From Crassostrea angulata (Eukaryota): a stretch of DNA of 64,000 bases. The stretch lies in the NCBI RefSeq assembly GCF_025612915.1, contig NC_069115.1, positions 25,791,757 through 25,855,756 of the forward strand. The letters run 5' to 3'. This document shows, piece by piece, positions 1 to 64,000 of the stretch. How positions within the stretch are numbered: position 1 is the first letter of the stretch; every line of letters begins with the position of its first letter. The notes below the pieces were generated by a model. The model was not told the origin of the DNA. It was given only the letters and a program-made list of their open reading frames with translations, and made no database searches. The translations under genes and the position numbers were made by a program.

Positions 1-869
1 AATGGGAGGTTGAAGTTTTACATAGAAATATATAGAATAAATCTTTAAAAATCTTCTTCTCAGAAACCAATTGACTTGAAGACTGAAACTTGTGTCACAC
101 TCAATGTCGAACTCCTCTGCCTTTTTCCGTTTCTGCATGTTAACAGACAAAAAAATTTAACATTTCTTACAGTGGACATTTTTAAATGCAGTTGAAAACT
201 TGTTTTAGAGCAGTTGATTTCAAAACACGAGGAAATTCTGGTTCTGTAGCTGCATGTTTGATAAAACAGTAAGATCTCATATTTTCATTTAAGACATGTA
301 CAGACTATTTTCAAATAATATTTGATATCAATTTGTTCAAGTTGATGCTGTTTAAAAATTTTATTACTAAGTATGTAATAAATATAAAATAAAATACCCT
401 TTTCCATATTAAAGCCTGTATCAGCCATCGACCAATATCATCCCTCGGGCTGATATTGGAGTTTCAGGCTGATACTGGCTGTGATATGGAAAAGGGTATG
501 TATTATTCTCTATTGACATGATAGGTGTAGGTTAGGGGATATGACTTTCAAATGTTTATTGAATATCAAGGTGATATGGGACACCTTCATATTGTGACTA
601 CCGGTACCTGCCTTTTGAAATAAACAGTAAAACCAACACTATATTTCTTTCCAAAAATTGTTAATTATCAGAGTAGTTAGCAAATTATCAAACAGTGAAA
701 GTATTGTGATTATGACGAAATTTTATTAACATTATAGACATACCTCCTTAAATGTTTATGTGTTGTAGATAAATCATAGTTTTATTAAATTTTTATGAAT
801 TTCAAAATGTAATTGCTAATTTAATTAATTACATCTGCAGAGTAATTGTAATTTAATTAATTACATTTG

Positions 870-2445
870 AAAACTTTTGTAATGGTAATGTTATGCTTTT
901 ATACGAAATATGTACAAAGGAATAAAATCTAAGATATGTATGAACGGTATGTCATCTGATTTTTTCTGTTGTAATATAGGTGTGCGTCAAGGAGAAAATT
1001 TATCTCCTTTTTTATTTTCATTGTATATTAATGACTTCGAAGATTTTTTATTAGATAAAAATATTGTTGGGTTACAAAGTATTAGTTCTTCCATTGAAGA
1101 TGAGTTGATGTTATACTTGAAACTGTGCCTATTATTTTATGCAGACGATACGGTTATTATGTCTGAGACCGCTGATGATCTCCAGAAAGCACTAGATGAA
1201 TTCCATGTGTACTGTTCCCAATGGAAACTAAATGTCAATGTAGAAAAAACAAAGATATTAGTTTTTTCAAAAGGCCCTAAGCCAAAAAACATTTTTTATT
1301 ATAATAATAACGTTGTTGAAATTGTGAGTGAATTCAAATATTTGGGTACTGTATTTTCCAGAAGTGGATCTTTTTGTAAAGCAAAAAAACACTTAGTTGA
1401 GCAAGCACAGAAAGCTATGTATAGTATTATAAGAAAAATAAGACTTTTTAATCTACCCATGGAGCAACAGTTTGATTTGTTTGATAAAGTAGTAGTGCCG
1501 GTTTTGCTCTATGCTTGTGAAATCTGGGGTTACGAGAATATAGATATTATTGAAAAAATCCATTTGAAATTTTTAAAATATGTTCTATGTATGAAAAGTA
1601 GTACTCCGTCGTATATGGTCTATGGTGAATCAGGTCGTTATCCTTTATACGTAACTGTATATTCTCGAATGATTTCTTATTGGACAAAAATGATCCAAGG
1701 TCAAGACAATAAGATTGTGTTTACTGTTTACAAATATTTAGCAAACCAATATATGTATAATAATGACTGTGTAAATCCATGGACTGATTTTATACGACAT
1801 ATTTTAGACTCATGTGGGTCCTCTAATATCTGGACAGAACAATGTACTGCAATAGTTAATGATAAGTGGATTTCTGCCGCCATCAAACAAAGATTGCAGG
1901 ACCAGTTCATTCAGAAATGGGCAAAAGATATAGATAATTCATCTAAAGGTCAAATATATAAAATTTATAAACAAAAGTTTGGTTTTGAAAAATACTTAGG
2001 CATTCTTACTAAAAAATTTTGGAAACCACTTATTAAATTCAGAACAGCAAATCACCGTTTACCGATTGAAACCGGTAGATGGTATGGAATTCCTGTAAAT
2101 GACAGAAGCTGCACACTCTGTAATAGTGGTAAATTAGCGGACGAATACCATTTTATTCTTGAATGTAAATTTTTTTTAACTTTACGTAAGCAATTTCTAT
2201 GTACCAAGTATTTTCAAAAGCCAAGTACATTAAAATTTAGGGAACTGCTGATGACAACGAACATCAAAACATTGAAAAAATTAAGCTCTTTTATATTGAA
2301 TATCCAAGAGCAATTCTGCTGTCCAGCCTAAACTATATTAGCATTTATTATTATTATTACTCTCCGCGTATTGAACACCAATGAAACATTGTATTAAATT
2401 TTTATATGATGATCTATTTTTTTTTTTTTTTTTTTTCTACCACTT
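870..2445 (+). mobile_element. 5'-truncated non-LTR (LINE) retrotransposon fragment. The ORF at 910-2331 encodes the C-terminal two-thirds of the RT plus a Cys-His tail.
   Basis: RT motifs GVRQGENLSPFLF and FYADDTVI. Also present are FKYLG and a CX2CX9HX4C tail (CTLCNSGKLADEYHFILEC). There is no N-terminal endonuclease. T-rich and ATT-rich sequence at 2340-2441. The fragment is flanked by a 24-bp direct repeat agtaattgtaatttaattaattac at 843-866 and 2664-2687. Confidence 0.75.
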
Positions 2446-3089
2446 TTTGTATTATTACTATTTTTTTTTCTCTTACTTACTTATGCTTACTAACACATGT
2501 AATACTATGTTGTATTATAATTTATATATAATTTATTAGACCCTTGACATCACAATTTAATGTAAATATGTTATTGTACCTCATGTACCATTGTATGATA
2601 ATGGTTTGAGAGAATAAATAAATTGAATTGGTAATGGTAATTTAATTGAAGAATTTAAGCAAGTAATTGTAATTTAATTAATTACTTTCCATTGTAATTG
2701 ACCTCATCCCTGCTTGTGTGGAAGCATTCTCAGGTAGGGTAGCTGCAAGTTCGTTCAAATAATGACCCTGGGGGTAGGGTGGGGTCACAAGATCCAGGGG
2801 GAGACGCAAAAATTTATTTAGGAATATATGGGGAAAATCCTTAAAAATCTTTTTTCTAAAAAAAATATTTTCCTAAGAAAGCTGAAACTTAATTGAAAGC
2901 AATCTCAGATAATGTAGATTCAAATGTGTTCAAATCAAAATCTTGAGTAGGGTAGGGCCATATTTGGGATCCAGTATTACAAAGGAACACATTTTAAATG
3001 TTCACAAAAGCTGAAATGTTATATTATATATTTTTACTTAATATATGCAATCATTTTGACATTTGTTGAGAATTTGGCTCTTAGACAAT

Positions 3090-3399
3090 ACTGGGACCTC
3101 ACAAGGGGTTCAGAGTTTGATGAAGGTTTATATCCTATATATAAACAATTGTTTAGGATCTTTTTGAGAACTGCAATGCTCAACATGTGATATGACTAAA
3201 AAATCATTTTGTTAGAAAAGGGAATAATGATAATAAACATAAGGATATCCAGAGGAAAAATGTATTTTTTTTATACATGATTTACATGTATTATACTAAA
3301 TTGTTTACTAGATAGTTTGTATTTAGACTACATTAAGCTGATTTTATCATATCTATTGTTCCTTAGATGAGCAATGAGGCCCATGGGCCTCTTGTTGAA
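3090..3399 (+). mobile_element. Family B non-autonomous element (about 310 bp) with the same 3' terminus as family A. It is an intact empty site for the family A insertion.
   Basis: ...cacaaggggttcagagtttgat...ggatcttttt|gagaactgcaatgctcaac...gagcaatgaggcccatgggcctcttgtt. Confidence 0.6.
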
Positions 3400-3776
3400 A
3401 GTTAACATACCTGGGGGAAAATACTTTGTATGGAAGCTGTGCACCTTTTCAGTAGTATGTCATAAACTCTGAAACAGCCATAGGTACTGTGCTAAACTAT
3501 AGGATTAAGAGTCCTTTCCAAATGAATTCAGACAGGGGGAAACTGAATTAAATGCATTTATGAGACTCCTCCACAATTTCATGTATGGGCTATGGTACTC
3601 ATGCCTATTGGCCTCTTGTTTTTACAATATTCTAGATTATTATTTAATTTGAATCAGAAAGATTTATGATTCAACAACTTTAGTTACTTTAATTCATATT
3701 TGTTCCATTTGAAATTTGCCTTGTGGGAGTCCCATTAGGAAAGTTCTATCTACTTTAATTTTGTAGAAATGGAGGT

Positions 3777-3846
3777 GGATTGGGAACAGGTGATATACGG
3801 AAGATGGCTTACTTTGAACAATCAATTGATCCTCAAAACCTTTCGG
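3777..3846 (+). CDS. MVP: MVP exon, phase-2 start. Encodes xNGGGLGTGDIRKMAYFEQSIDPQNLS, corresponding to human MVP LNKGQDPLADRGEKDTAKSLQPLAP
   Basis: Acceptor tttgtag and donor GTAACT. Reading frame continues into the next exon. Moderate similarity to MVP. Confidence 0.5.
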
Positions 3847-3985
3847 TAACTACAAGGATATTATCAAATGAAAATACATTTTTATGAATACAAGTCATAA
3901 GAACAAATGTAATAGACTAAGTATGATATTTAGGTTTTAACTTTTTTCATTTGATATTCAAGGTAATATTTTTGTTTATTTACAG

Positions 3986-4139
3986 GGAAGAGATAAGACA
4001 AGGGTCGTGACTTACCGTTGCCCATGTAACACAGCTGTACAAGTTTATAATTACCTGGAGAAAACTGCACGAGTGGTGTTTGGTCCTGATCTAATCATAT
4101 TGGGACCACATGAAAATTTTAATGTCCTCAGTCTCAGTG
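3986..4139 (+). CDS. MVP: MVP exon. Encodes [51 protein letters not shown], corresponding to human [50 protein letters not shown]
   Basis: Strong residue-level match to MVP. Acceptor ttatttacag and donor GTAAAT. Exon ends in phase 1. Confidence 0.85.
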
Positions 4140-4267
4140 GTAAATCAGTCAGGTTTCTTTGCAAAACTAATATCTATTGTGGTGTAAATGAAAATTTTCT
4201 TTTAAAGTAAAATTTCAAGGGATTTAAAATCTTCTTAGCCGTACAAATTTGAAAAAATTCATGTTAC

Positions 4268-4312
4268 CACACACACACACACACACACATATATATACAT
4301 ATATATATAAGA
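4268..4312. repeat. (CA)n microsatellite followed by (TA)n
   Basis: Visible directly in the sequence. Confidence 0.95.
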
Positions 4313-4346
4313 AGCACTAGCAAACCAACAACACTCGTTATCTAAA

Positions 4347-5519
4347 GTGTCGGATCAAAAGATACAAGGTTATAAGATGAGATATAAAAAAGCACTAAAA
4401 ATAACCAACGACACGAACAATAAAGTAAAATATTGTCAAATTTTCGGGACAACCCGTCCCTTCTTGGTTGACAACAGAAACAACCTCGATGATTTTATTA
4501 CCTTTGTCAATTCTTTCCATCATTCTATCAAATTTACGACTGAAATTTCCTCATTCAACAACACGTTTCTTGACACTACTTCAACTTTAGTCGATGGTAA
4601 ACTCGATTTCAATCTTCATACTAAACCTACAGATTCCCACCTCTATTTAATGACGTCTAGCTGCCACCCACCTCATACGTTTAGAGGCATACTAAAAGGC
4701 CTAGCCACCAGAGTCAGACGTATTTGTTCAACTCAAGAACTATACTCTGAGCAAAGTCAACTCCTAAAATCCCACTTATGTGCCAGGGGCTACAGCTTGC
4801 ACTCTGTACAGAATGCAATTGATGATTTAGCTAAAGAGGATCGTTTATCCCTTCTGAAATATAAACCCAAAAACGAAGACAACAAGGTCCCATTTGTCAC
4901 TACTTACCACCCTGTCCTTAGGGGCCTAAATGCAGTCCTAAAGAAGAACCTACCAATCCTTTACAGTAATGATAAAATGGTTGAGGTTTTCAAAAACCCC
5001 CCGATGGCAGCTTTCAAGCGCCCTAGAAACCTTAAGGACATGGTGGTAAGAACCAAACTAAAGAACCCTCTGCCTAATGGTGGCTTTAGAACTTGTTCTG
5101 ACACCAGATGTCTGTTGTGCAAACACAGCTCTGATGCAGACGACTTCTCTAGCCCCATTACTGGCCGTACTTACAAAATTTTCGCAAATACTTCTTGTCG
5201 TACGGACAATTGTGTATATCTTATCAATTGTAAATTTTGTCACAAACAATACGTAGGGGAAACAGGAGACCTCCGCAGGCGCATCAATAATCATCGTTCC
5301 ACCATCAAAACTAAGAAAATTAAAGAACCCGTCGGGGAACATTTTAATTTAGATGATCACAAATGGGAGGACATGATGGTTTTGGTCATTGATCACAACC
5401 CTAACTGGACAGATGCGGAGAGAAAAAATAAAGAAAAATTTTGGATGCATAGACTGAAGTCATTCCGCCCTGACGGCATTAACAAATTAAGTGACTTCAC
5501 CAAAATGAACATCAACTAA
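4347..5519 (+). CDS. PLE ORF: RT C-terminal remnant plus linker plus GIY-YIG endonuclease
   Basis: GIY-YIG motifs and CCHH-like finger, as described for the PLE above. Confidence 0.7.
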
Positions 5520-5989
5520 GTACTGATTTGTTTTCGTAGCAATATCACCATCTTCATCTTTTTCGGTCCATGTACAAACTATTAATCATGTTATTTATTC
5601 AAATTATTAGCTATTTCCTTAATCGGTTTTGTTCTTTTGCTTTATTTCACTTCCATTAGTTTTTACATTCATGATTATTTATGTGGTCTTTTACAGGGCC
5701 AATCTTCCCTACAAACTTTCACTACGAATTATCTTAATAGTACAACTTAATTAACAGCAACCCCCAATTAGCAAGTTAATTCGTTCGCGTTATCTTTCAG
5801 CACTTCTTCACAGACCGTCCGCTGCGTCGGACGGGATTTTTCTTTCTCGGGCTCGTATTCTTAAATATAAAGATGTAGCTGCCACGTGTTGATCCGGTGT
5901 TTAAACATTATCTAGTTTTTATATATTATTTAGTTTAGTTTAGTGCTAGTTTTGTAGATGTTTTTCTTCTTTCTTATGTAGTTTTTATT

Positions 5990-6073
5990 TTGTTGTCCTG
6001 AAGAAGGGACGGGTTGTCCCGAAAATTTGACAATATTTTACTTTATTGTTCGTGTCGTTGGTTATTTTTAGTG

Positions 6074-6084
<11 letters not shown>
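5990..6084 (-). repeat. Inverted copy of the PLE 5' region (4378-4475)
   Basis: The reverse complement of 6001-6080 equals 4384-4463 apart from a 2-nt indel. Confidence 0.85.

Positions 6085-6142
<58 letters not shown>
6078..6142. repeat. (TA)32 microsatellite
   Basis: Visible directly in the sequence. Confidence 0.95.
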
Positions 6143-6144
<2 letters not shown>

Positions 6145-7470
6145 ATGTCATGATACTACTAGCAGTAATTAAAATTAATTAAAAAGCGGTTAAAACAGGA
6201 CACTTGACTGCCGGAGATATTTCTATGTCCAGCTGGTGAGAATTTATATTCAGCACTGCGTTTGACATACTTATCAACATTTCATATTATTTAATACTAA
6301 GACTGCTCTGTAAATGTTCTTTTTGTTTTGAAATGACTTTAAAATTAGAGTAGTTGCCCTTTGAAACTATGTCATGTGCACCATGTTGTGTCTGGAGCAG
6401 AATAAAATGGCAGTGTCAAGATCGGGAGATTTGGTCAGACCTCTGCGGAGAGAAAGGAGAGAAAATGTTTAAAATTAAAAACAAAATTGAAAGTGAATGC
6501 AGCAAAGATTTTCAAGACTTTTTGAAAGGTGTAAGATGAGGATGAGAATTTTTAACCGGGTTTTCCAACGGAAAAATCCGGTTATTGAAATGGTGAAAAT
6601 GGCGGGTGGGCGGGCTGCTTCCAAAAGGGTACCCTCATTATATGGATAACTACTCCTACAGGATATGAAGTTCTTTAGCAGCACAATTTTACATATATAT
6701 TAGTAGCGTGCATATTGCTAGGATTTGGATTTCTGATAATTTATGAAAAAAAAATACCAGCTTTTGAACTTAGCTATTTTTTGGCAAAATATTGCATACA
6801 GCAGGCTTGGGGTAATTCTAAATGTAATGGTAATGCATTGCAATGCATTTGATGTTTTCAAAGTAATGCTAGTAATGTGTTAAGCCATAAATTTAGCATT
6901 ACAAGTAATGGTAATGTAATGCATTACTTTCCAAAACCTAGTGTAATGCTGGCATTACATGGCATTACTTTGCATTACTACGCTTTTCTATGCATGTTCA
7001 TTTTTAAAATTGTGATGAATTGAATAATGAATGGTATTTGATAAAAAATTGTTCCAAAGAAGAAAAAGTCATTCTTGAGATAAAGATATTTTGGTTGTAT
7101 CTTAAATTGTCAATATAACTAGCTGTAACAACACAATTTCATAACATTTTAAGAGTGTATTATTAAGAATTTTATATCATTTGGAAAATTTACTTCAATT
7201 AGTTGTGCATTGAATGAATTCTTTACTTTACTTGCCCCCAGGACAATCTAAGTTGTATCAAAACATTCCATTGTTTGAAGAGGTGCTAAACACCCCCAAT
7301 GACCACCCTTCTCTTGGCTGTGTTCCATTAGAATAGAGAACAGACATACACCCTTAAAAGCAAAAAAAAAAGAAGAAGAATGCATTAAAACTAATGCACT
7401 GTCCAACCATACTCTCTGAAAGCTTGAAAATAATCATTCAGTATTATTACCCGTTTGAAAATAATTTTTA

Positions 7471-7476
<6 letters not shown>

Positions 7477-7516
<40 letters not shown>
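7477..7516. repeat. (CT)20 microsatellite
   Basis: Visible directly in the sequence. Confidence 0.95.
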
Positions 7517-7517
<1 letters not shown>

Positions 7518-8898
7518 GAAATTGAGAAATTTTCAAAAACTCTTCTAAAAAACCATTAGGCCAGGAAAGCTGAAACTTGTGTGGAAGCATCATCAGGTAG
7601 TGTAGATTCAAAGTTGTGAAAATCATTACCCTTGGGGAAAGAGTAGTGCCACAATGGAGGGTCGAAGTTTTACATAAGAATATATAGATCAGTAAATCTT
7701 TAAAAATATTCTTCTCAAAAACTAATCAGCCAGGAAAGCTAAAACTTGTGTGAAAGCATCCTCAAGTAGTGTTGCTTCAAGTTGATAACACCATGACCCC
7801 CAAGGTGTAGGGTAGGGCCACAATGTGGGGGAGGGGGGGAGGTTGAAGTTTTACAAAGGAATATATAGGGTAAATCTTTAGAAATCTTCTTCTCAGAAAC
7901 CATTAGGCCAGGAAAGCTCAAACTTGTGTGGAAGCATCCGCAGGGAGTGTAGATTTAAAGTTGATAACATCATGATCCCCAAGGTGTAGGGTTGGGCCAC
8001 AATGGTGGTGGTCTAAGTTTAAGATATATAATATGTAGAATAAATCTTTAAAAATTTTCATCTCAAAAACTAGTCAGCCAGGAAAGCTGAAACTTGTGTG
8101 GAAGAGTTCTCGGGTAGTTTAGATATAAAGTTGAAAAAAATCATGACCCCCAGGGGTAGGGTGAGGCCAAAATTGGAGATCTATTTTTACATAGGAATTT
8201 ATAGAGTAAATCTGTGAAAATCTTCTCAGAAACCAATTGGCTAGAAAAGCTGAAACTTGTGTGGAAGAATTCTCAGGAAGTCGTGAAAACCATGACCCCC
8301 GGGGATAGGGTGGGGCAACAATGGGGGGGGGGGGTTAAGTTTTACATAGAAAAATATATAGAGTAATCTTTTCTTCTCAGAATCTAATCAGCCAGGAAAG
8401 CTGACCGTGGGGGTAGGGTGGGGCCACAATGGGGTGGGGTCAAAGTTTTACATAGGAATATATAGAGTAACTCTTTAAAAGTCTTCTCCTCAAGAACCAT
8501 TTTGCCAGGAAAGCTGAAACTTGTGTGGGAGCATCCTCAGGTAGTGTAGATTCAAAGTTGTTAAAATCATGATCCCCAGAGGTAGGGTGGAACATAATTG
8601 GGGGGGGGGGGTTGGTTGAAGTTTTACATAGGAATATATATTGTAAATCTTTAAAAATCTTCTTCTCAGAAACTAGGAAAGCTGAAACTTGTGTGGAAGC
8701 ATCCTCAGGTAGTGTAGATTCAAAGTTGTAAAAATCTTGATCCCCGGGTTAGGGTTGGGCCACAATGGGGGTGTTGAAGTTTAACATACTTATTAGGAAT
8801 ATGTAGAGTAAATCTTTAAAAATCCTCTTCTAAGAAACTAGGAAAGCTGAAACTTGGAAGCATCCTTAGGTAGTGTAGATTCAAAGTTGTAAAAATCT
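7517..8898 (+). repeat. Family A satellite array of about 8 monomers of 165-170 bp, preceded by (CT)n. It continues at 9803-10010 after a 904 bp insertion.
   Basis: Repeated aaagctgaaacttgtgtggaagcatcctcaggtagtgtagattcaaagttg...cccgggggtagggtggggccacaatggggg...ttttacataggaatatatagag. Confidence 0.85.
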
Positions 8899-9802
8899 TG
8901 CGCGGGCATGTTAAGGCTTCCCGATGGATTTTACAGCGATGTGTAGAAAGTGACTTGTCTGTACTTCATACGATATGACGTCATATATAACTTTGACGTC
9001 ACGATCTGCATTTCTGTCGATAGTTCCCAGGGAATGTATTTCAACGTTAAAAGTGAATTACATCAAACCACTATAAAACCGCATGTTTCCTTTACATAGA
9101 TGCCGCCGTTAATGCTGGACGTACAGAATTCATTCATATTAAAAACCAGTATCAAATAATCGGCAGTTGTAAAGCTTCGTTATAAGTAAAAGACAATTTA
9201 TAAACTAGTGGTTTGGAGACTCTCCCTGCTACGTGTAAACAACTGAATAAAGAAATTTTAATGCATGTAAAAACAGCTTGGCACAGGTGAAAGATCAACA
9301 TAATTTTAGAATATTTTACGTAAAATTGGTAGAGAATATAAGTACCAATGTGAATCGTGCTACGGAAACCTACGAATTAACCCCAATTTTTTGTAAATCG
9401 CTTTTGATTAGTAAAAATGTGCATTATTTTGATGATTTTCTGGAATGTTTTAACAATATCTTCGATAAACAAAATATCTATTTCTTTCCTGAGCAATAAC
9501 TTCAAAGTATATGACTTAACAAAGAATTTTTCTTAAAAATATGTTTGATTTAATGTCATTAATCACCTGCGCCGATGCGATTTAAAAAGATCATTTGCAA
9601 TACTAGGATTCGCCCGTCACGTGATTACAAAGAACATATGACGTCACAAAATGCATCAAATAATAATGTTTAACATCGGTGTCAATAAACGTAACATAGA
9701 TTTTAAGAAATACTCCCGGTCAAAGTATTTTTGCGATGATTCAAATAATATCGTTTTCAAGCCGTATTTTAGCATCGGGACGCCTTAACATTGCTGCGTG
9801 AT
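8899..9802. other. 904 bp non-repeat insertion that interrupts the satellite array at a precise point within a monomer
   Basis: The monomer sequence gtaaaaatcttg|atccccggg is split. The insert contains TGACGTCA at 8975, 8993 and 9639, and CACGTG at about 9618. Confidence 0.6.
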
Positions 9803-10310
9803 CCCCGGGTTAGGGTTGGGCCACAATGGGGATGTTGAAGTTTTACAAAGTAACGTATAGAGTAATTCTTTAAAAATCGTCTTTTAAGAATCTATTCAGC
9901 CAGGAAAGCTTAAACTTGTGTGGAAGCATTCTCACGTAGTGTAGATTCAAAGTTGTAAAAATCAGATCCCCGGAGGTAGGTTTGGCTACAAGGGGGGGGG
10001 GGGGGGGGATCTAGCACCAAAAAGACAGTTTAAATTCATTAACTAGATCTTTACCTAACTAGGCGTTCATAATATTGTAGAAATGATCCCTAAATTATTT
10101 CAAATCGGCAATTCTAAAATAACAAAATGCATATTTGAATGTTTATGTCTTATTGAATTCTGATTTTTTTTGGGGGGGGGGGGCGATTTGCCCTTCCCTT
10201 TCTTTTTGCTTTGTTTCTGCAATTTCTTTCATAATGATTTTGCTTAGTTCCTGCAATTTCTCTCATAATGATTTACATGGAGATAACAAAATAAATTGTT
10301 TTCATTTTAG

Positions 10311-10390
10311 CTGGTAAACCAAAAAGATCCAATTCATTGAAAACCCTTTGTCTTATGTTGGGACCTGACTTCATAACAGATATTTTAGAG
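10311..10390 (+). CDS. MVP: MVP exon. Encodes AGKPKRSNSLKTLCLMLGPDFITDILE, corresponding to human [29 protein letters not shown]
   Basis: Acceptor ttcattttag and donor GTACAT. Phase is consistent with the upstream exon. Confidence 0.8.
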
Positions 10391-10541
10391 GTACATGTTT
10401 ATTTAAAACAAACTTCGTTTTGAACACGATTTTCCAAACAAAAAAATGTGGAAAACTTTCAATATATGTTTTGAAATGTCTTTTTAACTTTGAAATCATG
10501 TGTTTTTTAATGTGTTAATGAGATGAATTCTTGTTATGCAG

Positions 10542-10601
10542 GTGGAAACATCAGACCATGCACGTTTAAGAATACAAGTGGCATTTAACAATCATTTTGA
10601 G
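10542..10601 (+). CDS. MVP: MVP exon. Encodes VETSDHARLRIQVAFNNHFE, corresponding to human [20 protein letters not shown]
   Basis: Acceptor tgttatgcag and donor GTAGTT. Exon is exactly 20 codons. Confidence 0.8.
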
Positions 10602-11479
10602 GTAGTTATTTTAATGTTGGCAATTACAGTTTATATCTGATCTACAAAATGAGATAATATTATGAGGTTTAGTCACATTTTAAGTTCACAGTGCACACTT
10701 TTTATGCCCCTGCCATTAAATGGTGTTCTAACATTCCGTCATTCCGTCATCATTCACTTTCCGATCATTATAAATCATTATCTATAAACCGTTACACACA
10801 TCCAACTCAGATTTGATGTATGGATGTATCCTATTAATATACAGGCTCGAATTTGGTTTCGGTGTAACCGGACAAAAAGTGACTCCCGTATAATATTGAT
10901 CTGGGGGTCAAATTTCTACGGAGAAAACTGACCCAGGGTCAGTTATTGTATTCTATGACTAGTAGGGTCCTTTTTCTACAGTAGAAAACCATTCCATACC
11001 TGTAGATCTACAACCCCCACACGTTGAAAACTGACCCCCATAGAATTTTACCTCACCTATAAACTTCATAAAAATAATTGAAATTAAAGGCGATACATTT
11101 AGCAGTCATGTTAAGTGGTGTCCCGGGGGTGGGGGCAGCGAAAGCATGTGAAAGATTAGACAGAACTACCATTTTACCCTTTTACATAATATAACATCAT
11201 TTTGAACAAAGCGATGTCTGTGTTGATCTTGAAGTACTTGTCAGCTTGCCTTGTGGCCTTGCCCCTTTACTAAGCCTTTTTAAGGTGGTATACCCCTGAG
11301 GTATATGCATTATGGTGTGCTCGCATGTGCTTCCTTTTTGCATTGTGCTGGTTTTGCTAAATAGGCCCTATTATTATAGTAGGTGATTTAATAGACAAAC
11401 CCTAATTTAATGACTCGAATTGCATATTTTTAGAAGAAAAAACCCAGAAGACACATGTGACAAAAAATAATGTATAATT

Positions 11480-11574
11480 TAGCTCACCTGAGCTGAAAGT
11501 TTAAGTGAGCTTTTCTTATCATATTTTGTCTGTCGTCTGTAAACTTTTCACATTTTCACATCTTCTCAAGAACT

Positions 11575-11606
<32 letters not shown>

Positions 11607-11896
11607 TCATCGTTAGGCAAAGGGGATTCAAAGTTGTCAAAATTAAGGACCATGCCCTTTTTTGAGGGGAGATAATTAAAAATTAATGAGAAATTTTTAA
11701 AAATCTTCTTCTCAAGAATCATAAAGCCAGGAAAGCTTGTGTGGAAGCATCCTCTGGTAGTGTAGATTGAAAGTTGTGAAAATCATGACCCCCGGGGGTA
11801 AGATGGGGCCACATTGGGGGAGGGGGTGGTTAAAGTTTTACATAGGAATATATAGAGTAAATCTTTAAAAATCTTCTTCTCAGAAACTAATCAGCC
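11480..11896 (+). mobile_element. Family A element with head plus about 1.5 monomers, 3'-truncated by the adjacent TIR element
   Basis: Head at 11480. Ends abruptly at 11896 and has no tail. Confidence 0.6.
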
Positions 11897-11914
11897 AGAT
11901 GATTCTTTATTATT

Positions 11915-12775
11915 GTTAAAGCTGACATGAATTCATAAAAGCATTTGGTCGCCATATTAGTTTAGATCGCTTCTTTACTGCCACTGGGGTATATATACTG
12001 GTTGAGAAAGTTACGGTCGGTTGCTTTCCGATCGAGGCATTCACGTTGCACGGACTTCTAAATGCATGAACTACACATTGTTTATGTAGTAAAATGTAGT
12101 AATAAAGAATAAAGAAAACAACAATCAATGAAAAACCAAATATATTTTATTCTTAGAAAGGATGTCCAAGGTATCTGTATTATTTTGCACAGACAGTGCT
12201 GCCTTACCTCGCATGCACATCGAACATGTGTGTCGTTCATACAGAGTGCATAACGTCTGCATCTTCTTGAAAACTCTGGCGACACTACATCCAACACAGT
12301 AGCTAAATGATAGTAAATCCAAGAAAGTAACAACGTTTCTATCCGTTCCTACAAAAACTCCCCGTTTATAAAATCCATGCGATAATTGACATTGCTCGAT
12401 CTGTCACAGTGTGTTATTTGCGCATGTGCGATGTTATAACATACACAAGAAAACGGTCTACAATTATCGAGGAATTTCTGAAGTATCTGCGCCTGGATAT
12501 CAGTCTGTCTTGTTTCGTCGTTTATTGGATATATCTTGCCAGTGAAGTGGTTGTCATATTATTTTTGTTCAAAACACGTTTCACGAGTCTTTTCGTCCAA
12601 GGTAACGTGTTCGGGTGTATGAAATTCCTGAATGCGGTGAAGCATGACGAGGGCTCTCGGCCTTATATAGGGGGTGTGTAGCGATGAGCAGAACATAAAA
12701 ATCGACAACTAATATGGCAGTAGTCGGAGAAAAAAGGGAAGTAGTGCGTATTTATGAATTCATGTCAGCTTTAAG
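11915..12775. mobile_element. TIR element of about 860 bp with about 45 bp imperfect terminal inverted repeats (ttaaagctgacatgaattcataaa...gccatatt)
   Basis: The reverse complement of 12748-12771 equals 11918-11941. Both arms continue to gccatatt. Confidence 0.5.
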
Positions 12776-12874
12776 ACTTTGTCTCCAGGACAATTCTTTT
12801 GCCTCACAATTTAGAAGGTTCAGAGTTTGATGTAGCTTTATATCCCATATATAAACAATTGTTAAGGATCTTTT

Positions 12875-12890
12875 TAGCTCACCTGAGCCA

Positions 12891-12922
<32 letters not shown>

Positions 12923-13631
12923 GTCCGTTGTCTGTTGTTGTCGGCGTAGTCATCGTCGTCGTCGTTGTCGTCATCATAAACTTTTCACATTTTCATCTTC
13001 TAATCAAGAACCACTGGGCAGATCTTAAACAAATTTGGCACAAAGCACCACTAGGTAAAGGGGATTCAAGTTTGTTCAAATCATGGTCCCCGGGGGTAGG
13101 GTGGGGCCACAATTGGGGGATAAATTTTTATACAGGAATATATGGAGAAAATCTTTAAAAATCTTCTTTTTAAAGACTATTTGGCCAGAAAAGCTTAAAC
13201 TTGTGTAGAGGCATCATCGGGTAGTGTAAATTCAAGTTTTCAAAATCACAGTCCCTAGTGGTAGGGCGGGGCTGTGATGGCGGTTTTACATAGGAATATA
13301 TCGAGAAAATTTTTAAAAATATTCTGGGAAAGTTTTGCAGATTTATGTTTGATTGAACCATGATTCCCTAGAGAAAAGTGGGGCCATGAAATGAGGGGGG
13401 GGGGGGGGGGGGTATATAGGAATAGAGAAAAATCTTCTTACAGGTACAACAAAAGGGGCTTGGTATTTACCAAAAAAAAGGAGGTGGATAAAAATTGGCA
13501 GATTTTCAAATTTTTTAAGAAAGATCTACTGTACTAAGTTGTCAAGATATTTTGATACTGTAATGCTAATTTGATCTGAATTTAGGCAATTGTTGCTCAG
13601 GTGAGCGATGTGGCCCTTGGGCCTCTTGTTT
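12875..13631 (+). mobile_element. Family A composite element (pearl or Helentron-like): head, (GTCR)n-like tract, about 4 satellite monomers, then a tail. It is inserted into a family B element.
   Basis: Head is tagctcacctgagccaaaggctcaagtgagcttttctgatcac. Tail is ...gttgctcaggtgagcgatgtggcccttgggcctcttgtt. Empty paralogous sites at 3161-3166 and 41241-41246 show a precise insertion without target-site duplication. Confidence 0.7.
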
Positions 13632-13831
13632 GAGAACTGCAATACTCAACATGTGATATGATTATAAAATCATCCTATTAGAAAAGGGACTAATAACTAT
13701 AAACATAAGAATATCCAGGGGGGAAAATGGATTTTATTTATACAGGATCTACATGTATTATTGTACCGGTACATTGTCCAGATTGTTTGTATTATGACTC
13801 CATTAAACTGATTTTATCATACCTATTGTAC

Positions 13832-13863
<32 letters not shown>

Positions 13864-14299
13864 ATTTTAGTATCTGTTGTATTTGGTAACACTGAATGTC
13901 TGACAACCAAACATAACACCGTCAAACCAACAGACTTATCTTACAGGTACACAGAAGACAGCAACTCGCGTGTAAATTCGGAATTTCGGATTTATCACGA
14001 TTGCGCTAACATTACAAAAAATATAACTTTAAATTCAAACTCTGCATTGCTGCCATTATATATGCACAGTAAAGTTGTTAAGTACAGGCATGTAGCATCG
14101 TTTTTTAAAGGAAATAGGACAGAATAATCTGAAATCAGGACAAGCAAAAAGAAGAGACTCCTTATAAATTCAATTTTTTTTAGGTCACCCTGAATTTACT
14201 ATTGCTGTCCGTTTTCGTCCGCCGTCATGCATTAACAATTTACATTTCTAACTTCTTCTTAAAAACTACAAGGCTGATTGTTACCATTTTTGGTGTAAG

Positions 14300-15280
14300 G
14301 CATCTCTTTGGTAAGAGGAATCTAAATTGTGAAATTCATGTCTCTACCACCCCCAGGGCACCACATGTGGGGCCAAATATGCAAAAAAATAGCCAAATTT
14401 TCAAAAATCTTCTTCTCTACTCCCACACATGTGAGGAAAAAAGTGGTTACATAGTTATGATGTCCATGAATCCCTTAAACCAAAATTGTGAAATTCATGG
14501 CCCCTGGGTCAGGGGTTTTGGCTTTAGGGTGGGGCCAATATGCCCATATTGTAAAAATGTATTAAATCTTCTTCTCTACTACCAAAGATATTTGTTAAAA
14601 ACTAAATACATGATTATGATGTCCATGAAGCCTTCTACTTAAATTGTGAAATTCATGACCCTGTGTCAGGGGTTCAGGCTCGAGGAGGGGGGGGGGGGGA
14701 TATGGCCATATAGTAAAAATGTATTAATTTTTAGAAAATCTCTTCTCTACTCCCATATATATTTGTTAAAAACTAAATGCATGGTTATGATGAACATGAG
14801 GCCCTCTACCAAATTGTGAAATGCATGACCCCTGGGTCAGGGGTTCAGGCTAAAGGGTGGGGCCAATATGGCCATATAGTAAAAATGTGTTTAATCTTAG
14901 AAAATCTTCTCTACTCCCATATAACTCCACTAACTCCTCTACCTCAATTGGGAAATTCATGGCCCTTGGGTCAGGGGTTTAGAACATGAGGGGGGGGGGG
15001 CAATATGGCAATATAGTGTTAATGCATATGTTTTAAAATGTTCTTCTTTATTCTCACACATCTGTATAAAAAACTAACTTATAATTACGTTTACCAGGAA
15101 GTTCTAGTCTACTGAAATTTTAATTTTCATGTCCCCTGGAGTATGGGTTTTGACTCTAGGGCAGGGCGGAAATGGATGTAGAGCGCTAAGAGGTGTTGAT
15201 GCATATAATGTTAAAAAATTATCTTCTTTACTCCCACACACCTGAAAGGAAAACTGAATTCATGGTTTTGTAGACCAGAT
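14300..15280 (+). repeat. Family E satellite of about 7 units of roughly 150 bp, distantly related to family A
   Basis: Repeated attgtgaaattcatg.cccctgggtcaggggtt...gggtggggccaatatggccatat.gtaaaaatg...cttctctactccca. Confidence 0.75.
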
Positions 15281-16199
15281 CTTTAAGTTTTTCGCCAAAA
15301 TTATAGGTTTTACAGTTATTTTTGAAAGATTGCAGGCAGAGAGGTGGTCGTCATTACAAATTTATAATTTTTCTAATCCAGAATGAAACTTAATTAGTTA
15401 GATGCATATATGAGACTCCGCGAAAAGTTTGTGTATGGGTTATATGCTACGCAGGTGACTGTTAAGGCCAATATGCCTCTTGTTTTACTTGTAAACTTAA
15501 AAATTTTACCATTGGAGGAGAGGTTTGGAATTTGACTGCGTTGATTTAACTATAAACAAAGTGGCCAGCTATTGTAAGACAAGTTGCTGTCCTTTAAAAA
15601 AGGACTGCAATACGTGGACCATATGCATGTGTTTCCAACGAAAACGTGAAAGCCTTAAGATTATCAGATATTCCACCGACTCTAGCCGCCTACTTTTAAC
15701 CACTAAATTTGTACGTTGTATTACGTAAATGTATAACCCTGACTTTTTATCTCAGAATTTATAGGGTGCATACTACTAAAATAATTATGATCTATATTAA
15801 TGAAGATTGCATGTAAAGTATCAGGCATTCGGCGAATTCTACTATTTGCCCACACATTACGTTTCGCACTACTTTGTTTTATAAAACTATGCAGTGACAG
15901 CTTTGTGTAAATTAATTTCATATTTTGATGCATTTTTCTTGAAATTTTAACTTCTATACAGTGCCATAATTATTCAATCATCTATTATATACAGTTACAT
16001 AATTATTCAATCATACTTAAGTGCTTAAAAATTTTTAATCGGGAAGTACTTTAGCCTCGCCTACTATAAAAGTAAAGTTAAGCTACTTGTGTTATTCGGA
16101 AAACAACAAAACATTGCAAATTATGCTATTTGATGCCTGTTGTAGTAACGGCATAACATTAACTTATTTCATAATACTGACAGTTTATATCACAAGCCG

Positions 16200-19100
16200 A
16201 ACATTTCTTTAAAAGGAATTCTTTGTTTCTGTACTGTTTACCGACAACCTTACATTTACAGGTTTGAAAACATCATTCTCAAATATTGTAATATCAACAC
16301 CGTGTGAGAATGGATCGGTCTTGGACATTCTCAACCTCAGGACAAAACAATTACATCCAAAGCTAACATCAAAATTTTTTTTGAAAATGTACAGAGTTTG
16401 CTTTTTTACAAGTAATTTCACCACATCTAAGAAACCCGAAAAAAAGGCACAGGAGAACATACATTTCAACATCAGATCTAGAAATGGAGAAAAAGCTCCA
16501 TTGTCAAGTTCATGCCACAGTTGTTTCAATATACTGGCAATAATTAGGTAATCTGTTGTTAGAGACATTGTTTTGAGACTTTTTCACCCCTCGCAAAACA
16601 TACTGTAGCTGGTTAAAGTTATTCATAAAATCTCCATGACCTGCTCTAATATAGTAAAACCATTACTAAATAACCTGCTAAATACAATTTGATAGTGTCA
16701 TACTTGAGTTTTAAAACAGATTTACAATGAGTGACAAAATACATTTTAAGCAAAGTTTCATTTACTATTGGAAGACAGTAGGATTAAAACACAATTCCAC
16801 TCATAGAAATGAATGTCAGAAAACATTGTAACGCTGAACTGTAGGCCCTCTTGGTTGAACTGCTTAAGGATGCATCCCATAATTGGTTTAACTGCTCCCT
16901 CAGTCCTTCATTAGCTGCGAATGTTCCAGGCATTGTGTTGGCATCAGGTCGGCTTCTGGTGCCAGGGTTCGAAACTTCTACATCTGGTACGAGAGAGAGA
17001 GTCAGCAATAGTGTTCTTGACGCCATCAATATGAACAGCATGAATGATATAATGGTTACAGGCTGCATGAAAGGTTTAAGTTCTCATTAGTTTCATTATG
17101 CTTTTAACTTTTGAGCATCCTTTCCTAATAATGTCAACAGTTGTTTGGTTGTCACAATGAAAAAGAATGAGTTTCCTTGGCCAAGTATCACCCCACAGAA
17201 GACAGGCCATAACGATAGGATATAGCTCAAAAAGAACCATCGATGTGTTTTCCTTGGAAATGTTGTCAGGGAAATCTCCTTGAAACCACTTATTTTGGTA
17301 AAAGCCTCCAAAGGATGTAAGGGTTGCGTCTGTAAACAACTGCATATCCGCAGCCTCTGTCATGTTATCGTCGATGAAAAAGGACACTCCATTCCAGCTT
17401 TTTAAGAAATCTGACCACATAGCAAGGTTGTCCCTACACATACTGTCTAAGTGGACATGGAAATGAAGCGGCTCCTCTGTGGTTGATGAGGCTATCAGGT
17501 GAGAAATGAAAGATCGACCTGGCAGAACAACTCTGCAAGCAAAATTGAGGTGTCCCAGCAAATTGAGCAATTCTCTCTTTGTACATGATTTGCGTGTTTT
17601 GAAGGAATTACCGATAGATAAGATATGATCAATCTTCTCCGACAGTAAATGGGCTTCCATGTTCCAGGAGTCTAATATTATCCCAAGGTATTCTAGTTCT
17701 GTACAAGGTCCTTTGGTTTTCTTCTCCGATAGAGGAATCCCGAGGGTTCTAAATACCAGTATCCCCAGGAGTCTCTCCATCACTTTATGAGCATCATCAA
17801 ATAGTGGGACCACAACTAGGAAGTCATCCAACAGGTGCAGCACATTTGGTATGATATCTTGTATTTTTTCTCTGCAATCCAACACACAGCGGAAGACAGG
17901 GCATCAAAGATCTTTGGACTTGATCTGCTTCCAAAGACAAGGCGCTTGAAAAAATAGTATTTATCATCCCACTTAATTCCATGATATGGCCATAACTCTT
18001 ATGATATAGGCATGATATTGAAGGCATCAGTAATGTCGGTTTTAATAAGTGATGCTCCTTTCCCGCATAATTTAATTATAGTCTAATAGCATAATGGACC
18101 ATACAAGTAACCTAGGTTTAGTTCTTAGTTTACGATCTCTGTAACGCTGTCCGAGTTTAATGAAGCTGACTTTAGATTTTTGCATTCCAGAGAATTCTTT
18201 GGAAGATCCTGAAAGCCAGTATGAAAGCCAAAACGTAAACCATTCATAAGATATTCTGTAAATTGGGTGTCGGGATGATGTTGTAGAAGATTTTGAAGAC
18301 TGTCTATGTTGATGGGAGTTGTTACTTATTATCGAAACTGGATGTTACATCTTTTTGAAAGCCCCATTTGTGTGGGGCTGCTGGGATTTTTTGAGCTGCA
18401 ATTGTGTTAAGAGTGGTCTCCTCTGCAACTGATGCAGATGTGGGCGTTCTTGCATCTAGGTATGTGACAGCCTCTGAAGCCATTGAAGTTGTTACATATT
18501 TCTCTACCTTCATGAAATTCTCTCCGACGTCCATAAAAATCCATGTCCCCATTTCTCTTATCCCTAACTTTGTCGGTAATAGGGCAAAAGCCTGTAGAGT
18601 GCAGCGTACTGTTGCAGGTTGCACATGACTGCGGTCTGGCATTCGCAAACAAATTACAAAATAAAGTGTTATTCCACACAGACTAGTCAATGAGAATGTT
18701 ATTATACTTAAGATGTGAAGCGGCCATAAGACTGAATTGACGATGATATTCGTAGAACCCATTGCCTGTGTAGCCGGTAGCCATGTCAATGATATCCCTA
18801 TCATACAAATCTAACTCCTGTCTTCTTTGGGGATATGCTTGACACATTATATTTTTGTAAATTCCGAAAGCTTGAATGAACTCACCGATGTTTAGCAACT
18901 TCTGCAGTCGTTTATCCGGCTTCTTGTCATCTTTTTCGTCAGGGGGAGAGAAATATGGTATTAACAAGGATGCTAAATTGACATCCTTACCTGATGTAAT
19001 TTGGAGGCACAGATGAGGCGAGATGGTCTCTACCAGAAGGAGAGATTCTGCTGCGAATCCGAATCTCGTCCTCTTCAATTCCGGGCCCTGTGTTGGCAAT

Positions 19101-19480
19101 CCTGCAGCTGCCACGGAAATAGGGCAAAGGCCGTGTCCAGTGTGAAAGAAGACTAGGGATTCATTGTGGTTGTAGTTGAATTCGCCGGAGTTTGGCTTCC
19201 TTGTTCATCATTATTCCTTGCAGTCGACGATGGATGTATAGCAGTTGCATGCAACGAGTTCACTCGTGATGTAAGATGTACTACATTTTGTTGCAGCGAC
19301 TGCACTGTTGAAGATAATTTCGACTCGAGATCGATTACCGTATTTTTCCGACGATTAGTCGGTATTTTTTTCATCTGAAGCAGAGCACCCGACTTATCGT
19401 CTTGTTCGACTTGTCGTAGGCTCGTAGTCAGAAATTTTTTAAAAATAGCATTAAAAATCTTGGTTTTAATCATCTTGAGT
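16200..19480 (-). mobile_element. Degenerate DIRS-like retroelement of the tyrosine-recombinase class
   Basis: The ORF at 17076-17885 carries the RT motif LLDDFLVV, then YLGIILDS, then an RNase H segment (FTDATLTSFGG ... HCDNQTTVDIIRKG). The ORF at 16784-17068 carries a tyrosine-recombinase N-terminal motif (STKRAYSSALQCFLTF). A Gag-like ORF lies at 18683-19114, and a Cys/His knuckle (CKNAHICISCRGDH) lies at 18407-18679. The element is fragmented by frameshifts. Confidence 0.55.
17076..17885 (-). pseudogene. RT plus RNase H fragment of DIRS-like element 1
   Basis: RT and RNase H motifs as listed for the element above. Confidence 0.55.
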
Positions 19481-20711
19481 TGGCTGTGTGATTGAAAATT
19501 ACGTTGTTGAATTCACTGTTCATCTTTAATAATTATCATTTTCACTCATCTGTCAACACTTAAATACATAATAATAACAACAGTTATTAAAAAATATTAC
19601 ATTGTCGTTTATCAATTAAAAGTTTTACCGTTCCGTTTTTATAAACACATCGTCACATGGTTCTATGTATCACTAGTAGGAAGATAACATTGCGCAGTAA
19701 AATTGAAACCAAGTTTGAATGGAAGAAAATATTGCAGTAGGTCCGGGGGATGTTTTTTTAAATTTAATTATTTTATTTGTAAAGAGTTGTTAGTGGAAAG
19801 TATAAATCAGAAATATTTAATGGTCAAATTCAATCTTAAAATACGTAATCGGCAATTATCAATACTACTGTTTATACAATAGGCTGACACCGGTTGTGTT
19901 AATAATTTTGCCTTAAGGCTGAGATCTTTACGGCAATTTCACTACCTGTGTATATAAAGAGTACCGTTATAAGAGTGATTATAGTTCATTGATTATTTAT
20001 TGTCCAATTCTTTGATTATTGTTAGATAATTTTTTTAGGAAACGTATGTATGTCGTATATCGTCATTATCAAGTCGTACAAATGATCGATCTATTTCTAA
20101 CAGTGTCTATGTAAAACAATAGCGTGTAACTGCATTACTGGATACAAAGAAAACAAGTTTCATCAAATCATAGTAATTGCTAAGCTTTCTGCACTTGAGA
20201 TCCCCCTTTGAAGTCCGACACGAGACAGGTGCATGCCTATGACACCGGAAATTGTTAAACAAACATTGACCACGCGCCGAGTCAACAGGTGGCTGGTTAC
20301 GTAATGGCGAATACACTGGCGATAGTCAGAGTGGATACTTATTTTAATGCTTGGGAATAAAATATTTCTGACAAAGTAAGTTAAGTTTTGCATAACACGC
20401 GATATCGGGAATTGTTTAAAATGCAAGCGACTTTGTAGAAGTTGCCGGTATTTGAAAATTTGATGCATAAGTATAAAGCGTAATTGTTTAAATGTTAATC
20501 ATTAATAATAATTGGTAGCAATATCGGTGACATCGTGGCATCATACACTGATAATGTTACTGCAGTTTTATAGGCCATTTTGAAGTGATAAGATCGACGT
20601 ATGGTCTGAGATCGACGTATCATAGGATTTTGTTAAAATTTTGGCTAAAAATGGGCAATTCGACGAGTCGTCCGCATCGACGAGTCGTCGGGAAAATACG
20701 GTAGTACACTG

Positions 20712-20830
20712 TGATCGCCATTGTTGTTTTGGTGTAGGGCATCACGGGATTGCCTATCATTCGAGTCGCCATTGATGTTTTGGTGTGAAGGATCATGGGA
20801 ACGCGCACTATCATTCGAAGTTCTTTTTAT
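20712..20830. repeat. Tandem roughly 60 bp repeat of two copies. Short tandem motifs lie nearby (gatcgacgtat x2 and cgacgagtcgtc x2).
   Basis: cgccattg.tgttttggtgta....atca.ggga......a.tatcattcgag appears twice. Confidence 0.6.
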
Positions 20831-21586
20831 AGAACTCTCTGTACATACCAACTAACGCCGATCTTCGTGCGTTAGAGGAGTATGCGATTCCGCGAGAATC
20901 CAAAGCTTCCTTTAGTCTTGCTGCCGTCCAATTCACTGGCAAGTCTGGATTGTATGGCGCGGGTCGGGACGCTCTTTTAGGCCCCATGACTTCTTGTAAG
21001 CACAAAACTCAGTTCACAAAGTATCTCATAAGTTACGTAGTTATGTACCTCGGCAAATACACACTTACTGCATTAATCCATAATAGCACACCAGTACAAA
21101 TAGTAAAGGTAGGAGTAGATTTGAATGAAAATAATAGCTTCTTAATCAAGCATCTTCACAATTGCTTCTTCTTCTAAACAATCAACATAAATACCAGACT
21201 CCCCCCTGTAGGTATCAATCCCCTGATTACTCTTATCTAATGCATGTTATTAGTACATTGTAACACTGACCAACTTTGTAGATAGAAATATTGCCCAACA
21301 ACAGGCTAAGCATGTAATTTGATCCACGCAGCTATAATTGTTAAATCACAGATTTTGCGGACTTAAAAAAACAATAGTCAGAATGACATTTTTTTCATAT
21401 CATGGAAGAACAACGTGGTCTATCTCGCGGGCTGATTTGATTGACAGGGATAGCACGTGGACCCTGACTGCATATATTCTATCACAATTTTAGGGAAAAG
21501 GGTTCAATATAATGGAAACTATAAATCTAATCTAACTTATTACACTGAATTACAAGTAAAATGTACTTAAATTAAACTCATACTGG

Positions 21587-21592
<6 letters not shown>

Positions 21593-21632
<40 letters not shown>
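21593..21632. repeat. (CT)20 microsatellite
   Basis: Visible directly in the sequence. Confidence 0.95.
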
Positions 21633-21635
<3 letters not shown>

Positions 21636-21959
21636 ATGACGATCATTAAACAATCAAACAGTAATTATTGCAATACTGAGTAGTTTCTTGGAACACAAAT
21701 AATTTCTAAACTCAAGTTGCTATAAAGATGAAATAAAAAAATTATCAAGTACCGATCCACGGATTCTAAGCGCTATGAATATGTACCGTGCGGTACTACA
21801 TGGACAAGTACATCACACATATGTATAAAAGAAAGAAAATTTGAAAATATATTAGATATAAAGCTGTATAATTATATTATTTAGAGAAAGTACATTTGTT
21901 TTCAACAACCCATTAAATTTGTTATCGTTGAATAGAGTATAAGTGAGAAAAGATCACAG

Positions 21960-24900
21960 TTATGGTTCTATGCACTATTAAAACTGCCAAACAACAGCAA
22001 CTACGATTACTACTACGTTTAAAACGGACTGAAACAAAAACTTCTGGAACCATTTATTTAAATTTTAAAAAAGGAAAAGAAAGTGTTAGTGTTTTAATTG
22101 ATCAAACCTTTCCAGGTACTCCCCTGGAAGAGTTATTTCCCTCTCCAAACACCATTGCCAAATCTGACTTGCAAGACTTATCAACTTCTTTGATTTTGTA
22201 CCCCCAATGTTGTTTATGTATGCTATCGCTACTTTGTTGTGCGATTGCAATAGTGCGTGCTTTTTTAAAATTTTCGACTGAAAACAATGAATTGCTAAAA
22301 ATGCTGCTTTGAGCTCTAACTCGTTTATGTGCTGATCTCTTTCGTTTTCCATCCAAAGACCGCCCGTTTTTGTATTTTGACAAATTGCACCTCAACCTCT
22401 CAGGCTTGCATCTGATTTGACAATAATGTTTGGTTGGGGACGGACTAAAGCTCTCCCGTTCCATTTGCTTAGTTTTGAAGACCACCATATTAGTTCTTGT
22501 TTCGAATCCTCGTCTAATTGTACATGATGCTCGTAATTCCCTCCGGTATGCAGGGCTCTTGTTTTTAATAACTTGAGACTACTGTAATGAAGAGGTGAGG
22601 GTAGAACCCCTTGATTTGTAGCTGTCAGACGTCCTATTATTAGGGCCCCGCAAGGATTTGCGGGTGCCCTATAGTAATCACTCTGTCCGTCCGTCCTTCT
22701 GTCCGTCCGTCCGTCTGTCACTCTTCCGTCCACAAATTTCCTGTTTTTTTCTAATAACTTTTTTTATGGTTGCCCAATCAAGTTCAAATTTGGTATGGTA
22801 GTTCAGTAGGCAGAAATACATATTTTGATGCTAAGTTTGGTTCTCTATGTCTTCTGGTTTGGAGCTGGGGTGGTGGGGTAGATTCATAACTATGCATAAG
22901 AAGAATGGGCAAAGAGAGATAACTGCTGAGAATGAATGGGCAAAGAGAGATAACTGCTGAGAATGTTACCATTGTATACATGGAAGGCTGTGCAATATTT
23001 GTCCTTTGGGATTAATTAACCTTCCACAGGAAGAAAATCCTAAGCTTTATCTTTATCTGTCACATTGAGATTAATTACTGCACTGCCTGTGTCTGCAAAT
23101 GAACTTTGTTTTGAAGTTAAGGTCAATTTTGAATGATGTGTAGTATTGTGTACATTCTTTGAAATATGGATTTGAAATATAATATTCATATTTTTGGGGG
23201 TTAAAATACCGTACACAATGATTTATGATAGTTTTATTGAATAGAGGCAAAGCCTAGGTATCATTGCATTGGTATCAATTCTTTGTTTTTTTAACAAATT
23301 TTATTTCATCCCATGTTAACCCACTTTATCCCGTGGATATGACTCATTGGATATTTTTTTGATATTCCAGAGTTGTGACTTTACAATGGGATTTGCCTAG
23401 GCATAATGAAGTAAAAATAATGTAGAGTTTTATAAACAGTGTAAACATTGATTGCGGTGTATAAAATATGGGATAAATAGAATCTCATGATTTGTAGTAT
23501 AATATGATTTTTATCCAACTTGTGTGTTTTATCCCCTCACTAAGGCTCAAGAAAAAAACACTTTAATTGTTGGATGAAAATCATATCCAACTACAAATCA
23601 CGAGATCCTATATATTCCAGTTCTTTACATCTTCTGCCGGGCATTTATTTTTCATCATTGTTAATATAAAGAGGATGGAATTCAAAGTTTTTTTCACTTC
23701 TCTATATTAATTGTCATAGCGGGGCCCTTCCTGACTGGTCAGTTTTCTAGTTTGGGCTAGATCCCGAGCAGAGACAGACTGACGACTCACAAGATCTAAG
23801 CAATTCTGCTTTATCTTTATCACCTTTTCTTTTGGGAGAGAGAGGGTCATTGTTTCTGAGTTTACAGTGAATCCCAGAAATTCAGTTACATGTGAAGGGA
23901 CTAGAACTAACTTTTCCTGATTGATCAAAAACCCTAGATTCTCTAAGAGATAGACAGCTGTTGACAGATCTGATTGAATGCCTGTGAGAGGTAAACACAC
24001 GTGGTGCTATTGCAATTCCAAATGGAAGGGATGTATTAAACTCCATTATTTTGTTTTTCCAAAAAAATTTCAGAAATTTTCGAAATTTCTCTGCCACGTT
24101 TATTGTCAGGTACGCATCTTTTAAATCTAGTTTTACTAACCAATCTCCCTCTTCCATGAGATCTCTTAACAGCTGTATCCCCTCCATTTTGAAATGCTCG
24201 TAAGGGAGAAAACTGTTCAGATTTTTTAGATTTATTACAGGCCTTAACTCGCCCCCCTTCTTCATTACCAAAAATACGTTGCTGTAAAAGGAATCGCTTG
24301 TGGGAGTTGTCTCCCGTACCGCATTTTTCAACACTTAATTCTCTATTTCGGAATCTATCAAAATCTGTTTCTCTGATTTGAATTTCGATGGAATCGGAAT
24401 TTTTCCCTTGAAAGGATTTGATAATATGGGAATTTCTATCCCTTTGATTGATTGAAGGATCCAAGGATCCCGTGTAATTACTTTCCAATTCTGATAGAAA
24501 TGTTTTACACGTCCCCCAACTGGCACTGACTGGGGAATTTCTACAGCATTGAAAAACAGGAATTTTGATAGATTCCGATCGATCTCTGATAATTCTACCC
24601 GTTTTAGACTCACCTGATTCACTGAGTGACTGATTTCTTGGGAGGTACTGTATATTTCTGGTTTGCTCCCTGACCCTTGAATTGTGGGTACTTTGTGTAT
24701 CTCTGATTCTGAGTGAACTGCCTCCTGTCTGTCTGTCTGCGACCCCCATACTGGAGGCTTGATGAGGGTCTCTGTAGAAAAAACTGGCGGTTTCTGTCAG
24801 AAAACTGTCTTGTTTGTGACCAAACTTTCTTATCACTGCCATTAAACAATAGCTGTTTTAATTCTTTATTATCTTTGTTATCTTTCGCTAATTGTTTAAG

Positions 24901-25900
24901 AAAATGTTTCCCAAATAAATCACTTTTACATTTTCCCAATGATTTCTTGTACCTTTTTTCAGAAAGCACATCTACAGATTCTGGCATTGTTTTAGCTAAC
25001 ACTGCCTTACACCTATTAGTAATGAAAAGGAAATGGGCATTCCCTACAAACATAATCGCTCTTTGGACAAACTGAATAACATCAGAGGGGTCCATGCCCT
25101 TGCCTGTTTTGCTTATTCGCTCTGCCTCGCTCCTATAACAGAAAGTGGCCCTAAAGCATCTAAAATTCTCATCTGGGTATTTACTTTATTTTTCTCTAAC
25201 TTTCCATTCCATTTTTTACCCTTGAAAAATATTTTCTTGAAAAATATGTCCAAAGACAAGCCCTGAAGCTTTTTAGAATGAGGTATGGGACAAATCTTAG
25301 CAATAGCCTGTCTGTTCTTTTTGTTAATCCCTTTTGTTGCGTACGTAGTGACAAATTTCAGAATCTTTTTAGGGATTTTTGGCTTATAATTTGTGCTCTC
25401 AGAACATTAGAATAAATCAGAGTCCGAGTCAGACTCGGAACTAGAGCTTGAGGAGGAGCTAGAGGAGCTAGAACTAGAGGGACTTGAACTTGAGCTTGAA
25501 TCAGTTGATGTTTTGCTTTTCTTGCGTTTTCTAGAGCTTGAGCGTGTTCTAATAGAAACATCGCCGGACTTACTTTTTTCATTCCGAATTTGCTCTGACG
25601 ACCACTGCCGCCTTAAATCATCCTCTGTCTTATCAGCCACAGATACATGGTCTACTTCACATTGAGAGTCCTCTGACTCATCTACCTTTGTATTATCGCT
25701 CTCAACCGCCTCTGCGGGTGAGCTTTCTCTTTCGTCATGAGCCGGCGTAGCCTGTCCAGGCCCCGGCGAACGAAGTTGGGCATTAGCACTCCGAACACGT
25801 AAACATGTGTACACACTTGGCGAGCTGAATTGAAAGTCATCGATTGTATCTATCGAACGGTTAGGGTTTACCTGGGGCATGCGCATCAGGGGTTTCATAC
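21960..25900 (-). mobile_element. Degenerate DIRS-like (or LTR-type) retroelement 2, disrupted by a nested insertion at about 22641-23724
   Basis: RT motifs KLDLKDAY, LPFGIAIAPRVFT and FLGFTVNSETMTLSLPKEK at 23707-24334. RNase H motifs IVKSDASLRG and ELKAAFLAIHCF at 22086-22733. Gag-like and Ser-rich ORFs at 24619-25898. Multiple frameshifts. Confidence 0.55.
22641..23724. mobile_element. Nested non-autonomous element inside DIRS-like element 2. It carries a (GTCC)n microsatellite and has termini GGGCCCCGC and GCGGGGCCC.
   Basis: It interrupts the continuity of the RT and RNase H reading frames. The 9-bp GC-rich termini are inverted copies of each other. The (GTCC)n tract at 22681-22720 resembles the microsatellite module of the family A and family C elements. 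Confidence 0.35.
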
Positions 25901-26332
25901 CTGAGTGATTTTTATCTATTTATAGGTAGTCACACTTTAAAGAGCTGTATTTTTATTGTTGAATTGAAGGTCAATGCATTATTATATCTCACTACAATAT
26001 TTGAAATATAATTTAAAGTTATGTAAGAATATGTCTGTATTATTTACTAGATTGAAATGTCGTTTTTACATATTAGAGTTATACTCAAATGGAGTCAAAG
26101 TCAATGCCAAAGTTCTTTTTAGTGTCATTATTTCTTTGCAATTTGTACTAGCTGTTATATACCGAAGTTTGCAAGTACATTCTTAATGTCAATTTGATTA
26201 CTATAGATATTGATTTCAAATTAATGAAAAACCATTTGTAAAGTATTCTGTTTCTTGTGTTCAATTCTAAATTCAAAGTTTTAGGATTGGTGATGTTTAT
26301 ATGGTTTTAAAATCAAGCATTTATTTTTTTAC

Positions 26333-26436
26333 CTCAAGTGAGCTTTTCTGATTACATTTTGTGTGTCGTCCCTCTGTCTGTCTGTCCATCTGTCCATCTG
26401 TAAACTTTTCACATTTTCAACATCTTCTCAAGAACT

Positions 26437-26468
<32 letters not shown>

Positions 26469-26660
26469 TCATCCTTAGCCAAAGGGGTTTCAAAGTCAAA
26501 TTAAGGGCCACGCCATTTTTCAAGGGGAGATAATTAGACATAAATGAAAATTTTTGAGAAATATTAAAAAATCTTCTTCTCAAAAACCATTAAGCCAGGA
26601 AAGCTGAAACTTGTGTGGAAGCATCCTCAGGTAGTGTAGATTCAACGGTGTGAAAAAATT
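26333..26660 (+). mobile_element. Family A element: 5'-truncated head, (GTCY)n tract, one monomer
   Basis: acctcaagtgagcttttctgattac followed by ctgtctgtctgtccatctgtcc and the unit body. Confidence 0.5.
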
Positions 26661-28095
26661 AAAATCAACTCCCAAAAATAGCCTATTCTATACATCGTTC
26701 TGATGGAAAGTTGGTTCACGCATGCGCACATCCTGGCTATGATGCCTAGCTACATCATATAAAATATTATATTTATATTTTTAAGTGTCCTTTACTGTGA
26801 TAACCCAGCCCAATAATTTCATAAAAAACGAGCTACACAAAATCGGCGTGTCATACAGCATAATCGAAAAACAGTATTGGCTGCGCTGCGTAACAATACA
26901 TAGCATGTGTTATTCATTAAAAAAAACCAGTGGTTTTAGAATGTTGTTTTAAAGTGTAAAACATTACACCACCAAAGCAGGATATTATTTGTGAGAAAAG
27001 AAATTACCAAATTTGATACTGTGAGGCTGATTTGATCAGAGCTATGACTTTTGTCGATTAGGTGAGCAAAGTGGCCCTATGGCCTCTTGCGTTAATGTTG
27101 ACAGGCAAGAAATAATATCGAGAGAATATCCCCAACATTTCAATAAATTGCCTCTTATTCTTGGACAGTGACATATTTAAACCTTCCTGACTTCAAAACA
27201 AGGTGACATCATATAAGAAAATCAGTCAAAGCAAAGGACTCACAATGCGGTGGTTTGTTTGCATAACAGATACAAGAATTTGCGAATTTTTGAGAAGTAA
27301 AAATAGGAAAAGCATCTGTAGCATAATTTCTACGGGCAGTGAAGTATCACAATTGACCTTTTAATGCTGAGGGTAATGTAAATGCTGTAAAATTTGAGTT
27401 GTACATTCTTAGTTAAATTAATAAAACTTACAGCAATCTGTTTTCAAATCCTGTCTTGATTTTTGGTTTGTTTTTCATATAACAAAACAAATGATGATTG
27501 TGTTTTCAGACAACATAGCTCCCTTTGGACAAATATAGTACCCTCCACTAGGAGTTGGGCAAAATTTCATCTCTCGGGGGCTAATAAAATTAATATTGCC
27601 CTTGACGCCAGTCAATATTTGTATAATACATCATATCATATCACCAAATGCTTTTTTGTATCATTACTTGATATAATGTCATACAGTACAGTGTAATATT
27701 AACATATCATATGATAACAACTTTGAACCTTGAACGATTTTGTGTCAAACCACACTATATAATATTTTCATAAAGACTATCAACTATGATTTTCATATTG
27801 ATATGATAAAGTTGGTCTCATAACTGAAAGCCTGTCTTGGAGAATTCTGTAATCTTTGATTACCTACATGTATGTTTTATATTCTACAGTCAGTCTGATC
27901 ATCATGCATAAATTGAAACAGTATTCAATATAGTTATTCAACTTACCGGTAGTTTAAAAAAACTGATTCGACTTAGTTTTAAAAAAAAATGATGGTATAT
28001 GTCTAAAAGGTGAAATTGCATTTACATGCAAAAAGGTCAAATATACATGCATGATATCACTTTGTCTACAGTTACTGTACACAATGAAGAAATTT

Positions 28096-28177
28096 TTTTT
28101 TGCAGTATGACTTAAATGGAACAGAAGAAGAAAAAAGCAAGCTGTTTTCTGTCCCTGATTTTATTGGATTTGCTTGC
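28096..28177 (+). CDS. MVP: MVP exon. Encodes [27 protein letters not shown], corresponding to human [28 protein letters not shown]
   Basis: Acceptor tttttttgcag and donor GTAAAT. Exon ends in phase 1. Confidence 0.8.
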
Positions 28178-28429
28178 AAACGAATGGGTAAATATTAAAA
28201 GAAATAAACTATGTTGATGTAGTTGCATGATTGATACAGTTATTATTGGTAAGCCAATGCCATACATGTAACTAGCAGATTTACTATTTCAGTTAATGAA
28301 GGTCTCCCATCTTTTACAGAATGCTCTATTGTATTCAAATGGTTTCTTAATCAGATGTTCGGTCTCTTACATATTACTTTATTTTTTTGGCCTATTTTTT
28401 TTTTGCCAGGATTTTTAATAGATGGTTAA

Positions 28430-29100
28430 CAGATGGATGAAACATCAGGTTTGTTCAAATGAAGGGCCACGCCCTTTATTCCAGGGGAGAGGGTTAAGAA
28501 TTATTGAAAATTTGTTGGTATATTTCAAAAATCTTTTTCTCAAAAACCAGAAAAGACGAAACTTGTGTGGAAGCGTCCTCAGGAAGTGTAGATTCAAATT
28601 TTTTCAAATCATGATCCCCCATGGTAGGGTGGGGCCACAATTGGTGGTTAAATTTTCACATAGGAATACAAAGAGTTAATCTTTAGAAATTTTCTCAATA
28701 ACCAATCAGCCAGAAAAGCTGGTACTGGTGTGATAGCATTCTCACTTAATCATAATCCCTGTGGGTAGAGTTGGATAGGGTCATGTTTTTACATAAGATA
28801 CTATAGAGAGAACATTTTAAAATGTTTTTTACCGAAACCGGTTGGCCAGAAAAGCTTAAATTGTGTGGAAGCATCTTCAGTTAATATGGATTCAGTATAG
28901 ATTTATAGGTTCAAATCATGATCCTTGGGGTGGGGTGGGGTGGAGCCACAGTGTGTGTCAGATTACAATGGAATATATGTAGAGAAAACTCTTTAAAAAT
29001 TTGCTTCTTAGGAACCAGTTGGGCAGAAAAGCTGAACTTGTGTGGAAGCATTCTTAGGTAGGTTGGTTCAAATTTGTTCAATTCATGATTCCTCATGCAA
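28430..29100 (+). repeat. Degenerate family A array of about 4 monomers, with no head or tail
   Basis: Monomer consensus is recognisable, including ggtagggtggggccacaattgg. Confidence 0.7.
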
Positions 29101-29419
29101 TGTCAACCCATGCACGCACGGGTCAAAGTCTAGTTATATATGGAGAAAAATAATAAAATCTCTGGAACCATTTGCCTACAAGACTAATTATTAGCATTTG
29201 GATTTCAAGCAACTCTTGGAATAGGGGAATCTTAATTGTGAAATGTATGACGTTTTCTTTCCAAGGAACACATGGGCTTGACCAAATACGGTAAATATAT
29301 CATATTAGCGGTGTACAATATTTGGTGGAAATTAGTTTTTAGCTCACCAAAACAAAGTCAGGGGGAGCTTATGCTAAACCCCCCTGGCATTGGCGTCTAA
29401 ACCTAGTTAAAGTTTTTGG

Positions 29420-29990
29420 TGCAACTCCTATATCTAAGTTATTTATTTGTCCTATCTTCACCAAACTTGCATGGATGATGCATCTGAACCTACTTATGGA
29501 CTTGAAAGACTTGGATGCTGCATTTGGCCAATTAATTTGATAGCAATTTCTAATTAACTACTGGTCCTGACCTCACCAAACTTGCATGTATGGTGAGTCT
29601 TATTGTACGGATGCACCAAGCAGGTTTGAATGCTGAATCTGAGTTGTAGGTTTTGGATGCTGGAGGAGGTTAAGGTTTTCAGAGCTGGTAAAGTTTTTGG
29701 AGCAGGTGCCCTCTGCTGATTATATCTTTGTTATTACTGGTCCTAACTTCACCAAACTTGCGTAGATGGTGCATCTTATGATACTGATGCTCCTGACAGG
29801 CTTGAATGCTGAATATGAACCATAGGTTTTGGATGCTGGATGAGGTTAAGTATTTTATAGAACAGGTCACATGTTTTATGGATAATAGTACTATTTCAAA
29901 CTTGCAAAGTTGATATTTAATATCAATGAATCGCAGAGGTATCTTCAGATGCAGAGCTTGATATTTGTTGCCAAGGAAACTCCTACCTCA
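29420..29990 (+). repeat. Family F tandem repeat of about 3 units of roughly 185 bp
   Basis: Repeated ggtcctaacttcaccaaacttgc...gatgc.cc.gacaggcttgaatgctgaatctgag..taggttttggatgctgga.gaggttaaggtttt.agagctggtaaagtttttgga.caggtgccctctg.tgattatatct. Confidence 0.7.
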
Positions 29991-30295
29991 CTTAAACTTG
30001 CTTGATAGGTTTGTTTGTTGTTAAAGATTTAACATGATTCCAGTTATATACTAGTATTGTGTGATATGATACACTATTGTTTTATGTGATACAATATTAT
30101 ATCATATATTATATTTTCAAAAATTTTATGATAAGATATGATATTGTTTCAAATTCTTTGTATATCATACCAAGCAGTGGTATTTATCTAAGTAAGGGAA
30201 CGTAACCTACGCAACAGTTGTGTATTCAGAACAATAGCATGCTTTATTATCCCTTCGCACAACTTGTTGCGAAGGGGATATAAAATCGCTACCGT

Positions 30296-30352
30296 GCGTG
30301 TGTGTGTTCGTATGTGTGTGTGTATGTATGTATGTGTGTATGTGCACTCCAT
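30296..30352. repeat. Imperfect (GT)n and (GTAT)n microsatellite
   Basis: Visible directly in the sequence. Confidence 0.9.
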
Positions 30353-31319
30353 TTCAATTTTCTAGTAAATTAATAAAAAACCTTCCAATAGAATTTCCTC
30401 AACCTTTGCACAAATATATGTCTCATTGTAAAAGATTAAAACAAATGCAATGTCATATTAATTGGTCAAATTTTTATGCAAAAACTTAGATAAACTTACA
30501 CCATTGTAGATGGGGGGGGGGGGGGGGGGCATTACATTATGACAAAATTCGTTCAAAACTAAAAAATATTTATCATAGATTGCACACTTCTGTAAAATAA
30601 CAAATTAAAAATGCATGTGCCTTTCCAAACCATTAATTCTATTACAATTATTATTTCATTAAATCATTGTCATAATCAATTTTGTATACGAGTTATCAAT
30701 CGAAATTTCTGAGTAAGAGGTATCAATCTTCCGCTTCACTTCTTTGAAACCAAAGTGAAAGTAAGCAGTTCAAATCAACAACTTAATATTTTTTGGATTT
30801 AGATCTAGTACAGGTAAAGAAAATGTAGTTTTTGCAGTAATGGAGGGTTAGTAGAATGTGGTCTTCTCATTAACATAACAATATATTGCTAAATAATGCA
30901 TCCCTACACACAATAAGTCATGTCGCGAGGGGATGCTCCGCTTAGCGGTGCCCTTGTTTGATATCAATCAATGTTTAAATTATGGAGGGTATAGAGAAGG
31001 ATAGATGCCTGCTGGAACACAAGACTACTCTAAGAAAACCATATTTTTGAAAGTAAAAATTAAAAGTGGTTGAATGAATTGAAGCGTATAAATGTCCTTA
31101 TTATCGCTAACAGTAAAGACTTTGATGAATTGAATCTGACAGGAAACTTACGAAATTCAAGTGAAAAAACTTGACTTATTACAATATTGTCAAATAATGA
31201 AAATGTGTAAGATTTTATATTATTTTCCTTTTATTTTCACAGTCTTGGGAAATAAACTATATGCATTGAAATCATGTTTACAATGTCTTTGACTAAAATT
31301 GTAAAATTTACTGCCCATA

Positions 31320-31835
31320 AAGCATGGTTTGAAGCTTTTTATGCCCCATTCGAAGGAGAGGGAGAGCATATTGCTTTGCTGCTGTCCTTCTGTCTGTCTA
31401 TCAGTCTGCCGGTCGGTTGCTCCACCAATAGTTGCCGTTTATTTTCTTTGCAGAGGCTGCACATATTAAAATGAAATTTGATATACAGATTTATCATAGT
31501 TTTTTCTAGGTCAAGATCAATTTTGGTTACAATCGAGCAATTTTCGACAGATTATAGCCCCTTTGACTTCCAAATTTTTGCAGTTTCCTTCATTTTCTTC
31601 TTGAACGTTTCCAAGGGGATTGGGGGGGGGGGGGTATAAGTGTTTCACAAACATCTTTTGTTATTTGTTTGTGGGGTGGGACAAACAGGGGGGTTACAGT
31701 CAAAGTAGTCTTGGATTAGACTCCAAAATGAAGTTAGAAATACAAACATTGGACTTTCTGACAGGTCCATCTTAGGGCTATGATACTCAGGTGACCCGTC
31801 AAGGCCATCGGGCCTCTTGTGTAAACAAATTATTT
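31320..31835 (+). mobile_element. Family C non-autonomous element with a different head, a (GTCT)n-like tract and a shared hairpin 3' end
   Basis: tttatgccccattcgaaggagagggagagcatattgc...ctgtccttctgtctgtctatcagtctgcc ... ctcaggtgacccgtcaaggccatcgggcctcttgtg. Confidence 0.5.
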
Positions 31836-31920
31836 CTTCTACTCCAAAACCACTGAGCCTATTTACAAAATTCACACAAAGAATTATTGAGTGAAGATGA
31901 TTCAAGTTTGTTAAGTTAAG

Positions 31921-34900
31921 GAGAAAGCTCTCTGTAAAGCCCCTTTCACAATTGGCGCACGACCACTTTACACCACTTTGCGATTGAAATTTTTGAGCTT
32001 CGCATACGTTGCATGTGCCCTCGCTTACGTTGCATGAGATCTCGCATTCTTTACATATGTTTTTACTGGTCGCATCAAGCATGCACACTATTCAGACGCG
32101 ACCGAACGTGATCCAAATTATTGCAGTGCAATGCACGAACATTAGTACGAACATTTTACAACATTTTGTGCACTTGCAAGAGTAATACACGATTTATAAA
32201 GATCGTTAGATAAATCGCTGGTGTTTATGGGTCTGTTTTGCGACCATGAGACTGTTGCTCAACGTGTCTCATGTAATCTTGCAACGTTTTACTATCATTG
32301 CACGACTTATCAGCCTCAATATGCCATTCTTTGCTACTAGTATATATACCCTGTATAAGTATCTCTGTTTCAGAACAAAAGGACTATATATATGGTTTGA
32401 GCCTAAAATGGCCCTCTAAAATGAACATTGACATTTTACTGCAATTCTTTGTTTTATTTGTACAAAATTACATTTGAAGTTTTTTCATAATTTTTATTTT
32501 GATTTTAGTGCCCACAATTTAAAATTATGACATCACAAAGTTTACCTTTTCCCGCCATTTTCTCATTTTTAGCATAAAACGGATTGTTTTGAAGCAGTTT
32601 TTCTTCAAGGAAACATTGAGCGACTGCTTGAACAAACAAAATATTTTCACCAAAAATGTATTTTTCCAATACTTATAAGTGACAAAAAGTTTGTTCTTGT
32701 TCAAAGAGTCGCTCTATATTTTCCATTCGAAAAAAGGTAATAAAAATGTCAAATTTTGATTGATTTATAAAAATAGCGTCACTTCTGACGTCATATACTG
32801 CCAGTGAGTGCTAATAATTCAAATTAATAGGTGAAAAACATATTTCATGTCAACTCTTTTACAAGAAAACACAACAAATTAATGTACCTGAATCATTGTA
32901 AAAATAACGAATTATGGGGGCCAAATTTGACTTATATCATATATAGTTCTTTACAATATACATTTATTGCATGATGGTGAGGGAAATACATGTATGAAGA
33001 TTTCTTTTGTACTTGCACTTAACAAGAGCAATAAAAAATTTATTTTTTGCATTTGCGCTCTTGCATTACAGAAAGTCACTCCCACACAATCTGCAATATT
33101 CAACATCAAACACATCTGAAAACTTCTGAAGTTTTCATTTGACAAGCAGCTTGTCATATATGCTCAAGAGCACATTACCATTATACCGGTATACTCAATA
33201 AGAACCTTATCAAGTACTGATTACCACAACCATACACTTTAAGCTTTCCCGTGCAAAGTTTGAACGCCAGAATGAATACATATCGAACACGACTTACCTA
33301 CAAAACCTTAAGTCCCGCCCCTATCTCTTATTGGCGTTTCCACAAAAGAAAATAATTTTATTCTAATTCACCGAGTTCAACTGAAATAAATTATATTTCT
33401 TTAGTACTTGCACTTAACAAGAGCAATAAACACCAAAAACAAAATACAATATTTATTTTTTGCATTTGCGTTCTTGAATTACAGAACGAAAGAAAGGATA
33501 ATTACGAAAACATTATACTCATAAGCCTAATCTAAGTGAAACCAGTAATCTAGAATCCAGCATATCTCTGATGTAACCATCCTTCTCGTACTCCGATCTC
33601 CATCTCTCATGTCTCTTAAACATTTTATCTATCTGGCACGCCAGAATTTGCACAAACTGTTGCGCCACCTGCTCTTAAAATATGCAACCCAAACTTTGAT
33701 ATATCTGGGACAATAGATTTAAAAGCCTCAATAAACAATTTCCGCATTCTAAACATGCCAAAGGTTTGTTTACCTTTCTAATCTGATAACCCGACTTTGT
33801 TTTATTAATATTACAATAAATAAACTGCAAACCATCATTAGTAAATCCACACCATGCCAAGTACATGAACTTTTCCAAATTTTTGACAGGACTTATAATT
33901 CAGTCTGTGTCCTAGCAATTACCACATGTTGACCGTCTTTTCTCTATGAAAATAGCCATGTTAGTTTTGTTTGTTTGGTTTTTTTTTCAAAACAAACATC
34001 TGAACATCTGATGTTCAAAAACTCGCTACAATGTAAAAAGCCAGAGTATATGCAACCAAGCATGCACATATTGTTCTTTGATAATATATGTTTTAACTTT
34101 AAACAAACTTACAATGCATTTTCCGCAACATATTGAATTTATAGATTATTTTTCGTTATCTGTACAGACAAACGTCTTTTCCCTGCCTCATAAACATTCT
34201 TCACCAATTCCGAATCCGTCAGAGATGAAATACCAATAACGGAATATGCCCAGTGAATTCCATAAACAGCTGAAGATAACACACTCACTGAAACTACTTC
34301 CTGAATTAAACTTGCTAAAATCACAAATCACCAAGAGCTTCTTAGTAGACATTTTTATCGTAAATGCCATTCTTCTCCAACCACTTTACCCACTTCATGT
34401 AACTTCGGTAGTAACCTTTAGTTGTTGAACTTGCTCGACATTCTGTTAATAGTTCTGGAATTCTCTCTATATTCTCTTTTACAGATTCCGGAAGAATGGC
34501 TACACCATTTTCATATGCCTGGGAAAATACATGTAAAATAAACACACAATTAGCACGTTATTTTAGATAAATTCAATTTTCAAACATGAAATTGAAAATT
34601 TTAAATCAACGTTCCCAAACATTGAATCATAGCTTTTACTACACGTATAAAATTCTTTCTGTGTTGCGGTAGATAAACAACACCCTTAACAAATTGATAA
34701 AAATGTGTACTACCATCTGGACACAACAATGGCCAAAAACTTGCTGATTCCCACTTAAGTACCACTAAAGCACCACATACTTAATCTTCTGACATTTTAG
34801 CCAACACACTACACACAAAATAAATAGGTGGATAAAACCACCCCTTTTATTTGCCCAAGTCTCTGTAAAAGCGTCAATTCATGAACATTTCATATTCCAG

Positions 34901-36722
34901 TATCTTGAATAAAACTTATCTAATTTGTGATTACTATCACAAGCAAACCAATCAGTCTCAAAGTCTCAAATGGTCCCCATAATTCACTTATATCTTTGAA
35001 AATTTATAACGACACGCCCCAATCATCAGAATCTCTAAATTGACTAATGAAATCTGCCTTTTCATTAAGAGACCTAGGAATCCACTCCATCTCCAAATGA
35101 ATACCATTAAATAAACAATGCCTGTAAATATTCAAAGAAATATTTTGCAGATCATCTTTCATGCTACCGTTGAAAATAATACTGACTAGTATGTTCTTAT
35201 TATCAGTAAACTATTTGACCCGTTTTTCTTCAACTTCGTGATTTAAGGAAATCAAAACTCTCTGAATCGCAACCAACTCTCTCTAAGTTGAACTTTTCTC
35301 CATCTCCTCTGGACTCCACATTCCATGAGAAATTCCATGCTAAGAATTAACAACATAACCACCAAAAGCATATCCAGTAGCAATAGAAAATACATGTACA
35401 AACCTAACACATGATAGTTGAAACATCAACTGCCTGATATTGATAAAATAAATGTTATCTAACCAAAACTGAATTTGCTCACAACTTTCATGTGACCAAA
35501 CTACATAATCATTCCATGACCTTAAACTTAATATGTTAATACTCAAACACCTGGTCATGACTAACGGAGCCCAAAACTATAGACATTGAAATTATCTAAC
35601 GAATTCCATAATTTCCTCTTTTTGAAACTCTAACTCTGCAAGTTTGATATTAAGGGCTAGCTCCTCCATGCCGAAGTTCTACTCAGTCACTTGGAGCAAC
35701 TTTCCCGTGCAAAGTTTGAACGCCAGAATGAATACATATCGAACACAACTTACCTATAAAACCTTAAGCCCCGCCCCTATCTCTTATTGGCGTTTCCACA
35801 AAAGAAAATAATTTTATTTTAATTCACCGAGTTCAACCGAAATAAATTATATTTATTCCCTCAAGAAAAAGCATATCCTGAGGGCTTCGCCCGAGAGAAT
35901 TTTTTTTTTTTCAGGGGAATAAATCTTCATATTCCCTGAACATTAATGCAATAAACGTTTTATTATACCAAGCAACATATGATTACACAAAATACATTGA
36001 TTTCTAATAATGTTTGACTTTTCAACAGTCGCAACATTAACGTCGAGATTGTTTGATTTCCCATGTAACTGTCTCACTTTTCTTTCATAAATCATAAATA
36101 GTTAAGTTGGTTCTGAGATATAAAAAGAATCATAATGAATATAATATATTTACAATTTTATATTAATGTAAAATATTTTGATTTAATCATATTTGTCTAC
36201 ATCATATGCTCATGTCGGCTTTTTCATTCCTATTACATCGTCTTGTCGCGTGACTTTCTAAGACCAATCAGATATAATAGAATAATCATATTGAGGTATA
36301 ATAATAAATGCTGCTGCATATCTGTATCTTCTTGGGCGGCATCTTTTCTCGCTTTCAACTATGTCTACTGAATATGGGCGCTGTTTATACCCCCTCTGAC
36401 TCACAGGATCATTCGTACCATGGAACGCATAATCGCATGTCCAGTCACATTAGCGCACGTTCAATCGTCCGATCACTTAGTCTCTCGTGCGTTCATATTG
36501 AATTGTCTTTCAACAGTTGCTTTCATTGTACAACAGTCGCATACAGACGCAAGATATATCGCAAGATTCAATGCGTTTACATCGCACAACGCTCGCTTAG
36601 ATCGTGCGAAATTCATACAAATTTTTTTTTTCACATGCGATTATTTCGGAAACAATTGACAATTCATATCTATTTTTTTTGGTCACACGAATATTTGGTC
36701 GCTTCCGCTCGTGCGCCAATTG
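31921..36722. mobile_element. Unit of about 4.8 kb bounded by 27 bp terminal inverted repeats AAGCCCCTTTCACAATTGGCGCACGA. It is possibly a degenerate DNA transposon. Its interior contains family D repeats and a tyrosine-recombinase N-terminal-like ORF.
   Basis: 31921-31947 equals the reverse complement of 36696-36722. Flanks gtaaag and ttaaag suggest a 5-6 bp target-site duplication. Confidence 0.4.
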
Positions 36723-36726
36723 TGAA

Positions 36727-37450
36727 AGGGGCTTAAAGGGGAGATATTTTAGAATTATTGAAAATTTGTATGTATGTTAAAAAAAGTATCGAAAACATTT
36801 TTTGTTTAGAAATGTTGAAACTTGTGTGGAAGAATCTGAGGGTACTGTAGATTTAAGTTTGTTAAAGTCATGATCCTTTGGGGTAAGTTGGGGCTGCAAT
36901 GGGGGTCATATGTTTATTTAGGAACTTATAAAAACTTTTCCTCAAAGGCTAATTTGCCAGAAAAAGTTTTAATTTTGTGAAAACATCCTCTACAGGTAGT
37001 GTAGATTCAAGTTTGTTCAAATCATAATCCCCATGGGTAGGGTGGGGCTACAATGTGGGGGGGGGGGGGTCAATTTCTATATACTATTAGGACTAAATAT
37101 AGAGAAAAATCTTCTCAAAAGCCATTTAGCCAAAGAAGCTTTAACTGGTTTGAATGCATCCTCCGGTAATGTAGATTCACATTTGTTCAAAGCATGATCT
37201 CCTGGGATAGGGTGGGGCCACAATAGGGGTTTGAATTTTTACATAGGAATATATGGAAAACAATCTAACAAAATATTCACAAAAACGGAAAAGATTTAAC
37301 TATGTGGAAGCACCCTCAGGAAGTGTAGATTTAAGTTTGTTATAATTATGATCTCGGATATAGGGTCAGGCCGCACTGGAAAATGGGGGAGGGGGAGGGG
37401 GTCAAATTATTACATAGGAGTATAAAGAGAAAATCTTTTCTGAAAAATCA
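36727..37450 (+). repeat. Family A array of about 4 monomers, directly abutting the right TIR of the 4.8 kb element
   Basis: Monomer consensus present. G-run at 37064-37078. Confidence 0.7.
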
Positions 37451-37537
37451 TTCAGCCAGAAAGTCAAATGATTTGCAGCCGTACTTTTGATGTTTTATTT
37501 TTTTGGTTAATAGTTTACAAAACATTTCTACTTTCAG

Positions 37538-37680
37538 GAGCTAGGATCCGAGCTGCTGTAGCTCAGGTAATGTTTGATGATTTCCATAGACATTCCAACC
37601 AAATACTTATCACTGCAGTGTTTGGCATGAATGAAAAAGGTCAAATAAACAAGGAGGTCAGATTCAAGGAAAATAACCTG
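37538..37680 (+). CDS. MVP: MVP exon. Encodes GARIRAAVAQVMFDDFHRHSNQILITAVFGMNEKGQINKEVRFKENNL, corresponding to human [28 protein letters not shown]
   Basis: Acceptor ctactttcag and donor GTATGT. Phase is consistent with the 28177 exon. Confidence 0.85.
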
Positions 37681-37934
37681 GTATGTAACCTCAAGCTCCC
37701 TCATAACAAAGTTGTAAAGTAATGCAAATCATTAAAGAATAACACAGTTTGATGTATTAATATTATATCAAAGACTGAACAATCCTCTTATGATTTCTTA
37801 TGCAGTTTAATAAATAAGTGCAAGGTACAAACAGACTTATCTAAAAAAAATAATTATACCCACACTTTCTAAAGAAAATTCAGGTACCGGTATATTGTTG
37901 TTATCCTTTTCTGTCCCTCCGTTCATCACCTTAT

Positions 37935-37950
37935 TAGCTCACCTGAGCCA

Positions 37951-37982
<32 letters not shown>

Positions 37983-38089
37983 GTCCGTTGTCTGTCGTCG
38001 TTGTCGTTGTAAACTTTTCACATTTTAATCTTCTTCTCAAGAACCACTGGGCAGATTTCAACCAAATTTGGCATAAAGCACCACTAGGT

Positions 38090-38127
<38 letters not shown>

Positions 38128-39901
38128 CCCTCTTTAAAAGGGAGATAATTGAGAATTATTGAAAATTTGTTGGTACTTTTCAAAAATCTTCTTTTAAAAA
38201 ACTATTCGGCCTGAAAAGCTTAAACTTGTGTGGAGGCATCCTCAGGTAGTGTACATTCAAGTTTGTTCAAATCATGGTCCCAGGGGGTAGGGAAGGGCTA
38301 CAAGAGGGGGATCAAGTTTTACATAGGAATATATAGACAAAATCTTTAAAAATCTTCTTTTCAAAAACTATTTGGCCAGAAAAGCTCAAAGTAAAGTGGA
38401 AGCATCCTCAGATAGTGAAGATTCAAGTTTGTTCAAATCATGGTCCCCAGGGGTAGGGTGGGGCCACAATTAGGGGATCAAGTTTTACATAGGAATATAT
38501 AGAGAAAATCTTTAAAAATCTTCTTCTCAAAAATTATTAGGCCAGAAAAGCTCAAATTAAAGTGGAAGCATCCTCAGGTAGTGTAGATTCAAGTTTGTTC
38601 AAATCATGGTCCCCGGGGATATGGTGGGGCCACAATGGGGGAATGGATTTTTACATAGGAATATATAGAGAAAATCTTCTTCTCAAAAACTATTCAAATT
38701 AAAATGAAAGCATCTTCAGGTAGTGTAGATTCAAGTTTGTTCAGATCATTGTGCCTGGGGGTAGGGTGGGGCCACAATAGGGGGGATCAATTAAGTTTTA
38801 CATAGGAATATATAGAGGAAATCTTTAAAAATCTTCTTCTCAAAAACTTTTAGGTCAGCAAAGCTCAAATTTGAGTGGAAGCATGGATTTTTACATAGGA
38901 ATATATAGAGAAAATCTTCTTCTCAAAAACTATTCAAATTAAAATGAAAGCATCTTCAGATAGTATAGATTCAAGTTTGTTCAAATCATTGTCCCTAGGG
39001 GTAGGGTGGGGCCACAATTAGGGGATAAAGTTTTATACAACAATATATAGAGAAAATCTTTAAAAATAATTCTTTTAAAAATTATTTGCCCAAGAAAGCT
39101 CAAATTGGCGTGTAACCATCCTCAGATAATGTAGTTTCAAGTCTGTTCAAATCATGGTCCCTGGGGGTAGGGCGGGGCCACAATGGGGGATAAATTTTTA
39201 TAAATATAGAAAATCTTTAAAAATCTTCTCAAAACTATTAGGCCAGGAAAGCCCAAATTTGAGTGGAAGCATCCCCAGATCGTATAGATTCAAGTTTGTT
39301 TAAATAATAGTCCAGGGGTATGGTGAGACCACAATGGGGGATGAATTTTTACATAGGAATATATAGAGAAAATCTTTAAAAATCTTCTTTTTAAAGACTA
39401 TTTGGCCAGAAAAGCTCAACTTGTGTAGAGGCATCCTCGGGTAGTGTAAATTCAAGTTTGTAAAATCACAGTCCCTAGTGATAGGGCGGGGCCGTGATGG
39501 CGGTTTGAATTTTTACATAGGAATATATAGAAAAAATCTTTAAAAATATTCTGTGAAAGTTTTCGGTCCAAAACTCAGTATTTAGTGTGAAAGCACAGGT
39601 TATGCAAATTTAAGTTTAATGAAACCATTATTCCCTAGAGAAAAGTGGGACCACGAAATGGAGGTGGGGGGGGGGGGTATATAGGAATAGAGAAAAATCT
39701 TCTTACAGGTACAACAACAAAAGGGGCTTGGTATTTACCCAAAAAAAAAAGAGGTTGATAAAAATTGGCAGATTTTCATTTTTTTTTTTAGCAAGATCTT
39801 AGTACTTAGTTGTCAAGATATTTTGATTCTGTAATGCTAATTTGATTAGAATTAAGGCAATTGTTGCTCAGGTGAGCGATGTGGCCCCTGGGCCTCTTGT
39901 T
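37935..39901 (+). mobile_element. Family A composite element: head, about 10 monomers, tail
   Basis: Same head (37935) and tail (39860-39901) as the 12875 copy. The terminal monomer variants are shared with the copies at 12875 and 56215. Confidence 0.7.
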
Positions 39902-40142
39902 GTTTCTCATTTGATGAATTAGACTTAACATCTTTGATTCCCCAATCTTGGTTAAAAAGCAGTTCATAGTTAAATAAACTTGTACCAAAAATAATTTGAA
40001 AAATTGTTAATTCATACTTCATCTTATTTGGATTCTTTTTTTAGTTTAGTTGTTCTAAAAGTCATTAAGATTTTTATTAATCCATACTTAGAATAATTTA
40101 TGTTTTGTTCAGTCGTATCATGAATCATTCGTTTTTTTAGCT

Positions 40143-40239
40143 CACCTTAGCTGAAAGCTCCAGTGAGCTTCTCTGATCACTTTTTGTCTGGGGTCCATCG
40201 TTCTGTCTGTCTGTCCATCTGTCTGTATACTTTTTAGCC

Positions 40240-40277
<38 letters not shown>

Positions 40278-41060
40278 TTTTTGTCCTGTGTCCATCTGTC
40301 TGTCCGTCCGTCCATCTGTCTGTCTGGCTGTAAACTTTTTACATTTTCAACTTCTTCTCCAGAACCAATTGACCAATTTCAATTAAACTTGACACAAAGC
40401 ATCATTTGGTAAAGGGGATTCAAGTTTGTTAAAATGAAGGCCTTTCAAGGGGACATAATAAGGATTTATTAAAAATTTGTTGATATTTTTCATAAATCTT
40501 CTTCTCATAAACCATTTGGCAAGAAAAGCTGAAACTTGTTTTGAAGCATCATCAGATAGTGTAGATTCAAGTTTGTTCAAATCATGATCCCCGTGGGTAA
40601 GGTGGGGCCACAATGGGGGTCAAGGTTTTACATAGAATACACTGAGTAAATCTTTAAAAATCTTCTCCTCAGAAACCAATCAGCATGGAAAGCTGAAACT
40701 TGTAAGGAAGCATTCTGAGTTAGTGTAGATTTGAAGTTGTGAAAATCATGTCCCCTGGGGATAGGATGGGGCGAAAATGGGGAATCAAACTTAAACTTAG
40801 GAATATATATATTGTAAATCTTTTAAAATCTTCTTCTCAAACACCATTTGGCCAGAAAAACTAATTTATAAAAACTTGTGTGGAAGCATCCTCAATAAGT
40901 ACAAATTTAAGTTTTCTAAAAACCACTAAAGCTTCCCTAGAAAAGCTGTAACTTTACTGACAGCAACCTCAGATAGATTCAACTTTTTTCATATCAAAAT
41001 CTTGAGGAGTAGGGTGGGGCCACATTGAGTATCCAATTTTACAAAGAAAAATATTTTAAT
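40143..41060 (+). mobile_element. Family A element with a duplicated head (40143 and 40243), GTCY-rich tracts and about 4 monomers. No tail.
   Basis: Two tandem heads, ttagctcaccttagctgaaagctccagtgagc and tagcccacctgagctgaaagctcaagtgagc. Confidence 0.6.
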
Positions 41061-41149
41061 TCATAAAAACTAAAATGTTATCATATATGGTTTTATTTAT
41101 ATGCACGCATTTTAACATATTGCTGATTCTTTCAAATTGTTTAGATTTT

Positions 41150-42003
41150 GGCCCCTGGAGAATTAATGGCCCACACAAGGGGTTCAGAGTTTGATATAGG
41201 TTTATACTAGTATCCCATATATAAACATATGTTTTGGATCTTGTTGAGAACTGTAATGCTCAACATGTGATATGACTATATGTAACCCAGGCAGTAGACA
41301 GAACACCAGTGAGGGTCATACAATGTATTTATTCAATATATACAAAAAACCTGAAACATACAACATTGACTCATTTGACAATTATCTCAGAATACGGTAC
41401 AATAACTTGGATAAAGATTATTTAATATATAGCATGGAATTGTTAAATTATAAACATAGAATATATTTATAAGTAATAAATTACACAAGAATTACCAGAC
41501 ACCGGCAGCTAATCGCAGACAAAGCTTGCGCTTAATCTTCATACATACAGGTCTGTCCCCTCTCAAGGCAAGACAAAGTGTGCGCGGGCCTGGTTAGTTA
41601 GGCGGGAAGATTGGTTAGTAGAAGTTAAATTTAGAATGTTGTCAGACAGGTCAAACGGGTAGTCGAATGGTCAAATAAAAATAAACAATTACATGTGGAC
41701 AATCTCACCTGGAGATGTAAATAAAACACACACACATGCACACAGAAACAATTACGTTTACAAATAGACAAACATTATATATTAATTACTTACACTGGTT
41801 ACATATAGAATCATCCTGTTAGAAAAGGGACTTGATTATAAACATAAGAATCTCAGGGTGAAAAAAATTTGGACTTTTATTTATACAAGAGCTCCATGTA
41901 TTATTATACATTGTCCAGATAGTTTGTATTATGACTCCTTTAAACTGATTTTATCATACATATTGCTGCTCAGGTGAGCGATGTGGTCCATGGGCCTCTT
42001 GTT
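41150..42003 (+). mobile_element. Family B element interrupted by a nested TIR MITE at 41281-41803
   Basis: 5' part at 41150-41280, 3' part at 41806-42003 ending ctcaggtgagcgatgtggtccatgggcctcttgtt. Confidence 0.6.
41281..41803. mobile_element. MITE of about 520 bp with TIRs TGTAACCCAGG and CACTGGTTACA, flanked by a TA or TATA target-site duplication
   Basis: Flanks are gacta-TA|tgtaacc and ggttaca|TA-tagaatc. Uninterrupted copies of the host element read gactaaaaaatc or gattataaaatc. Confidence 0.55.
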
Positions 42004-42402
42004 TTTCTTTTTGTAAGAGTAATCTTAATTGTGAATGTACATGAAGCCCTCTACCTAAATTGTGAAATTGATTGCCCCTGGGTCAAGGGTTTATGCATGT
42101 TAATAAATCCTTTTCAGCATTTCAAAAACACAAAACTTACATCACGTGAAACAAATCAAAACTAAGAGTTGGGTAAAACTAGTAACTGTAGGTTCTGTGT
42201 GCTGGGCCCCAATTTATGTTGGAAGGTGACATTTATTTAAATTCACACATAAAAAAATGAATTTTGAACAGAACAAACTAAACCCCATTTTTGGCAGGGC
42301 ACAAATAATTATTGAAAAATTTTACAAAAAATTTCAGGAAACTAATAACATTGATAAAAATGTTGTGTTTTCACATTTTTTCTTTGATGCTCTTATTCTC
42401 AG

Positions 42403-42507
42403 ATTTTAAGCAGCATGGACATTCAGAGTATAGAACCAGTGGATGCCAAGATGAGAGACAGCCTCAGTAAATCTGTGCAACTGGCAATAGAGATATCCAC
42501 TAAGTAT
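42403..42507 (+). CDS. MVP: MVP exon. Encodes [34 protein letters not shown], corresponding to human [38 protein letters not shown]. The 3' boundary is uncertain.
   Basis: Acceptor ttctcag. Three candidate donors exist: GTATGT at 42504 (phase 2), GTCAAA at 42508 (phase 0) and GTAAAT at 42526 (phase 0). A phase-0 donor is needed for the next exon. Confidence 0.7.
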
Positions 42508-43499
42508 GTCAAAATCAAACGATCAGTAAATTCTAACTATTTCTGACTATACAAATTGCATTTATTTCATATAACAGTGGATATGATACATAAAGCAAGC
42601 TTCAGATTCTGAGCCTGATCTTGATTATCAAAGTTGTAAAGAAAATAGAACATCTTTATATGATACCAATAGAATAATAAAACTGTTTATTGTATTACTA
42701 AAATAACAAGACATTACATTTTTCTTCACATTCATCATATTATGATACACATGTATATATAGTCCACTTTGATTTGGATAAATATAATAATAATGGTCTC
42801 AAATAGTTCTCACAATGTGGGGTGGGCTCTGTAATCTTTTATTACCTGGTTGTTTTAGAAAACTGTGTAACTCTTTTTTTTTTAATTCTTCTTTTACTTC
42901 ATCTATGGGAGTCACTTCTCTGTGCATATATAGCAGACCATATTAAATTGATTTCCCATTTCACAATCATTTCCTAGCATACTGTAGGAATTGAATTGAT
43001 GCAAAATGTAGGGTCATCAGAAAATTGCTGCATAGAATTCTGTCACATAATCTAATTGTTTTTTTAAATTCAAGGAAAACTCTTTTCAAATGTAGTTAGA
43101 GGGTAAGATGAACATAAACTGTAAGTTTCATTGCTCTTGCTACATTGGGACCCTTTAGGCTGGACCAAAATAGCCAAAATTTGACAATTTAAAAGAAAAA
43201 ATAATTTATTCTTCTTCTACACTTCCGAAAATTATGAATCATTGTAATGTAGACAAATTAGGTGTAAAAGAGGTATAGCGCCTATTCCCATTATTTCGCC
43301 TACACCTGTGTTTTGACGCTAAGTATCTGTTACTAAAAATAACTTTAGGTACCAAGCTCTCCCAAAAGTATTTTCTAAACGTAAATACCGATTTTATAAT
43401 GGTGTATGTAACAACTGATTTGTCATAAATTCATGATGTCAGTTGATTCTCTGAACTGTGATAAGTTCAAGCAAAATGCAATGGATCTTATTAAGAAAT

Positions 43500-43590
43500 T
43501 AAGTACAAGTTTTTGTGAATGTTGCAGAATAACCTTTGAGGTCGAGAAATATTGTTTTGAAATATAAAAACCGAGGCGTTAGCATACCTG
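43500..43590 (+). repeat. Solo copy of the 3' end segment of the 470 bp unit, located on the opposite side of the SWIM/YqaJ ORF
   Basis: gtgaatgttgcagaataacctttgaggtcgagaaatattgttttgaaatataaaaaccgaggcgtt matches the unit ends at 47195-47265 and 47670-47730. Confidence 0.7.
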
Positions 43591-43699
43591 TTAACCATTC
43601 AAAGCTGCTATGTGGGAGAATCTCCCCCTTACCAACTTGGCTAAGGGGGAGATTTTGTGTAAACGACATTTTTTCATGTGAAATGCAAATATATATTAA

Positions 43700-44480
43700 A
43701 AATACTGTTAGATACCTTATTTTAGGTTTTTAGAGCTGGTTAAAGTTTTTGAAACAGGTGCCCTTTGATGATTATATCTTAGTTACTACTTGTCCTAACT
43801 TCACCGGACTTCTATGGATGGTGCGTCTAATGATACTTGTGCACCAGACAGGCTTGAATGCTGAATCTGAGCATAGGTTTTGGATGCTGGAGGAGGTTAA
43901 GGTTTTTAGAGCTGGTTAAAGTTTTTGAAACAGGTGCCCTCTGATGATTATATCTTAGTTCTTCCATAAAACATGTGACCTGTTCCAAAAAAAACTAAAC
44001 CTCATCCAGCATCCGAAACCTATGGCTCAGATTCAGCATTCAAGCCTGTCAGGTGCATCAGTATACATAAGATGCATCTCCATGCAAGTTTGGTGAAGTT
44101 CAGACCAGTAATAACTAAGATATCATCATCAGAGGGCACTAGCAATTAAAACCTTAACCTGCTCCAGCATCAGATTCAACATCCATGCCTGTCAAGTGCA
44201 TTTGTATCATAAGACACACCATCCTTTCAAGTTAGGTGAAGTTAGGACCTGTAATAACTAAGATATATTTTTTAGCATCCTTGATAATGGAGATCAAGCT
44301 CTGCATCTGAAGCTTCCTCTGTGATTCATTCATATTACAGTTTAATTAACTATGCAAGTTTGAAATAGTACGGTGCGTCTTATGATACTGATGCACCTGC
44401 CAGGCTTGAATGCTGAGTCTGAGCCATAGGTTTCAGATGCTGGATATGGTGAAGTTTTTGGAACAGGTCACATGTTTAAT
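43700..44480. repeat. Family F units arranged + + then - - then +, forming an inverted-repeat block
   Basis: 43720-43960 is in the + orientation. 43960-44300 is the reverse complement. 44370-44480 is + again. Confidence 0.7.
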
Positions 44481-45155
44481 AGATAATAAATAAATCACAG
44501 TAATTCGCAAATCCTTATATCCTTTATGATATGCGTTTAAAGGTGTTCCGCATACTAAGTCAGGTAGTTCTAGTTACCTCTGCAAAGAAACTCAGTGACT
44601 ACTTGATTGTTTGTGCTGCATTGGTAAATCTGCGATCTGATCTTATTAAAGATGATGATGATGAGTGACAGATGATATTTGAAAGTTTCAGTAATGTAAC
44701 AGTAAATGATGCATGATAATATTTGAAGGTTTCACTGATGTAAATGACACAAAGTTGAAACATGAATAATAGATTTGTATTAGGTTTTATATACCAGTCT
44801 AATTAAGGTCCAGTTCATGATTCCTTGAGTATATCTGCTCATAATATGACAAATAATAAATAATGTATTTTAGGCAAAGTCAATGCCATATATTGAATTA
44901 AGACTATTGTTATAAGTCTTTATTAATATGATGTGAATTAAATTCTTCATCAAAAATATTTTTTTAAAAATGTAATTGGGTTTAATTGAATATAAGAGGA
45001 TGTTGTGATAATGAACTTATTTTGAATACTCTTCATGTTCAGGAATAAATAATTAACACAGATTGAAAAATAGTTGACTGTATAATTTCAGCATTAAGTC
45101 TGAGACATCAAAAACTTCATTTAACTACATGTACATGTGTATACTCGTGTATGCA

Positions 45156-46613
45156 TCAGTTAGAAAATTTAACATATTTTTTACTAATTTTAAATCTGCC
45201 ACATTCAAAGTCATCAACTACTCTTGGTAAAAGTTTGTTGAAGTAAAAACAACATAGTCTTGAAATAGCTGCTTCACAAAACTGTTGGTCATATTGTACA
45301 TCAATGACCTTGTATTCATTAGTTGTCCAAATAACAAGTTTGCACAGCTGCATATGTGTTACATGCAAAGTTAACTGCATTTGAAGGTAATAGCCCCTTG
45401 AACTGTTATGCTTAAAATATAATGTACCATTTTGCAAGGATTTCACAACATCATATTTACCAATTGTAAATAAGCTGTCAAGTGTTTGATCATTCTTAAG
45501 TATTGGACATTTAATTTCCAAAAGACATTTTGAACCATCAGCATTGGTTACTATTCCATCTGGGGAAACACTTAGCCAGGGCTCTTCACCTTCTTGTCCA
45601 TGTCTAGTAAATTTGTTTGATGTGAAGGAAGGGTACATATGTTCTCTTAAGAAGTTATCACTATTTGTAGTGTCACGAACGGGAACCTTGTGGTGCTCAG
45701 TACTGCCAGTTATTCTTATTTTTCTACTGTTGTGCCACAATTCAGATTCACTTTGTGAAATTGTTGCCATCGATAACGATTGAATTTGGGCATCATTAAG
45801 TTTAATGTACATGTACCTGTTATAAAACGCACAACACTTTTCACAAGATAGTTCACCTGTATGCTCAGTACGAGGCTCGGATGAAGATTCGAAAAGAGAT
45901 TTGTTTATATTTGCGTGCATAGATTTACTTAAAAGTGAATTTTCTAAAAGAAATAATTCTTTAAGTTCTGAGTTTTCCACAAAATATTTAAAAGATTGAT
46001 ATGATACAAACATTGGGAAGATAGATTTTGTATTTTGTGGTTTTTCAGTATTGTTGTTAACCTCACTGCCATATTTAGGTTTTTTAAAGTCCATCTCTTC
46101 AAGAACACCTGGTTCAAGGTTTCTTGTCGCACCCTTATTCCACTGCATCTGCTCATCTGTACAAGATTTTCCCGTAAAACCTAACCTTACAGCATGCTCA
46201 ATTTTCCACAAAAGTGCGCCTACATGACTGCACGTTTTACTGTTCCCAGCCATACATGAACATCCCCCGTTTAGAATTGTGCCGATCATATCACAGAATA
46301 CCCATGCATTGTGAAACTCTGAATTTATTTTTTGTGACGGGCGCACTTCAGATTTCAGAATAACTGTATTGTGAATAACAAAATGAAGAATTTTCCCGAC
46401 AGAACCGCTTTTAAAATAATTGTAACTGTCCAATGATTTGTAATTTTTCATTTTTTCGCCGTCACATGCTCTACTTAAAATCAAATAATTGTAGATATCG
46501 CCATATTCTACTTGTGGCCACTCACGAATGTCATCCTTCCATTCACCGGTTTTGACGTCTTTTTGGGAAGAAATCATTCGATCAGTATCTTTTTTGCATT
46601 GACTCTTATCCAT
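45156..46613 (-). CDS. Intronless 485-aa ORF encoding a SWIM-type zinc finger plus a YqaJ/lambda-exonuclease-like PD-(D/E)xK nuclease
   Basis: SWIM signature CSCMAGNSKTCSHVGALLW (CxCxnCxH). YqaJ-type motifs ITGSTEHH, WLSVSPDGIV and KCLLEIKCP (motif ExK). ATG at 46611-46613 and stop at 45156. No internal stop codons over 1458 nt in an AT-rich region. TTTATT on the + strand at about 44930 would be the minus-strand poly(A) signal. Confidence 0.7.
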   Translation of the reverse strand: MDKSQCKKDTDRMISSQKDVKTGEWKDDIREWPQVEYGDIYNYLILSRACDGEKMKNYKSLDSYNYFKSGSVGKILHFVIHNTVILKSEVRPSQKINSEFHNAWVFCDMIGTILNGGCSCMAGNSKTCSHVGALLWKIEHAVRLGFTGKSCTDEQMQWNKGATRNLEPGVLEEMDFKKPKYGSEVNNNTEKPQNTKSIFPMFVSYQSFKYFVENSELKELFLLENSLLSKSMHANINKSLFESSSEPRTEHTGELSCEKCCAFYNRYMYIKLNDAQIQSLSMATISQSESELWHNSRKIRITGSTEHHKVPVRDTTNSDNFLREHMYPSFTSNKFTRHGQEGEEPWLSVSPDGIVTNADGSKCLLEIKCPILKNDQTLDSLFTIGKYDVVKSLQNGTLYFKHNSSRGYYLQMQLTLHVTHMQLCKLVIWTTNEYKVIDVQYDQQFCEAAISRLCCFYFNKLLPRVVDDFECGRFKISKKYVKFSN

Positions 46614-46800
46614 GATTTACATAAACGAAAAATATAATACAGTTTCATATAACAAAACTTTGCTAGCAAGAATTTTATGTTACCGGGGAATGGTTGCTAC
46701 CGCGTTTGTTTATCCAGCGTCACGGTTACAATGGCGGCTGTTTTCCGCGACACCTATCGGGATGAAATTTTACTAAGGGAAATAACTGAAAAAAGTCGTC

Positions 46801-48310
46801 TATTGATCAAAGGAGTCACATGCAGATGACAGAAATTTTCTTTGGATTTTTAATACTCTTCACTTATTTATAAAATATCTTTGAATCATATTCCTAATAT
46901 TTTAAGGGCAATTTAATACGATTATTACTACTACACGTTACATATTTTATTTAAAAACACGCAGTGAAAAAGTGCTAGGGAGGAGGTCCTAGGAACAGCC
47001 GCATTGATCTTTTAACAATAAACATTTGAGGCAATACACATCGTTTTGACTGGAACTAGGACTTGAAAATGACAAAGTTTTAAAACTTTTTCAATTTGAA
47101 GTTGTACTTTCATGATCAGTGCAAGAAAGGTAGGTATTTCTGATCTGATAATTTACTGATGACATTTGTGGTATATTTAAGAAATAAGGTATGAGTTATC
47201 GTGAATGTTGCAGAATAAGCTCTGAGGTTGAGAATGTTGTTTTGAAATATAAAAGCCGAGGTGATGTGTATCGATCAAAGGAATCACGTGCAGACGACAG
47301 AATTTTTTCTTGGGATTTTAATACTCTTCACTTATTTTTAAAATACCTTTGAGTTATATTCCTAATATTTTAAGGGCAATTTACGATTATTACTACTACA
47401 CGTTATATATTTTATTTTAAAAACACGCAGTGAAAAAGTGCTAGGGAGGTCATAGAAACAGCCGCATTGATCTCTTAAAAATGAACATTTGAGGCAATAC
47501 ACTTCGTTTTGACTGGAACAAACACGTGAAATTGACATGGTTTTAAATCTTTTTATGGTTTGAAGTTGTACTTTCATGATCAATGCGAGACAAAAAGGTA
47601 TTTCTGATCTGATAATTTACTGATGACGTTCGTGGTATAATTAAGAAATAAAGTACGAGTTGTCTTGAATGTTGCAGAATAACCTCCGAGGTCGAGAAAT
47701 GTTGCTTTGAAATATAAAAGCCGAGGCGTTAGCCGAGGCTTTTATATTTCAAACAACATTTCGAGACCGAGGAGGTTATCCTGCAACATTCACGAAAACA
47801 AGAACTTTATTTCTATTCTACTAAAATGTAACAGCCCAGTATTTCTATACAGTTCGTTTCTCCTATAGAGAGACGATGTAGGTCATTTTGAAGGCTGTTC
47901 CGTGTAACCCCAACGGTTTTGTTAGTAATGTTTACATGTGTATCGATCAAAGGAATCGCATGCAGACGACAGAATTTATCTTTGGATTTTTAATTCTCTT
48001 CACTTAATTGTAAAATATCTGTGAGTTATATTCCTAATATTTTAAAGGCAATTTTATACGATTATTACTACTACACGTTATATATTTTATGTAAAAACAC
48101 GCAGTGATAATGTGCTGGGGAGGTCCTAGGAACAGCCGCATTGATCTCTTAAAATTATCATTAGAGGCAATACACATCGTTTTGACTGGAACTAACACGT
48201 GAAACTGACATGGTTTTAAAACATTTTAAAGTTTGAAGTTGTACTTTCATGATCAGTGCGAGACAAATAAGTATTTCTTATCTGATAATTTACTGATGAC
48301 GTTCGTGGTA
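46801..48310 (+). repeat. Tandem repeat of three ~470 bp units. The third unit is separated by a ~200 bp spacer that contains a palindrome.
   Basis: Units start at 46801, 47272 and 47941. Each begins tcgatcaaaggartcac and ends gtgaatgttgcagaataa...aaataaaagccgagg. Confidence 0.8.
47667..47795. repeat. Head-to-head palindrome formed by the 3' end motif of the 470 bp unit. Arms are 47667-47727 and 47735-47795.
   Basis: The reverse complement of the right arm matches the left arm at about 85% identity. The centre is gccgaggc gtta gccgaggc. Confidence 0.75.
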
Positions 48311-49074
48311 TATTGGAGAATAATGTCCGCGGCATCTCTTTGATCTTGGCAATAACTGTAGTAGAATAGAGAATAATGTCCGCGGCATCTCTTTGATCTC
48401 GGCAATACTGTAGTAGAAGTGTAAATAGAGTATATGTATAGTGTTATTGAAAAGATCTGTTTATACTATTCTTTTCATGTTTCAATTAAGTAAAAACATA
48501 TTTACTACTTGGCGGATTCAATCCAGCAACCGCAAAATCTAACAGACCACCTTTGGTATTTCATCACAGGACATATTATGTCCGTAAGCTTTAATTGAAT
48601 TTTACCTAATAAGTAGTTATTGTAAAATTAATTAAAAACCTACATTCATTTTGATAAACCAACCCGAATTAGCAAAAATGAGATTAAGGTGGTGGACATG
48701 CTTTGGCGGATCCAAGTCAGTGGTAGTTTGTATCAAAATATACTCTGCATTGAAATGATATAATTGCATTATTATGTAAGAGTGAATATATATACCGGTA
48801 ACTAAATTATAGTATGACAAAAATTAAGATTTGACAAATGTTGAATAAATAAAATGCACCAATTCGTTTTTGGAATGTGCGATTTTAGTTTTGATACAAA
48901 GAACTTTCCAGTACTGGGTAACTAAGAAGGCGGTTTGACTATATAATTGTCGCAATGGCAGAAAAAGTAAGACGAAGTTTGAGGTACTTCACTACACCGA
49001 GACTTATACTTTTTGAGACAATAAGTCACAAGATGGCGATTTAAATGTTTTGTTAAACTGTTTGTATCAATCTA

Positions 49075-49160
49075 TTCAGATGTATATCGTCATAGCTTAG
49101 TGGTTAAAGTATCTGGATTGTGAACCACAAGGTCATGAGTTCGAATCCTCCTGGGGCAAT
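49075..49160 (+). repeat. tRNA-derived SINE-like segment
   Basis: tcgtcaTAGCTTAGTGGTTAAAGTatctggattgtgaaccacaaggtcatgaGTTCGAATCCtcctgggg. An A box and a canonical B box are present. No canonical anticodon stem or T stem is evident. Confidence 0.35.
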
Positions 49161-50945
49161 TTGTTCATGTTTACTGAATGAAATTTTTGAAAATATAATT
49201 TATCTATAATTGCACATTTTTTCGCTTATTAAACATATATACTTCTTATCCATCATGCTTTCTATCATAATCAAGTAATTTTCTATTTCAACTATTTCAA
49301 GGTGTAGTGAGGCACCTTAACACTCATCGGACAGCCTCCTTGGATAATGAACTTTGGTTTAGAATATGCATGCATTTGTGCTTTAAGATTACATTGCATT
49401 TTTATACCACTGAAAGATAGCTATATACATGTACATGTATATTACGTATATCAGGTTTTTTCTGCGTCATGTTTTTTCCGCGAATCGCAGCCTAGAATGG
49501 TAACTATATAAAATTTATACAAATCAAATTTGCACTATTTCAAGTCACATTGAAAATATATATAATTCACGATTGTTTAAACTTGTGAGGTAAGAGGGAA
49601 AAAGCCTCTAAAATGTTGATCTTTGTAATGAAAAATTCGGACAATGAAACCATTTTCACAATTTCCTTAATGTGAAAGTATTACCGATAATTATTTTCAG
49701 AGATGCAAACAGTCATAGATGTACTGTTACATATACTGGTAGCTCATCGGTTTGCGTAAGGAAAGCGACCGTTTTAATTAGCTTGTTAATGGATTATTCA
49801 GTAAACAACAAGGCTTACAAGGCGGGGTTCAAAGTTTAACAAAGAAATTCATAGGTAAAATGTTTAAAAATCTTCTTCTCAAGAACCACAGCACCAGAAA
49901 AATCCACACAAAAGGTTGTATATAGTGAAGATTCAAAATTGTAAAAATCTCGACCCTCGGTCCAAAACTGGGGCCCCTGGCGGGGTTAAAAGTTTATCAT
50001 AGAAATACATAAGAAAAATGTTTACAAAATTTTTGTTCCATTTATTCAACTAAATTGTGCACCAAAATACCCAAATGTGTCTCCCTGATTATTGACAACT
50101 CATTGCATAAGTATATAAGTTTGTTTAATCAAGAAATGACGGATGAATACGATAAAGTGTAAAAATTCACTAAATATTATTTTAGTTTATCGCTTACAGT
50201 TTAATTGGAGACTGTGCCGAATAAAAATAAAGATTAATATGTAAAGGACTATGTGCGGTTTGGTCAAATATCTGCCCCCAATTTTAACCAATTTTTAAAT
50301 ATTACTGTATATAAATCAAATCTTCATAAATCAATGTACAGTGGACGCCTTTCACTTTAATCTTGATTTTAGTCATCATTGCGCATTCGCTGTTTATCTA
50401 TGACGTCATCCAAATGACCTAATTCTCGCAAATGTGCAAACAATCAAAAATATTCTCATTTTTGCTTTATATTTTGCATTCGGAAATATAGAGCACAGGT
50501 CTGCTCAAGTACGATTTTAACATATGTTTTTAGGGTCTTTCGTCTTCAGCGGAAGACCCTACTATTATTCTATTGTTTCTTTTTCACTTTTTTTCTTTAT
50601 TATTAAGGTCTTCCGTTTTCAACGGAAGACCTTATTGTTTTCGTTAGGTTTCATTTGACCTATTATTTTTCTTGTTTTTTTTCCTGCACCAAATTTTTCA
50701 AAACCATATACATTAAAAACAATTCGACGGATTTTCACGAAATTTTCACAGATAAAAGGGAGTACCTAAAGCTATGCATACGCATCTTTTCGAATATGAC
50801 GTCACTTCCGTTCGTCAACGTCGTTCAATTTACTTTTTTCAAAAATTCATTTTGTCCAGCAAATATTTAAAAAATGGTTGAAGATAGAAACTTCAAATTT
50901 TCAGCGATGATAGATCTACCTTTGGAAGGATGCCCTTAGGTTAAA

Positions 50946-51229
50946 TGGTTAACGTCCGTCACTTCCGGTCGTCACCAGAAGGAAAGACAAAAAATCGTTT
51001 TTTTCAACTTTTTTCTTATTTGATATTTTTATGTAGGGTTGATAGTGACCCTTTCACTGATTCAGAATATGTAATTTGTTTTAAAATTGAACGACGCATT
51101 CTCGAGATATCTAGCATCAAAGTTTTGAAGCGAAAGTCCGAATAGCTCAGTCGTTAGAGTCGTGGACATGTGCCCAGGCGACCCGTGTTCAAGCCCCGAG
51201 TGCCGATATTTTTTTTACCGAAATTTTTG
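50946..51229 (+). repeat. Module G copy 1: stem-loop CTTCCGG-tcgtca-CCGGAAG, a body, then a tRNA-derived segment with Pol III A and B boxes followed by a T(8) run
   Basis: TAGCTCAGTCG at tRNA positions 8-18 and GTTCAAGCC at positions 52-60 of a roughly 71-nt unit. The sequence does not fold into a canonical cloverleaf. Confidence 0.5.
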
Positions 51230-52446
51230 ACATTTTCAGATCTAACTAACGATGTTTTGAACCTTAACGGAATTTTTTTTTTAGTTGATGACATCATTTC
51301 CGTTTTTGAGATATTGACATTTTAAGGAATTTTAGGGTGTTGGTTTGTGCAAGAGTGTTCTCATGACCTACTTACGATATCGATTTCAGAATTTCAAGGA
51401 TGATAAATAAAAGATTGTTAATTTGTACAAAAGCATTTATATTTGCCAAGCACAAGAATTACCAGAGCTCGGTAGGGAACGAAAATTGAGATAAAAAAGC
51501 TTTGTAATTTTGCATGCTTTTCTCGCAATTATTTTGTTGAGGCATTTTTTGAAATATTTTTATTTACAAGATCTTTTGTTTGACATCATGAAAACGGGCT
51601 TGTCACTCAAATTAGCGACCTAGAACCCTTGAAAGTTTTCACTTTATAACCAAAAACGGTTAAGATTTAGATATTGCTGTCGCTGCAAATGTTGTTCATT
51701 ATGATCTTATTAATTTCGTAACAATAATTTTTTGTTCGGGTATTGCTTAATATGAGTGTAATAAGGTTGTTACCACGTATTTTTATTTCATTTGGAAAAA
51801 ACGGGGTATTTGTGCGCTGCAAATGTTGTTCATTGAAAAAGGCGTTCTATGTGATCTTGTCTACGTCATAAAATAGTTTAATGTTGAAAAGTAAAATTCA
51901 TTTGTCGAACTTCAAACATTTGAAACCCACCACGTTGAGTGTACATTTACATAACACGGGCCGAGGAGATGCTGCGCTTGTGGACAACCGATTCAATTCA
52001 CTGTAGTTAGGACACATGCTTCTCGTGTTTATACGTTATCACACATTTGAATGTTCATTGATTCTTTATTAAATTATTTCAATTCAAAAATTAGCGTTGA
52101 TGACGTCATATCAAAATCTAAAAATCGGACGGAAGACCTCTTTGTTGCTCGCAACGAGATCGTGTCTAGTTATCATTCTTTTTTTGTCTTACAAATTTTG
52201 TGCAAGCAATTTCTCGAAGATGGCTCATTTGATTTTCTTCAAATTTTAAGGGTTGATGTGTCGGCATCTGAAGTTTGTACCGCCGTTTCAATTTTTTGAT
52301 AATCACTTCCGGTCGGAAGTTATCGTCCGTTTACGATTTTTAAAAGTCAATTTTGTCAGCTAGAGATCCAAAAAACGAATAAAGATATAGAGCTGAAATT
52401 TTCAGTGAAGATAGACATCAATTTTACCTGTTCCAACATGGTCATA

Positions 52447-52729
52447 AAAACGTCCACCGTCACTTCCGGTCGTCACCGGAAGGAAAGATAAAAAATCGAT
52501 TTTTTCAACTTTTTGCTTTTTATATATTTTTCTAACGGGTTGATAGAGACTCTTTTACTTATTCCGAATATGTAATTTGTTTTGAAATCAATTGATGTGT
52601 TCCCGAGATATTAAGCATCAAAGTCCTGAAACAAGAGTCCGAATAGCTCAGTCGTTAGAGTCGTGGACATGTGCCTAGGCGATCCGGGCTCAAGCTTCGG
52701 GTGCCAAAATTTTTTTTTCTAATTTTTTG
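52447..52729 (+). repeat. Module G copy 2, 1501 bp downstream of copy 1. Same architecture, ending in T(10).
   Basis: About 85% identical to copy 1. Confidence 0.5.
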
Positions 52730-53059
52730 AGTTGATAAACAATATAGTCTTAAAAGTGAAGGATTTTATCTCATTTACTCAAAAATCGGACAGAAGACCC
52801 ACTCGTTGCTCGCAACGAGAACGATCTAGTTCTTCATATAATTATACACGTTATACTAAAAACTGGTACTTATTAGTTACACAAAACATTTTTATTCTGA
52901 TATTTTTTGATATACGACTATTGGTACAGAAATTTAAATTTATGATATCTATATTAAAGAAAATGTCAGCTCGACGCCTTTGTGGCCGTTCCGGCCTTTG
53001 ATATGTATAGGGAAGATTCTAAAATGTAAAAATTGTGACCCTTTGACCAAAACTCAAAT

Positions 53060-53137
53060 CAGCTTCTCTGAAGCAGCTTCTCTGATCAAACTTGTCTGTC
53101 GTCCATGTGTCTGTACAAACTGTTCACATTTTCAACA

Positions 53138-53171
<34 letters not shown>

Positions 53172-53511
53172 AAGCACAAAGAATCCTTAGGCAAAGGGGA
53201 TTCAAAATTGTGAAATTAAAGGACCACAACATTTATCAAGGGAAGATCATTAGGAATTATTGAAAAATTTGAGAATTTTTTTAAAATCGTCTTTAAAAAA
53301 ACCCCATTTTGCCAGGAGAGCTGAAACTTTTATTAAGCATTCTCGGGTCGATTCAAAGCTTTGAAAATCATGACACCCCCCCCCCCCCCCTCAAGCAAGA
53401 TCTACTGTACTTATTTGTCAAGATATTTTGATTTTGAGACTGTAATGCTAATTTGATCAGAGTTAGAGATACTGTTGCTCAGGTGAGCGATGTGGCCACT
53501 GTGCCTCTTGT
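53060..53511 (+). mobile_element. Compact family A element (degenerate head, one monomer, tail), 250 bp upstream of the MVP exon at 53763
   Basis: Tail is gttgctcaggtgagcgatgtggccactgtgcctcttgtt. A C(15) homopolymer lies at 53385-53401. Confidence 0.55.
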
Positions 53512-53762
53512 TTCTATACTTATTCTATTTCTCCCAAATGGTATTTTATCAGCATAAATATTATAAGGAACTTCTTTCGTATGTTTATTTGAAGCTGATG
53601 ACTGATTTAGCATATCCCAGTAAAGCAAATAACTGATGATATCTGATTATGGTTTGGAATGGATATACGTAACAAAAGTGTCAACAAAAAAATTAAGAGA
53701 TTTATGTATTAAGAAAATAATAGAGAGCATCAATTATGTTTTGATATTAAAGTTCAATAGAG

Positions 53763-53979
53763 GCAGCAGCATCGCATGAGGCAGCCAGAAATGAACAAAT
53801 AGCCAGGGGTGAATTGGAGAGGCAAAAACTCTATAATGAAAAAGAATCTGAAAAAGAACGATGTAAACTCTTGGAACTTCAAGCCGTCACTGCTGCAGTG
53901 GAGTCTTCTGGACAGGCTAAAGCAGAGGCCCAAGCTCAGGCCGAGCGCATTATCATTGAGTGTGAGAGCGAGATTGAAG
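53763..53979 (+). CDS. MVP: MVP exon. Encodes [72 protein letters not shown], corresponding to human [68 protein letters not shown]
   Basis: The acceptor AG is ambiguous between 53759-60 and 53761-62. The donor is G|GTGAGT, giving phase 1. Strong match to the coiled-coil region of MVP. Confidence 0.8.
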
Positions 53980-54183
53980 GTGAGTTCATCCAAAGCTTAT
54001 TCATAGAAAATATGATGGTTTTAATACACTTACAAATGGTTTGAACGCAAGTTCATACAACTTATTAGGTTCTTACCATATAAAATAGGATAAATAAGAT
54101 ATGATTGTATTGTCATTTAAATCGATATCAAATTGTAAAGGTTTAAACTTCATTTTACTATCGTGTGACTTTGTCTTTTATAG

Positions 54184-54248
54184 CTGCAAAACTGAGGGCA
54201 GAAGCAGCAGGAATAGAGCATAATGCTCAGTTAACCACACAGGAAGCG
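54184..54248 (+). CDS. MVP: MVP exon. Encodes AKLRAEAAGIEHNAQLTTQEA, corresponding to human AKLKAQALAIETEAELQRVQK
   Basis: Acceptor cttttatag and donor GTGCGT. Phase 1 entering the exon, phase 0 leaving it. Confidence 0.75.
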
Positions 54249-55715
54249 GTGCGTTTTTTTAAGCAATTGGTCTTTTTAGCAATTGGTCTTCGTCCGTCGT
54301 CATGCGTTGTGCGTTAATAATACATTTTCAACTTCTCCTTGAAAACTACAAGGCCAATTGTTACCATTTGGTGTGACGCATCTCTATGGTAAGAAGAAGC
54401 TAAATTGCGTTCCCCTCATTTTTTGACTTAAAAGACTTTTAGTGTTCAGTATAAACTTCGTAAAATTATAATGCCTAAAAATGTGCATTTTAGATTATTT
54501 TGTACAAGTTCAACAGAGGGCACTATCCTTCCAAGTACACTTTATTTAACCAAATAAAATACAAAAATTCATGTATACAAAAGCAGACAAAGTGACTATA
54601 TTTTGTCTTATATTTAGTCAAAAAATATTTAAACTTCAAATATACAATAAATGATAGCATTTTCGTACTTAAGAATTACGTTTACTCAGAATGCGAAAAA
54701 ATCCCACTGATGAAAATGAAATACCATATGTTGTATGTTATAGAAATTTGTAGTGTTATTTTTAACCTAAAAACTTTTTGAGTTAATGGCCTTTGTATTA
54801 TATTTTTTTGATAATTGAAAAAGAATCCTTTAAAATTTTACAATGTGATTAAGGTTTTCTTAATTGTGAAAATAGTACATACAAATTAACTCTTTAAAAT
54901 TGAAATACTGTTAATAAAGGGCAGTGTGGCTAATTAGATACCAAGAATTATAGTTAGGTTTTGAGAACCAATTTTTAAAAAATATCCCAGTCGGAATTTT
55001 TTCTATCAATTTTGCGAACTCCACCAACATTTGATTTACCCGGTAATTTAACAAAAACTGAATGATGATAACACTAAAACATTCATAGTCATGAACTAAA
55101 TATATTGTCCTTATTTTGCTGGCATGAAATTAATACAAGGTAAATGATCAAAGTTTTTAAACATTTTAACCAGGTTTTCCTAAAGAAAAATCCATTTATT
55201 GAAATGGTGAAAATGCAATATGTGCCTCACAATTATCCAAAAGATGGTACTAGATAAAACCAAAAGAAAATATTTAAACATTATATGTGACTATTGACTA
55301 ACAGATAAAATCTTCACTTAAATTTCCTCTGTTTTACCAAACGATTATTTTTTAATTCCATAGAATAATAAAGATATCAAATGTTATGGCGAAAGATTTT
55401 CATTTGAAGAATACTGTTGTTTAAAAAAAATTTAGCTCATGATATTTAACTTTACTTCAATCGGAATTTGGCACTCAAATCCTGAGTAAACAATGTGAGA
55501 GAGAATGCATGTACATGTAATTGGAGTTTTCAATATCTTTATTTGTTATACGGTGCTCTTAAGTTCAATTAAATTATTTATTGGCAAATTGTGTCATGAG
55601 TTTTTTATTTTTGTCTTTTTTCTCGAAAGACTTTTTGAATTATGCAAATATAATTTTTAACATCTCTGATTATTTTATTTTGTAAAATTATGTGTTAAAC
55701 CTTTTTGTTCTACAG

Positions 55716-55796
55716 CTACGAAAACAAGAACTAGATTATGCGAGAAATATGAACAGACTAGAAATTCATAAGGAAAGGGAAATGACAAATATTGAG
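55716..55796 (+). CDS. MVP: MVP exon. Encodes LRKQELDYARNMNRLEIHKEREMTNIE, corresponding to human [27 protein letters not shown]
   Basis: Acceptor tgttctacag and donor GTTTGA. Exon is 27 codons. Confidence 0.75.
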
Positions 55797-56015
55797 GTTT
55801 GAATAAATAAGTAAAAATAGAGCAAGATAAATTTCATATATTTTTCAATCTTCAATTTGTAATCAATTGTATTAGAAGGTTTTGAGGAATAAAGTGCAGA
55901 AAACAATTACACGGAATTATTATGTATATTCCAAATAACATTTTGTGACAACTTAATTCCTTTAAACCATGGTCATGAAACAATAACGAAGGTACAACAA
56001 ATTCATTTAATATAG

Positions 56016-56096
56016 GTAAAGAAGTTTAAGGATATGATTTCAACTATAGGAGGAAATGTATTGGCTGCCATTGCAACTGCAGGTCCAGCAAATCAG
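56016..56096 (+). CDS. MVP: MVP exon. Encodes VKKFKDMISTIGGNVLAAIATAGPANQ, corresponding to human [27 protein letters not shown]
   Basis: Acceptor ttaatatag and donor GTAAAA. Exon is 27 codons. Confidence 0.85.
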
Positions 56097-56214
56097 GTAA
56101 AAATGATTATAATTTTTTCATTTCTCTGGAGTTTTCAGAACCATAAGAAGCATTAAAGCTAAACAACATTACACTGTACATTAGAAGTATATATATTTAA
56201 GGTAATGCCATTTA

Positions 56215-56231
56215 TTAGGTCACCTGAGCCA

Positions 56232-56263
<32 letters not shown>

Positions 56264-56291
56264 GTCCGATGTCTGTCGTTGTCGTCATCGT

Positions 56292-56322
<31 letters not shown>

Positions 56323-57758
56323 AAGAACCGCTGGGCAAATTTCAACCAAATTTGGCACAAAGCACCACTAGGTAAAGGGGATTCCAGTTTGTTTAAATGA
56401 AGGGCCACGGAAAATTATTGAAAATTTGTTGGTATTTTTCAAAAATCTTCTTCTCAAAAACTATTCGGCCTGAAAAGCTTAAACTTGTGTGGAGGCATTC
56501 TCAGGTAGTGTAGATTCAAATTTGTTCAAATCATGGTCACCGCGGGTAGGGAGGGGCCACAGGGGAGGGTCAAGTTTTACATATGAATATATAGAGAAAA
56601 TCTTTTAAAAATCTTCTTCTCAAAAACTATTAGGCCAGGAAAGCTCAAATTAAAATGGAAGCATCTTCAGGTAGTGTAGATTCAAGTTTGTTCAAATCAT
56701 GGTCTCTGTGGGTAGGGTGGGGCCACAATAGGGGGGATCAAGTTTAACATAGGAATTTATAGAGGAAATCTTTAAAAATCTTCTTCTCAAAAACTATTAG
56801 GCCAGGAAAGCTTATATTTGAGTGGAAGCATCCTCAGATAGTGTAGTTTTAAGTTTGTTACAATCATGGTCACCGGGGGTAGCGTGGGGACACAATTGGG
56901 GGATCAAGTTTTACATAGGAATATTTAGAGGAAATCTTTAAAAATCTTTTTCTCAAAAACAAGAAAGCTCAAATTGGCGTGTAACCATCCTCAGATAATG
57001 TAGATTCAAGTCTGTTCAAATCATGGTACCTGGGGGTAGGGCGGGGCCACAATGGGGGATAGTTTTTATACATAGAGAAAATCTTTAAAAATCTTCTATT
57101 AGGCCAGGAAAGCCCACATTTGAGTTGAAGCATCCCCAGATCGTATAGATTCAAGTTTGTTTAAATAACAGTCCAGGGGTACAGTAAGGCCACAATGGGG
57201 GATGAATTTTTACATAGATATATAGAGAAAATCTTTAAAAATCTTCTTTTTAAAGACTATTTGGCCAGAAAAGCTTAAACTTGTGTAGAGGCATCCTCGG
57301 GTAGTGTAAATTCAAGTGTGCAAAATCAGTCCCTAGTGATAGGGCAGGGCTTTGATGGCGGTTTGAACTTTTACATAGGAATATATAGAGAAAATCTTTA
57401 AAAATATTCTGGGAAAGTTTTCGGTCCAAAACTCAGTACTTAGTGTGAAAGCACAGGTTATGCAGATTTAAGTTTGATGAAACCATGATTCCTTAGAGAA
57501 AAGTGGGGCCACGAAATTTTGGAGGGGGGGGGGGGGTACATAGGAATAGAGAAAAATCTTCTTACAGGTAGAATAACAAAAGGGGCTTGGTATTTACCAA
57601 AAAAAAAAGAGGTTGATAAAAATTGGCAGATTTTCAATTTGTTTTAGTAAGATATACTGTACTTAGTTGTCAAGATATTTTGATACTGAAATGCTAATTT
57701 GATTTAGAATTAAGGCAATTGTTGCTCAGGTGAGCTATGTGGCCCCTGGGCCTCTTGT
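56215..57758 (+). mobile_element. Family A composite element (head, about 7 monomers, tail) inside the last MVP intron
   Basis: Head is taggtcacctgagccaaaggctcaagtgagc. Tail ends ggcccctgggcctcttgtt at 57758. Confidence 0.7.
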
Positions 57759-57926
57759 TTTTATAATTATTTTAAACACCATGTAAACTTGAAAAAGAAT
57801 CAGACTCCCATTACAAATGCTGTTCATGTAAACTCATCATGGAAAAGCATTTATTACAGACATAAACTGAAATGTGTGTTAATCACTTCTGCAAAATTGT
57901 GTTTGAAATAACAATTATTTTTTTAG

Positions 57927-58034
57927 GTAAATATGTTGAAAGCCCTTGGATTGGAGAGCGTTCTGATCACTGATGGCAACAGCCCTGTCAATCTGTTTGA
58001 CACAGCCAGTGGTCTTGTAGGACAAAATCAGTAA
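57927..58034 (+). CDS. MVP: MVP terminal coding exon. Encodes [35 protein letters not shown] followed by a stop, corresponding to human [32 protein letters not shown]
   Basis: Acceptor tattttttttag. TAA stop codon at 58032-58034. Strong match to the MVP C-terminus. Confidence 0.9.
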
Positions 58035-58293
58035 ACTCTCCCAGGAGTTATCCAAAAATAATTTGTTTCTTTGACACCAATTTTGTTTTGTAAGAGTGTT
58101 GAATGAAACATTATAATGATTTCTTAGTATTAACTTTCAAGTGTGTTTTTGTAAGTGTATCTTGATGTTTTTCACTCTCTTTAATTAGTTAACCAACTTT
58201 GCCATTTGCAATTGTGAGATTATTACGTATATTTGAATTACATAACCAAGAAATATAATTTTCAGAATAATTTATTCTATACATTCTCGTTTA

Positions 58294-58299
58294 AATAAA
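58294..58299 (+). other. AATAAA polyadenylation signal, the likely end of the MVP 3' UTR
   Basis: First AATAAA after the stop codon, about 260 nt downstream. Confidence 0.4.
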
Positions 58300-59764
58300 A
58301 TATGTAAGAGATTATTTAAGTGTTATATTGTAGATTATTTTAAAATACTATTTACTTTACATTTATAGTCAAAATATTTCTGTATCTTTGATATCTTGAT
58401 AAATTCATTAGAATTTTGATAAACATTTTCATGTTAGATATACGTTATATTTTCCACACATTCATATCGTCCACTATCTAATTTATTTTCTTGCGAAATT
58501 TTGAATATTTTTGTGATTTATAAATTTTGAAATAAATAAAACATTCGTCAAATGCATCTCTTATCTTGTTTAGTTAATTTAAATAAATGGTACTTCTGTA
58601 CTATTTAAGGAAGTTGACTTAGTTTTATAAGGTTAATTTACAATAGCATGTCCTAATTAAGAATCAAACAAATAATAGCAAACATATTTATTTTATTAAA
58701 AAATGCATGGATTTCATGCTTAATAAGAGGCCAACAGACCTTAAGGATCACATTAGTACATTGTACTTTAGCGCGTACACAGTCTTGTCAAGGAATCTCA
58801 TATTTATGCATTTAATTAAGCTTCATTCTGGAGTAAAAAAAATCTTAAATGTGTTAATGACCACCCCCCCCCCCTTCCTGAAATCTTGCAATCATCCAAA
58901 TTTTATTGGGAATGTGACAAAAGGGTAGAAATGGCACTTGGCAAGTGCACTTTCGAATAATGAAAAAACTTTTTAAAAAATTTAATATAATTTATATATA
59001 CCGGTATATAGATATTCCACCTGTCTGGTGGTTATTTTAGCGTCAACTGTCTTTGCATGCAACCTGGCAAGGAACTTTCATCTAATCACCTGGCTATTCT
59101 AACAGGTTATGTCACTTGGTCAAGCATCGGACAACAAACAACTTGACACTTTACCACTTGCATGCAACTTATCACTACAGGTTTTATTTTACTTTTTTCT
59201 CTACCAATTCTCATGTTAAACAAATCTTGCAGAATATAACAAAGTGATATTCTATATCTATGCAACACTTCTGCACTCAATATTCACCACTCTATGGAAT
59301 TTTTTACCAACAAAGCTTTAGTTTTCTTACTATCCACAACTCTCTCTATAAATATTTTAATAAAATCTACAAAAACTTTCTGTTTTGTTATGTTTTATAT
59401 AACAAAATACATGTAAAACTCTTTTAATCATTGGACTTCTTAAGTACACAATTTACATTAATTACCTATTTCATAAACAAGCAACGGAGATAACACTTTT
59501 AACCGTTTCAGTACCCCCTCCCCCTTTTTTTAAAGACTGAACTCTTGCTCAGTGGTTGAAAAGGCTTTCCTGGTTACTTAAATTTGACAGATTCTTTCAT
59601 CTTTCTAAATGTGCAATCAGATTCTATTAGTAAGTAGACCTTGAGAAGATTATTAAACATTATATACAAAAAAACACAGTATTTTTGCCACATCTTGCAG
59701 TAAAAACCCCTTCATTCCCCGAGTGTCATGAAATTAACCATTTTGATAGAAAGCTTAGAGGTTT

Positions 59765-62700
59765 GTCCAGTGCAGTTTGTTCAAATCTTGGTTCCCGGGG
59801 GTAGGGTAGGGTCACAATAGAGGGATCAAGTTTTACATAGGAATATATAGAGAAAATCTTTAAAATCTTCTTCTCAAAGCATCCTCAGGAAGTGTAGTTT
59901 CAAGTTTGTTCAAATCATGGTCCCCGGGGGTAGGGTTGGGCCACAATAGGGGGGGGGCAAGATTTACATAGGAATATATAGAGAAAATCTTTAAACTTTC
60001 TTCTCAAAAACAATTATGCAAGAAAAGCTCAAATTAAAATGGAAGTATCCTCAGGTAGTGTAGATTCTAGTTTGTTAAAATCATGGTCCCCGGGGGTAGG
60101 GTAGGGCCACAGTAGGGGGATCAAGTTTTACATAGGAATATATAGAAAAAATCTTTAAAATCTTCTTCTCAAAAATTATCCGGGGAGGAAAGCTCAAATT
60201 GAATTGGAAGCATCATCAGGAAGTGTAGTTTTAAGTTTGTTCAAATCTTGGTTCCCGGGGGTAGGGTAGGGCCACAATAGAGGGATCAAGTTTTACATAG
60301 GAATATATAGAGAACATCTTTAAAATAGAAAAGCTCAAATTAAAATTGAAGCATCCTCAGGAAGTGTATATTCAAGTTTGTTCAAATCATGGTCCCCGGG
60401 GGTAGGGTTGGGCCACAATAGGGGGGGGCAAGATTTACATAGGAATATATAGAAAAAAATCTTTAAACTTTCTTCTCAAAAACGATTACGTCAGGAAAGC
60501 TCAAATTAAAATGGAAGTATCCTCAGGTAGTGTAGATTCAAGTTTGTTCAAATCATTGTCCCCGGGGGTAGGGTAGGGCACGGTAGGGGGATCAAAATTT
60601 ACATAGGAATATATAGAGAAAATCTTTAAAATCTTCTTCTCAAAAAGTATCATGTCAATAAAGCTCATATTAAAATGGAATTATCGTCAGGTAGTGTAGA
60701 TTCTAGTTTGTTCAAATCATGGTCCCCGGGGGTAGGGTTGGGCCACAGTAGGGGGATCAAGTTTTACATAAAAATATATCGAGAAAATCTTTAAAATCTT
60801 CTTCTCAAAAAGTACCAGCGGAGGAAAGCTCAAATTGAAATAAAAGCATCATCAGGAAGTGTTGTTTCAAGTTTGTTCAAATCTTGGTTCCCAAGAATAG
60901 GGTAGGGTCACAATAGAGGGATCAAGTTTTACATAGGAATATATAGAGAAAATTTTTAAAATCTTCTTCTCAAAAATTATCAGGTTAGGAAAGATCAAAT
61001 TAAAATGGAAGCATCCTCAGGAAGTGTATATTCAAGTTTGTTCAAGTCATCGTCCCCGGGGGTAAGGTTGGGCCACAATAGGGGGGGGGGGGTCAAGATT
61101 TACATAGGAATATATTGAGAAAATCTTGAAACTTTCTTCTCAAAAACGATTACGCCAGGAAAGCTCAAATTAAAATGGAAGAATCCTCAGGTAGTGTAGA
61201 TTCAAGTTTGTTCAAATCATGGTCCCCGGGGGTAGGGTAGGGCAACAGTAGGGGGATCAAAATTTACATAGGAATATATCGAGAAAATCTTTAAAAACTT
61301 CTTCTCAAAAAGTATCATGTCAATAAAGCTCATATTAAAATGGAATTATCGTCAGGTAGTGTAGATTCTAGTTTGTTCAAATCATGGTCCCCGGGGGTAG
61401 GGTTGGGCCACAGTAGGGGGATCAAGTTTTACATAAAAATATATCGAGAAAATCTTTAAAATCTTCTTCTCAAAAAGTACCAGCGGAGGAAAGCTCAAAT
61501 TGAAATGAAAGCATCATCGTGAAGTGTAGTTTCAAGTTTGTTCAAATCTTGGTTCCCAAGAATAGGGTAGGGCCACAATAGAGGGATCAAGTTTTACATA
61601 GGAATATATAGAGACAATCTTTAAAATCTTCTTCTCAAAAATTATCAGATTAGGAAAGATCAAATTAAAATGGAAGCATCCTCAGGAAGTGTAGTTTCAA
61701 GTTTGTTCAAATCATCGTCCTCGGGGGTAAGGTTGGGCCACAATAGGGGGGGGGGGTCAAGATTTACATAGGAATATATTGAGAAAATCTTTAAACTTTC
61801 TTCTCAAAAACGATTACGCCAGGAAAGCTCAAATTAAAATGGAAGAATCCTCAGGTAGTGTAGATTCTAGTTTGTTCAAATCATGGTCCCCGGGGGTAAG
61901 GTAGGGCCACAGTAGGGGGATCAAGTTTTACATAGGAATATATAGAGAAAATCTTTAAAATCTTCTTCTCAAAAAGTATCATATCAGAAAAGCCCATATT
62001 AAAATGGAATTATCCTCAGGTAGTGTAGATTCTAGTTTGTTCAAATCATGGTCCCCGGGGGTAGGGTAGGGCCACAGTAGGGGGATCAAATTTTAAATAG
62101 GAATATATAGAGAAAATCTTTTTCTCAAAAAGTATCAGGGGAGGAAAGCTCAAATTGAAATCGAAGCATCATCAGGAAGTGTAGTATCAAGTTTGTTCAA
62201 ATCTTGGTTCCTGGGGGTAGGGTAGGGCCACAGTAGGGGGATCAAGTTTTACATAGGAATATATAGAGACAATCTTTAAAATCTTCTTCTCAAAAAGTAT
62301 CAGGGGAGGAAAGCTCAAATTGAATTGGAAGCATCATTAGGAAGTGTAGTTTAAAGTTTGTTCAAATCTTGGTTCCCGGGGGTAGGGTTGGGCCACAATA
62401 GAGGGATCAAGTTTTACATAGGAATATATAGAGAAAATCTTTAAAATCTTCTTCTCAAAAAGTATCATGTCAGAAAAGCTCAAATTAAAATGGAAGCATC
62501 CTCAGGAAGTGTAGTTTCAAGTTTGTTCAAATCATGGTCCCCGGGGGTAGGGTTGGGCCACAGTAGGGGGATCAAGATTTACATAAGAATATATCGAGAA
62601 AATCTTTAAAATCTTCTCAAAAAGTACCAGCGGAGGAAAGCTCAAATTGAATTGAAAGCATCATCAGGAAGTGTAGTTTCAAGTTTGTTTAAATCTTGGT

Positions 62701-62916
62701 TCCCGAGAATAGGGTAGAGTCACAATAGAGGGATAAAGTTTTACATAGGAATATATAGAGAAAATTTTTAATCTTCTTCTCAAAAATTATCAGGTTAGGA
62801 AAGCTCAAATTAAAATGGAAGCATCCTCAGGAAGTGTAGTTTCATGTTTGTTCAAATCATCGTCCCCAGGGGTAGGGATGGGCAACAATAGGGGGGGGGG
62901 GTCAAGTTTTACATAG
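59765..62916 (+). repeat. Family A-related satellite array in the + orientation, about 19 monomers with a roughly 665 bp four-monomer higher-order repeat
   Basis: Monomer subtypes a, b, c and d recur in the order b-c-d-a with a period of 663-666 bp (b-type at about 60429, 61095, 61758). Confidence 0.85.
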
Positions 62917-64000
62917 TTTTTGAGAAGAAAGTTTAAAGATTTTCTCTATATATTCCTATGTAAAACTTGATCCCCCTACTGTGGCCCAAACCTACCCCTG
63001 GGGACCATGATTTGAACAAACGAAAATCTACACTTCCTGAGGATGCTTCCATTTTAATTTGAGCTTTCCTGGCGTCATAGTGTTTGAGAAGAAAGTTTAC
63101 AGATTTTCTCTATATATTCCTATGTTAAACTTGATCCCCCTACTGTGGCCCAACCCTACCCCCGGGGACCATAATTTGAACAAACAAGAATATTCACTTT
63201 CTGAGAATGCATTCATTTTAATTTGAGCTTTCCTGGCGTCATAGTTTTTGAAAAGAAAGTTTACAGATTTTCTCTATATATTCCTATGTAATACTTGATC
63301 CCCCTTCTGCGGCCCAACCCTACCCCCGGGGACCATGATTTGAACAAACTAAAATCTACACTACCTGAGGATGCTTCCATTTTAATTTGAGCTTTCCTGG
63401 CGTCATAGTTTTTGAGAAGAAAGTTTAAAGATTTTCTCTATATATTCCTATGTAAAAGTTGAACCCCCAACTGTGTCCCAACCCTACCCCCGGGGACCAT
63501 GATTTGAACAAACTAAATCTACTCTACCTGAGGATGCTTCCATTTTAATTTGAGCTTTCTTGGCGTCATAGTTTTTGAGAAGAATGTTTAAAGATTTTCT
63601 GTATATATTCCTAAGTAAAACTTGGTCCCCCTCCTGTGGCCCTACCCTACATCCGGGGACCATGATTTGAACAAACAAGAATATTCACTTCCTGAGGATG
63701 CTTCCATTTTAATTTCAGCTTTCCTGGCGTCATATTTTTTGAGAAGAAAGTTGACAGATTTTCTCTATATATTCCTATGTAAAACTTGATCCCCCTACTG
63801 TGGCCCAACCCTACCCCCGGGGACCATGATTTGAACAAACTAAAATCTACACTACCTGAGGATGTTTCCATTTTAATTTGAGCTTTCCTGGCGTCATAGT
63901 TTTTTTGAAGAATGTATAAAGATTTTCTCTATATATTCCTAAGTAAAACTTGATCCCCCTACTGTGGCCCAACCCTACCCCTGGGGACCATGGTTTGAAC
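62917..64000 (-). repeat. The same satellite in the inverted orientation, running to the end of the window
   Basis: Monomers are reverse complements of the upstream array. The junction is catag|tttttgagaag. Confidence 0.85.

What the first reader, a model, noticed from the sequence alone, without database searches (positions are those of the whole stretch)
3777..58299. The C-terminal third of the major vault protein gene is spread over at least 54 kb with repeat-filled introns
Twelve exons reconstruct a continuous MVP C-terminal sequence of about 335 aa, from the DPQNLS...RVVTYR segment through the terminal [23 protein letters not shown] plus stop. All junctions have canonical GT-AG splice sites and consistent phases. 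Introns reach 17.5 kb (10602-28095) and 11.2 kb (42508-53762). They contain the DIRS-like elements, the SWIM/YqaJ locus and several satellite carriers. The exon ending near 42507 has an ambiguous donor. The 5' two-thirds of the gene lie upstream of the window.
Basis: partly seen in the sequence, partly recalled or inferred. Interest (0 to 1): 0.5.

Follow-up and report, generated by a model that had tools for sequence, protein, structure and literature searches.

The report
Vault-protein paralogue gene with bloated introns
The window holds the intact 3' half (12 exons, 419 codons) of a bivalve-type major-vault-protein gene stretched over 54 kb by transposon- and satellite-filled introns, which is an ordinary eukaryotic gene structure; the only mildly notable point is that it is the divergent second MVP paralogue, not the canonical one.

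Summary
Twelve + strand exons (3767-58034), all with AG/GT boundaries and consistent phases, splice into a stop-free 419-aa sequence. It aligns without a break to human MVP residues 447-851 (E=1.4e-132) and hits Pfam Vault_3 and MVP_shoulder.

- The window holds about the C-terminal half of the protein (419 aa), not a third (~335 aa).
- Exon A starts at 3767.
- The 17.5-kb intron ends at 28105.
- The ambiguous junction is donor 42503|42504 with acceptor 53752|53753.

All 11 intron positions and phases recur in the annotated orthologues of the clam Mactra or the crinoid Anneissia. There the same gene part spans only 13.3 kb and 4.7 kb.

The introns carry reverse-transcriptase remnants, a GIY-YIG ORF, a YqaJ ORF and many blocks of a ~166-bp satellite.

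The gene is not the canonical MVP. It belongs to a divergent clade (bivalves, crinoid, hemichordate, sponges, a cnidarian) that coexists with canonical MVP in the same species, with 100% bootstrap for the split.

Verdict: an ordinary, apparently functional gene. Interest is low, with a modest evolutionary side-note.

The parts
3767..3845 (+). Exon A (79 nt). Its first base completes a split codon. It encodes NGGGLGTGDIRKMAYFEQSIDPQNLS, the clade-specific loop motif.
   Evidence: AG at 3765-3766 and GT at 3846-3847. tblastn to Mactra LLRNGGGTGSGDIRKIAYFEQSVDPQFL. The phase-2 intron before it is shared with Mactra and Anneissia.
3986..4139 (+). Exon B (154 nt): [51 protein letters not shown]. 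This is most of the last vault repeat (Pfam Vault_3).
   Evidence: phase-0 intron before it and phase-1 intron after it, both shared.
10311..10390 (+). Exon C (80 nt): AGKPKRSNSLKTLCLMLGPDFITDILE.
10542..10601 (+). Exon D (60 nt): VETSDHARLRIQVAFNNHFE, the start of the shoulder domain.
28106..28187 (+). Exon E (82 nt): YDLNGTEEEKSKLFSVPDFIGFACKRM. It follows the 17,504-nt intron.
   Evidence: It is the only in-frame acceptor in 28060-28125. The intron position is shared.
37538..37680 (+). Exon F (143 nt): GARIRAAVAQVMFDDFHRHSNQILITAVFGMNEKGQINKEVRFKENNL.
42403..42503 (+). Exon G (101 nt): [33 protein letters not shown], ending with two bases (AA) of a split Asn codon.
   Evidence: Three frame-preserving donor/acceptor pairs exist. 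Only 42504/53753 gives the conserved EIST-x-S-[IV]-E-A-x-A and the phase-2 intron shared with Mactra and Anneissia.
53753..53979 (+). Exon H (227 nt): (N)[15 protein letters not shown]...[12 protein letters not shown], the start of the cap-helix region. It follows the 11,249-nt intron.
54184..54248 (+). Exon I (65 nt): AAKLRAEAAGIEHNAQLTTQEA.
   Evidence: flanking introns shared with Mactra.
55716..55796 (+). Exon J (81 nt): LRKQELDYARNMNRLEIHKEREMTNIE.
   Evidence: the intron after it is shared with Anneissia and absent in Mactra.
56016..56096 (+). Exon K (81 nt): VKKFKDMISTIGGNVLAAIATAGPANQ.
   Evidence: the intron after it is shared with Anneissia and absent in Mactra.
57927..58034 (+). Exon L, coding part (108 nt including the TAA stop at 58032-58034): [35 protein letters not shown], the cap-ring region.
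58035..58299 (+). Probable 3' UTR up to the first AATAAA (58294-58299). Inferred only.
   Evidence: No transcript data are available.
16212..25898 (-). Degraded retroelement remnants inside the 17.5-kb intron, antisense to the gene. They include reverse-transcriptase fragments and, by eye, RNase H-like and tyrosine-recombinase-like pieces.
   Evidence: RVT_1 hit for 23882-24334, E=5.8e-8, and for further translated pieces. Motifs read by eye. Pfam gives no recombinase hit.
4347..5519 (+). 390-aa ORF with a GIY-YIG nuclease domain in intron 2. Probably part of a mobile element.
   Evidence: PF01541, E=6.6e-8.
45156..46613 (-). 485-aa ORF with a YqaJ-like recombinase/exonuclease domain in intron 7, antisense to the gene.
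   Evidence: PF09588, E=3.7e-6. No SWIM hit.
38182..39552 (+). Largest intragenic array of the ~166-bp satellite family (intron 6). Further + strand blocks lie at 2713-2987, 7541-8817, 9872-9998, 11699-11866, 13064-13314, 26567-26645, 28527-29087, 36809-37266, 40494-40914 and 56441-57399.
   Evidence: TRF. blastn with one monomer.

Best explanation
Window 3767-58299 (+ strand) is the 3' half of an intact, probably expressed protein-coding gene of the major vault protein family, from a bivalve-like mollusc genome. The major (GT-AG) spliceosome would join twelve small exons (60-227 nt, 1,261 nt in total) across 53 kb of introns.

The introns have been inflated by mobile-element insertions: retroelement remnants, GIY-YIG and YqaJ ORFs, and dispersed ~166-bp satellite arrays of the kind carried by non-autonomous Helitron/Helentron elements in bivalves.

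The encoded 419 residues comprise:
- a conserved Gly-rich loop motif;
- the last vault repeat;
- the shoulder domain;
- the long cap-helix;
- the cap-ring.

In rat and human MVP these are the parts that bundle 39 chains into each half-vault cap.

The gene is the divergent 'type 2' MVP paralogue, which coexists with canonical MVP in several invertebrates.

Shown here: the exon structure, its homology, its intactness, its conserved intron positions and its paralogue assignment.

Inferred: expression, assembly into vault particles (alone or mixed with canonical MVP), and the 3' UTR end.
For: - Exon model with AG/GT at every junction, consistent phases and no stop codon.
- One continuous alignment to human MVP 447-851, E=1.4e-132.
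- Pfam Vault_3 E=2.6e-31 and MVP_shoulder E=2.3e-43, the latter covering the full profile 1-118/118.
- Best relatives are an uninterrupted Logan contig at 72%, Mactra antiquata at 69% and Mytilus at 67%.
- The 568-aa CDS of Logan contig L002 is colinear across all junctions.
- Each of the 11 intron positions and phases is shared with the annotated Mactra gene, the Anneissia gene, or both.
- pN is 0.19-0.22 against saturated pS of 0.75-0.80, indicating long-term purifying selection.
- No exon base is repeated elsewhere in the window, whereas at least 29% of intron bases are.
- Mobile-element domains occur in the introns and satellite blocks are scattered through them.
- Paralogue assignment: type 1 and type 2 proteins are both present in Mactra, Mya, Mytilus, Anneissia and Saccoglossus, and the T1/T2 split has 100% bootstrap.
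Against: - There are no transcript data for the source species, so expression, the exact UTRs and alternative splicing are untested.
- The N-terminal half is outside the window, so the gene's completeness is unknown.
- Synonymous sites are saturated against the available relatives, so a very recent loss of function cannot be excluded.
- The tree is neighbour-joining on 409 columns and has no non-metazoan outgroup.
Confidence: 0.87

Rival explanations
1. It is the canonical, single-copy MVP orthologue of this species.
For: It has the same domain order as human MVP and 53-55% identity to it and to canonical invertebrate MVPs.
Against: - Canonical MVPs are 75-82% identical across phyla. This protein is only about 55% identical to them but 68-72% identical to type 2 proteins.
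- Five species carry both types.
- The T1/T2 split has 100% bootstrap, with the window inside T2.
- The window carries the type 2 motifs GGGxGxxDIRKMAYFE and YRCPxNTAVQ.
Confidence: 0.03
2. It is a decaying or unexpressed paralogue (an unprocessed pseudogene) whose exons merely still look intact.
For: The introns are greatly expanded and full of mobile DNA. There are no expression data. The type 2 clade evolves faster than type 1.
Against: - There is no stop or frameshift in 419 codons spread over 12 exons, and every splice site is canonical.
- The 66 columns invariant across the 25 type 1 and type 2 proteins aligned are, by construction, also matched in the window protein.
- pN is far below pS.
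- Orthologues in related bivalves are annotated, and one relative appears as an uninterrupted coding contig.
Confidence: 0.07
3. The 54-kb span is partly an assembly artefact: repeats were collapsed, expanded or mis-joined inside the introns, so the true gene is shorter or differently arranged.
For: The introns are rich in satellite arrays and dispersed repeats, which are hard to assemble.
Against: All 12 exons occur once each, in the right order and orientation, with nothing duplicated or missing. Large introns are ordinary in repeat-rich mollusc genomes (general knowledge).
Confidence: 0.05

Closest known systems
Human and rat major vault protein (PDB 11dr, 4V60, 4HL8 and others)
   Same: Same domain order for the part present: last vault repeat, shoulder, cap-helix, cap-ring. 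The alignment to residues 447-851 is continuous at E=1.4e-132, including the ITDG..P.NLF.TA.GL C-terminal signature.
   Different: Identity is only about 53%. The loop before the last repeat (human ...KGQDPLADRGEKDTAKSLQPLAP) is replaced by a conserved GGGxGxxDIRKMAYFEQSxDP motif. There is a 10-residue deletion in a shoulder loop. The protein ends soon after the cap-ring, without the vertebrate C-terminal tail.
Mactra antiquata ACF0H5_008614 (P0002) and the other 'type 2' MVP-like proteins: Mytilus P0024, Mya P0065, Anneissia P0003, Saccoglossus P0004, Amphimedon P0005, Geodia P0007 and P0009, Nematostella P0006
   Same: They form the same clade (100% bootstrap) and share the same motifs. Identity is 58-72%. 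Nine of 11 intron positions and phases are shared with Mactra, and nine of 11 with Anneissia.
   Different: The same gene part spans 13.3 kb in Mactra and 4.7 kb in Anneissia, against 54.3 kb here. Mactra lacks the last two introns. Anneissia has one extra intron and one at a different position.
Multi-paralogue vault systems: Trypanosoma brucei MVP1-3 and Dictyostelium MvpA/B
   Same: They have divergent MVP paralogues coexisting in one genome. In trypanosomes all three are built into one shell (PMC12547018).
   Different: Those duplications are lineage-specific to protists. Whether the metazoan type 2 protein co-assembles with type 1 is untested.

Membership tests
Major vault protein family (Pfam Vault repeats plus MVP_shoulder) | At least one vault repeat domain | tested here: met
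   PF17795 Vault_3, E=2.6e-31, residues 33-94, full profile 1-62/62.
Major vault protein family (Pfam Vault repeats plus MVP_shoulder) | Shoulder domain following the repeats | tested here: met
   PF11978 MVP_shoulder, E=2.3e-43, residues 95-213, profile 1-118/118.
Major vault protein family (Pfam Vault repeats plus MVP_shoulder) | Long cap-helix region and cap-ring at the C-terminus | tested here: met
   Gap-free sequence alignment of residues 221-417 to human MVP 655-851.
Major vault protein family (Pfam Vault repeats plus MVP_shoulder) | N-terminal stack of vault repeats R1-R8 | not testable with these tools
   These exons lie upstream of the window. tblastn with 120 homologues finds no MVP exon in 1-3766.
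Major vault protein family (Pfam Vault repeats plus MVP_shoulder) | Assembly into 39-fold half-vault particles | not testable with these tools
   This needs purification or electron microscopy.
Canonical (type 1) metazoan MVP orthologue group | Clusters with vertebrate and canonical invertebrate MVPs, with about 75-82% identity across phyla | tested here: not met
   53-56% identity to type 1 proteins. The window lies on the other side of a split with 100% bootstrap.
Divergent (type 2) metazoan MVP-like clade | Clusters with Mactra P0002, Anneissia P0003 and Amphimedon P0005, and carries the GGGxGxxDIRKMAYFE and YRCPxNTAVQ motifs | tested here: met
   Tree. Motifs and alignment. The window has the variant [10 protein letters not shown].
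Pseudogene | In-frame stops, frameshifts, lost splice sites or missing exons | tested here: not met
   None is found in 12 exons and 419 codons. Expression was not tested.

The most novel reading that the evidence does not exclude
Non-vertebrate animals carry a second, ancient MVP paralogue that the searched literature does not describe, and the window's gene belongs to it. This paralogue is present alongside canonical MVP in bivalves, crinoids and hemichordates, and is also found in sponges and a cnidarian. It was not found among the vertebrate sequences returned. It evolves about twice as fast as canonical MVP, and a conserved GGGxGxxDIRKMAYFE motif replaces the loop found at that point in canonical MVP. 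It could form mixed vault shells, as in trypanosomes, or a distinct particle. A 2024 paper in the library still states that most eukaryotes have a single MVP (PMC11219742).
Probability: 0.4. Interest if true: 0.4.

Novelty: new member of a known kind. Interest (0 to 1): 0.15.

Why it matters
As a gene-structure finding it matters little. It provides a clean, homology-validated exon model for half of an MVP-family gene in a genome that appears unannotated, since the best database match is 72%. It also illustrates how mobile DNA can stretch a gene 4- to 12-fold relative to its orthologues without touching exon positions.

The side-result may be more useful. The two-paralogue picture of animal MVPs could explain the confusing 'MVP-like' annotations. 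It also gives vault biologists an easy test in invertebrates: do the two proteins share one shell?

Tried and rejected
- tblastn with a recalled human MVP sequence and then with 120 database homologues found no further MVP exons upstream (1-3766), downstream, or on the - strand. Only chance-level hits appeared.
- Alternative splice choices were enumerated for the G/H junction.
- Pfam scans of the other intronic ORFs of 100 aa or more gave nothing.
- Pfam gave no tyrosine recombinase and no SWIM domain, so 'DIRS-like' and 'SWIM' remain unverified.
- Rfam at gathering thresholds and a tRNA scan found nothing in the window, including no vault RNA.
- Locus look-ups for Mytilus P0024 and Nematostella P0006 found no record.
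- The source species could not be identified. No protein more than 72% identical exists in the searched collection.
Full report
**1. Checking the observation.**

tblastn with a recalled human MVP sequence gave a colinear series of + strand hits from 3980 to 58022.

I read each hit in context and built an explicit model of 12 exons:

| Exon | Coordinates |
|---|---|
| A | 3767-3845 |
| B | 3986-4139 |
| C | 10311-10390 |
| D | 10542-10601 |
| E | 28106-28187 |
| F | 37538-37680 |
| G | 42403-42503 |
| H | 53753-53979 |
| I | 54184-54248 |
| J | 55716-55796 |
| K | 56016-56096 |
| L | 57927-58034 |

Every exon is preceded by AG and followed by GT, and the phases are consistent. The 1,261 exon bases translate into 419 residues plus a stop, with no internal stop. 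The intron sizes in nt are 140, 6,171, 151, 17,504, 9,350, 4,722, 11,249, 204, 1,467, 219 and 1,830, which total 53,007.

**2. The match is far beyond chance.**

- phmmer against PDB sequences aligns residues 23-417 to human MVP 447-851 in a single stretch at E=1.4e-132. The only gaps are two short ones (3 and 7 residues) in one shoulder loop.
- Pfam gives Vault_3 (residues 33-94, E=2.6e-31) and MVP_shoulder (residues 95-213, complete profile, E=2.3e-43).

The window therefore encodes the last vault repeat, the shoulder, the cap-helix and the cap-ring. That is about the C-terminal half of an MVP of roughly 850 aa, not a third and not about 335 aa.

**3. Validating the exon boundaries without transcripts.**

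The best database relatives are a 3.4-kb Logan contig with an uninterrupted 568-aa CDS (P0001, 72%), Mactra antiquata (P0002, 69%) and Mytilus galloprovincialis (P0024, 67%).

I fetched the annotated Mactra locus (L001) and the locus of the crinoid Anneissia japonica (L003). I reconstructed their exact exon/intron structures and projected the introns onto a protein alignment.

- All 11 window introns coincide in position and phase with an intron of Mactra (9 of 11) or Anneissia (9 of 11).
- The phase-2 intron just before exon A is present in both. This fixes the start of exon A at 3767, not 3777.
- The two 3'-most introns (J/K and K/L) are absent from Mactra but present in the crinoid. They are therefore ancestral and were lost in Mactra.

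**4. The 'ambiguous donor'.**

Enumerating all GT donors in 42480-42535 and all AG acceptors in 53735-53775 leaves three frame-preserving, stop-free pairs: 42504/53753, 42508/53763 and 42526/53763.

Only the first yields ...[15 protein letters not shown].... The close homologues aligned have EI[ST]T-x-S-[IV]-E-A-x-A at this point, and human MVP has EITTNSQEAAAKHEA. Both Mactra and Anneissia have a phase-2 intron exactly there. The intron is therefore 42504-53752.

**5. Intactness and constraint.**

There is no stop or frameshift. The 66 columns invariant across the 25 type 1 and type 2 MVPs aligned are, by construction, also matched in the window protein. Against the Logan CDS and the Mactra CDS, pN is 0.19-0.22 while pS is 0.75-0.80, which is saturated.

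This argues for long-term purifying selection. It cannot exclude a very recent inactivation. The 3' UTR end is inferred only.

**6. What fills the introns.**

- No exon base is repeated elsewhere in the window. At least 29% of intron bases are, with intron 6 at 70% and intron 11 at 85%. This is a lower bound, since only within-window repeats are counted.
- A ~166-bp tandem-repeat family forms arrays in introns 2, 6 and 11 and a >4-kb array downstream (59.8-64.0 kb). One monomer finds 12 further + strand blocks, the ten between 2713 and 57399 lying upstream of exon A and in introns 2, 4, 5, 6 and 11. It also finds one - strand block from 62935 to 64000, so the downstream array flips orientation near 62,920.
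- The arrays resemble in period and organisation the Cg170/HindIII-type repeats. In the Pacific oyster those are carried by non-autonomous Helentron elements with GTCY-type microsatellites (PMC7492417). A (GTCY)n-like tract occurs at 40134-40330. I did not compare sequences with the published consensus, so this is a lead and not a test.
- Coding remnants:
  - a reverse-transcriptase ORF at 910-2331 (+), upstream of exon A;
  - a GIY-YIG ORF at 4347-5519 (+);
  - reverse-transcriptase fragments on the - strand of the 17.5-kb intron;
  - a 485-aa YqaJ-domain ORF at 45156-46613 (-).
- By eye, the - strand of 16.2-17.1 kb reads like the N-terminal part of a tyrosine recombinase downstream of RT/RNase H-like sequence. 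This would fit a DIRS/Ngaro-type element. Pfam gives no recombinase hit and no SWIM hit.
- Rfam and the tRNA scan found nothing.

**7. Comparison of gene size.**

The part from the exon-A equivalent to the stop codon spans 13.3 kb in Mactra and 4.7 kb in Anneissia, against 54.3 kb here. The exon architecture is conserved and only the introns have grown. This is ordinary behaviour for repeat-rich mollusc genomes (general knowledge).

**8. Which MVP is it?**

The window protein and its closest relatives share motifs absent from vertebrate MVP: GGGxGxxDIRKMAYFE, YRCPxNTAVQ and AFNNHFE.

A search with a canonical bivalve MVP (Potamilus P0019) returned canonical proteins that are 75-82% identical across phyla. 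They include ones from Mactra (P0126), Mya (P0127), Mytilus (P0125, P0170, P0199), Anneissia (P0198) and Saccoglossus (P0213). These species also have a 'type 2' protein (P0002, P0065, P0024, P0003, P0004).

A neighbour-joining tree of 28 sequences over 409 columns separates type 1 from type 2 with 100% bootstrap support from 200 replicates. The window lies inside type 2, next to Mytilus. Both clades contain sponges, cnidarians and bilaterians.

| Comparison | Identity |
|---|---|
| window vs type 2 Mactra | 68.5% |
| window vs type 1 Mactra | 55.5% |
| type 1 Mactra vs type 1 sponge | 79% |
| type 2 Mactra vs type 2 sponge | 58% |

The window gene is therefore the divergent paralogue. The duplication appears to be at least as old as animals. 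The tree is unrooted in effect, because it has no non-metazoan outgroup, so this dating is provisional.

In the searchable literature I found MVP paralogues discussed for kinetoplastids, Dictyostelium and the salmon louse. A 2024 statement says that most eukaryotes have a single MVP (PMC12547018, PMC11219742, PMC3762200). I found no description of this metazoan split. The library is incomplete, however, and databases already label such proteins 'MVP-like'.

**9. How it most likely works.**

- Shown: this is a GT-AG spliced gene whose product has the MVP C-terminal domains.
- From established knowledge of rat and human vault structures: 39 MVP chains per half-vault are held together by their cap-helix and shoulder regions. 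These regions are conserved here.
- Inferred: the protein assembles into vault-like shells, either alone or mixed with the canonical paralogue as in trypanosomes.

**10. Verdict.**

It is an ordinary gene with transposon-inflated introns. Interest is low (0.15). The only element of some novelty is the paralogue assignment.

Noticed in passing
window 3767-58034; proteins P0002/P0126, P0065/P0127, P0003/P0198, P0004/P0213: Animal MVPs fall into two clades separated by 100% bootstrap. One is a slowly evolving canonical type and the other a faster, divergent type. Both are present in the same species of bivalve, crinoid and hemichordate, and each clade contains sponges and cnidarians. The window gene is of the divergent type. 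I found no description of this split in the searched papers.
   Followed up: yes
window 3768-3845 (exon A): In the divergent clade the loop before the last vault repeat carries a motif conserved from sponges to bivalves (GGGxGxxDIRKMAYFEQSxDP). Canonical MVPs have an unrelated DPLADR... stretch there. The motif's function is unknown.
   Followed up: partly
L001 22881-23153 versus window exons J, K, L (55716-58034) and L003 7695-8907: Mactra encodes the last 91 residues on one exon. The window and the crinoid share two phase-0 introns there, so Mactra has lost two ancestral introns at the 3' end.
   Followed up: yes
window 59774-64000: A ~166-bp satellite array of more than 4 kb lies downstream of the gene and switches strand near 62,920 in a head-to-head junction. 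All ten blocks of the same family between 2713 and 57399 (upstream intron and introns 2-11) are in the gene's orientation.
   Followed up: partly
window 40134-40330: A 97-bp unit is duplicated in tandem and ends in a (GTCY)n-like microsatellite. This is reminiscent of the left flank described for oyster Helentron-derived satellite carriers (PMC7492417). It was not compared with a consensus.
   Followed up: no
window 4347-5519 (+): A 390-aa ORF with a GIY-YIG nuclease domain lies in intron 2, on the same strand as the gene. It may be part of a Penelope-like or other mobile element. No reverse-transcriptase hit was found in this ORF.
   Followed up: partly
window 45156-46613 (-) and 46801-47726: A 485-aa intact ORF with a YqaJ-like exonuclease domain lies antisense in intron 7. 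It is immediately flanked by a 464-bp unit repeated twice. Pfam shows no SWIM domain in the ORF.
   Followed up: partly
window 910-2331 (+): A 473-aa ORF with the C-terminal part of a reverse-transcriptase domain lies in the intron upstream of exon A.
   Followed up: partly
L002 2-895 and 837-2543: The related Logan contig carries the MVP reading frame in two overlapping ORFs (297 aa and 568 aa). This suggests a frameshift or an assembly error in that contig, upstream of the part used here.
   Followed up: no

What the first reader, a model, noticed from the sequence alone, without database searches (positions are those of the whole stretch)
12795..13870. Precise insertion without target-site duplication of an array-bearing element, shown by two empty paralogous sites in the same window
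The filled site reads ggatcttttT|AGCTCACCTGAGC ... GGCCTCTTGTT|Tgagaactgcaatactcaac. The family B copies at 3161-3166 (ggatctttttgagaactgcaatgctcaac) and 41241-41246 (ggatcttgttgagaactgtaatgctcaac) are uninterrupted. No target duplication is present. The element begins with TAGCTC and ends in a palindromic hairpin plus CTTGTT. Insertion occurs next to a T, between T and T or between T and G (37935 copy). Together these features are the signature of rolling-circle, Helitron or Helentron-type transposition. Cut-and-paste insertion would leave a target-site duplication. This supports the view that the oyster-type satellite is mobilised inside Helentron-like non-autonomous elements. The same mechanism has been proposed for Cg170/HindIII satellites and for pearl elements.
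Basis: partly seen in the sequence, partly recalled or inferred. Interest (0 to 1): 0.7.

Follow-up and report, generated by a model that had tools for sequence, protein, structure and literature searches.

The report
Known oyster Helentron-type element, nested insertion
A 756-base non-coding mobile element sits precisely inside an older, related element in this Pacific oyster sequence; it belongs to the already published Cg_HINE (Helitron-N2_CGi) family, so the finding is correct but ordinary.

Summary
Removing 756 bp (window 12875-13630, boundary movable by up to 3 T) makes the host copy collinear, to the base, with two uninterrupted paralogues at 3161 and 41241. The insert has the full anatomy of a non-autonomous Helentron (HINE). 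Its ends match the published Box 1 (43/44) and Box 2 (38/39) of Repbase Helitron-N2_CGi/N2C_CGi, the Cg_HINE group 1 of Vojvoda Zeljko et al. 2020. That paper already reports T-rich targets, no target-site duplication, empty-site analysis and nesting in other transposons. The window is Crassostrea gigas: 399/399 bases match an array catalogued in that paper.

Three corrections apply:
- "Family B" is itself a Cg_HINE-type element, so this is HINE nested in HINE.
- "No target duplication" is not strictly provable at this site. The data equally fit a 753-bp core plus a TTT repeat. A second filled/empty pair (metagenome contig L110) adds core plus 2 T, which argues against a fixed-length duplication.
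- The insert carries only about two decayed monomers, not a called array.

Two TIR transposons nested in the same family show clear TTAA and TATA duplications, which serve as internal controls. No Rep/helicase partner was found. The finding is already known and of low interest.

The parts
12875..13630 (+). E1: the inserted 756-bp Cg_HINE-type (Helitron-N2_CGi-like) non-autonomous element, written TAGCTC...CTCTTGTT. It is equally 12876-13631, or shifted left by up to 3 T.
   Evidence: No ORF of 77 aa or more overlaps it.
12877..12888 (+). 5' subterminal inverted repeat GCTCACCTGAGC, 2 nt from the element start.
   Evidence: 12/12 complementary to 13595-13606 (I7).
12894..12905 (+). Internal inverted repeat (IR) GCTCAAGTGAGC, which pairs with the 5' subTIR.
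   Evidence: The 5' hairpin 12875-12910 folds at -12.3 kcal/mol as DNA, z -5.15, 0/200 shuffles as good.
12926..12972 (+). Microsatellite-like segment (CGTTGTCGT x5, of GTCK/GTCY type).
   Evidence: TRF. The position after the IR is as described for Cg_HINE.
12978..13092 (+). Box 3-like segment. It runs in register into the first monomer.
   Evidence: 95/111 (85.6%) identical to published Box 3 positions 1-115.
12995..13325 (+). About two decayed monomer-length units of the Cg170/HindIII-related family.
   Evidence: 78.9% over 332 bp to the dimer of the in-window 166-bp consensus. The two units are 60% identical to each other. TRF does not call an array.
13595..13606 (+). 3' subterminal inverted repeat GCTCAGGTGAGC, 24 nt from the 3' end.
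13612..13623 (+). 3' palindrome GGCCCTTGGGCC, followed by TCTTGTT to the 3' end.
   Evidence: Present in all 8 tails in the window. It is thermodynamically weak on its own (-3.3 kcal/mol, z about -2).
11480..13866 (+). It has a Box 1-like head (11480-11523, 38/44), microsatellite, Box 3 (11541-11696, 89%), monomers to about 11899, a 3' unique region and a Box 2-like tail (13827-13865, 36/39).
11916..12774 (.). Internal control: a TIR transposon (11920-12770) nested in B1, flanked by a duplicated TTAA (11916-11919 and 12771-12774).
   Evidence: 24-nt 100% inverted repeat (I1). After removing the element plus one TTAA, B1 is collinear with B3 (TTTA) and B2 (TTGA).
3161..3166 (+). Empty site in paralogue B2 (TTTTT|G). 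B2 is a 5'-truncated copy spanning about 2708-3396.
41241..41246 (+). Empty site in paralogue B3 (TTGTT|G). B3 spans 40235-42003 and is preceded by an extra head unit at 40138-40234.
41277..41807 (.). Internal control: a 523-bp insertion (41281-41803, ends TGTAACC...GGTTACA) in B3, flanked by a duplicated TATA (41277-41280 and 41804-41807). B1 has a single TATA at this position and B2 has TAAA.
37935..39901 (+). E2: a stand-alone copy of the same subfamily as E1 (Box 1 43/44, Box 2 38/39), with a real 166-bp array.
56216..57759 (+). E4: another stand-alone copy (Box 1 42/44, Box 2 37/39), with a 166-bp array.

Best explanation
E1 (12875-13630) is a decayed copy of a known non-autonomous Helentron of Crassostrea gigas: Cg_HINE group 1, Repbase Helitron-N2_CGi family. 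It inserted at the 3' edge of a five-T run inside an older element of the same superfamily, B1 (11480-13866).

Shown here:
- The insertion is precise to the base relative to two paralogous empty sites.
- The element is non-coding.
- It has the asymmetric HINE architecture: 5' subTIR 2 nt from the end, complementary IR forming a strong hairpin, microsatellite, Box 3, monomers, 3' subTIR 24 nt from the end, short palindrome, and terminal CTCTTGTT.
- Apart from 2-3 T, nothing is added at the target.

Inferred from what is established for Helitrons and Helentrons, not shown here:
- Mobilisation in trans by a Rep/helicase(+endonuclease) protein of an autonomous Helentron.
- Nicking at an oligo-T target.
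- Single-strand (rolling-circle or peel-and-paste) transfer that starts at the 5' end and stops at the 3' hairpin, which leaves no fixed-length target-site duplication.
For: - Filled versus empty alignment and chimeric-flank BLAST.
- Box 1 43/44, Box 2 38/39 and Box 3 85.6% against sequences published for Helitron-N2_CGi/N2C_CGi (PMC8268682 Table S3).
- SubTIRs 12/12 complementary, and a 5' hairpin of -12.3 kcal/mol, z -5.15.
- Microsatellite.
- The Cg_HINE description matches item by item, including the T-rich target, no TSD and nesting in other TEs (PMC7492417).
- General HINE features (PMC4067079).
- Stand-alone copies with the same ends at 37935-39901 and 56216-57759.
- A second, independent filled/empty pair in metagenome contig L110. 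The filled site reads cccTTTTT|AGCTC...CTCTTGTT|ctctg; the two empty sites read cccTTTTTctctg and ccTTTTTTctttg. It adds the core plus 2 T, against core plus 3 T for E1.
- 121 heads from metagenome contigs have T at each of positions -5 to -1 in 90% or more of cases, with -6 at background composition.
- Two TIR elements nested in the same B family show unambiguous 4-bp duplications (TTAA, TATA) by the same paralogue comparison.
- The window is C. gigas: 399/399 identity to a catalogued CL1 array on scaffold298.
Against: - No Rep/helicase/endonuclease ORF is present in the window or in 441 kb of related contigs. The literature also could not link any autonomous C. gigas Helentron to Cg_HINEs.
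- At this site, a 753-bp core AGCTC...CTCTTG flanked by a TTT direct repeat fits the data equally well. At L110, a TT repeat fits.
- The 3' palindrome is thermodynamically weak.
- E1 is old (about 83% identical to its closest in-window relatives), so no recent activity is shown.
Confidence: 0.9

Rival explanations
1. E1 is a cut-and-paste MITE. In this reading the 12-bp inverted repeats are its functional TIRs, it is mobilised by a DDE transposase, and it makes a short oligo-T (TT/TTT) target-site duplication.
For: - Perfect 12-bp inverted repeats.
- Every copy is flanked by at least 2 T on both sides of the core AGCTC...CTCTTG.
- The E1 site fits a TTT duplication and the L110 site fits a TT duplication.
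- Earlier papers described related elements as MITE-like with possible target-site modification (stated in PMC4067079).
Against: - The 3' inverted repeat is 24 nt inside the element and is followed by a conserved palindrome and CTCTTGTT, so the ends are not symmetric.
- The implied duplication would differ in length between the two tested sites (3 nt versus 2 nt).
- To my knowledge no DDE superfamily makes TT/TTT duplications.
- True TIR elements in the same host family show clean 4-bp duplications.
- The literature re-analysis found no target-site modification for HINEs.
Confidence: 0.06
2. The 756 bp is ancestral to family B and was precisely deleted in the lineage of B2 and B3, so there was no insertion into B1.
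For: B2 and B3 could descend from one master copy, so the two empty sites are not necessarily independent (identities are 76-83%).
Against: - The segment is a complete element with its own head and tail. The same element exists as stand-alone copies in unrelated flanks (37935-39901 and 56216-57759).
- A deletion would have to coincide exactly with both element ends.
- B1 is closer to B3 (82.5%) than B2 is to B3 (76.3%). That gives no support for a B2+B3 clade that shares a deletion.
Confidence: 0.02
3. The filled/empty pattern is an assembly or alignment artefact produced by repeats.
For: The region is dense in related repeats, and a naive MAFFT alignment of the unspliced sequences fails.
Against: The junctions are read directly from the sequence. 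They are reproduced by spliced alignment and by BLAST. An analogous case occurs in an independent contig.
Confidence: 0.02

Closest known systems
Cg_HINE group 1 (Cg_HINE_1/_2; Repbase Helitron-N2_CGi, N2d_CGi, N2C_CGi) of Crassostrea gigas: Vojvoda Zeljko et al. 2020 (PMC7492417); Tunjic-Cvitanic et al. 2021 (PMC8268682)
   Same: - Same species and genome.
- Head, tail and Box 3 sequences nearly identical to the published boxes.
- Same module order: subTIR, IR, microsatellite, Box 3, Cg170-related monomers, subTIR, palindrome.
- T-rich target, no evident TSD, and nesting in other repeats.
   Different: E1 is a short, decayed copy with only about two degenerate monomers.
DINE-1 / HINE elements of Drosophila, mites and mosquitoes (Thomas, Vadnagara and Pritham 2014, PMC4067079)
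   Same: - SubTIRs close to the 5' end and internal at the 3' end.
- IR after the 5' subTIR.
- 3' stem-loop, microsatellite and central repeats.
- Oligo-T targets, with a variable number of T at the ends shown by paralogous empty sites.
   Different: - No sequence similarity was tested.
- The 3' subTIR lies 24 nt from the end here, against 38-60 nt in the mite families.
- For DINE-1 an autonomous Helentron partner is known. For Cg_HINE none is.
pearl elements of Crassostrea virginica and Anadara (Gaffney et al. 2003; as summarised in PMC7492417)
   Same: Bivalve non-autonomous elements carrying up to six ~160-bp central repeats, some of them related to Cg170.
   Different: Different species.
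Canonical Helitrons (5' TC ... CTRR 3', insertion between A and T)
   Same: Asymmetric ends, a 3' hairpin, and no target-site duplication. The mechanism is presumed to be rolling-circle.
   Different: The termini are TAGCTC...CTCTTGTT, the target is a T-run, and subterminal inverted repeats are present. The canonical Helitron end features are not met.

Membership tests
HINE (non-autonomous Helentron; Thomas et al. 2014) | 11-15 bp subterminal inverted repeats: the 5' one a few nt from the terminus, the 3' one internal. | tested here: met
   GCTCACCTGAGC at 12877-12888 (2 nt from the start) and GCTCAGGTGAGC at 13595-13606 (24 nt from the end) are 12/12 complementary.
HINE (non-autonomous Helentron; Thomas et al. 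2014) | Short IR just downstream of the 5' subTIR (DINE-1/Cg_HINE type). | tested here: met
   GCTCAAGTGAGC at 12894-12905. The hairpin folds at -12.3 kcal/mol, z -5.15.
HINE (non-autonomous Helentron; Thomas et al. 2014) | Short palindrome (stem-loop) between the 3' subTIR and the 3' end. | tested here: met
   GGCCCTTGGGCC at 13612-13623, conserved in 8/8 tails in the window. Energetically weak.
HINE (non-autonomous Helentron; Thomas et al. 2014) | Insertion in oligo-T/TT without target-site modification. | tested here: inconclusive
   The insertion is precise at a T5 run, and only 3 T (E1) or 2 T (L110) are added beyond the core AGCTC...CTCTTG. This is consistent with no TSD and variable terminal T, but a 2-3 nt oligo-T duplication cannot be formally excluded.
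HINE (non-autonomous Helentron; Thomas et al. 2014) | No coding capacity. | tested here: met
   Only ORFs of 76 and 63 aa overlap 12875-13631.
HINE (non-autonomous Helentron; Thomas et al. 2014) | Termini shared with an autonomous Helentron that encodes Rep/helicase and an AP-endonuclease. | not testable with these tools
   No such ORF was found in the window or in 120 related contigs. The oyster genome itself cannot be searched here. The literature reports the partner as unresolved.
Cg_HINE group 1 / Repbase Helitron-N2_CGi family | Box 1 (5' end), Box 2 (3' end) and Box 3 (between microsatellite and repeats) sequences. | tested here: met
   Box 1 43/44, Box 2 38/39, Box 3 95/111 over positions 1-115.
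Cg_HINE group 1 / Repbase Helitron-N2_CGi family | Central tandem array of ~166-bp Cg170/HindIII-related monomers, in fixed orientation. | tested here: inconclusive
   There are about two decayed monomer-length units in the expected orientation (79% to the in-window consensus, 78% to a published CL1 monomer), but TRF calls no array. Sister copies E2 and E4 carry real arrays.
Canonical Helitron (Helitron1) | 5' TC, 3' CTRR, insertion between A and T. | tested here: not met
   The ends are TAGCTC...CTCTTGTT and the target is TTTTT|G.
TIR (cut-and-paste) MITE | Inverted repeats at both extreme termini, plus a fixed-length target-site duplication. | tested here: not met
   The 3' repeat is 24 nt internal. 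The apparent T repeat differs in length between the two tested sites. True TIR elements in the same host family show TTAA and TATA duplications.

The most novel reading that the evidence does not exclude
The target of this family may be more specific than the published 'TT / T-rich' description. It may be a run of about five T with integration at its 3' edge, where the five T upstream of AGCTC are host-derived rather than element-borne.

The support is as follows:
- T5 is present in 4/4 full empty sites.
- T4 is present in the paralogous empty versions of the two half-sites.
- T is found at 90% or more at each of positions -5 to -1 in 121 heads, and -6 is at background.

This would point to an L1-like TTTT/N nick by the Helentron endonuclease. 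Frequent HINE-in-HINE nesting at internal T-runs (B1/E1, the Box 3 sites, tail-to-head abutments) could then be the route by which composite two-array elements such as Cg_HINE_10_13 arise.
Probability: 0.3. Interest if true: 0.3.

Novelty: already known. Interest (0 to 1): 0.12.

Why it matters
It matters little beyond annotation. The site is a clean textbook example of how HINE/Helentron insertions look: precise, at an oligo-T run, and nested in an older relative. TIR transposons in the same host family provide built-in positive controls for target-site duplication.

It also illustrates why 'no TSD' can never be read from a single oligo-T site. The real open question for these oyster elements is which autonomous Helentron moves them, and this window does not advance it.

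Tried and rejected
- A direct MAFFT alignment of the unspliced filled locus with the two empty loci mis-aligned because of the large gaps. It was replaced by spliced alignment and chimeric-flank BLAST.
- A full-text search for the terminal motifs returned only unrelated primer hits. The published boxes were found in a supplement instead. Table S2 of PMC7492417, which holds the subTIR/IR/palindrome sequences, is illegible in the held copy.
- Empty sites for the other in-window copies (B1, E2, B3, E4) were sought and none exists in the window.
- An autonomous partner was sought. The window ORFs of 150 aa or more are RT, GIY-YIG, YqaJ or have no Pfam family. The long ORFs in the 120 metagenome contigs all lie outside the elements. 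Of the seven scanned against Pfam, four are host genes (PKD, CILP, coiled-coil, HSP70) and three match no family.
- My first regular expressions for tails in the contigs were too strict. They were replaced by BLAST.
- The metagenome contigs are not the same loci as the window, with only short ~90% matches inside elements. They therefore give no presence/absence information for E1.
- The idea that the five upstream T are part of the element was considered because of their >=90% conservation. It was rejected because the empty sites already contain them.

Full report
**1. Observation**

The filled site reads ...caattgttaaggatcTTTTT AGCTCACCTGAGCcaaaGGCTCAAGTGAGCT ... GCTCAGGTGAGCgatgtGGCCCTTGGGCCTCTTGTTT gagaactgcaatactcaac. 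The two proposed empty sites read ...tgtttaggatcTTTTTgagaactgcaatgctcaac (3150-3184) and ...tgttttggatcTTGTTgagaactgtaatgctcaac (41230-41264).

After removing 12876-13631, the host copy aligns through the junction with both paralogues, with no gap or extra base. The homology extends about 100 bp to the left and about 240 bp to the right, as far as a shared 3' tail. A chimeric 100+100 bp flank query hits 3107-3262 in one piece (88.5%/157 bp, E 9e-54) and hits 41181-41280.

Two details need correction:
- The boundary is ambiguous by up to three T. The left flank ends in T5 and the insert ends in GTTT. The same data can be written as TAGCTC...CTCTTGTT inserted between two T, or as a 753-bp core AGCTC...CTCTTG flanked by a TTT direct repeat.
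- TRF finds no array inside the insert. It holds about two monomer-length units that are 79% identical to the in-window 166-bp consensus and only 60% identical to each other.

**2. What the insert is**

Its anatomy, from 5' to 3', is:
- TA, then a 12-bp subTIR (12877-12888).
- A complementary IR (12894-12905). Together with the subTIR it forms a strong hairpin (-12.3 kcal/mol, z -5.15).
- A CGTTGTCGT-type microsatellite (12926-12972).
- A Box 3-like segment (12978-13092).
- Decayed monomers.
- A 3' unique stretch.
- The 3' subTIR (13595-13606, 12/12 complementary).
- A short palindrome, GGCCCTTGGGCC (13612-13623).
- The terminal TCTTGTT.

No ORF longer than 76 aa overlaps it.

The same head occurs six times and the same tail eight times in the window. 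These include the stand-alone copies at 37935-39901 and 56216-57759, which carry genuine 166-bp arrays.

The supplement of Tunjic-Cvitanic et al. 2021 (PMC8268682, Table S3) prints the conserved boxes of Repbase Helitron-N2_CGi/N2C_CGi. E1 matches Box 1 at 43/44, Box 2 at 38/39, and Box 3 at 95/111 over its first 115 positions.

Vojvoda Zeljko et al. 2020 (PMC7492417) describe exactly this architecture as Cg_HINE and map Cg_HINE_1, _2 and _10_13 to Helitron-N2, N2d and N2C_CGi. They also report:
- T-rich/TT targets and no TSD.
- An empty-site analysis by flank chimeras.
- Insertion into other TEs.
- Failure to find the autonomous partner.

The window itself is C. gigas. Window 8443-8841 is 399/399 identical to the CL1 array 'scaffold298 392660-393114' in that paper's Table S1.

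**3. The host 'family B'**

B is not an anonymous repeat. B1 (11480-13866) has its own Box 1-like head (38/44), microsatellite, Box 3 (89%), monomers, a ~340-bp 3' unique region and a Box 2-like tail (36/39). B3 (40235-42003) has the same layout, and B2 (~2708-3396) is 5'-truncated. The finding is thus a HINE nested in an older HINE.

The same three-paralogue comparison reveals two further nested insertions that do show target-site duplications:
- A TIR element at 11920-12770, with a 24-nt perfect inverted repeat and a duplicated TTAA.
- A 523-bp element at 41281-41803, flanked by a duplicated TATA.

These are positive controls. Where a cut-and-paste element inserted into family B, the duplication is plainly visible. 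At E1 only T's are in question.

**4. Target site**

A pattern scan of metagenome contigs for the head, with no T required in the pattern, returned 120 animal-host contigs. They contain host genes and no Rep/Hel.

Across 121 heads, each of the five bases before AGCTC is T in 90-97% of cases, while position -6 is at background composition. After CTCTTGTT the next base is T in about three quarters of tails, and composition is random thereafter.

Contig L110 contains a second, independent filled/empty set. The filled site reads cccTTTTT|AGCTC...CTCTTGTT|ctctg, and two empty paralogues read cccTTTTTctctg and ccTTTTTTctttg. Half-sites at window 40235 and at L099 likewise show a T4 run already present in the uninterrupted paralogues.

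So the upstream T-run is host-derived, and the element adds its core plus 2 T (L110) or 3 T (E1). The unequal number argues against a fixed-length duplication. It reproduces what Thomas et al. 2014 reported for HINEs: a variable number of terminal T and no target-site modification. A strict proof of 'no TSD' is nevertheless impossible at oligo-T targets.

**5. Mechanism**

The shown facts are the precise insertion, the asymmetric ends, the hairpins, the oligo-T target and the lack of coding capacity. Mobilisation in trans by a Helentron Rep/helicase/endonuclease through a single-stranded rolling-circle-type intermediate is inferred from family membership. No such protein is encoded in the window, whose ORFs are RT, GIY-YIG and YqaJ, and the partner is unknown in the literature.

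The rivals receive little support:
- A TIR MITE with an oligo-T duplication.
- Precise deletion in the empty copies.
- An assembly or alignment artefact.

**6. Verdict**

Both are already published for this genome, so novelty is 'already known' and interest is low. The only mildly new points are the sharper T5 target picture and the recurrent HINE-in-HINE nesting at internal T-runs. These rest on few empty sites and on contigs of unidentified bivalve origin.

Noticed in passing
window 8443-8841: 399/399 identity to the CL1 tandem array 'scaffold298 392660-393114' listed in Supplementary Table S1 of PMC7492417. The window is therefore Crassostrea gigas (oyster.v9 scaffold298, around 384-448 kb if collinear).
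   Followed up: yes
window 40138-40326: Two tandem 97-bp head units (T-run + Box 1-like head + microsatellite), 83/97 identical. The left flank of the second head matches the start of Box 3 of other HINE copies (GTAAACTTTT^CACATTTT). It therefore looks like another HINE-in-HINE insertion at a T-run, but the host's 3' part is not found after 42003. A 5'-end tandem duplication is the alternative.
   Followed up: partly
window, all Box 1/Box 2 hits (11480...57758): All 6 heads and all 8 tails in the 64 kb lie on the + strand, although the literature reports both orientations genome-wide. The long satellite array switches orientation at about 62900 (59877-62895 versus 62912-64000).
   Followed up: no
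Box 3 regions: window 11541-11696, 38011-38168, 12978-13092: The published 'Box 3' between the microsatellite and the array is itself a diverged monomer (68.6% over 105 columns to the 166-bp consensus; alignment score 69 versus 19 +/- 3 for shuffles). In E1 it continues in register into a monomer. This favours an origin of the array from sequence intrinsic to the element.
   Followed up: partly
window 11916-12774: An 851-bp non-coding TIR element with 24-nt perfect inverted ends and a TTAA duplication (piggyBac/Kolobok-like target), nested in B1. Its family was not identified.
   Followed up: partly
window 41277-41807: A 523-bp insertion in B3 with ends TGTAACC...GGTTACA and a duplicated TATA. 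Its family was not identified.
   Followed up: partly
L096 (reverse strand ~1010-1030) and L001 (reverse strand ~1360-1380): A tail abutting a head of another copy (CTCTTGTT|AGCTCACC in L096, and ...CCCATGG TTTTT|AGCTC in L001). These are either tandem copies, or insertion using the tail's TTGTT as the T-run target. Both readings are compatible with rolling-circle read-through.
   Followed up: no
window 910-2331, 4347-5519 and 804-873 / 2640-2690: An RT ORF and a GIY-YIG ORF on the + strand (Penelope-like element parts), with the truncated HINE copy B2 between them. Similar GTAATTGTAATTTAATTAATTAC repeats occur at 804-873 and 2640-2690, just where B2 is truncated.
   Followed up: no
window 14307-14981 and 42035-42092: A ~165-bp periodic repeat downstream of B1, not called by TRF, matches sequence just downstream of B3 (about 86% over 57 bp).
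   Followed up: no
window 45156-46613 (- strand): A 485-aa ORF with a YqaJ-like recombinase/exonuclease domain (E 3.7e-06), probably part of another mobile element.
   Followed up: no

What the first reader, a model, noticed from the sequence alone, without database searches (positions are those of the whole stretch)
12875..57758. Three paralogous composite elements carry the same head, tail and tail-proximal monomer variants but different monomer counts (about 4, 10 and 7)
The copies at 12875-13631, 37935-39901 and 56215-57758 share distinctive terminal monomer variants. Examples are ...gtgtagaggcatcctcgggtagtgtaaattcaagt...gatagggcggggccgtgatggcggttt... and the variant ...ttcggtccaaaactcagtatttagtgtgaaagcacaggttatgcaaatttaag... 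that lies closest to the tail. They differ only in the number of internal monomers. So the arrays expand or contract inside the mobile element, or during its replication, while the ends stay fixed. This is a direct mechanism for seeding satellite arrays at new loci.
Basis: seen in the sequence. Interest (0 to 1): 0.55.

Follow-up and report, generated by a model that had tools for sequence, protein, structure and literature searches.

The report
Known oyster Helentron elements carrying satellite repeats

Summary
Copies A (12875-13631), B (37935-39901) and C (56215-57759) share a head, a roughly 200-bp tail, and position-specific 166-bp monomer variants. They carry about 3, 10 and 7 monomer units.

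The architecture matches a non-autonomous Helentron (HINE). It has a 5' subterminal inverted repeat plus a complementary inverted repeat, a GTC/GTT microsatellite, a central tandem array, a 3' subterminal repeat and a short palindrome. It has no ORF. Copy A inserted in a T run without a target-site duplication, as shown by a paralogous empty site in the window.

Monomers are 92-95% identical to published Crassostrea gigas arrays. Papers from 2016 and 2020 already describe this family. [quoted passage not shown] They report the same 39-bp monomer remnant plus 54-bp spacer in the left flank, and they give genome-wide monomer-number statistics.

Added here:
- B and C monomers are collinear orthologues.
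- Length changes fall in the most homogeneous, head-proximal part of the array.
- B holds a recent B-specific 77-bp perfect tract.
- A arose by an in-register fusion of the head remnant with an array monomer.

Satellite "seeding" is not shown in this window. Verdict: real, already known, low interest.

The parts
12875..13631 (+). Copy A, the shortest. It is nested in the tail of another element of the same superfamily (X, 11481-13866).
   Evidence: Its boundaries are fixed by paralogous empty sites at 3140-3200 and 41215-41275.
12876..12906 (+). Copy A: 5' subterminal inverted repeat AGCTCACCTGAGC plus complementary inverted repeat GCTCAAGTGAGCT, forming a hairpin.
   Evidence: Motif search found 20 matches against 0.5 expected. 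DNA fold -12.3 kcal/mol, z = -4.0.
12995..13155 (+). Copy A: head monomer remnant M0 fused in register to a normal array monomer at the shared GATTCAAGTTTGTTCAAAT. The spacer and all upstream monomers are missing.
13156..13312 (+). Copy A: last full monomer, orthologue of B9 and C6 (95%).
13313..13435 (+). Copy A: degenerate tail-proximal unit with a 40-bp deletion.
13595..13623 (+). Copy A: 3' subterminal repeat GCTCAGGTGAGC followed by the palindrome GGCCCttGGGCC.
37935..39901 (+). Copy B, the longest.
37936..37966 (+). Copy B: 5' subterminal repeat plus inverted-repeat hairpin.
   Evidence: DNA fold z = -4.8.
38027..38181 (+). Copy B: degenerate monomer remnant M0 (38027-38127) and the 54-bp non-monomer spacer (38128-38181).
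   Evidence: nhmmer 22.5 bits and alignment. It matches the published '39 bp monomer segment + 54 bp spacer' (PMC5139131).
38182..39540 (+). Copy B: array of 9 monomers (B1-B9). B4 and B5 are shortened.
38643..38719 (+). Source copy of the B-specific 77-bp tract. It spans the B3/B4 junction and carries two small deletions.
38883..38959 (+). Second, identical copy of the 77-bp tract. At its left edge it joins out of register, monomer position ~59 to ~131.
   Evidence: It is absent from C.
39541..39700 (+). Copy B: degenerate tail-proximal monomer. It is 95% identical to C's and about 75% to its neighbour.
39701..39901 (+). Copy B: non-repetitive tail with the 3' subterminal repeat (39866-39878) and the palindrome GGCCCctGGGCC (39883-39894).
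56215..57759 (+). Copy C. It lies in sense orientation inside the last intron (56109-57926) of a + strand host gene.
56441..57398 (+). Copy C: array of 6 monomers (C1-C6).
57399..57559 (+). Copy C: degenerate tail-proximal monomer.
57724..57752 (+). Copy C: 3' subterminal repeat plus palindrome.

Best explanation
A, B and C are three old, separately inserted copies of one subfamily of non-autonomous Helentron. This is the HINE type, matching Cg_HINE group 1 and the Repbase Helitron-N2_CGi-like elements of the Pacific oyster.

Each copy has five sections:
- a 5' end with a subterminal inverted repeat, its complementary inverted repeat and a short GTC/GTT microsatellite;
- a decayed monomer remnant and a spacer;
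- a central array of 166-bp Cg170-type satellite monomers;
- a decayed last monomer;
- a roughly 200-bp tail ending in the 3' subterminal repeat and a small palindrome.

The copies encode nothing. By inference from the family, they are copied to new T-rich sites by the Rep/helicase/endonuclease of an autonomous Helentron through rolling-circle transposition.

Their common ancestor already carried an ordered array with position-specific monomers. Later length changes came from homology-driven unequal exchange, slippage or break repair within the array. These events concentrate where neighbouring monomers are most alike, which is the head-proximal and central units.

The tail-proximal units and both decayed edge units have diverged too far to recombine easily, so they persist. 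Losing the termini would also end mobility, so the ends look fixed.

Shown: structure, orthology, insertion without target duplication, and a recent B-specific event. Inferred: the transposition mechanism, and the timing (in place or in the master lineage) of most length changes.
For: Structure:
- The subterminal repeat motif occurs 20 times in the window against 0.5 expected.
- The 5' hairpin folds with z = -3.1 to -4.8.
- The 3' subterminal repeat and palindrome are conserved in all tails.
- TRF detects the microsatellite.
- B has no ORF over 60 aa, and the window ORFs scanned against Pfam show no Rep or helicase domain.

Transposition rather than duplication:
- The flanks of B and C have no other match in the window.
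- A interrupts a sequence that is continuous in two paralogous elements. GGATCTTTTT|GAGAACTGC is the empty state, the insertion lies in a T run, and there is no target-site duplication.
- A fourth copy's tail on an unrelated contig ends at the same ...GGGCCTCTTGTT.

Family identity:
- Monomers are 92% identical to a published C. gigas CL1 monomer.
- The tail-proximal variant is 93-95% identical to oyster.v9 scaffold11:379124-379495.
- The monomer remnant plus 54-bp spacer is exactly as published.

Array history:
- Orthology is collinear.
- Neighbour identity falls from 87-92% (B1 to B6) to 82-86% (B6-B9) and 75% (B9-Bt).
- All three B-only blocks lie in the homogeneous zone.
- The 77-bp tract has 0 mismatches, against 3-5% private change per copy.
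- A's fusion sits at a 19-bp stretch shared by M0 and the monomers.
Against: - No autonomous partner was found, and the 2020 paper also failed to link one.
- The 3' palindrome is too short to stand out thermodynamically (z = -0.4 to -0.7).
- The source organism was not identified directly. The host-gene search returned only unnamed Logan proteins.
- With three copies the direction of most length changes (gain in B or loss in C) cannot be polarised.
- A published locus carries the 'fixed' tail-proximal variant duplicated 2.25 times, so the ends are not strictly immune.
Confidence: 0.85

Rival explanations
1. Array length changes arise during rolling-circle transposition itself. The copying strand would switch template or slip between monomers, so each new insertion is born with a different monomer number and the arrays are stable afterwards.
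For: - It is compatible with fixed ends and variable interiors.
- Single-stranded intermediates would favour slippage between 85-92% identical monomers (inference).
- Out-of-register junctions such as 38882/38883 could be template switches.
Against: - The 77-bp tract in B is perfect, while B has about 5% private substitutions. At least this event is much younger than B's split from A and C.
- Nothing in the window ties any change to an insertion event.
- Unequal exchange in place is the standard behaviour of tandem arrays (established knowledge, cited in PMC5139131).
Confidence: 0.2
2. Independent array growth. Each locus received a one-monomer element and expanded its own array.
For: Internal B monomers B2, B3, B4 and B6 are more similar to each other (90-92%) than to most C monomers.
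Against: - Position-specific orthologues are 90-95% identical and in the same order at both ends of the arrays.
- Seven of seven C units map to B units in increasing order.
Confidence: 0.03
3. The three copies are products of segmental duplication of host DNA, not of transposition.
For: All copies are on the same strand within 45 kb.
Against: - Similarity stops exactly at the element ends.
- The flanks of B and C match nothing else in the window.
- A has a clean paralogous empty site.
Confidence: 0.02
4. The differing monomer counts are assembly errors, meaning collapse or expansion of tandem repeats.
For: Tandem arrays are error-prone in assemblies (stated in PMC7492417).
Against: - Monomers within each array differ by 8-25% and carry unique variants, so mis-assembly is unlikely.
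- A's short form has a specific fusion junction.
Confidence: 0.05

Closest known systems
Cg_HINE group 1 elements of Crassostrea gigas (Cg_HINE_1/_2; Repbase Helitron-N2_CGi / N2d_CGi), Vojvoda Zeljko et al. 2020 (PMC7492417) and Satovic et al. 2016 (PMC5139131)
   Same: - The left-flank modules: subterminal repeat, inverted repeat and GTC-type microsatellite.
- Cg170-type monomers of 166-167 bp in fixed orientation.
- The right-flank subterminal repeat plus palindrome.
- A T-rich target without a target-site duplication.
- A variable internal monomer number.
- A 39-bp monomer remnant plus 54-bp spacer in the left flank.
- Monomer variants 92-95% identical to published arrays.
   Different: Nothing in kind. 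The published work did not describe the ordered, position-specific monomer variants or the identity gradient along the array. I could not compare with the Repbase consensus or decide between Cg_HINE_1 and _2.
DINE-1 / DINE-TR1 and other HINEs of Drosophila, mites and mosquitoes (PMC2374699, PMC4067079)
   Same: The same module order, including a (CCGT/CTGT)-type microsatellite, central repeats whose number varies within a species, a 3' stem-loop, a TT target and no target-site duplication.
   Different: The repeat sequences are unrelated. In Drosophila the autonomous partners are known.
pearl elements (C. virginica, Anadara), DTC84 (Donax trunculus), MgE (Mytilus), as cited in PMC7492417 and PMC5139131
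   Same: Bivalve elements with up to about 6 central repeats of about 160 bp. The repeats are related to the BIV160/Cg170 satellites.
   Different: They are from other species and have other flanks. They were originally classed as MITEs. No sequence comparison was made here.

Membership tests
HINE (non-autonomous Helentron) | An 11-15 bp subterminal inverted repeat a few bases from the 5' end, with a complementary copy near the 3' end | tested here: met
   AGCTCACCTGAGC lies 1-2 nt from the 5' end and GCTCAGGTGAGC about 23 nt from the 3' end in A, B and C. C has one mismatch at the 5' end.
HINE (non-autonomous Helentron) | A 5' inverted repeat complementary to the 5' subterminal repeat (DINE-1/Cg_HINE type) | tested here: met
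   GCTCAAGTGAGCT lies 5 nt downstream. The hairpin folds at -10 to -12.3 kcal/mol, z = -3.1 to -4.8.
HINE (non-autonomous Helentron) | A short palindrome near the 3' terminus, after the 3' subterminal repeat | tested here: met
   GGCCCnnGGGCC is conserved in all three copies and in other tails in the window. Its folding energy is not distinguishable from shuffles, so it is met by sequence only.
HINE (non-autonomous Helentron) | Insertion in T-rich/TT sites without a target-site duplication | tested here: met
   Paralogous empty sites for copy A read GGATCTTTTT|GAGAAC. The element lies inside the T run and nothing is duplicated. B and C are flanked by T(T) on both sides, but no empty site was available for them.
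HINE (non-autonomous Helentron) | No coding capacity | tested here: met
   No ORF over 60 aa in B.
HINE (non-autonomous Helentron) | An autonomous Helentron partner (Rep/helicase/endonuclease) sharing the termini | not testable with these tools
   The window ORFs scanned against Pfam show no Rep or helicase domain. No oyster genome collection was available. The 2020 paper found no partner either.
Cg_HINE group 1 / Cg170 satellite family | Central monomers of about 166 bp belonging to the Cg170/HindIII family | tested here: met
   Period 166. 92% identity to a published CL1 monomer and 93-95% to the scaffold11 array.
Cg_HINE group 1 / Cg170 satellite family | Flanks matching the Helitron-N2_CGi / N2d_CGi consensus | not testable with these tools
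   Repbase sequences and Figure 3 of PMC7492417 are not held, and Table S2 is illegible. Indirect support comes from the 39-bp remnant plus 54-bp spacer described for these elements.
Canonical Helitron | 5'-TC ... CTRR-3' termini and insertion between A and T | tested here: not met
   The element reads (T)AGCTC ... CTCTTGTT and sits in a T run.
MITE (cut-and-paste TIR element) | Terminal inverted repeats flanked by a target-site duplication | tested here: not met
   The repeats are subterminal and no duplication is seen at A's filled versus empty site.

The most novel reading that the evidence does not exclude
The ordered, position-specific monomer variants act as an inherited barcode of each Helentron lineage. 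Array remodelling would be coupled to rolling-circle copying, through template switching between monomers on the single-stranded intermediate. Each transposition would then produce a new array length, and the barcodes would allow a genealogy of satellite-carrying elements to be reconstructed. The same-strand bias of about 15 family members in this window might reflect the same strand-specific copying or integration process.
Probability: 0.12. Interest if true: 0.45.

Novelty: already known. Interest (0 to 1): 0.15.

Why it matters
These elements are a documented route by which satellite-type repeats spread through gene-rich DNA in oysters. In this window the monomer family covers 18.5% of 64 kb, and one copy sits in an intron.

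The finding is a clear small-scale illustration of the published model. It adds a modest detail: monomer order is inherited, and length changes are confined to the most homogeneous part of the array. It does not open a new question.

Tried and rejected
- Organism identification through the host gene. A 62-aa exon translation hit only unnamed Logan proteins, and Pfam gave nothing for the spliced product. My impression that it is flotillin-like is unconfirmed, so I dropped it.
- Searching paper full texts for the subterminal repeat sequence gave only unrelated primer matches.
- Looking for the exact B and C arrays in the 2020 paper's Table S1 gave no hit. The stored file is cut.
- A metagenome scan for more copies returned one 1.2-kb contig with only a tail. 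It is useful for the 3' boundary but not for monomer counts.
- I tested whether B's short 142-bp monomer variant is shared with the 141-bp variant of the long array at about 60300. The deletions differ, so there is no link.
- I tested whether the 62916/62936 orientation switch is a fold-back artefact. The arms are only about 90% complementary, so it is not a perfect palindrome.
- A simple 240-bp tandem duplication model for B was rejected. Identity is perfect for 77 bp and then drops to ordinary monomer-to-monomer level.
- Rfam found nothing in the window.
Full report
**What is there.** The window is AT-rich eukaryotic DNA (GC about 35%) and is full of a roughly 166-bp tandem repeat. A monomer HMM finds 85 hits covering 18.5% of the window.

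Using B (37935-39901) as reference, BLAST gives these identities:
- Head: 92% in C, 82% in A.
- 261-bp tail: 91% in C, 89% in A.

Many other elements in the window share only the first ~170 bp of head or the last ~42 bp of tail. A, B and C therefore form one subfamily.

**Anatomy.** Each copy has the following sections in order:
1. AGCTCACCTGAGC, one or two bases from the 5' end. Five bases later comes its near-complement GCTCAAGTGAGCT. Together they form a strong hairpin (-10 to -12.3 kcal/mol, z = -3.1 to -4.8).
2. A short GTC/GTT microsatellite.
3. A decayed monomer remnant, M0 (about 20 bits to the monomer HMM).
4. A 54-bp spacer in B.
5. The array itself.
6. A decayed last monomer (29-39 bits).
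7. About 200 bp of unique tail.
8. GCTCAGGTGAGC, which is the complement of the 5' motif.
9. GGCCCnnGGGCC and the ending CTCTTGTT.

The motif occurs 20 times in the window against 0.5 expected by chance. B has no ORF over 60 aa, and the window ORFs scanned against Pfam show no Rep or helicase domain. Rfam finds nothing.

**Transposition, not duplication.** The flanks of B and C match nothing else in the window.

Copy A lies inside the tail of another element, X (11481-13866). Joining A's two flanks gives a sequence that is continuous in two paralogous elements, at 3107-3396 and at 41181-41280 / 41804-42003, with about 84% identity.
- At the junction, the empty sites read GGATCTTTTTGAGAAC.
- The filled site reads GGATCTTTTT-[A]-TGAGAAC.

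A therefore inserted in a T run with no target-site duplication. A metagenome contig (L001) carries a fourth copy's tail. It ends at the same GGGCCTCTTGTT and is followed by unrelated DNA.

**Monomer counts and orthology.** The HMM segmentation gives:
- B: nine array units plus the decayed unit.
- C: six plus one.
- A: two plus a truncated decayed unit, so about 3 rather than about 4.

Pairwise identities show positional orthologues:

| Orthologous units | Identity |
|---|---|
| A1 = B9 = C6 | 95% |
| Decayed tail-proximal units | 91-95% |
| B8 = C5 | 95% |
| B7 = C4 | 93% |
| B1 = C1 | 91% |
| M0 of B and C | 95% |

In a window-wide BLAST these partners are the top hits, 3 to 15 points above any other monomer. 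Half-monomer comparison and global alignment show that C2 matches B3's 5' half (95%) and B4's 3' part. C3 matches B5's 5' part and B6's 3' end (sequence).

The order of best partners is strictly increasing for all seven C units. By my own calculation, the chance of that ordering at random is about 1/7!.

**How the copies differ.** Relative to C, B has three extra blocks: 166 bp (38253-38418), 147 bp (38612-38758) and 69 bp (38879-38947). All three lie in the head-proximal half of the array. The first two are in monomer register.

The third block is tied to a 77-bp tract (38643-38719) that recurs perfectly at 38883-38959. Its left junction joins monomer position ~59 to ~131. The tract carries two small B-specific deletions and occurs nowhere else in the window. 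After the 77 identical bases there are 5 mismatches in the next 59. This is a short templated copy rather than a 240-bp tandem duplication.

In a three-way alignment of the last full monomer's 3' part, the decayed unit and the tail, each copy has 3.3-5.1% private substitutions. A perfect 77-bp repeat must therefore be much younger than the split of the copies.

Copy A is a deletion derivative. Its M0 runs straight into a normal monomer at the 19-bp stretch GATTCAAGTTTGTTCAAAT, which M0 and the monomers share. It lacks the spacer that B, C and the more distant elements X and Y all have.

**Why the ends look fixed.** Neighbour identity along B falls toward the tail:
- B1 through B6: 87-92%.
- B6-B7: 86%.
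- B7-B8: 83%.
- B8-B9: 82%.
- B9 to the decayed unit: about 75%.

The length changes lie where neighbours are most alike. That is what homology-dependent unequal exchange or slippage would produce (inference). Edge repeats that escape homogenisation are a known feature of tandem arrays (discussed in PMC5139131).

The ends are not absolutely protected. In the published C. gigas assembly, scaffold11:379124-379495 carries the tail-proximal variant itself in 2.25 tandem copies.

**Comparison with the literature.** The modules match the definition of HINEs, the non-autonomous Helentrons (PMC4067079). They match the Cg_HINE elements of C. gigas specifically (PMC7492417).

Arrays listed in that paper's Table S1 include a monomer 92% identical to B2 and the A1/B9/C6 variant at 93-95%.

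Satovic et al. [quoted passage not shown] They also described a 39-bp monomer segment in the left flank separated from the array by a 54-bp spacer. That is exactly the arrangement at B 38098-38181.

Variable repeat number is also noted for DINE-1 (PMC2374699).

The canonical Helitron and MITE definitions are not met.

**What is not shown.** No autonomous partner was found. The species was not identified directly, because only unnamed proteins matched the host exons. The match to C. gigas arrays equals the divergence among the window's own copies, so C. gigas or a very close relative is likely.

Whether most length changes occurred in place or in master copies cannot be decided from three copies.

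Satellite seeding is not demonstrated here. The long array from 59772 onward has more than 25 monomers and 330/500-bp higher-order periods. It begins abruptly inside the conserved GTTTGTTCAAAT box with no element head.

**Verdict.** The finding is already known, so interest is low.

Noticed in passing
window 1-64000 (heads 11481, 12876, 26333, 37936, 40139, 40236, 53092, 56217; tails 3355, 13589, 13825, 27012, 39860, 41962, 53470, 57718): All of the roughly 15 elements or arrays of this family in the window lie on the + strand. Only the array segment 62936-64000 is inverted. The 2020 paper reports both orientations genome-wide, so this local same-strand run is unexplained. Gene-orientation selection, local rolling-circle hopping and chance are all possible.
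   Followed up: partly
window 59772-64000: A long Cg170-type array of more than 25 monomers, with 330- and 500-bp higher-order periods. It has no element head at its left edge and starts inside the conserved box GTTTGTTCAAAT. That is the same box where the head remnant M0 ends and where copy A's fusion lies. Orientation flips at 62916/62936, and the arms are only about 90% complementary.
   Followed up: partly
window 11481-13866: A nested structure. Element X has a head, M0, a spacer, 1.2 monomers and a tail end. It is interrupted by a roughly 860-bp element with perfect 24-bp terminal inverted repeats beginning with TTAA (11916-11939 / 12751-12774), and also by copy A.
   Followed up: partly
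window 40134-40323: Two element heads in tandem (97-bp period, 88% identity). A 64-bp solo head plus microsatellite sits directly upstream of the full element Y (40236-42003).
   Followed up: no
window 55692-58031: Copy C fills 1.5 kb of the 1.8-kb last intron of a + strand host gene. A spliced product in the Logan collection (P0001, 97 aa) matches three exons: 55692-55799 (97% identity), about 56007-56108, and 57927-58031 (100% identity). It has no Pfam domain.
   Followed up: partly
window 7539-8922 and 9802-9998: Another array of about 8 monomers with a 168-170 bp period. It resembles the published CL1 type (GTGAAAATCATGA variant). No recognisable head or tail was detected next to it.
   Followed up: no
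window 46801-47726: A 464-bp unit repeated twice in tandem (87% identity). It is unrelated to the 166-bp family.
   Followed up: no
window 910-2331, 4347-5519, 23882-24334 (-), 45156-46613 (-): Other mobile-element ORFs: two reverse-transcriptase fragments, a GIY-YIG domain ORF and a YqaJ-like recombinase-domain ORF. The window is largely made of transposon remains.
   Followed up: partly
L001 1-320 (JACSEI010003781.1): A metagenome contig carries the tail of a further copy of the same subfamily. This is presumably oyster host DNA in a metagenome sample.
   Followed up: partly

What the first reader, a model, noticed from the sequence alone, without database searches (positions are those of the whole stretch)
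13596..13631. A common 3' terminus, GGCC-loop-GGCC hairpin followed by TCTTGTT, is shared by at least four otherwise unrelated non-autonomous families
Family A (satellite carriers), family B (3399, 13870, 42003), family B2 (3612, 15488) and family C (31835) all end in ...GGCCCATGGGCCTCTTGTT(T), or in the variants GGCCAATATGCCTCTTGTT and GGCCATCGGGCCTCTTGTG. GGCCCATGGGCC is a perfect palindrome. A subterminal 3' hairpin of this kind is the recognition structure of Helitron-type elements. This implies that one transposase or Rep mobilises many cargo types, including satellite arrays.
Basis: partly seen in the sequence, partly recalled or inferred. Interest (0 to 1): 0.6.

Follow-up and report, generated by a model that had tools for sequence, protein, structure and literature searches.

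The report
Known oyster Helentron (HINE) 3' end
The shared hairpin-plus-TCTTGT end is real, but it is the already published conserved right end ("Box 2") of the non-autonomous rolling-circle transposons (Helentron-type HINEs, Repbase Helitron-N2_CGi group) that carry satellite repeats around oyster genomes, so it is an ordinary, known feature.

Summary
GGCCnnnnGGCCTCTTGT occurs 5 times exactly (0 expected), and 11 times with a few changes. In every copy, similarity to the other copies stops at ...CTCTTGT(T).

A paralogous empty site inside the window shows that this is a true element end. The target is a T-run, and no target duplication of 2 bp or more is made.

- a 12-nt subterminal inverted repeat, GCTCAGGTGAGC;
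- a 5-nt spacer;
- the GGCC-loop-GGCC palindrome;
- TCTTGT.

Its mirror, TAGCTCACCTGAGC, plus an inverted repeat and a GTCY microsatellite, begins the elements. That is the Helentron/HINE layout, not the canonical Helitron one.

Published Boxes 1, 2 and 3 of Helitron-N2_CGi/N2C_CGi (Crassostrea gigas) match the window with 1-3 mismatches, so the feature is already known.

A and B also share the 5' end and Cg170-like satellites. B2 and C carry a variant repeat, ACTCAGGTGACC.

More than 120 metagenome contigs carry the same end on at least 11 other upstream sequence groups. No Rep/helicase partner was found.

One point remains unexplained: all 11 ends lie on the + strand.

The parts
13591..13630 (+). 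3' end of HINE copy A1 (the finding). Layout: TGTT, 3' subTIR GCTCAGGTGAGC (13595-13606), spacer GATGT, palindrome GGCCCTTGGGCC (13612-13623), TCTTGTT. Equals published Box 2 with 1 mismatch.
   Evidence: Box 2 sequence from Table S3 of PMC8268682
12875..13630 (+). Complete short HINE copy A1 (about 756 bp), nested in the same orientation inside copy B(ii). The 5' end TAGCTCACCTGAGCcaaagGCTCAAGTGAGC... equals Box 1 with 1 mismatch. It is followed by a GTCY-type microsatellite and about 1.7 Cg170-like monomers.
   Evidence: The empty-site comparison with 3155-3176 fixes both ends to within 1-3 T.
3155..3176 (+). Paralogous empty site, GGATCTTTTT|GAGAACTGCAAT, in copy B(i). It corresponds to the insertion point of A1 in copy B(ii).
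11480..13866 (+). HINE copy B(ii). Contains a 5' subTIR at 11482, satellite monomers at 11687-11899, the A1 insertion at 12875-13630, and a B-specific tail at 13631-13866 ending ...GGCCCATGGGCCTCTTATT.
2712..3396 (+). HINE copy B(i). No recognisable 5' end; ends GGCCCATGGGCCTCTTGTT at 3396.
3397..3620 (+). It lies directly after the end of B(i). The terminus is TGCCTATTGGCCTCTTGTT, and part of the subTIR and spacer is deleted relative to relatives such as L069.
15445..15484 (+). Upstream, at 14396-15135, lie unrelated tandem repeats of about 160 bp.
26333..27093 (+). Diverged A-like copy. It starts within the 5' inverted repeat and carries Box 3 at 26402-26454. The terminus is GATTAGGTGAGCaaagtGGCCCTATGGCCTCTTGCGTT.
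31782..31821 (+). This is the second subTIR lineage.
37935..39901 (+). Complete HINE copy A2. Box 1 at 37935-37978, Cg170-like array at about 38177-39552, Box 2 at 39862-39900.
40138..42003 (+). HINE copy B(iii). The 5' end is tandemly duplicated (subTIRs at 40140 and 40237). Satellite monomers at 40485-40920, a B-specific interior, and Box 2-like end at 41964-42002.
53075..53512 (+). 5'-truncated or diverged A-type copy ending GGCCACTGTGCCTCTTGTT.
56216..57759 (+). Complete HINE copy A3. Box 1 at 56216-56259, Box 3 at 56295-56347, Cg170-like array at 56436-57410, Box 2 at 57720-57758.

Best explanation
The motif is the right terminal signal of non-autonomous Helentron-type (HLE2) rolling-circle transposons. 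These are oyster HINEs of the Repbase Helitron-N2_CGi/N2C_CGi group, also called Cg_HINE group 1, together with a sister lineage.

**Element layout.** Each element runs, in order:
- T|TAG, then the 5' subterminal inverted repeat GCTCACCTGAGC;
- a nearby complementary inverted repeat;
- a GTCY microsatellite;
- Box 3;
- a variable cargo, often Cg170/HindIII-type 166-bp satellite monomers;
- the 3' subterminal inverted repeat GCTCAGGTGAGC;
- a 5-nt spacer;
- the GGCC-loop-GGCC palindrome;
- TCTTGT|T.

**Inferred mechanism** (from what is established for Helitron-like elements, not shown here). A Rep/helicase(-endonuclease) supplied in trans by an autonomous Helentron nicks at the 5' end. It unwinds and copies one strand. 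It then uses the 3' subTIR, the stem-loop and the terminal TCTTGT as the stop-and-cleave signal. The single strand is integrated into a T-rich site between two Ts, with no target duplication.

Only the two ends are needed, so any interior that sits between them is propagated, satellite arrays included. This is why unrelated interiors share the same last 30-43 nt.
For: **Match to published sequences.** Published Boxes 1, 2 and 3 of Helitron-N2_CGi/N2C_CGi (Table S3 of PMC8268682) hit the window with 1-3 mismatches, at 3, 6 and 2 sites. None is expected by chance.

**The ends are true ends.** The empty site GGATCTTTTT|GAGAAC at 3155-3176 compares with the filled site GGATCTTTTT-AGCTCACC...CCTCTTGTTT-GAGAAC. 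In 120 metagenome copies the base after CTCTTGT is T in 106. Composition is only mildly T-enriched from +2 onward (T 47% at +2), and the T-richness fades after about 25 nt.

**Subterminal inverted repeats.** The 5' and 3' repeats are complementary at 11-12 of 12 positions in six window elements. They co-vary between lineages: GCTCACCTGAGC/GCTCAGGTGAGC against GGTCACCTGAGT/ACTCAGGTGACC.

**5' hairpin.** The 5' subTIR plus inverted repeat fold to -10 to -12 kcal/mol as DNA, z about -4.

**Stem conserved, loop free.** There are 4 changes in 88 stem positions against 15 in 44 loop positions among the 11 window copies, Fisher p = 1.4e-5.

**Same end on many interiors.** Clustering of the upstream sequences gave 17 groups: 11 from the metagenome contigs and 6 from the window.

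**Satellite identity.** The arrays are 75-87% identical to a C. gigas CL1/Cg170 monomer.

**Not a retroposon.** There are no tRNA-like heads and no Rfam hits.

**Literature.** The layout matches the Helentron/HINE definitions in PMC4067079 and PMC11417382, and the Cg_HINE description in PMC7492417.
Against: - No Rep/helicase/endonuclease gene was found in the window or in 422 kb of related loci. The literature could not link any autonomous Helentron to these elements (PMC7492417; PMC7992393). Trans-mobilisation by a single enzyme is therefore inferred, not shown.
- The 3' hairpin is only a 4-bp G+C stem. Its folding energy is not unusual compared with shuffles (z about -1.5 to +0.2). The evidence that it acts as a structure is the conservation pattern only, and no compensatory changes occur within the stem.
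- The T-run makes the exact end ambiguous by 1-3 nt. A 1-nt T duplication cannot be told apart from T|T insertion.
- The 5' ends of the B2 and C copies were not found.
Confidence: 0.9

Rival explanations
1. The elements are cut-and-paste MITEs. The inverted repeats would be transposase binding sites and the flanking Ts a TT (AA) target-site duplication. Pearl and DTC84 elements were first interpreted this way.
For: - The elements are short and non-coding, with 12-nt inverted repeats near both ends.
- In the single in-window empty/filled pair, the T counts (5 in the empty site; 5 + 3 around the element) can also be read as a TT duplication.
- DTC84 was published with 'TSD AA' (PMC3879986).
Against: - The ends are asymmetric. 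The 5' repeat sits 2-3 nt from the end. The 3' repeat sits 24 nt from the end and is followed by a palindrome and TCTTGT.
- Among 120 independent copies the second base after CTCTTGT is T in only 47%, so there is no consistent 2-bp duplication.
- The same architecture was tied to Rep/helicase-encoding Helentrons in mites, mosquitoes and flies (PMC4067079).
Confidence: 0.04
2. The shared 3' block is a LINE-derived tail of SINE-like retroposons, recognised by a reverse transcriptase.
For: - Many unrelated bodies share a conserved 30-43-nt 3' tail with a small hairpin. That pattern is also seen in SINE/LINE partnerships.
- Reverse-transcriptase ORFs are present in the window.
Against: - There is no tRNA, 5S or 7SL-like head.
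- There is no poly-A or simple-repeat tail after the block.
- The empty-site comparison shows no multi-base target duplication.
- A 5' repeat is complementary to the 3' repeat and co-varies with it. Retroposition would not maintain that.
- The RT ORFs belong to a Penelope-like element (with GIY-YIG) and to another fragment, and neither ends in this motif.
Confidence: 0.02
3. The common end spread between families by recombination, or by read-through and end capture (chimeric elements that acquired another element's 3' end). On this view the families did not each descend from, or get selected by, a single enzyme.
For: - Elements lie nested or end-to-start in the same orientation: A1 inside B(ii), and 3396|3397-3620.
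- Several metagenome loci carry two or three termini within 100-400 bp in one orientation.
- One copy has a tandemly duplicated 5' end.
- Rolling-circle elements are known to form chimeras by end bypass (general knowledge; PMC7492417 introduction).
Against: This is a route by which interiors get swapped. It does not replace the terminal-signal explanation, because chimeras amplify only if they keep ends that the enzyme recognises. The co-variation of 5' and 3' repeats between lineages argues that the ends are matched pairs, not randomly reassorted.
Confidence: 0.04

Closest known systems
Helitron-N2_CGi / Helitron-N2C_CGi (Repbase), equal to Cg_HINE group 1 (Cg_HINE_1, _2, _10_13) of Crassostrea gigas. 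Their conserved Boxes 1, 2 and 3 are given in Tunjic-Cvitanic et al. 2021 (PMC8268682); the elements are described in Vojvoda Zeljko et al. 2020 (PMC7492417).
   Same: - Box 1 (5' end), Box 2 (3' end, containing the finding) and Box 3 match window copies with 1-3 mismatches.
- The module order is the same: subTIR, inverted repeat, GTCY microsatellite, Cg170/HindIII-type repeats, subTIR, palindrome.
- The T-rich target and absence of target duplication are the same.
   Different: - Copies B(i-iii) have a different interior of about 1 kb and share only the last 42-43 nt of Box 2.
- Copies B2 and C use a variant subTIR and spacer (ACTCAGGTGACC-GTTAA). I could not assign them to a named Repbase entry, because Repbase was not available.
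- The species of the window is not established. The satellites are 75-87% identical to one C. gigas CL1 monomer.
Helentrons/HINEs and DINE-1 of arthropods (Thomas, Vadnagara and Pritham 2014, PMC4067079); HLE2 in the HELIANO classification (PMC11417382)
   Same: - 12-15-nt subterminal inverted repeats, 2-4 nt from the 5' end.
- Palindromic subTIRs, as in the mite HINEs.
- An inverted repeat next to the 5' subTIR, a microsatellite and central tandem repeats, as in DINE-1.
- A short palindrome within 8-35 nt of the 3' end.
- TT target with variable terminal Ts.
   Different: There is no sequence similarity. In arthropods the autonomous partners (Rep/helicase/endonuclease) were identified; for the oyster elements none has been.
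Pearl elements (CvA, CvE, CvG) of Crassostrea virginica, DTC84 of Donax trunculus and MgE of Mytilus
   Same: Bivalve non-autonomous elements with flanking modules, a microsatellite and central repeats of about 160 bp related to bivalve satellites. They were later re-classified as HINEs (PMC7492417; PMC3879986).
   Different: They were originally described as MITEs with an AA target duplication.
Canonical Helitrons (HLE1), for example Helraiser, and the oyster elements with Box 4/Box 5 ends
   Same: Rolling-circle superfamily, a 3' stem-loop a few nt from the end, and no target duplication.
   Different: Canonical Helitrons begin with TC, end with CTRR and insert between A and T. The elements here begin TAG, end CTCTTGT, have subTIRs and sit in T-runs. 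Box 5 (…GATCGTGTCTAGT) is unrelated to the motif.

Membership tests
Helentron-type non-autonomous elements (HINE / HLE2) | 12-16-nt subterminal inverted repeats, the 5' one 2-4 nt from the element start (PMC4067079; PMC11417382) | tested here: met
   5' GCTCACCTGAGC starts 2-3 nt after the first base (T/TAG). It is complementary to the 3' GCTCAGGTGAGC at 11-12 of 12 positions in six window elements. The two co-vary in the second lineage.
Helentron-type non-autonomous elements (HINE / HLE2) | Short palindrome or stem-loop after the 3' subTIR, within about 8-35 nt of the 3' end | tested here: met
   GGCC-nnnn-GGCC lies 5 nt after the subTIR and 6-7 nt before the end in 11 copies. The stem is conserved and the loop variable (p = 1.4e-5). 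Folding energy alone is not exceptional.
Helentron-type non-autonomous elements (HINE / HLE2) | Insertion into T-rich sites between T and T without target-site duplication | tested here: met
   - The in-window empty and filled sites agree with it.
- T follows the end in 106 of 120 copies, and at +2 T is only 47%.
- T precedes TAG in 6 of 6 window 5' ends.
- A 1-nt T duplication cannot be excluded.
Helentron-type non-autonomous elements (HINE / HLE2) | Termini shared with an autonomous Helentron encoding Rep/helicase (+ endonuclease) | tested here: not met
   No Rep/helicase ORF was found in the window or in the related loci. This is absence from a small sample, not a negative for the genome. 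The literature reports the partner as unidentified.
Helitron-N2_CGi / Cg_HINE group 1 (C. gigas) | Sequence identity of the element ends to Box 1 and Box 2, and of the sub-microsatellite region to Box 3 | tested here: met
   - Box 1: 3 hits with 1-2 mismatches.
- Box 2: 6 hits with 1-3 mismatches.
- Box 3 (first 53 nt): 2 hits with 2-3 mismatches.
- None expected by chance.
Helitron-N2_CGi / Cg_HINE group 1 (C. gigas) | Central repeats of the Cg170/HindIII satellite family in fixed orientation relative to the flanks | tested here: met
   166-bp arrays inside A2, A3, B(ii) and B(iii) are 75-87% identical to a CL1 monomer. They are always in the same orientation relative to the boxes.
Canonical Helitron (HLE1) | 5' TC, 3' CTRR, and insertion between A and T | tested here: not met
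   The elements start TAG, end CTCTTGT(T), and are flanked by T on both sides.
SINE (tRNA/5S/7SL-derived retroposon) | Pol III promoter-bearing head, a 3' A-rich or simple-repeat tail, and target duplications of 5-20 bp | tested here: not met
   No tRNA or Rfam matches, no tail repeat and no multi-base duplication.

The most novel reading that the evidence does not exclude
The strict same-strand arrangement could reflect a strand-specific step of Helentron integration. In the window, 11 of 11 termini and all 5' ends are on the + strand over 55 kb. In unrelated metagenome contigs, neighbouring termini are co-oriented 15 to 5. One possibility is integration of the single-stranded intermediate into one template strand of a replication fork, as in bacterial IS200/IS605 elements. 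Another is a strong preference to insert co-oriented next to resident copies. In addition, the 30-nt terminal signal is kept nearly unchanged on at least 17 different interiors and in DNA that is probably from other bivalves. That would imply one long-lived Rep lineage with a very narrow end specificity.
Probability: 0.1. Interest if true: 0.55.

Novelty: already known. Interest (0 to 1): 0.15.

Why it matters
The result confirms, on an anonymous window, the published picture. In oysters, a conserved pair of Helentron-type ends ferries satellite-like arrays through the genome. This is why satellite DNA there is scattered rather than concentrated in heterochromatin. Nothing new about the mechanism follows from this window.

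Three points have some value:
- The window holds an internal empty site that pins down the element ends.
- The 5' and 3' subterminal repeats co-vary between two lineages that share the same palindrome and tail.
- The copies show a local co-orientation that has not, to my knowledge, been described for these elements. It would need a genome-wide test.

Tried and rejected
- **Motif in paper texts.** Searching full texts for the motif as a string found only unrelated primers and miRNA sequences. Table S2 of PMC7492417, which lists the subTIRs and palindromes, was illegible in the stored copy. The match came instead from Table S3 of PMC8268682.
- **Autonomous partner.** Pfam scans of all long ORFs of the window found only a Penelope-like RT and GIY-YIG, another RT fragment and a YqaJ-domain ORF. 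ORFs in the 120 metagenome loci gave Macro, PNMA and one Exo_endo_phos. The Exo_endo_phos ORF lies downstream of the terminus on the opposite strand, so it is more likely a LINE endonuclease. No Rep or Pif1-like helicase was found.
- **Viral and prokaryotic collections.** These gave 1 and 8 hits. All are in G+C-rich DNA with no extended similarity, which is about the chance expectation. The exception is a 664-bp AT-rich contig (L127), probably host contamination.
- **SINE idea.** No tRNA and no Rfam hit.
- **Hairpin energy.** The 3' stem-loop is not more stable than shuffled sequence, so I did not use energy as evidence.
- **Strand bias.** An excess of T-runs on the + strand exists but is small: T5+ 230 against A5+ 185. 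There is no long-range AT skew downstream of insertions. Neither accounts for 11 of 11.
- **5' ends of B2 and C.** No complementary subTIR was found upstream.

Full report
**1. The observation**

At 13596-13631 the window reads CTCAGGTGAGCGATGTGGCCCTTGGGCCTCTTGTTT.

- GGCCNNNNGGCCTCTTGT occurs 5 times exactly, against 0.00 in shuffles.
- The 19-mer GGCCCATGGGCCTCTTGTT occurs 9 times with up to 3 mismatches, against 0.02 expected.
- Looser scans bring the total to 11 termini, ending at 3396, 3620, 13630, 13866, 15484, ~27093, 31821, 39901, 42003, 53512 and 57759.
- Every one of them is on the + strand.

In a multiple alignment the copies agree up to ...GCCTCTTGT(T) and are unrelated afterwards. 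The motif is real and far beyond chance.

**2. Anatomy**

- TGTT
- GCTCAGGTGAGC
- GATGT
- GGCC-loop-GGCC
- TCTTGT(T)

The reverse complement of GCTCAGGTGAGC is GCTCACCTGAGC. It is found six times on the + strand, each time as (T)TAGCTCACCTGAGC-caaag-GCTCAAGTGAGC-ttttctgatcac, followed by a GTCY-type microsatellite. The sites are 11482, 12877, 37937, 40140, 40237 and 56218.

Pairing these 5' ends with the 3' ends gives these complete elements:

- 12875-13630
- 37935-39901
- 56216-57759
- 40138-42003
- 11480-13866

Most carry 166-bp tandem repeats in the middle.

The 5' repeat and its neighbouring inverted repeat fold into a strong DNA hairpin of -10 to -12 kcal/mol, z about -4.

The 3' GGCC stem-loop is weak. 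Its z ranges from about -1.5 to +0.2, with one copy at -2.9. Its stem is nevertheless conserved while its loop is free: 4 changes in 88 stem positions against 15 in 44 loop positions, p = 1.4e-5.

**3. Are these true ends?**

The window contains its own control. Element 12875-13630 sits inside a copy of family B (11480-13866). Another B copy at 3155-3176 shows the uninterrupted site:

- Empty site: GGATCTTTTT|GAGAACTGCAAT.
- Filled site, left junction: GGATCTTTTT-AGCTCACC...
- Filled site, right junction...CCTCTTGTTT-GAGAACTGCAAT.

So the motif is the physical end of the element, to within 1-3 T. The target is a T-run, and no duplication of 2 bp or more is made.

**4. Related sequences elsewhere**

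*Metagenome contigs.* I scanned public metagenome contigs with GGTGA-N7-8-GGCC-N4-GGCCTCTTGT.

- The base after CTCTTGT is T in 106 of 120 copies. At +2, T falls to 47%, and the T-richness fades within about 25 nt.
- The 195 nt upstream of the motif were clustered for 65 metagenome copies and the 11 window copies together. They fell into 17 groups: 11 metagenome groups (of 40 and 16 members, plus nine singletons) and 6 window groups. No metagenome copy clustered with the window's A or B.
- Many contigs hold complete small elements with the same 5' end.
- In a second lineage both repeats have changed together: 5' GGTCACCTGAGT with 3' ACTCAGGTGACC, against 5' GCTCACCTGAGC with 3' GCTCAGGTGAGC. 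This is compensatory co-variation between the two ends.
- The window's copies B2 and C belong to this second lineage by their 3' repeat and spacer.

*Controls.* The same pattern gave only 8 hits in 596 Gb of prokaryotic genomes and 1 in viral contigs. All are in G+C-rich DNA without extended similarity. The exception is a 664-bp AT-rich contig that looks like host contamination.

**5. Identification**

The layout is the one that defines Helentron-type non-autonomous elements:

- a subterminal inverted repeat 2-3 nt from the 5' end;
- an adjacent inverted repeat;
- a microsatellite;
- central tandem repeats;
- a 3' subterminal repeat followed by a short palindrome;
- a T-T target with no duplication.

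These elements are called HINEs, and HLE2 in the newer nomenclature (PMC4067079; PMC11417382).

In the Pacific oyster they were described as Cg_HINE elements carrying Cg170/HindIII-type satellites (PMC7492417).

The decisive link is sequence identity. Table S3 of Tunjic-Cvitanic et al. 2021 lists the conserved ends of Repbase Helitron-N2_CGi/N2C_CGi:

[quoted passage not shown] Matches in the window:

| Box | Hits | Mismatches |
|---|---|---|
| Box 1 | 3 | 1-2 |
| Box 2 | 6 | 1-3 |
| Box 3 | 2 | 2-3 |

The finding's coordinates are Box 2 with a single mismatch. The window's satellites are 75-87% identical to a C. gigas CL1 monomer. The window is therefore from an ostreid oyster, probably a Crassostrea; the species was not determined.

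Canonical Helitron features (5' TC, 3' CTRR, A-T target) are absent. SINE features are also absent: no tRNA and no Rfam hits.

**6. How it most likely works**

*Shown here:*

- the ends, their complementarity and co-variation;
- the conserved stem and tail with a free loop;
- the T-run target without duplication;
- the same ends on many different interiors.

*Inferred from established knowledge of Helitron-like elements:* a Rep/helicase from an autonomous Helentron starts at the 5' end and terminates at the 3' subTIR, stem-loop and TCTTGT signal. Whatever lies between is moved, satellite arrays included.

*Not shown:* that a single enzyme serves all these families, or that any is still active.

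- No Rep/helicase ORF is present in the window or in the 422 kb of related loci.
- The oyster literature reports that no autonomous partner could be linked, and that none was detected in the assembly.
- Copies within family A differ by 8-17%, so these are not recent insertions.

**7.

The core is right: a shared Helitron-superfamily 3' terminus on non-autonomous elements that carry satellites. Three points need correction.

- A and B are not otherwise unrelated. They share Box 1, Box 3 and the satellites.
- B2 and C form one further lineage, so there are two terminal lineages rather than four independent families.
- The type is Helentron/HINE rather than canonical Helitron.

**8. Novelty and score**

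The feature is already known and published in sequence detail, so interest is low.

The one thing I could not explain is orientation.

- All 11 termini and all six 5' ends are on the + strand (two-sided p = 0.001).
- The satellite arrays are also + except at 62917-64000.
- In the unrelated metagenome contigs, second termini are co-oriented with the first 15 times against 5 (p = 0.04).
- Flank homology stops at the element ends, so these are separate insertions, not segmental duplications.
- The + strand has only a slight excess of T-runs.
- There is no long-range AT skew around insertions.

Possible explanations are co-oriented nesting or adjacent insertion, read-through chimeras, selection within a transcription unit, or a strand-specific integration step. 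A genome-wide test would decide among them.

Noticed in passing
window 3396-57759 (all 11 termini); metagenome loci L001-L120: All 11 3' termini and all six 5' ends are on the + strand (p = 0.001). In metagenome contigs a second terminus is co-oriented with the first 15 times against 5 (p = 0.04). Neither T-run asymmetry nor regional AT skew explains it.
   Followed up: partly
window 40138-40331: The 5' end of one element (subTIR, inverted repeat and GTCY microsatellite, 97 bp) is tandemly duplicated. The element therefore has two consecutive left ends, at 40140 and 40237.
   Followed up: partly
window 889-5516 (+): A Penelope-like retroelement has its reverse-transcriptase ORF at 889-2328 and its GIY-YIG endonuclease ORF at 4311-5516. 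Two HINE pieces (2712-3396 and 3397-3620) lie between them.
   Followed up: no
window 45159-46616 (-), 46801-48329: A 486-aa ORF with a YqaJ-like recombinase/exonuclease domain (E = 3.7e-6) lies next to a 464-bp repeat present in about three tandem copies. It is probably another mobile element and was not identified.
   Followed up: no
window 59774-64000: A long Cg170-like satellite array of about 19 monomers, with 330- and 500-bp higher-order periodicity, runs on the + strand to 62916. It abuts an inverted array of the same satellite (62917-64000) with no HINE boxes at the junction.
   Followed up: partly
window 14396-15135: About 4.5 diverged tandem copies of a repeat of about 160 bp, unrelated to Cg170, lie upstream of the terminus at 15484. 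This suggests a HINE of the second lineage with a different cargo. Tandem Repeats Finder missed it; self-BLAST showed it.
   Followed up: no
L127 (JAAZZZ010000276.1, 664 bp): An AT-rich contig binned into a Gammaproteobacteria MAG carries an exact second-lineage HINE terminus (GGTGACCGTTAAGGCCCTTGGGCCTCTTGT). It is most likely animal host DNA mis-binned into the MAG.
   Followed up: partly
window 43733-44164 and 29429-29887: A 430-bp foldback-like inverted repeat (77% self-complementary) has related copies about 14 kb away. This is another repeat family, not examined.
   Followed up: no
window 23882-25185 (-): A second reverse-transcriptase fragment (RVT_1, E = 5.8e-8) lies among several overlapping ORFs. 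It is a degraded retroelement.
   Followed up: no

Follow-up and report, generated by a model that had tools for sequence, protein, structure and literature searches.

The 64-kb window (the whole stretch of DNA that was analysed) has a G+C content of about 33–35%, which gives a per-codon stop probability of 0.071, so that a stop codon is expected about every 14 codons. On its minus strand lies an ATG-to-stop ORF of 485 aa (45156–46613), and no longer ORF is present in the 64 kb. At the base composition of the window, 485 open codons would arise by chance with a probability of about 3e-16, and the ORF is therefore not a chance feature, as the original prediction of a 485-codon minus-strand frame without internal stops had implied. 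The motifs GGCSCMAGNSKTCSHVGALLW (CxC...CxH), WLSVSPDG and LLEIKCP were all found in it. It had also been described as the only intact long ORF in the window other than those of retroelement polymerases, which does not hold, as there is a second long non-RT ORF at 4347–5519 (390 aa), with a GIY-YIG domain, which probably belongs to a Penelope-like retroelement.

The segment that contains the ORF (44534–46803) is 98% identical to two related contigs, L003 and the 5010-bp contig L009, and is made up of the following parts, given from the terminal inverted repeat (TIR) inwards:

46802–46803, minus strand: AT dinucleotide abutting the TIR, target or half-site of a target-site duplication
46720–46801, minus strand: left TIR region, outermost base 46801, terminus AGACGACTTTTTTCAGTTAT..., where similarity to all related contigs starts
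46614–46719, minus strand: 5′ untranslated or promoter-proximal part, with zero differences from L009 329–434
45156–46613, minus strand: ORF2, SWIM finger plus YqaJ/lambda-exonuclease, 485 aa, open but internally deleted
46179–46556, minus strand: N-terminal SWIM-containing domain (residues ~20–145), CxC...CxH core at 46224–46262
45159–45761, minus strand: lambda-exonuclease-like (YqaJ) domain
45585–45588, minus strand: junction of a 72-bp deletion, with TGAA
44669–45155, no strand: spacer between convergent genes, homologous to L009 1956–2440, with 8 substitutions and a 2-bp insertion
44534–44668, plus strand: transposase remnant, consisting of the final 44 codons with the stop (RLKVFRILSQ...KDDDDE*); element cut at 44534

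Domains of the ORF2 protein and their state in the window copy

A search of a large protein collection yielded 83 homologues of the ORF2 protein, the closest being 506-aa proteins encoded on short-read contigs (P0001, 92%, and P0002, 79%). The homologues with a species name are all from animals (Mytilus, Dreissena, Ruditapes, Mercenaria, Mizuhopecten, Haliotis, ticks, fish, Priapulus and Ptychodera), and thus come from bivalves, gastropods, ticks, fish, a priapulid and a hemichordate. Within the 90% cluster, frameshifted as well as truncated forms occur among the other members. PHD or SAP modules are found in more distant relatives. For comparison of individual residues we used a family alignment of 57 sequences, numbered according to P0001.

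The SWIM signature of the CxCxnCxH form that had been noted in the N-terminal half is exact in the window ORF (C118-x-C120...C128-x-H130) and conserved across the relatives, with the CxC...CxH residues present in 45–51 of the 57 sequences; in the others these columns are mostly gaps, and C120 is substituted in three. The Pfam SWIM profile (zf-SWIM, PF04434) put forward for recognising the domain gave no match to the window protein at E≤1; it matched five of the 57 relatives (best 2.2e-5, 24.3 bits, cut-off 19.6), and a profile match to ZSWIM8 was marginal (E 0.053). In the predicted model the CxC pair closes a strand and the CxH pair opens a helix, which would be the expected arrangement of a SWIM finger. 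The link between SWIM fingers and MULE transposases that had accompanied the prediction is irrelevant here.

The C-terminal half had been predicted to be a PD-(D/E)xK nuclease of the YqaJ/lambda-exonuclease type, and this is supported by sequence, profile and predicted fold. The Pfam YqaJ profile (PF09588) matched the window protein significantly (E 3.7e-6, 27.7 bits, cut-off 22), covering only positions 84–149 of the 150 in the profile, and was present in 57/57 relatives; NCBIfam gave a partial lambda-exonuclease match to the window protein below threshold (27.8 bits, cut-off 68). When the family profile was compared with PDB entries, it matched LHK-Exo (9.6e-27), mimivirus R354 (3.6e-22), lambda exonuclease (4.6e-20) and herpesvirus alkaline nucleases (down to 4e-8), and structure prediction returned the lambda-exonuclease fold. 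No variation among the 57 relatives was seen at S302, E340, G358, D373, E387 and K389, nor at T152, and A343 is shared by 53 of them.

The window ORF had been called intact, and although its frame is open, alignment with the 506-aa relatives revealed that its nuclease domain has lost 24 aa in frame, and that the protein also has a 2-aa insertion and a 1-aa insertion, the latter with adjacent changes. Over the aligned columns, the window protein is 97% identical to P0001. The 72 bp that are missing correspond to P0001 residues 340–363, and include E340, A343 and G358; mapped onto the predicted model, the deletion would take away half of the core helix bearing the invariant Glu, as well as the first strand of the core, where the invariant Gly lies. 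The motif I Glu helix and the first strand are parts of the conserved core in PD-(D/E)xK nucleases, and this complete core is present in the full-length relatives and absent from the window ORF. Of the nuclease core, this copy keeps the predicted D...E-x-K residues, as the Asp of SPDG and the E-x-K of LEIKCP, but has lost the Glu of motif I together with the first strand. D373, E387, K389, R295, S302 and the QxQ motif are retained, and a Ser now stands at a site where at least 90% of the aligned relatives have the conserved Gly.

At the deletion junction there is a 4-bp TGAA direct repeat (microhomology), at which the BLAST segments overlap by 4 nt, a signature typical of slippage or end joining. 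We also considered the 72-bp gap as an intron and rejected this, since GT...AG is absent and the TGAA direct repeat lies at its edges. The domain reading of a SWIM-type finger joined to a YqaJ nuclease is right for the family, while the nuclease domain of the window protein is incomplete, and any protein made from the window ORF is, judged by the residues that are missing, most likely nuclease-dead.

The complete element and truncation of the window copy

Contig L003, which encodes P0001, continues beyond the segment shared with the window into a convergent gene, of which a 238-aa fragment represents a DDE_Tnp_4 transposase with HTH_Tnp_4 (5.8e-48). The whole element is found on contig L009, with the following features:

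435–1955, plus strand: YqaJ ORF
2441–3688, minus strand: transposase exon with HTH_Tnp_4 and DDE_Tnp_4 (Pfam 2e-14 and 2.2e-47, respectively)
4140–4439, minus strand: transposase exon with THAP (Pfam 1.2e-7)
241–267 with 4506–4532, and 297–328 with 4443–4474: inverted repeat arms

The L009 transposase thus consists of two exons, separated by an intron of about 450 bp, and is convergent to the YqaJ ORF. The element spans from about 247 to 4526 (~4.3 kb), and has imperfect TIRs starting AGACGAC, with AT on both sides. The counterparts of the window left TIR in L009 are the terminus at 247–267 and a subterminal part at 297–328, which recur inverted at 4506–4526 and 4443–4474; TIRs of the window/L009 subfamily start AGACGAC, and those of an 83% subfamily start ACACGAC. 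The suggestion that the ORF could be a gene of a DNA transposon is therefore borne out by L009, where it lies beside a convergent transposase inside TIRs.

The same gene arrangement is seen in more distant animals. In Mytilus galloprovincialis (L001), a 45%-identical ORF2 is followed by a convergent, uninterrupted 561-aa ORF with THAP, HTH and DDE_Tnp_4, although a search for the TIRs of this element gave no convincing pair among 152 inverted repeats. In Ixodes scapularis (L019), a convergent DDE_Tnp_4 homologue that includes a THAP segment comes after the ORF2 homologue, and in the fish Coilia (L020) a THAP-like fragment lies beside the gene, with a full transposase absent.

The transposon had been thought to be uncharacterised, but its architecture is that of the published ISL2EU elements (PMC4482050, PMC4122938, PMC9179366). 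These elements encode a DDE/HTH/THAP transposase and, in their second ORF, a YqaJ exonuclease protein, generate AT target-site duplications, occur in animals only and have a mean length of ~4.8 kb (PMC4482050, PMC4122938, PMC9179366). Very probably, then, the ORF at 45156–46613 is the accessory gene (ORF2) of an ISL2EU-type cut-and-paste transposon of the PIF/Harbinger-ISL2EU-Spy (PHIS) superfamily, with the window copy being a decaying, one-ended relic, an assignment made by gene layout, domains and AT target. ORFs of this kind in molluscs that are annotated as 'uncharacterized protein' or 'endogenous viral element' are thus transposon genes.

The truncation of the window copy was apparent at its inner end, as longer related contigs run into the DDE_Tnp_4 domain beyond the position corresponding to 44534, and the window does not. 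The transposase fragment of L003 matched the window by tblastn with 97.7% identity over the 44 aa of the remnant, and no further transposase was found in the 64 kb beyond this 44-codon stretch (tblastn with two transposases, E≤10). The 25-nt terminus occurs once in the window, and no second TIR was found in the 64 kb by either a pattern search with 3 mismatches or blastn-short with the right end of L009. Only the left side of the AT duplication exists in the window copy, and the duplication is therefore not visible there. With one end and no transposase the copy would be unable to move, and we infer that it can neither transpose nor be mobilised.

The insertion site itself lies in repetitive DNA. 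Repeat units of 468 bp form an array at 46798–48329, on one side of the element only, and there is a 94-bp fragment of the unit at 43490–43583. Uninterrupted 468-bp units contain the same AT that the TIR abuts, and this dinucleotide is therefore derived from the target, with the array being the insertion site rather than a part of the transposon. The original prediction had spoken of flanking 470 bp repeats, which does not fit with an array that is one-sided and lacking from most other copies. We also considered these repeats as the termini of the element, which was ruled out by their presence on one side only and by the unrelated flanks of most copies. In a set of 23 related contigs, the DNA that adjoins the TIR terminus falls into at least 10 unrelated flanks, all with AT at their end, which indicates independent insertions with the target preference of ISL2EU. 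The region 43584–44533 contains a different, inverted-repeat-rich repeat, which is also present at 29429–29962.

Divergence, selection and alternative readings of the window ORF

Divergence of the window copy from L009 amounts to ~1.3% for the ORF and ~1.6% for the intergenic spacer, and the dN/dS of the window ORF was 0.73 relative to L009 and 1.15 relative to L003. Between two intact subfamilies (L009 vs L004, dS 0.70) the ratio was 0.11. When the L004 subfamily served as outgroup to polarise the changes, ~9–10 nonsynonymous changes versus 1 synonymous change fell on the window branch, the Gly-to-Ser replacement among them, and ~3 of each on the L009 branch. On these sequence comparisons, the protein family is under strong purifying selection as a transposon gene, and the window copy is not. 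This is essentially the situation that the original prediction had set against its own reading, namely that the ORF is one of many decayed members of a known autonomous transposon family, in which other copies are frameshifted and dN/dS is near 1. The frame of the window copy may still be open because the copy is young (~1.3–1.6% diverged) and because its three coding indels are all multiples of three.

Two of the related contigs (L026 and L027) have the flank of the window in common, yet encode an intact 506-aa protein. The locus may therefore be polymorphic, with both a deleted and an intact allele, or these short-read contigs may be chimeric, and assembly through near-identical copies explains them equally well.

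The original prediction had raised the possibility of a domesticated gene. In its most explicit form, selection would keep the deleted ORF open as an expressed, nuclease-dead SWIM protein that serves the host, e.g. as a regulator or a dominant-negative inhibitor of ISL2EU transposition, and if this were true, the deleted ORF would be a first step to domestication or to a repressor. The 485 codons are open, and the three indels in the coding sequence (6, 3 and 72 bp) are all in frame, whereas the sole non-coding indel (2 bp) is not a multiple of three; the naive chance of this outcome for three coding indels is about 1 in 27, which makes some selection on the frame conceivable. The SWIM domain and the upstream region to the TIR are also undamaged. 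Such a role is nevertheless improbable, since the excess of nonsynonymous changes on the window branch and the equal divergence of coding and non-coding DNA argue against it, residues conserved in most or all relatives were lost or changed, the deleted form has not spread among the listed cluster members, and the closest relatives are ordinary full-length transposon copies. The position of the window ORF in a truncated element, the loss of invariant nuclease residues and the lack of purifying selection on its own branch leave domestication without support.

Alternatively, the window ORF could encode a still-functional ORF2 protein that tolerates the 24-residue deletion and acts in trans on intact ISL2EU copies. 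The catalytic Asp and Glu-x-Lys (D373, E387 and K389) are kept, along with R295, S302 and QxQ, and the window copy has diverged from intact ones by only ~1.5%. This reading is unlikely as well, as the deletion hits the core helix with the Glu that is invariant in 57/57 relatives and the first strand with the invariant Gly, and the substitutions on the window branch are unconstrained. The reading as an endogenous viral element, in which an alkaline exonuclease gene of herpesvirus-like or phage-like type became integrated in an animal genome, can be dismissed almost entirely, given the constant DDE_Tnp_4 transposase partner inside TIRs, the many AT insertion sites, the lack of other viral genes nearby and the exclusively animal origin of the species-named homologues.

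Proposed role of ORF2 and comparison with known systems

The function of ISL2EU ORF2 has been given as unknown (PMC4482050), and we found no experiments on any ISL2EU ORF2 in the literature. For the complete ISL2EU-type element, we propose that the DDE transposase would bind the TIRs via its THAP/HTH domains, and would then excise and reinsert the element. The ORF2 protein may act as a Mg-dependent 5′–3′ exonuclease of the lambda Exo/YqaJ type, with the SWIM domain tethering it to DNA or to a partner protein, and could resect double-strand ends at the donor gap or at the excised ends during transposition. Such resection might channel repair to homology-directed or annealing pathways, which would restore or protect the element.

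The window locus itself matters little, since this kind of transposon has been on record for over ten years and the copy here is broken. For the ISL2EU accessory protein, a more precise description than that of the searchable papers is now possible, namely a conserved ZSWIM8-like SWIM domain fused to a complete lambda-exonuclease fold, in which six residues are invariant. The three searchable ISL2EU papers contain no mention of an N-terminal SWIM-type domain in ORF2, and literature searches for SWIM together with YqaJ returned irrelevant matches only (e.g. 'swimming'); the only new detail is thus that the accessory nuclease of ISL2EU is explicitly recognised as bearing a conserved SWIM-type domain. 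An apparently intact ~4.3-kb copy of the L009 type, with both genes, is a suitable start for an assay of the role of a nuclease in eukaryotic cut-and-paste transposition.

The element described here resembles ISL2EU (PHIS/Harbinger-like; Han et al. 2014, 2015) in combining a THAP+HTH+DDE transposase with a YqaJ ORF, in having AT at both ends, in its length of 4–5 kb and in its occurrence in animals. ISL2EU TIRs usually start with GG (PMC4482050), whereas those found here start AGACG or ACACG, which is the only departure among the features tested; the window copy additionally differs in being one-ended and without a transposase.

The resemblance to ZSWIM8 and other SWIM-finger proteins is marginal in sequence, and the cullin-ligase context of those proteins is absent. 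With the phage recombination 5′–3′ exonucleases (lambda exonuclease, YqaJ and LHK-Exo), the ORF2 family shares the Glu, the Asp and the Glu-x-Lys, as well as the N-terminal R...TAS and the QxQ motif. Unlike these enzymes, ORF2 is fused to an N-terminal SWIM domain (~280 residues including the linker) and is located on a eukaryotic transposon, with no adjoining Beta/RecT-like annealing protein seen, and in the window copy the Glu of motif I is missing. In PIF/Harbinger elements, too, a related transposase of the DDE_Tnp_4 type is accompanied by a second protein with a gene of its own, which is Myb-like there; here it is a nuclease with a zinc finger rather than a Myb/SANT DNA-binding protein. 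The ORF2 protein may thus fill the slot of the Myb-like protein, while DNA binding in the ISL2EU-type element is presumably carried by the THAP domain of the transposase itself.

Repeats bordering the ISL2EU copy

The ISL2EU copy lies between two kinds of repeat, located in the window as follows.

46798-48329: array made up of some three ~468-bp repeat units (85-89% identity)
43490-43583: fragment of the ~468-bp repeat
43721-44488 and 29429-29962: inverted-repeat-rich family, present in these two places

The TIR of the element abuts one of the ~468-bp units, each of which holds an internal hairpin-like inverted repeat (47644-47707/47751-47814). At the opposite end, the truncation point of the element (44534) is directly adjoined by one copy of the inverted-repeat-rich family, the arms of which are 75-98 nt long and 78-93% complementary, and the loss of the transposase from the ISL2EU copy may be connected with this adjoining repeat.

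Related contigs and a second subfamily

Two contigs, L026 and L027 (Logan ERR13868490 and ERR13868249), carry at positions 1-64 the same flank beside the TIR as the window, and this flank is much closer to that of the window than are the other units of the array (85-88%). Both contigs encode an intact 506-aa protein lacking the 72-bp deletion; they correspond to the window locus as its alleles or orthologues, or else are chimeras of short-read assembly. A second subfamily, with 83% identity at the DNA level and a TIR starting with ACACGAC, was found in contigs L004-L008 (Logan ERR13868504 and others). The 506-aa homologue P0002 is encoded identically by all five of these contigs behind differing flanks, which suggests that this subfamily has recently been active.

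Other repeats and retroelements in the window

Three further coding regions were recognised.

910-2331, plus strand: ORF of 473 aa with a reverse-transcriptase domain (RVT_1, 3.3e-18)
4347-5519, plus strand: ORF of 390 aa with a GIY-YIG nuclease domain (6.6e-8)
23882-25898, minus strand: cluster of overlapping ORFs of 150-268 aa, one with an RVT_1 match (5.8e-8)

Together the first two suggest a Penelope-like retroelement, in which the long open frame of the GIY-YIG ORF does not in itself code for a polymerase domain. The cluster is a fragmented retroelement. A long, satellite-like array of ~166-bp tandem repeats (units 60-95% identical) occupies 38132-41054, with related pieces scattered near 49829-50034.

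Domain and gene structure in relatives

Among the 57 aligned relatives of the ORF2 protein, the more distant YqaJ homologues (within P0030-P0068) contain PHD fingers (16/57) or SAP domains (4/57), and hence the modules joined to the nuclease differ between animal lineages, although the CxC...CxH columns are still filled in 45-51 of the 57 sequences. The transposase gene of the window's family, as seen in the full-length relative on contig L009, has an intron-like gap of ~450 bp (3689-4142) with a THAP exon on one side and an HTH/DDE exon on the other, whereas its Mytilus relative (contig L001, 12620-14305) is uninterrupted.

Follow-up and report, generated by a model that had tools for sequence, protein, structure and literature searches.

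The most abundant oyster satellite is described under two names, the classical Cg170/HindIII satellite and CgiSat01a, which have been equated by the authors of the Crassostrea gigas satellitome (PMC8268682), and the reads assigned to it diverge from the published consensus by about 11% on average. The same family supplies the central repeats of transposable elements, among them Cg_HINE, whose features are described in PMC7492417. In a model linking the two modes of existence, the lengthening of a Helitron-borne Cg170 array costs it its mobility and makes it recombine more, until it stands as a satellite array on its own (PMC8268682). Higher-order organisation, in which several distinguishable monomers recur together as a larger unit, has been proposed for one array near the end of a 64,000-nucleotide stretch of Crassostrea angulata DNA (hereafter the window), and full-text literature searches found no published report of such organisation for Cg170/CgiSat01. 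The 665-bp periodicity of this array is a small local duplication inside a Cg170 array, an incipient higher-order repeat, and thus a further case, in a satellite already characterised in detail, of a substructure that is very familiar among satellites. The features discussed below are collected in Table 1.

Table 1. Positions in the window of the two satellite arrays, the parts of the forward array, and the Helitron-N2 elements
Feature	Position	Strand	Content	Basis
Cg170/HindIII array	59775-62911	+	~19.5 monomers, 128-170 bp each	TRF, nhmmer monomer map, blastn to CgiSat01a
Three-monomer block	59904-60375	+	b-e-a'; related to the unit	Identity matrix, alignment
Higher-order unit, copy 1	60376-61035	+	b, c, d, a; 95.6% to copy 2	
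Higher-order unit, copy 2	61036-61700	+	b, c, d, a	Identity matrix, block comparison, diagnostic strings
Higher-order unit, copy 3, partial	61701-62034	+	b, c; 95.2% to first two monomers of copy 2	
Order-breaking monomers (n = 3)	62035-62520	+		Identity matrix, alignment
Further partial unit	62521-62911	+	d-a-b*; final b cut off at inversion junction	
Tail-to-tail inversion junction	62896-62976	.		Inverted-repeat search, sequence reading
Inverted Cg170 array	62912-64000	-	6.6 monomers of 164 bp; continues past window end	TRF
Complete Box1-Box3-array-Box2 Helitron-N2 elements	12875-13629, 37935-39900, 40235-42002, 56220-57758	+		Box search
Partial Helitron-N2 elements	11480, 26333, 53117-53511 and elsewhere	+		Box search
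Further box positions	3368, 13832, 40138	+		Box search

Identity of the satellite

A 165-bp tandem array was called by TRF at 59877-62895 and was extended to the limits given in Table 1 by mapping of individual monomers, for which a conserved 13-mer anchor and an nhmmer profile were combined. Intact monomers of this forward-strand array follow one another head to tail with an anchor spacing of 162-170 bp, and the TRF periods of this array and of the inverted array that adjoins it are 165 and 164 bp, respectively, the TRF consensus of the latter being the reverse complement of the former.

The satellite is oyster Cg170/HindIII, published as CgiSat01a, under which name the monomer core was located in the supplementary sequence files of the C. 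gigas satellitome (PMC8268682 Data S1). Full-length monomers of the forward array share 87-92% global identity with CgiSat01a (blastn median 88%) and lie in reverse-complement orientation relative to the published consensus, whereas monomers of the inverted array are nearer to that consensus, with a global identity of 91-96% (blastn median 94.7%). Identity to the sister variant CgiSat01b reaches only 76-82%. No Rfam family matched anywhere in the window, and a comparison of the conserved monomer cores with metagenome and viral-contig collections found no related loci.

Across the window nhmmer gives 79 monomer hits to the family, which together occupy 11.1 kb (17% of bases), and the family is present at no fewer than 14 further places beyond the two arrays. 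Most of these bases are central repeats of complete Helitron-N2_CGi/Cg_HINE elements, and all hits share the orientation of the forward array with the exception of the seven that make up the terminal inverted array. Other satellite material in the window comprises a nine-monomer array of CgiSat01b type at 7521-8883 (80-86% identical to the CgiSat01b consensus), which has no Helitron boxes nearby, and a CgiSat09-like fragment together with Box4/Box5 matches of the unrelated Helitron-N3 group (49818-50033; 50607-52820).

A four-monomer periodicity

Ungapped autocorrelation of the forward array yields a muddled picture owing to indels, its peaks being ranked 165 > 1485 > 665, and monomer-by-monomer global alignment was used in its place. 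Core monomers four units apart are 92-98% identical, compared with 80-86% at offsets of one to three. In the global pairwise matrix the monomers starting at 60376, 60542, 60706 and 60871 match those starting at 61036, 61206, 61371 and 61536 at 92, 97, 98 and 96%, respectively, while those at 61701 and 61870 match their counterparts in copy 2 at 97 and 93%. Aligned as blocks over 666 columns, the first two copies are separated by 22 substitutions and 7 gap positions and are 95.6% identical, as against 83.2, 82.9, 83.5 and 83.8% when the copy 1 block is shifted by one, two, three or five monomers. A chance origin of the lag-4 signal was ruled out by permutation of the monomer order, its mean being equalled in one of 20000 shuffles of the ten core monomers and in 25 of 20000 shuffles of all 19 monomers when the maximum over lags 1-8 was taken.

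The original prediction of a period of about 665 bp built from four monomer types in the fixed order b-c-d-a is borne out by these figures. All the diagnostic strings on which it drew are present and recur at 660-665 bp (for example at 60590/61255, 60646/61311, 60764/61429, 60811/61476 and 61094/61758), and the type-specific strings appear in that order through two full copies and a half copy. At a spacing of about 665 bp, identity within the array rises clearly above the level set by single monomers, and the observation therefore stands. Recency, also proposed at the outset, holds relative to the age of the monomers, since the copies differ by 3-5% and the monomer types by 14-20%. Within the window the four types are private to the forward array, each monomer finding its best matches inside the array, and the unit therefore arose locally; its private variants include AGTATCATGTCAATAAAGCTCAT and TTACATAAAAATATATCGAG.

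How far the label 'higher-order repeat' applies depends on which of its usual attributes is considered. The multimers are more alike than adjacent monomers (95.6% versus 83%), and distinguishable types recur in fixed order (b-c-d-a, b-c-d-a, b-c). Many homogenised copies over a long array were not found, there being only 2.5 contiguous copies in an array of 3.1 kb, so that the label rests on a small sample.

Monomer order outside the core

The full order of the forward array reads a' / b e a' / b c d a / b c d a / b c e e a' / d a b* / inversion, with 14 of the 20 monomers assignable to the four types and only 2.5 units contiguous. On neither side of the core is the order b-c-d-a kept, as it breaks both in the three-monomer block that precedes the core and in the order-breaking monomers that follow it. 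The preceding block had been taken for a first copy of the unit with one monomer deleted. Type c is indeed missing from it, but the middle monomer (60070) is not of type d: it belongs to a d-like type, e, that lacks both d diagnostics and is closest to the monomer at 62191 (94%). The last monomer (60235) is a-like (a') and has been cut to 141 bp by a 24-bp deletion, while the b monomer that opens the block shares 95% identity with the b monomer that comes next.

Downstream of the core, the monomer at 62035 is d-like with a 9-bp deletion, that at 62191 begins a-like and goes on as type e, and that at 62356 is a mosaic, a-type in its 5' half and c-like in its variable segment. Beyond them recognisable types return, the monomer at 62521 being 95% identical to the core d monomers and that at 62683 being 93-95% identical to the core a monomers, and the monomer at 62846 contains the b-type poly-G tract. 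Truncated monomers occur at 59775, 60235 and 62035. The mosaic and truncated monomers point to recombination within the array.

As a separate feature of the monomers, a G-quadruplex-type motif, GGGGGTAGGGTWGGGCCACARTAGGGGG, is found in most of them (59926-62901 on the forward strand and 63136-63981 on the reverse strand) and is disrupted in all a-type monomers (CCCAAGAATAGGG...GAGGG). The poly-G run of b-type monomers varies from 8 to 13 G.

The inverted array and its junction

The array had been called terminal, a description that suits its place at the end of the window and nothing further, because at 62912 the repeats switch strand and run on to position 64000. At the junction two inverted arms of 21 nt (62896-62916 and 62956-62976), 95% complementary to each other, enclose a spacer of 39 nt, and the change of strand at 62911/62912 falls at a pentamer, CATAG, common to both arrays. 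Together the two arrays form an imperfect palindrome on the kilobase scale, whose halves are only 84-85% identical and represent different sub-variants. The arrays inside Cg_HINE elements always have the same orientation (PMC7492417), so that the two arrays cannot belong to one canonical element.

In the visible part of the inverted array (62912-64000) the monomer identity matrix has no preferred lag and reveals no higher-order pattern. Ungapped peaks at lags of 491, 655 and 819 were considered as a sign of such a pattern and were rejected, as they rest on short overlaps (434 bp at 655 and 270 bp at 819).

Mis-assembly and chimeric reads are classically encountered at satellite arrays and inverted junctions, and wrongly joined satellite reads might have created the order of the repeats, the additional copies or the change of strand at 62912. 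The 22 substitutions and several indels by which the copies differ mean, however, that they are not a duplicated consensus, and the low identity and differing sub-variants of the inversion arms argue against both a fold-back read artefact, which is unlikely on these grounds, and a very recent inverted duplication. An assembly artefact is very unlikely as the source of the pattern.

Helitron context and array edges

A search with the Helitron-N2_CGi end-boxes of Table S3 of PMC8268682 recovered at least nine box-bearing elements or fragments in the window, with Box1 and Box2 matching the published versions at 97-98%. The complete element that lies closest upstream of the array (56220-57758) comprises a subterminal inverted repeat, a GTC/GTT microsatellite, Box3, six monomers, and a 3' palindrome with a T-rich end.

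At the array itself such boxes are missing from both edges. Neither Box1 nor Box3 occurs on the left between 57759 and 59774, a flank that is unique within the window and unrelated to the satellite, and no Box2 occurs on the right, or anywhere after 57758 up to the window end at 64000, the forward array ending instead against the inverted one. A decayed Box3 or an inverted monomer in the left flank was considered and dismissed, local alignment there being at the level of shuffled sequence and the flank having no self-match in the window. The array begins at position 1 of the nhmmer model, whereas in five arrays after or near Box3 (starting at 7521, 11684, 38181, 40494 and 56440) the first monomer is partial and begins at model position 72-89. 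By published criteria the array is therefore standalone, at least on its visible side.

Several further observations concern the neighbouring elements in their own right. All nine Helitron-N2 elements and fragments that carry boxes (within 2749-57758) lie in forward-strand orientation, as does every other locus of the Cg170 family as far as 62911. Homology between Helitron-N2 copies stops at the element ends, which indicates separate insertions rather than segmental duplication; selection inside a long intron and local rolling-circle hopping are both possibilities for the orientation bias. The last two full monomers of two complete elements (39141-39454 and 57010-57314) are mutual best matches, with 91% identity for 39141 versus 57010 and 94% for 39294 versus 57155, and their own neighbours match them less well, a relation that implies position-specific monomer variants inherited with the element. 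In one Helitron-N2 element the Box1 region occurs twice in tandem (40134-40323, 97 bp × 2, 88% match).

The window also contains sequence of other kinds. An open reading frame at 910-2331 on the forward strand encodes a reverse-transcriptase domain (RVT_1, E 3e-18), and 2 kb downstream of it another on the same strand (4347-5519) encodes a GIY-YIG nuclease domain (E 7e-8), a pairing typical of Penelope-like retroelements; an exact-protein look-up in Logan contigs returned no protein identical to that of the RVT_1 frame. A YqaJ-like exonuclease domain is encoded by a reverse-strand frame of 485 aa at 45156-46613. This frame is probably part of a transposon, and its exact protein sequence also occurs on a 1.9-kb Logan contig from run SRR327421. 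An unrelated tandem duplication, two copies of a 464-bp unit with an 87% match, occupies 46801-47726.

Origin of the 665-bp unit

The combination of diverged monomer types, near-identical multimers and mosaics at the edges leads us to prefer out-of-register exchange or slippage as the source of the periodicity, and a local tandem duplication of a four-monomer block in a Helitron-derived Cg170 array, brought about by one of these processes, is its likely origin. Four monomers that had already diverged (b, c, d and a, some 665 bp in all) have been duplicated in tandem, yielding 2.5 contiguous copies and one displaced partial copy. Judging from the pattern, the mechanism may have been homologous exchange out of register, whether as unequal crossing-over or between sister chromatids, or else slippage during replication, in either case between monomers four units apart. 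The array itself would go back to the repeats at the centre of a Helitron-N2/Cg_HINE element, as its neighbours in the window do, and would have lost the element ends while it expanded as a standalone array. This descent is suggested by those neighbours and by the literature rather than by remnants at the array, and the published model of a passage from Helitron-borne to standalone arrays accommodates the locus well. Identities of 95.6% between copies 1 and 2 and 95.2% between copies 2 and 3, higher than the 92.8% between copies 1 and 3, fit stepwise duplication or conversion between neighbours, the counts being small.

The pattern from which we infer exchange would also fit slippage or rolling-circle amplification of a 665-bp circle, and the last of these can be framed as an explanation of its own, in which the tetramer was amplified in one step, either by rolling-circle replication of an excised circle (eccDNA) followed by reinsertion or by the Helitron rolling-circle machinery. 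A region rich in rolling-circle transposons offers a setting for it, and the similar divergence of successive copies fits a near-simultaneous origin. Yet the duplicated unit has no Helitron ends, the lower identity of copy 1 to copy 3 is what stepwise duplication or neighbour conversion would be expected to leave, and the mosaic monomers indicate homologous recombination, so that amplification in one step is rather improbable. With local duplication by exchange or slippage as the preferred origin, the 665-bp periodicity is a by-product of satellite turnover, and no cellular function is implied.

Relation to centromeric satellite domains

Higher-order repeats had been taken in the original prediction as typical of centromeric or pericentromeric satellite, and the locus might accordingly represent the edge of a centromeric or pericentromeric Cg170 domain homogenised in the manner of primate alpha satellite. 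In FISH, Cg170 probes strongly label the centromeres of 4-7 of the 10 chromosome pairs and colocalise with CenH3 in gonadal nuclei, although the satellite missed the enrichment criteria in CenH3 ChIP (PMC7348941). A standalone array of 232 monomers is known in C. gigas, but 91.4% of the extracted CgiSat01 loci in that species are Helitron-associated and are distributed along the arms of all ten chromosomes (PMC8268682). The window itself, strongly enriched for the family as it is, displays this dispersed, transposon-borne mode in its many Helitron-N2 elements and fragments. Higher-order periodicity is not specific to centromeres, the unit has only 2.5 copies whose order decays within 2 kb, and the visible inverted array is free of any such pattern; a unit present 2.5 times within 3.1 kb is compatible with centromeric and dispersed settings alike. 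The centromeric reading is unlikely, and is kept at a low probability because of the high local density of the family and because the inverted array runs off the window end at 64000.

A bolder and somewhat more doubtful extension of it can be drawn by analogy. Long standalone Cg170 arrays of oysters could be chromosome-specific higher-order repeats that form CenH3-binding cores, and the window could then be a decayed, inverted edge of one such core beside a one-directional pile-up of Helitron-N2 elements. If this were true, bivalve centromeres would gain the sequence definition that they currently lack.

Comparison with known systems

On its own the finding carries little weight, the phenomenon being an ordinary one. 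It does document that multi-monomer units can arise in the most abundant oyster satellite once an array leaves the transposon frame, in keeping with the published model of growth by recombination, and genome-wide such units could mark actively recombining Cg170 arrays and help to separate centromeric from dispersed ones.

With the higher-order repeats of alpha satellite the locus shares monomers that are 14-20% diverged and arranged in fixed order, and multimers that are far more alike (95-96%). It differs in extent, with 2.5 contiguous copies in 3.1 kb as opposed to hundreds to thousands, and in the state of those copies, which are 4-5% diverged instead of near-identical.

With Cg_HINE/Helitron-N2_CGi, non-autonomous Helentrons (also the pearl elements of C. 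virginica), it has in common the central repeat family and its orientation, which are those of at least eight neighbouring elements in the window, the one at 56220-57758 displaying the features published for Cg_HINE (PMC7492417). Unlike these elements, the array is without Box1 and Box3 on its left and without Box2 on its right, starts at a non-canonical monomer position, and abuts an array of opposite orientation, an arrangement never seen inside one element (PMC7492417).

The closest likeness is to Cg170/CgiSat01a as described by Tunjic-Cvitanic et al. 2021 (PMC8268682; CL1/CL2 in Vojvoda Zeljko et al. 2020, PMC7492417), with which the locus shares a monomer of 164-166 bp, head-to-tail arrangement, 87-96% identity to the consensus, and co-occurrence with Helitron-N2_CGi boxes, those in the window being 97% identical to the published ones. 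From that satellite the forward array is set apart as a local variant that has diverged to about 88% identity with the consensus and carries four private monomer types in fixed order.
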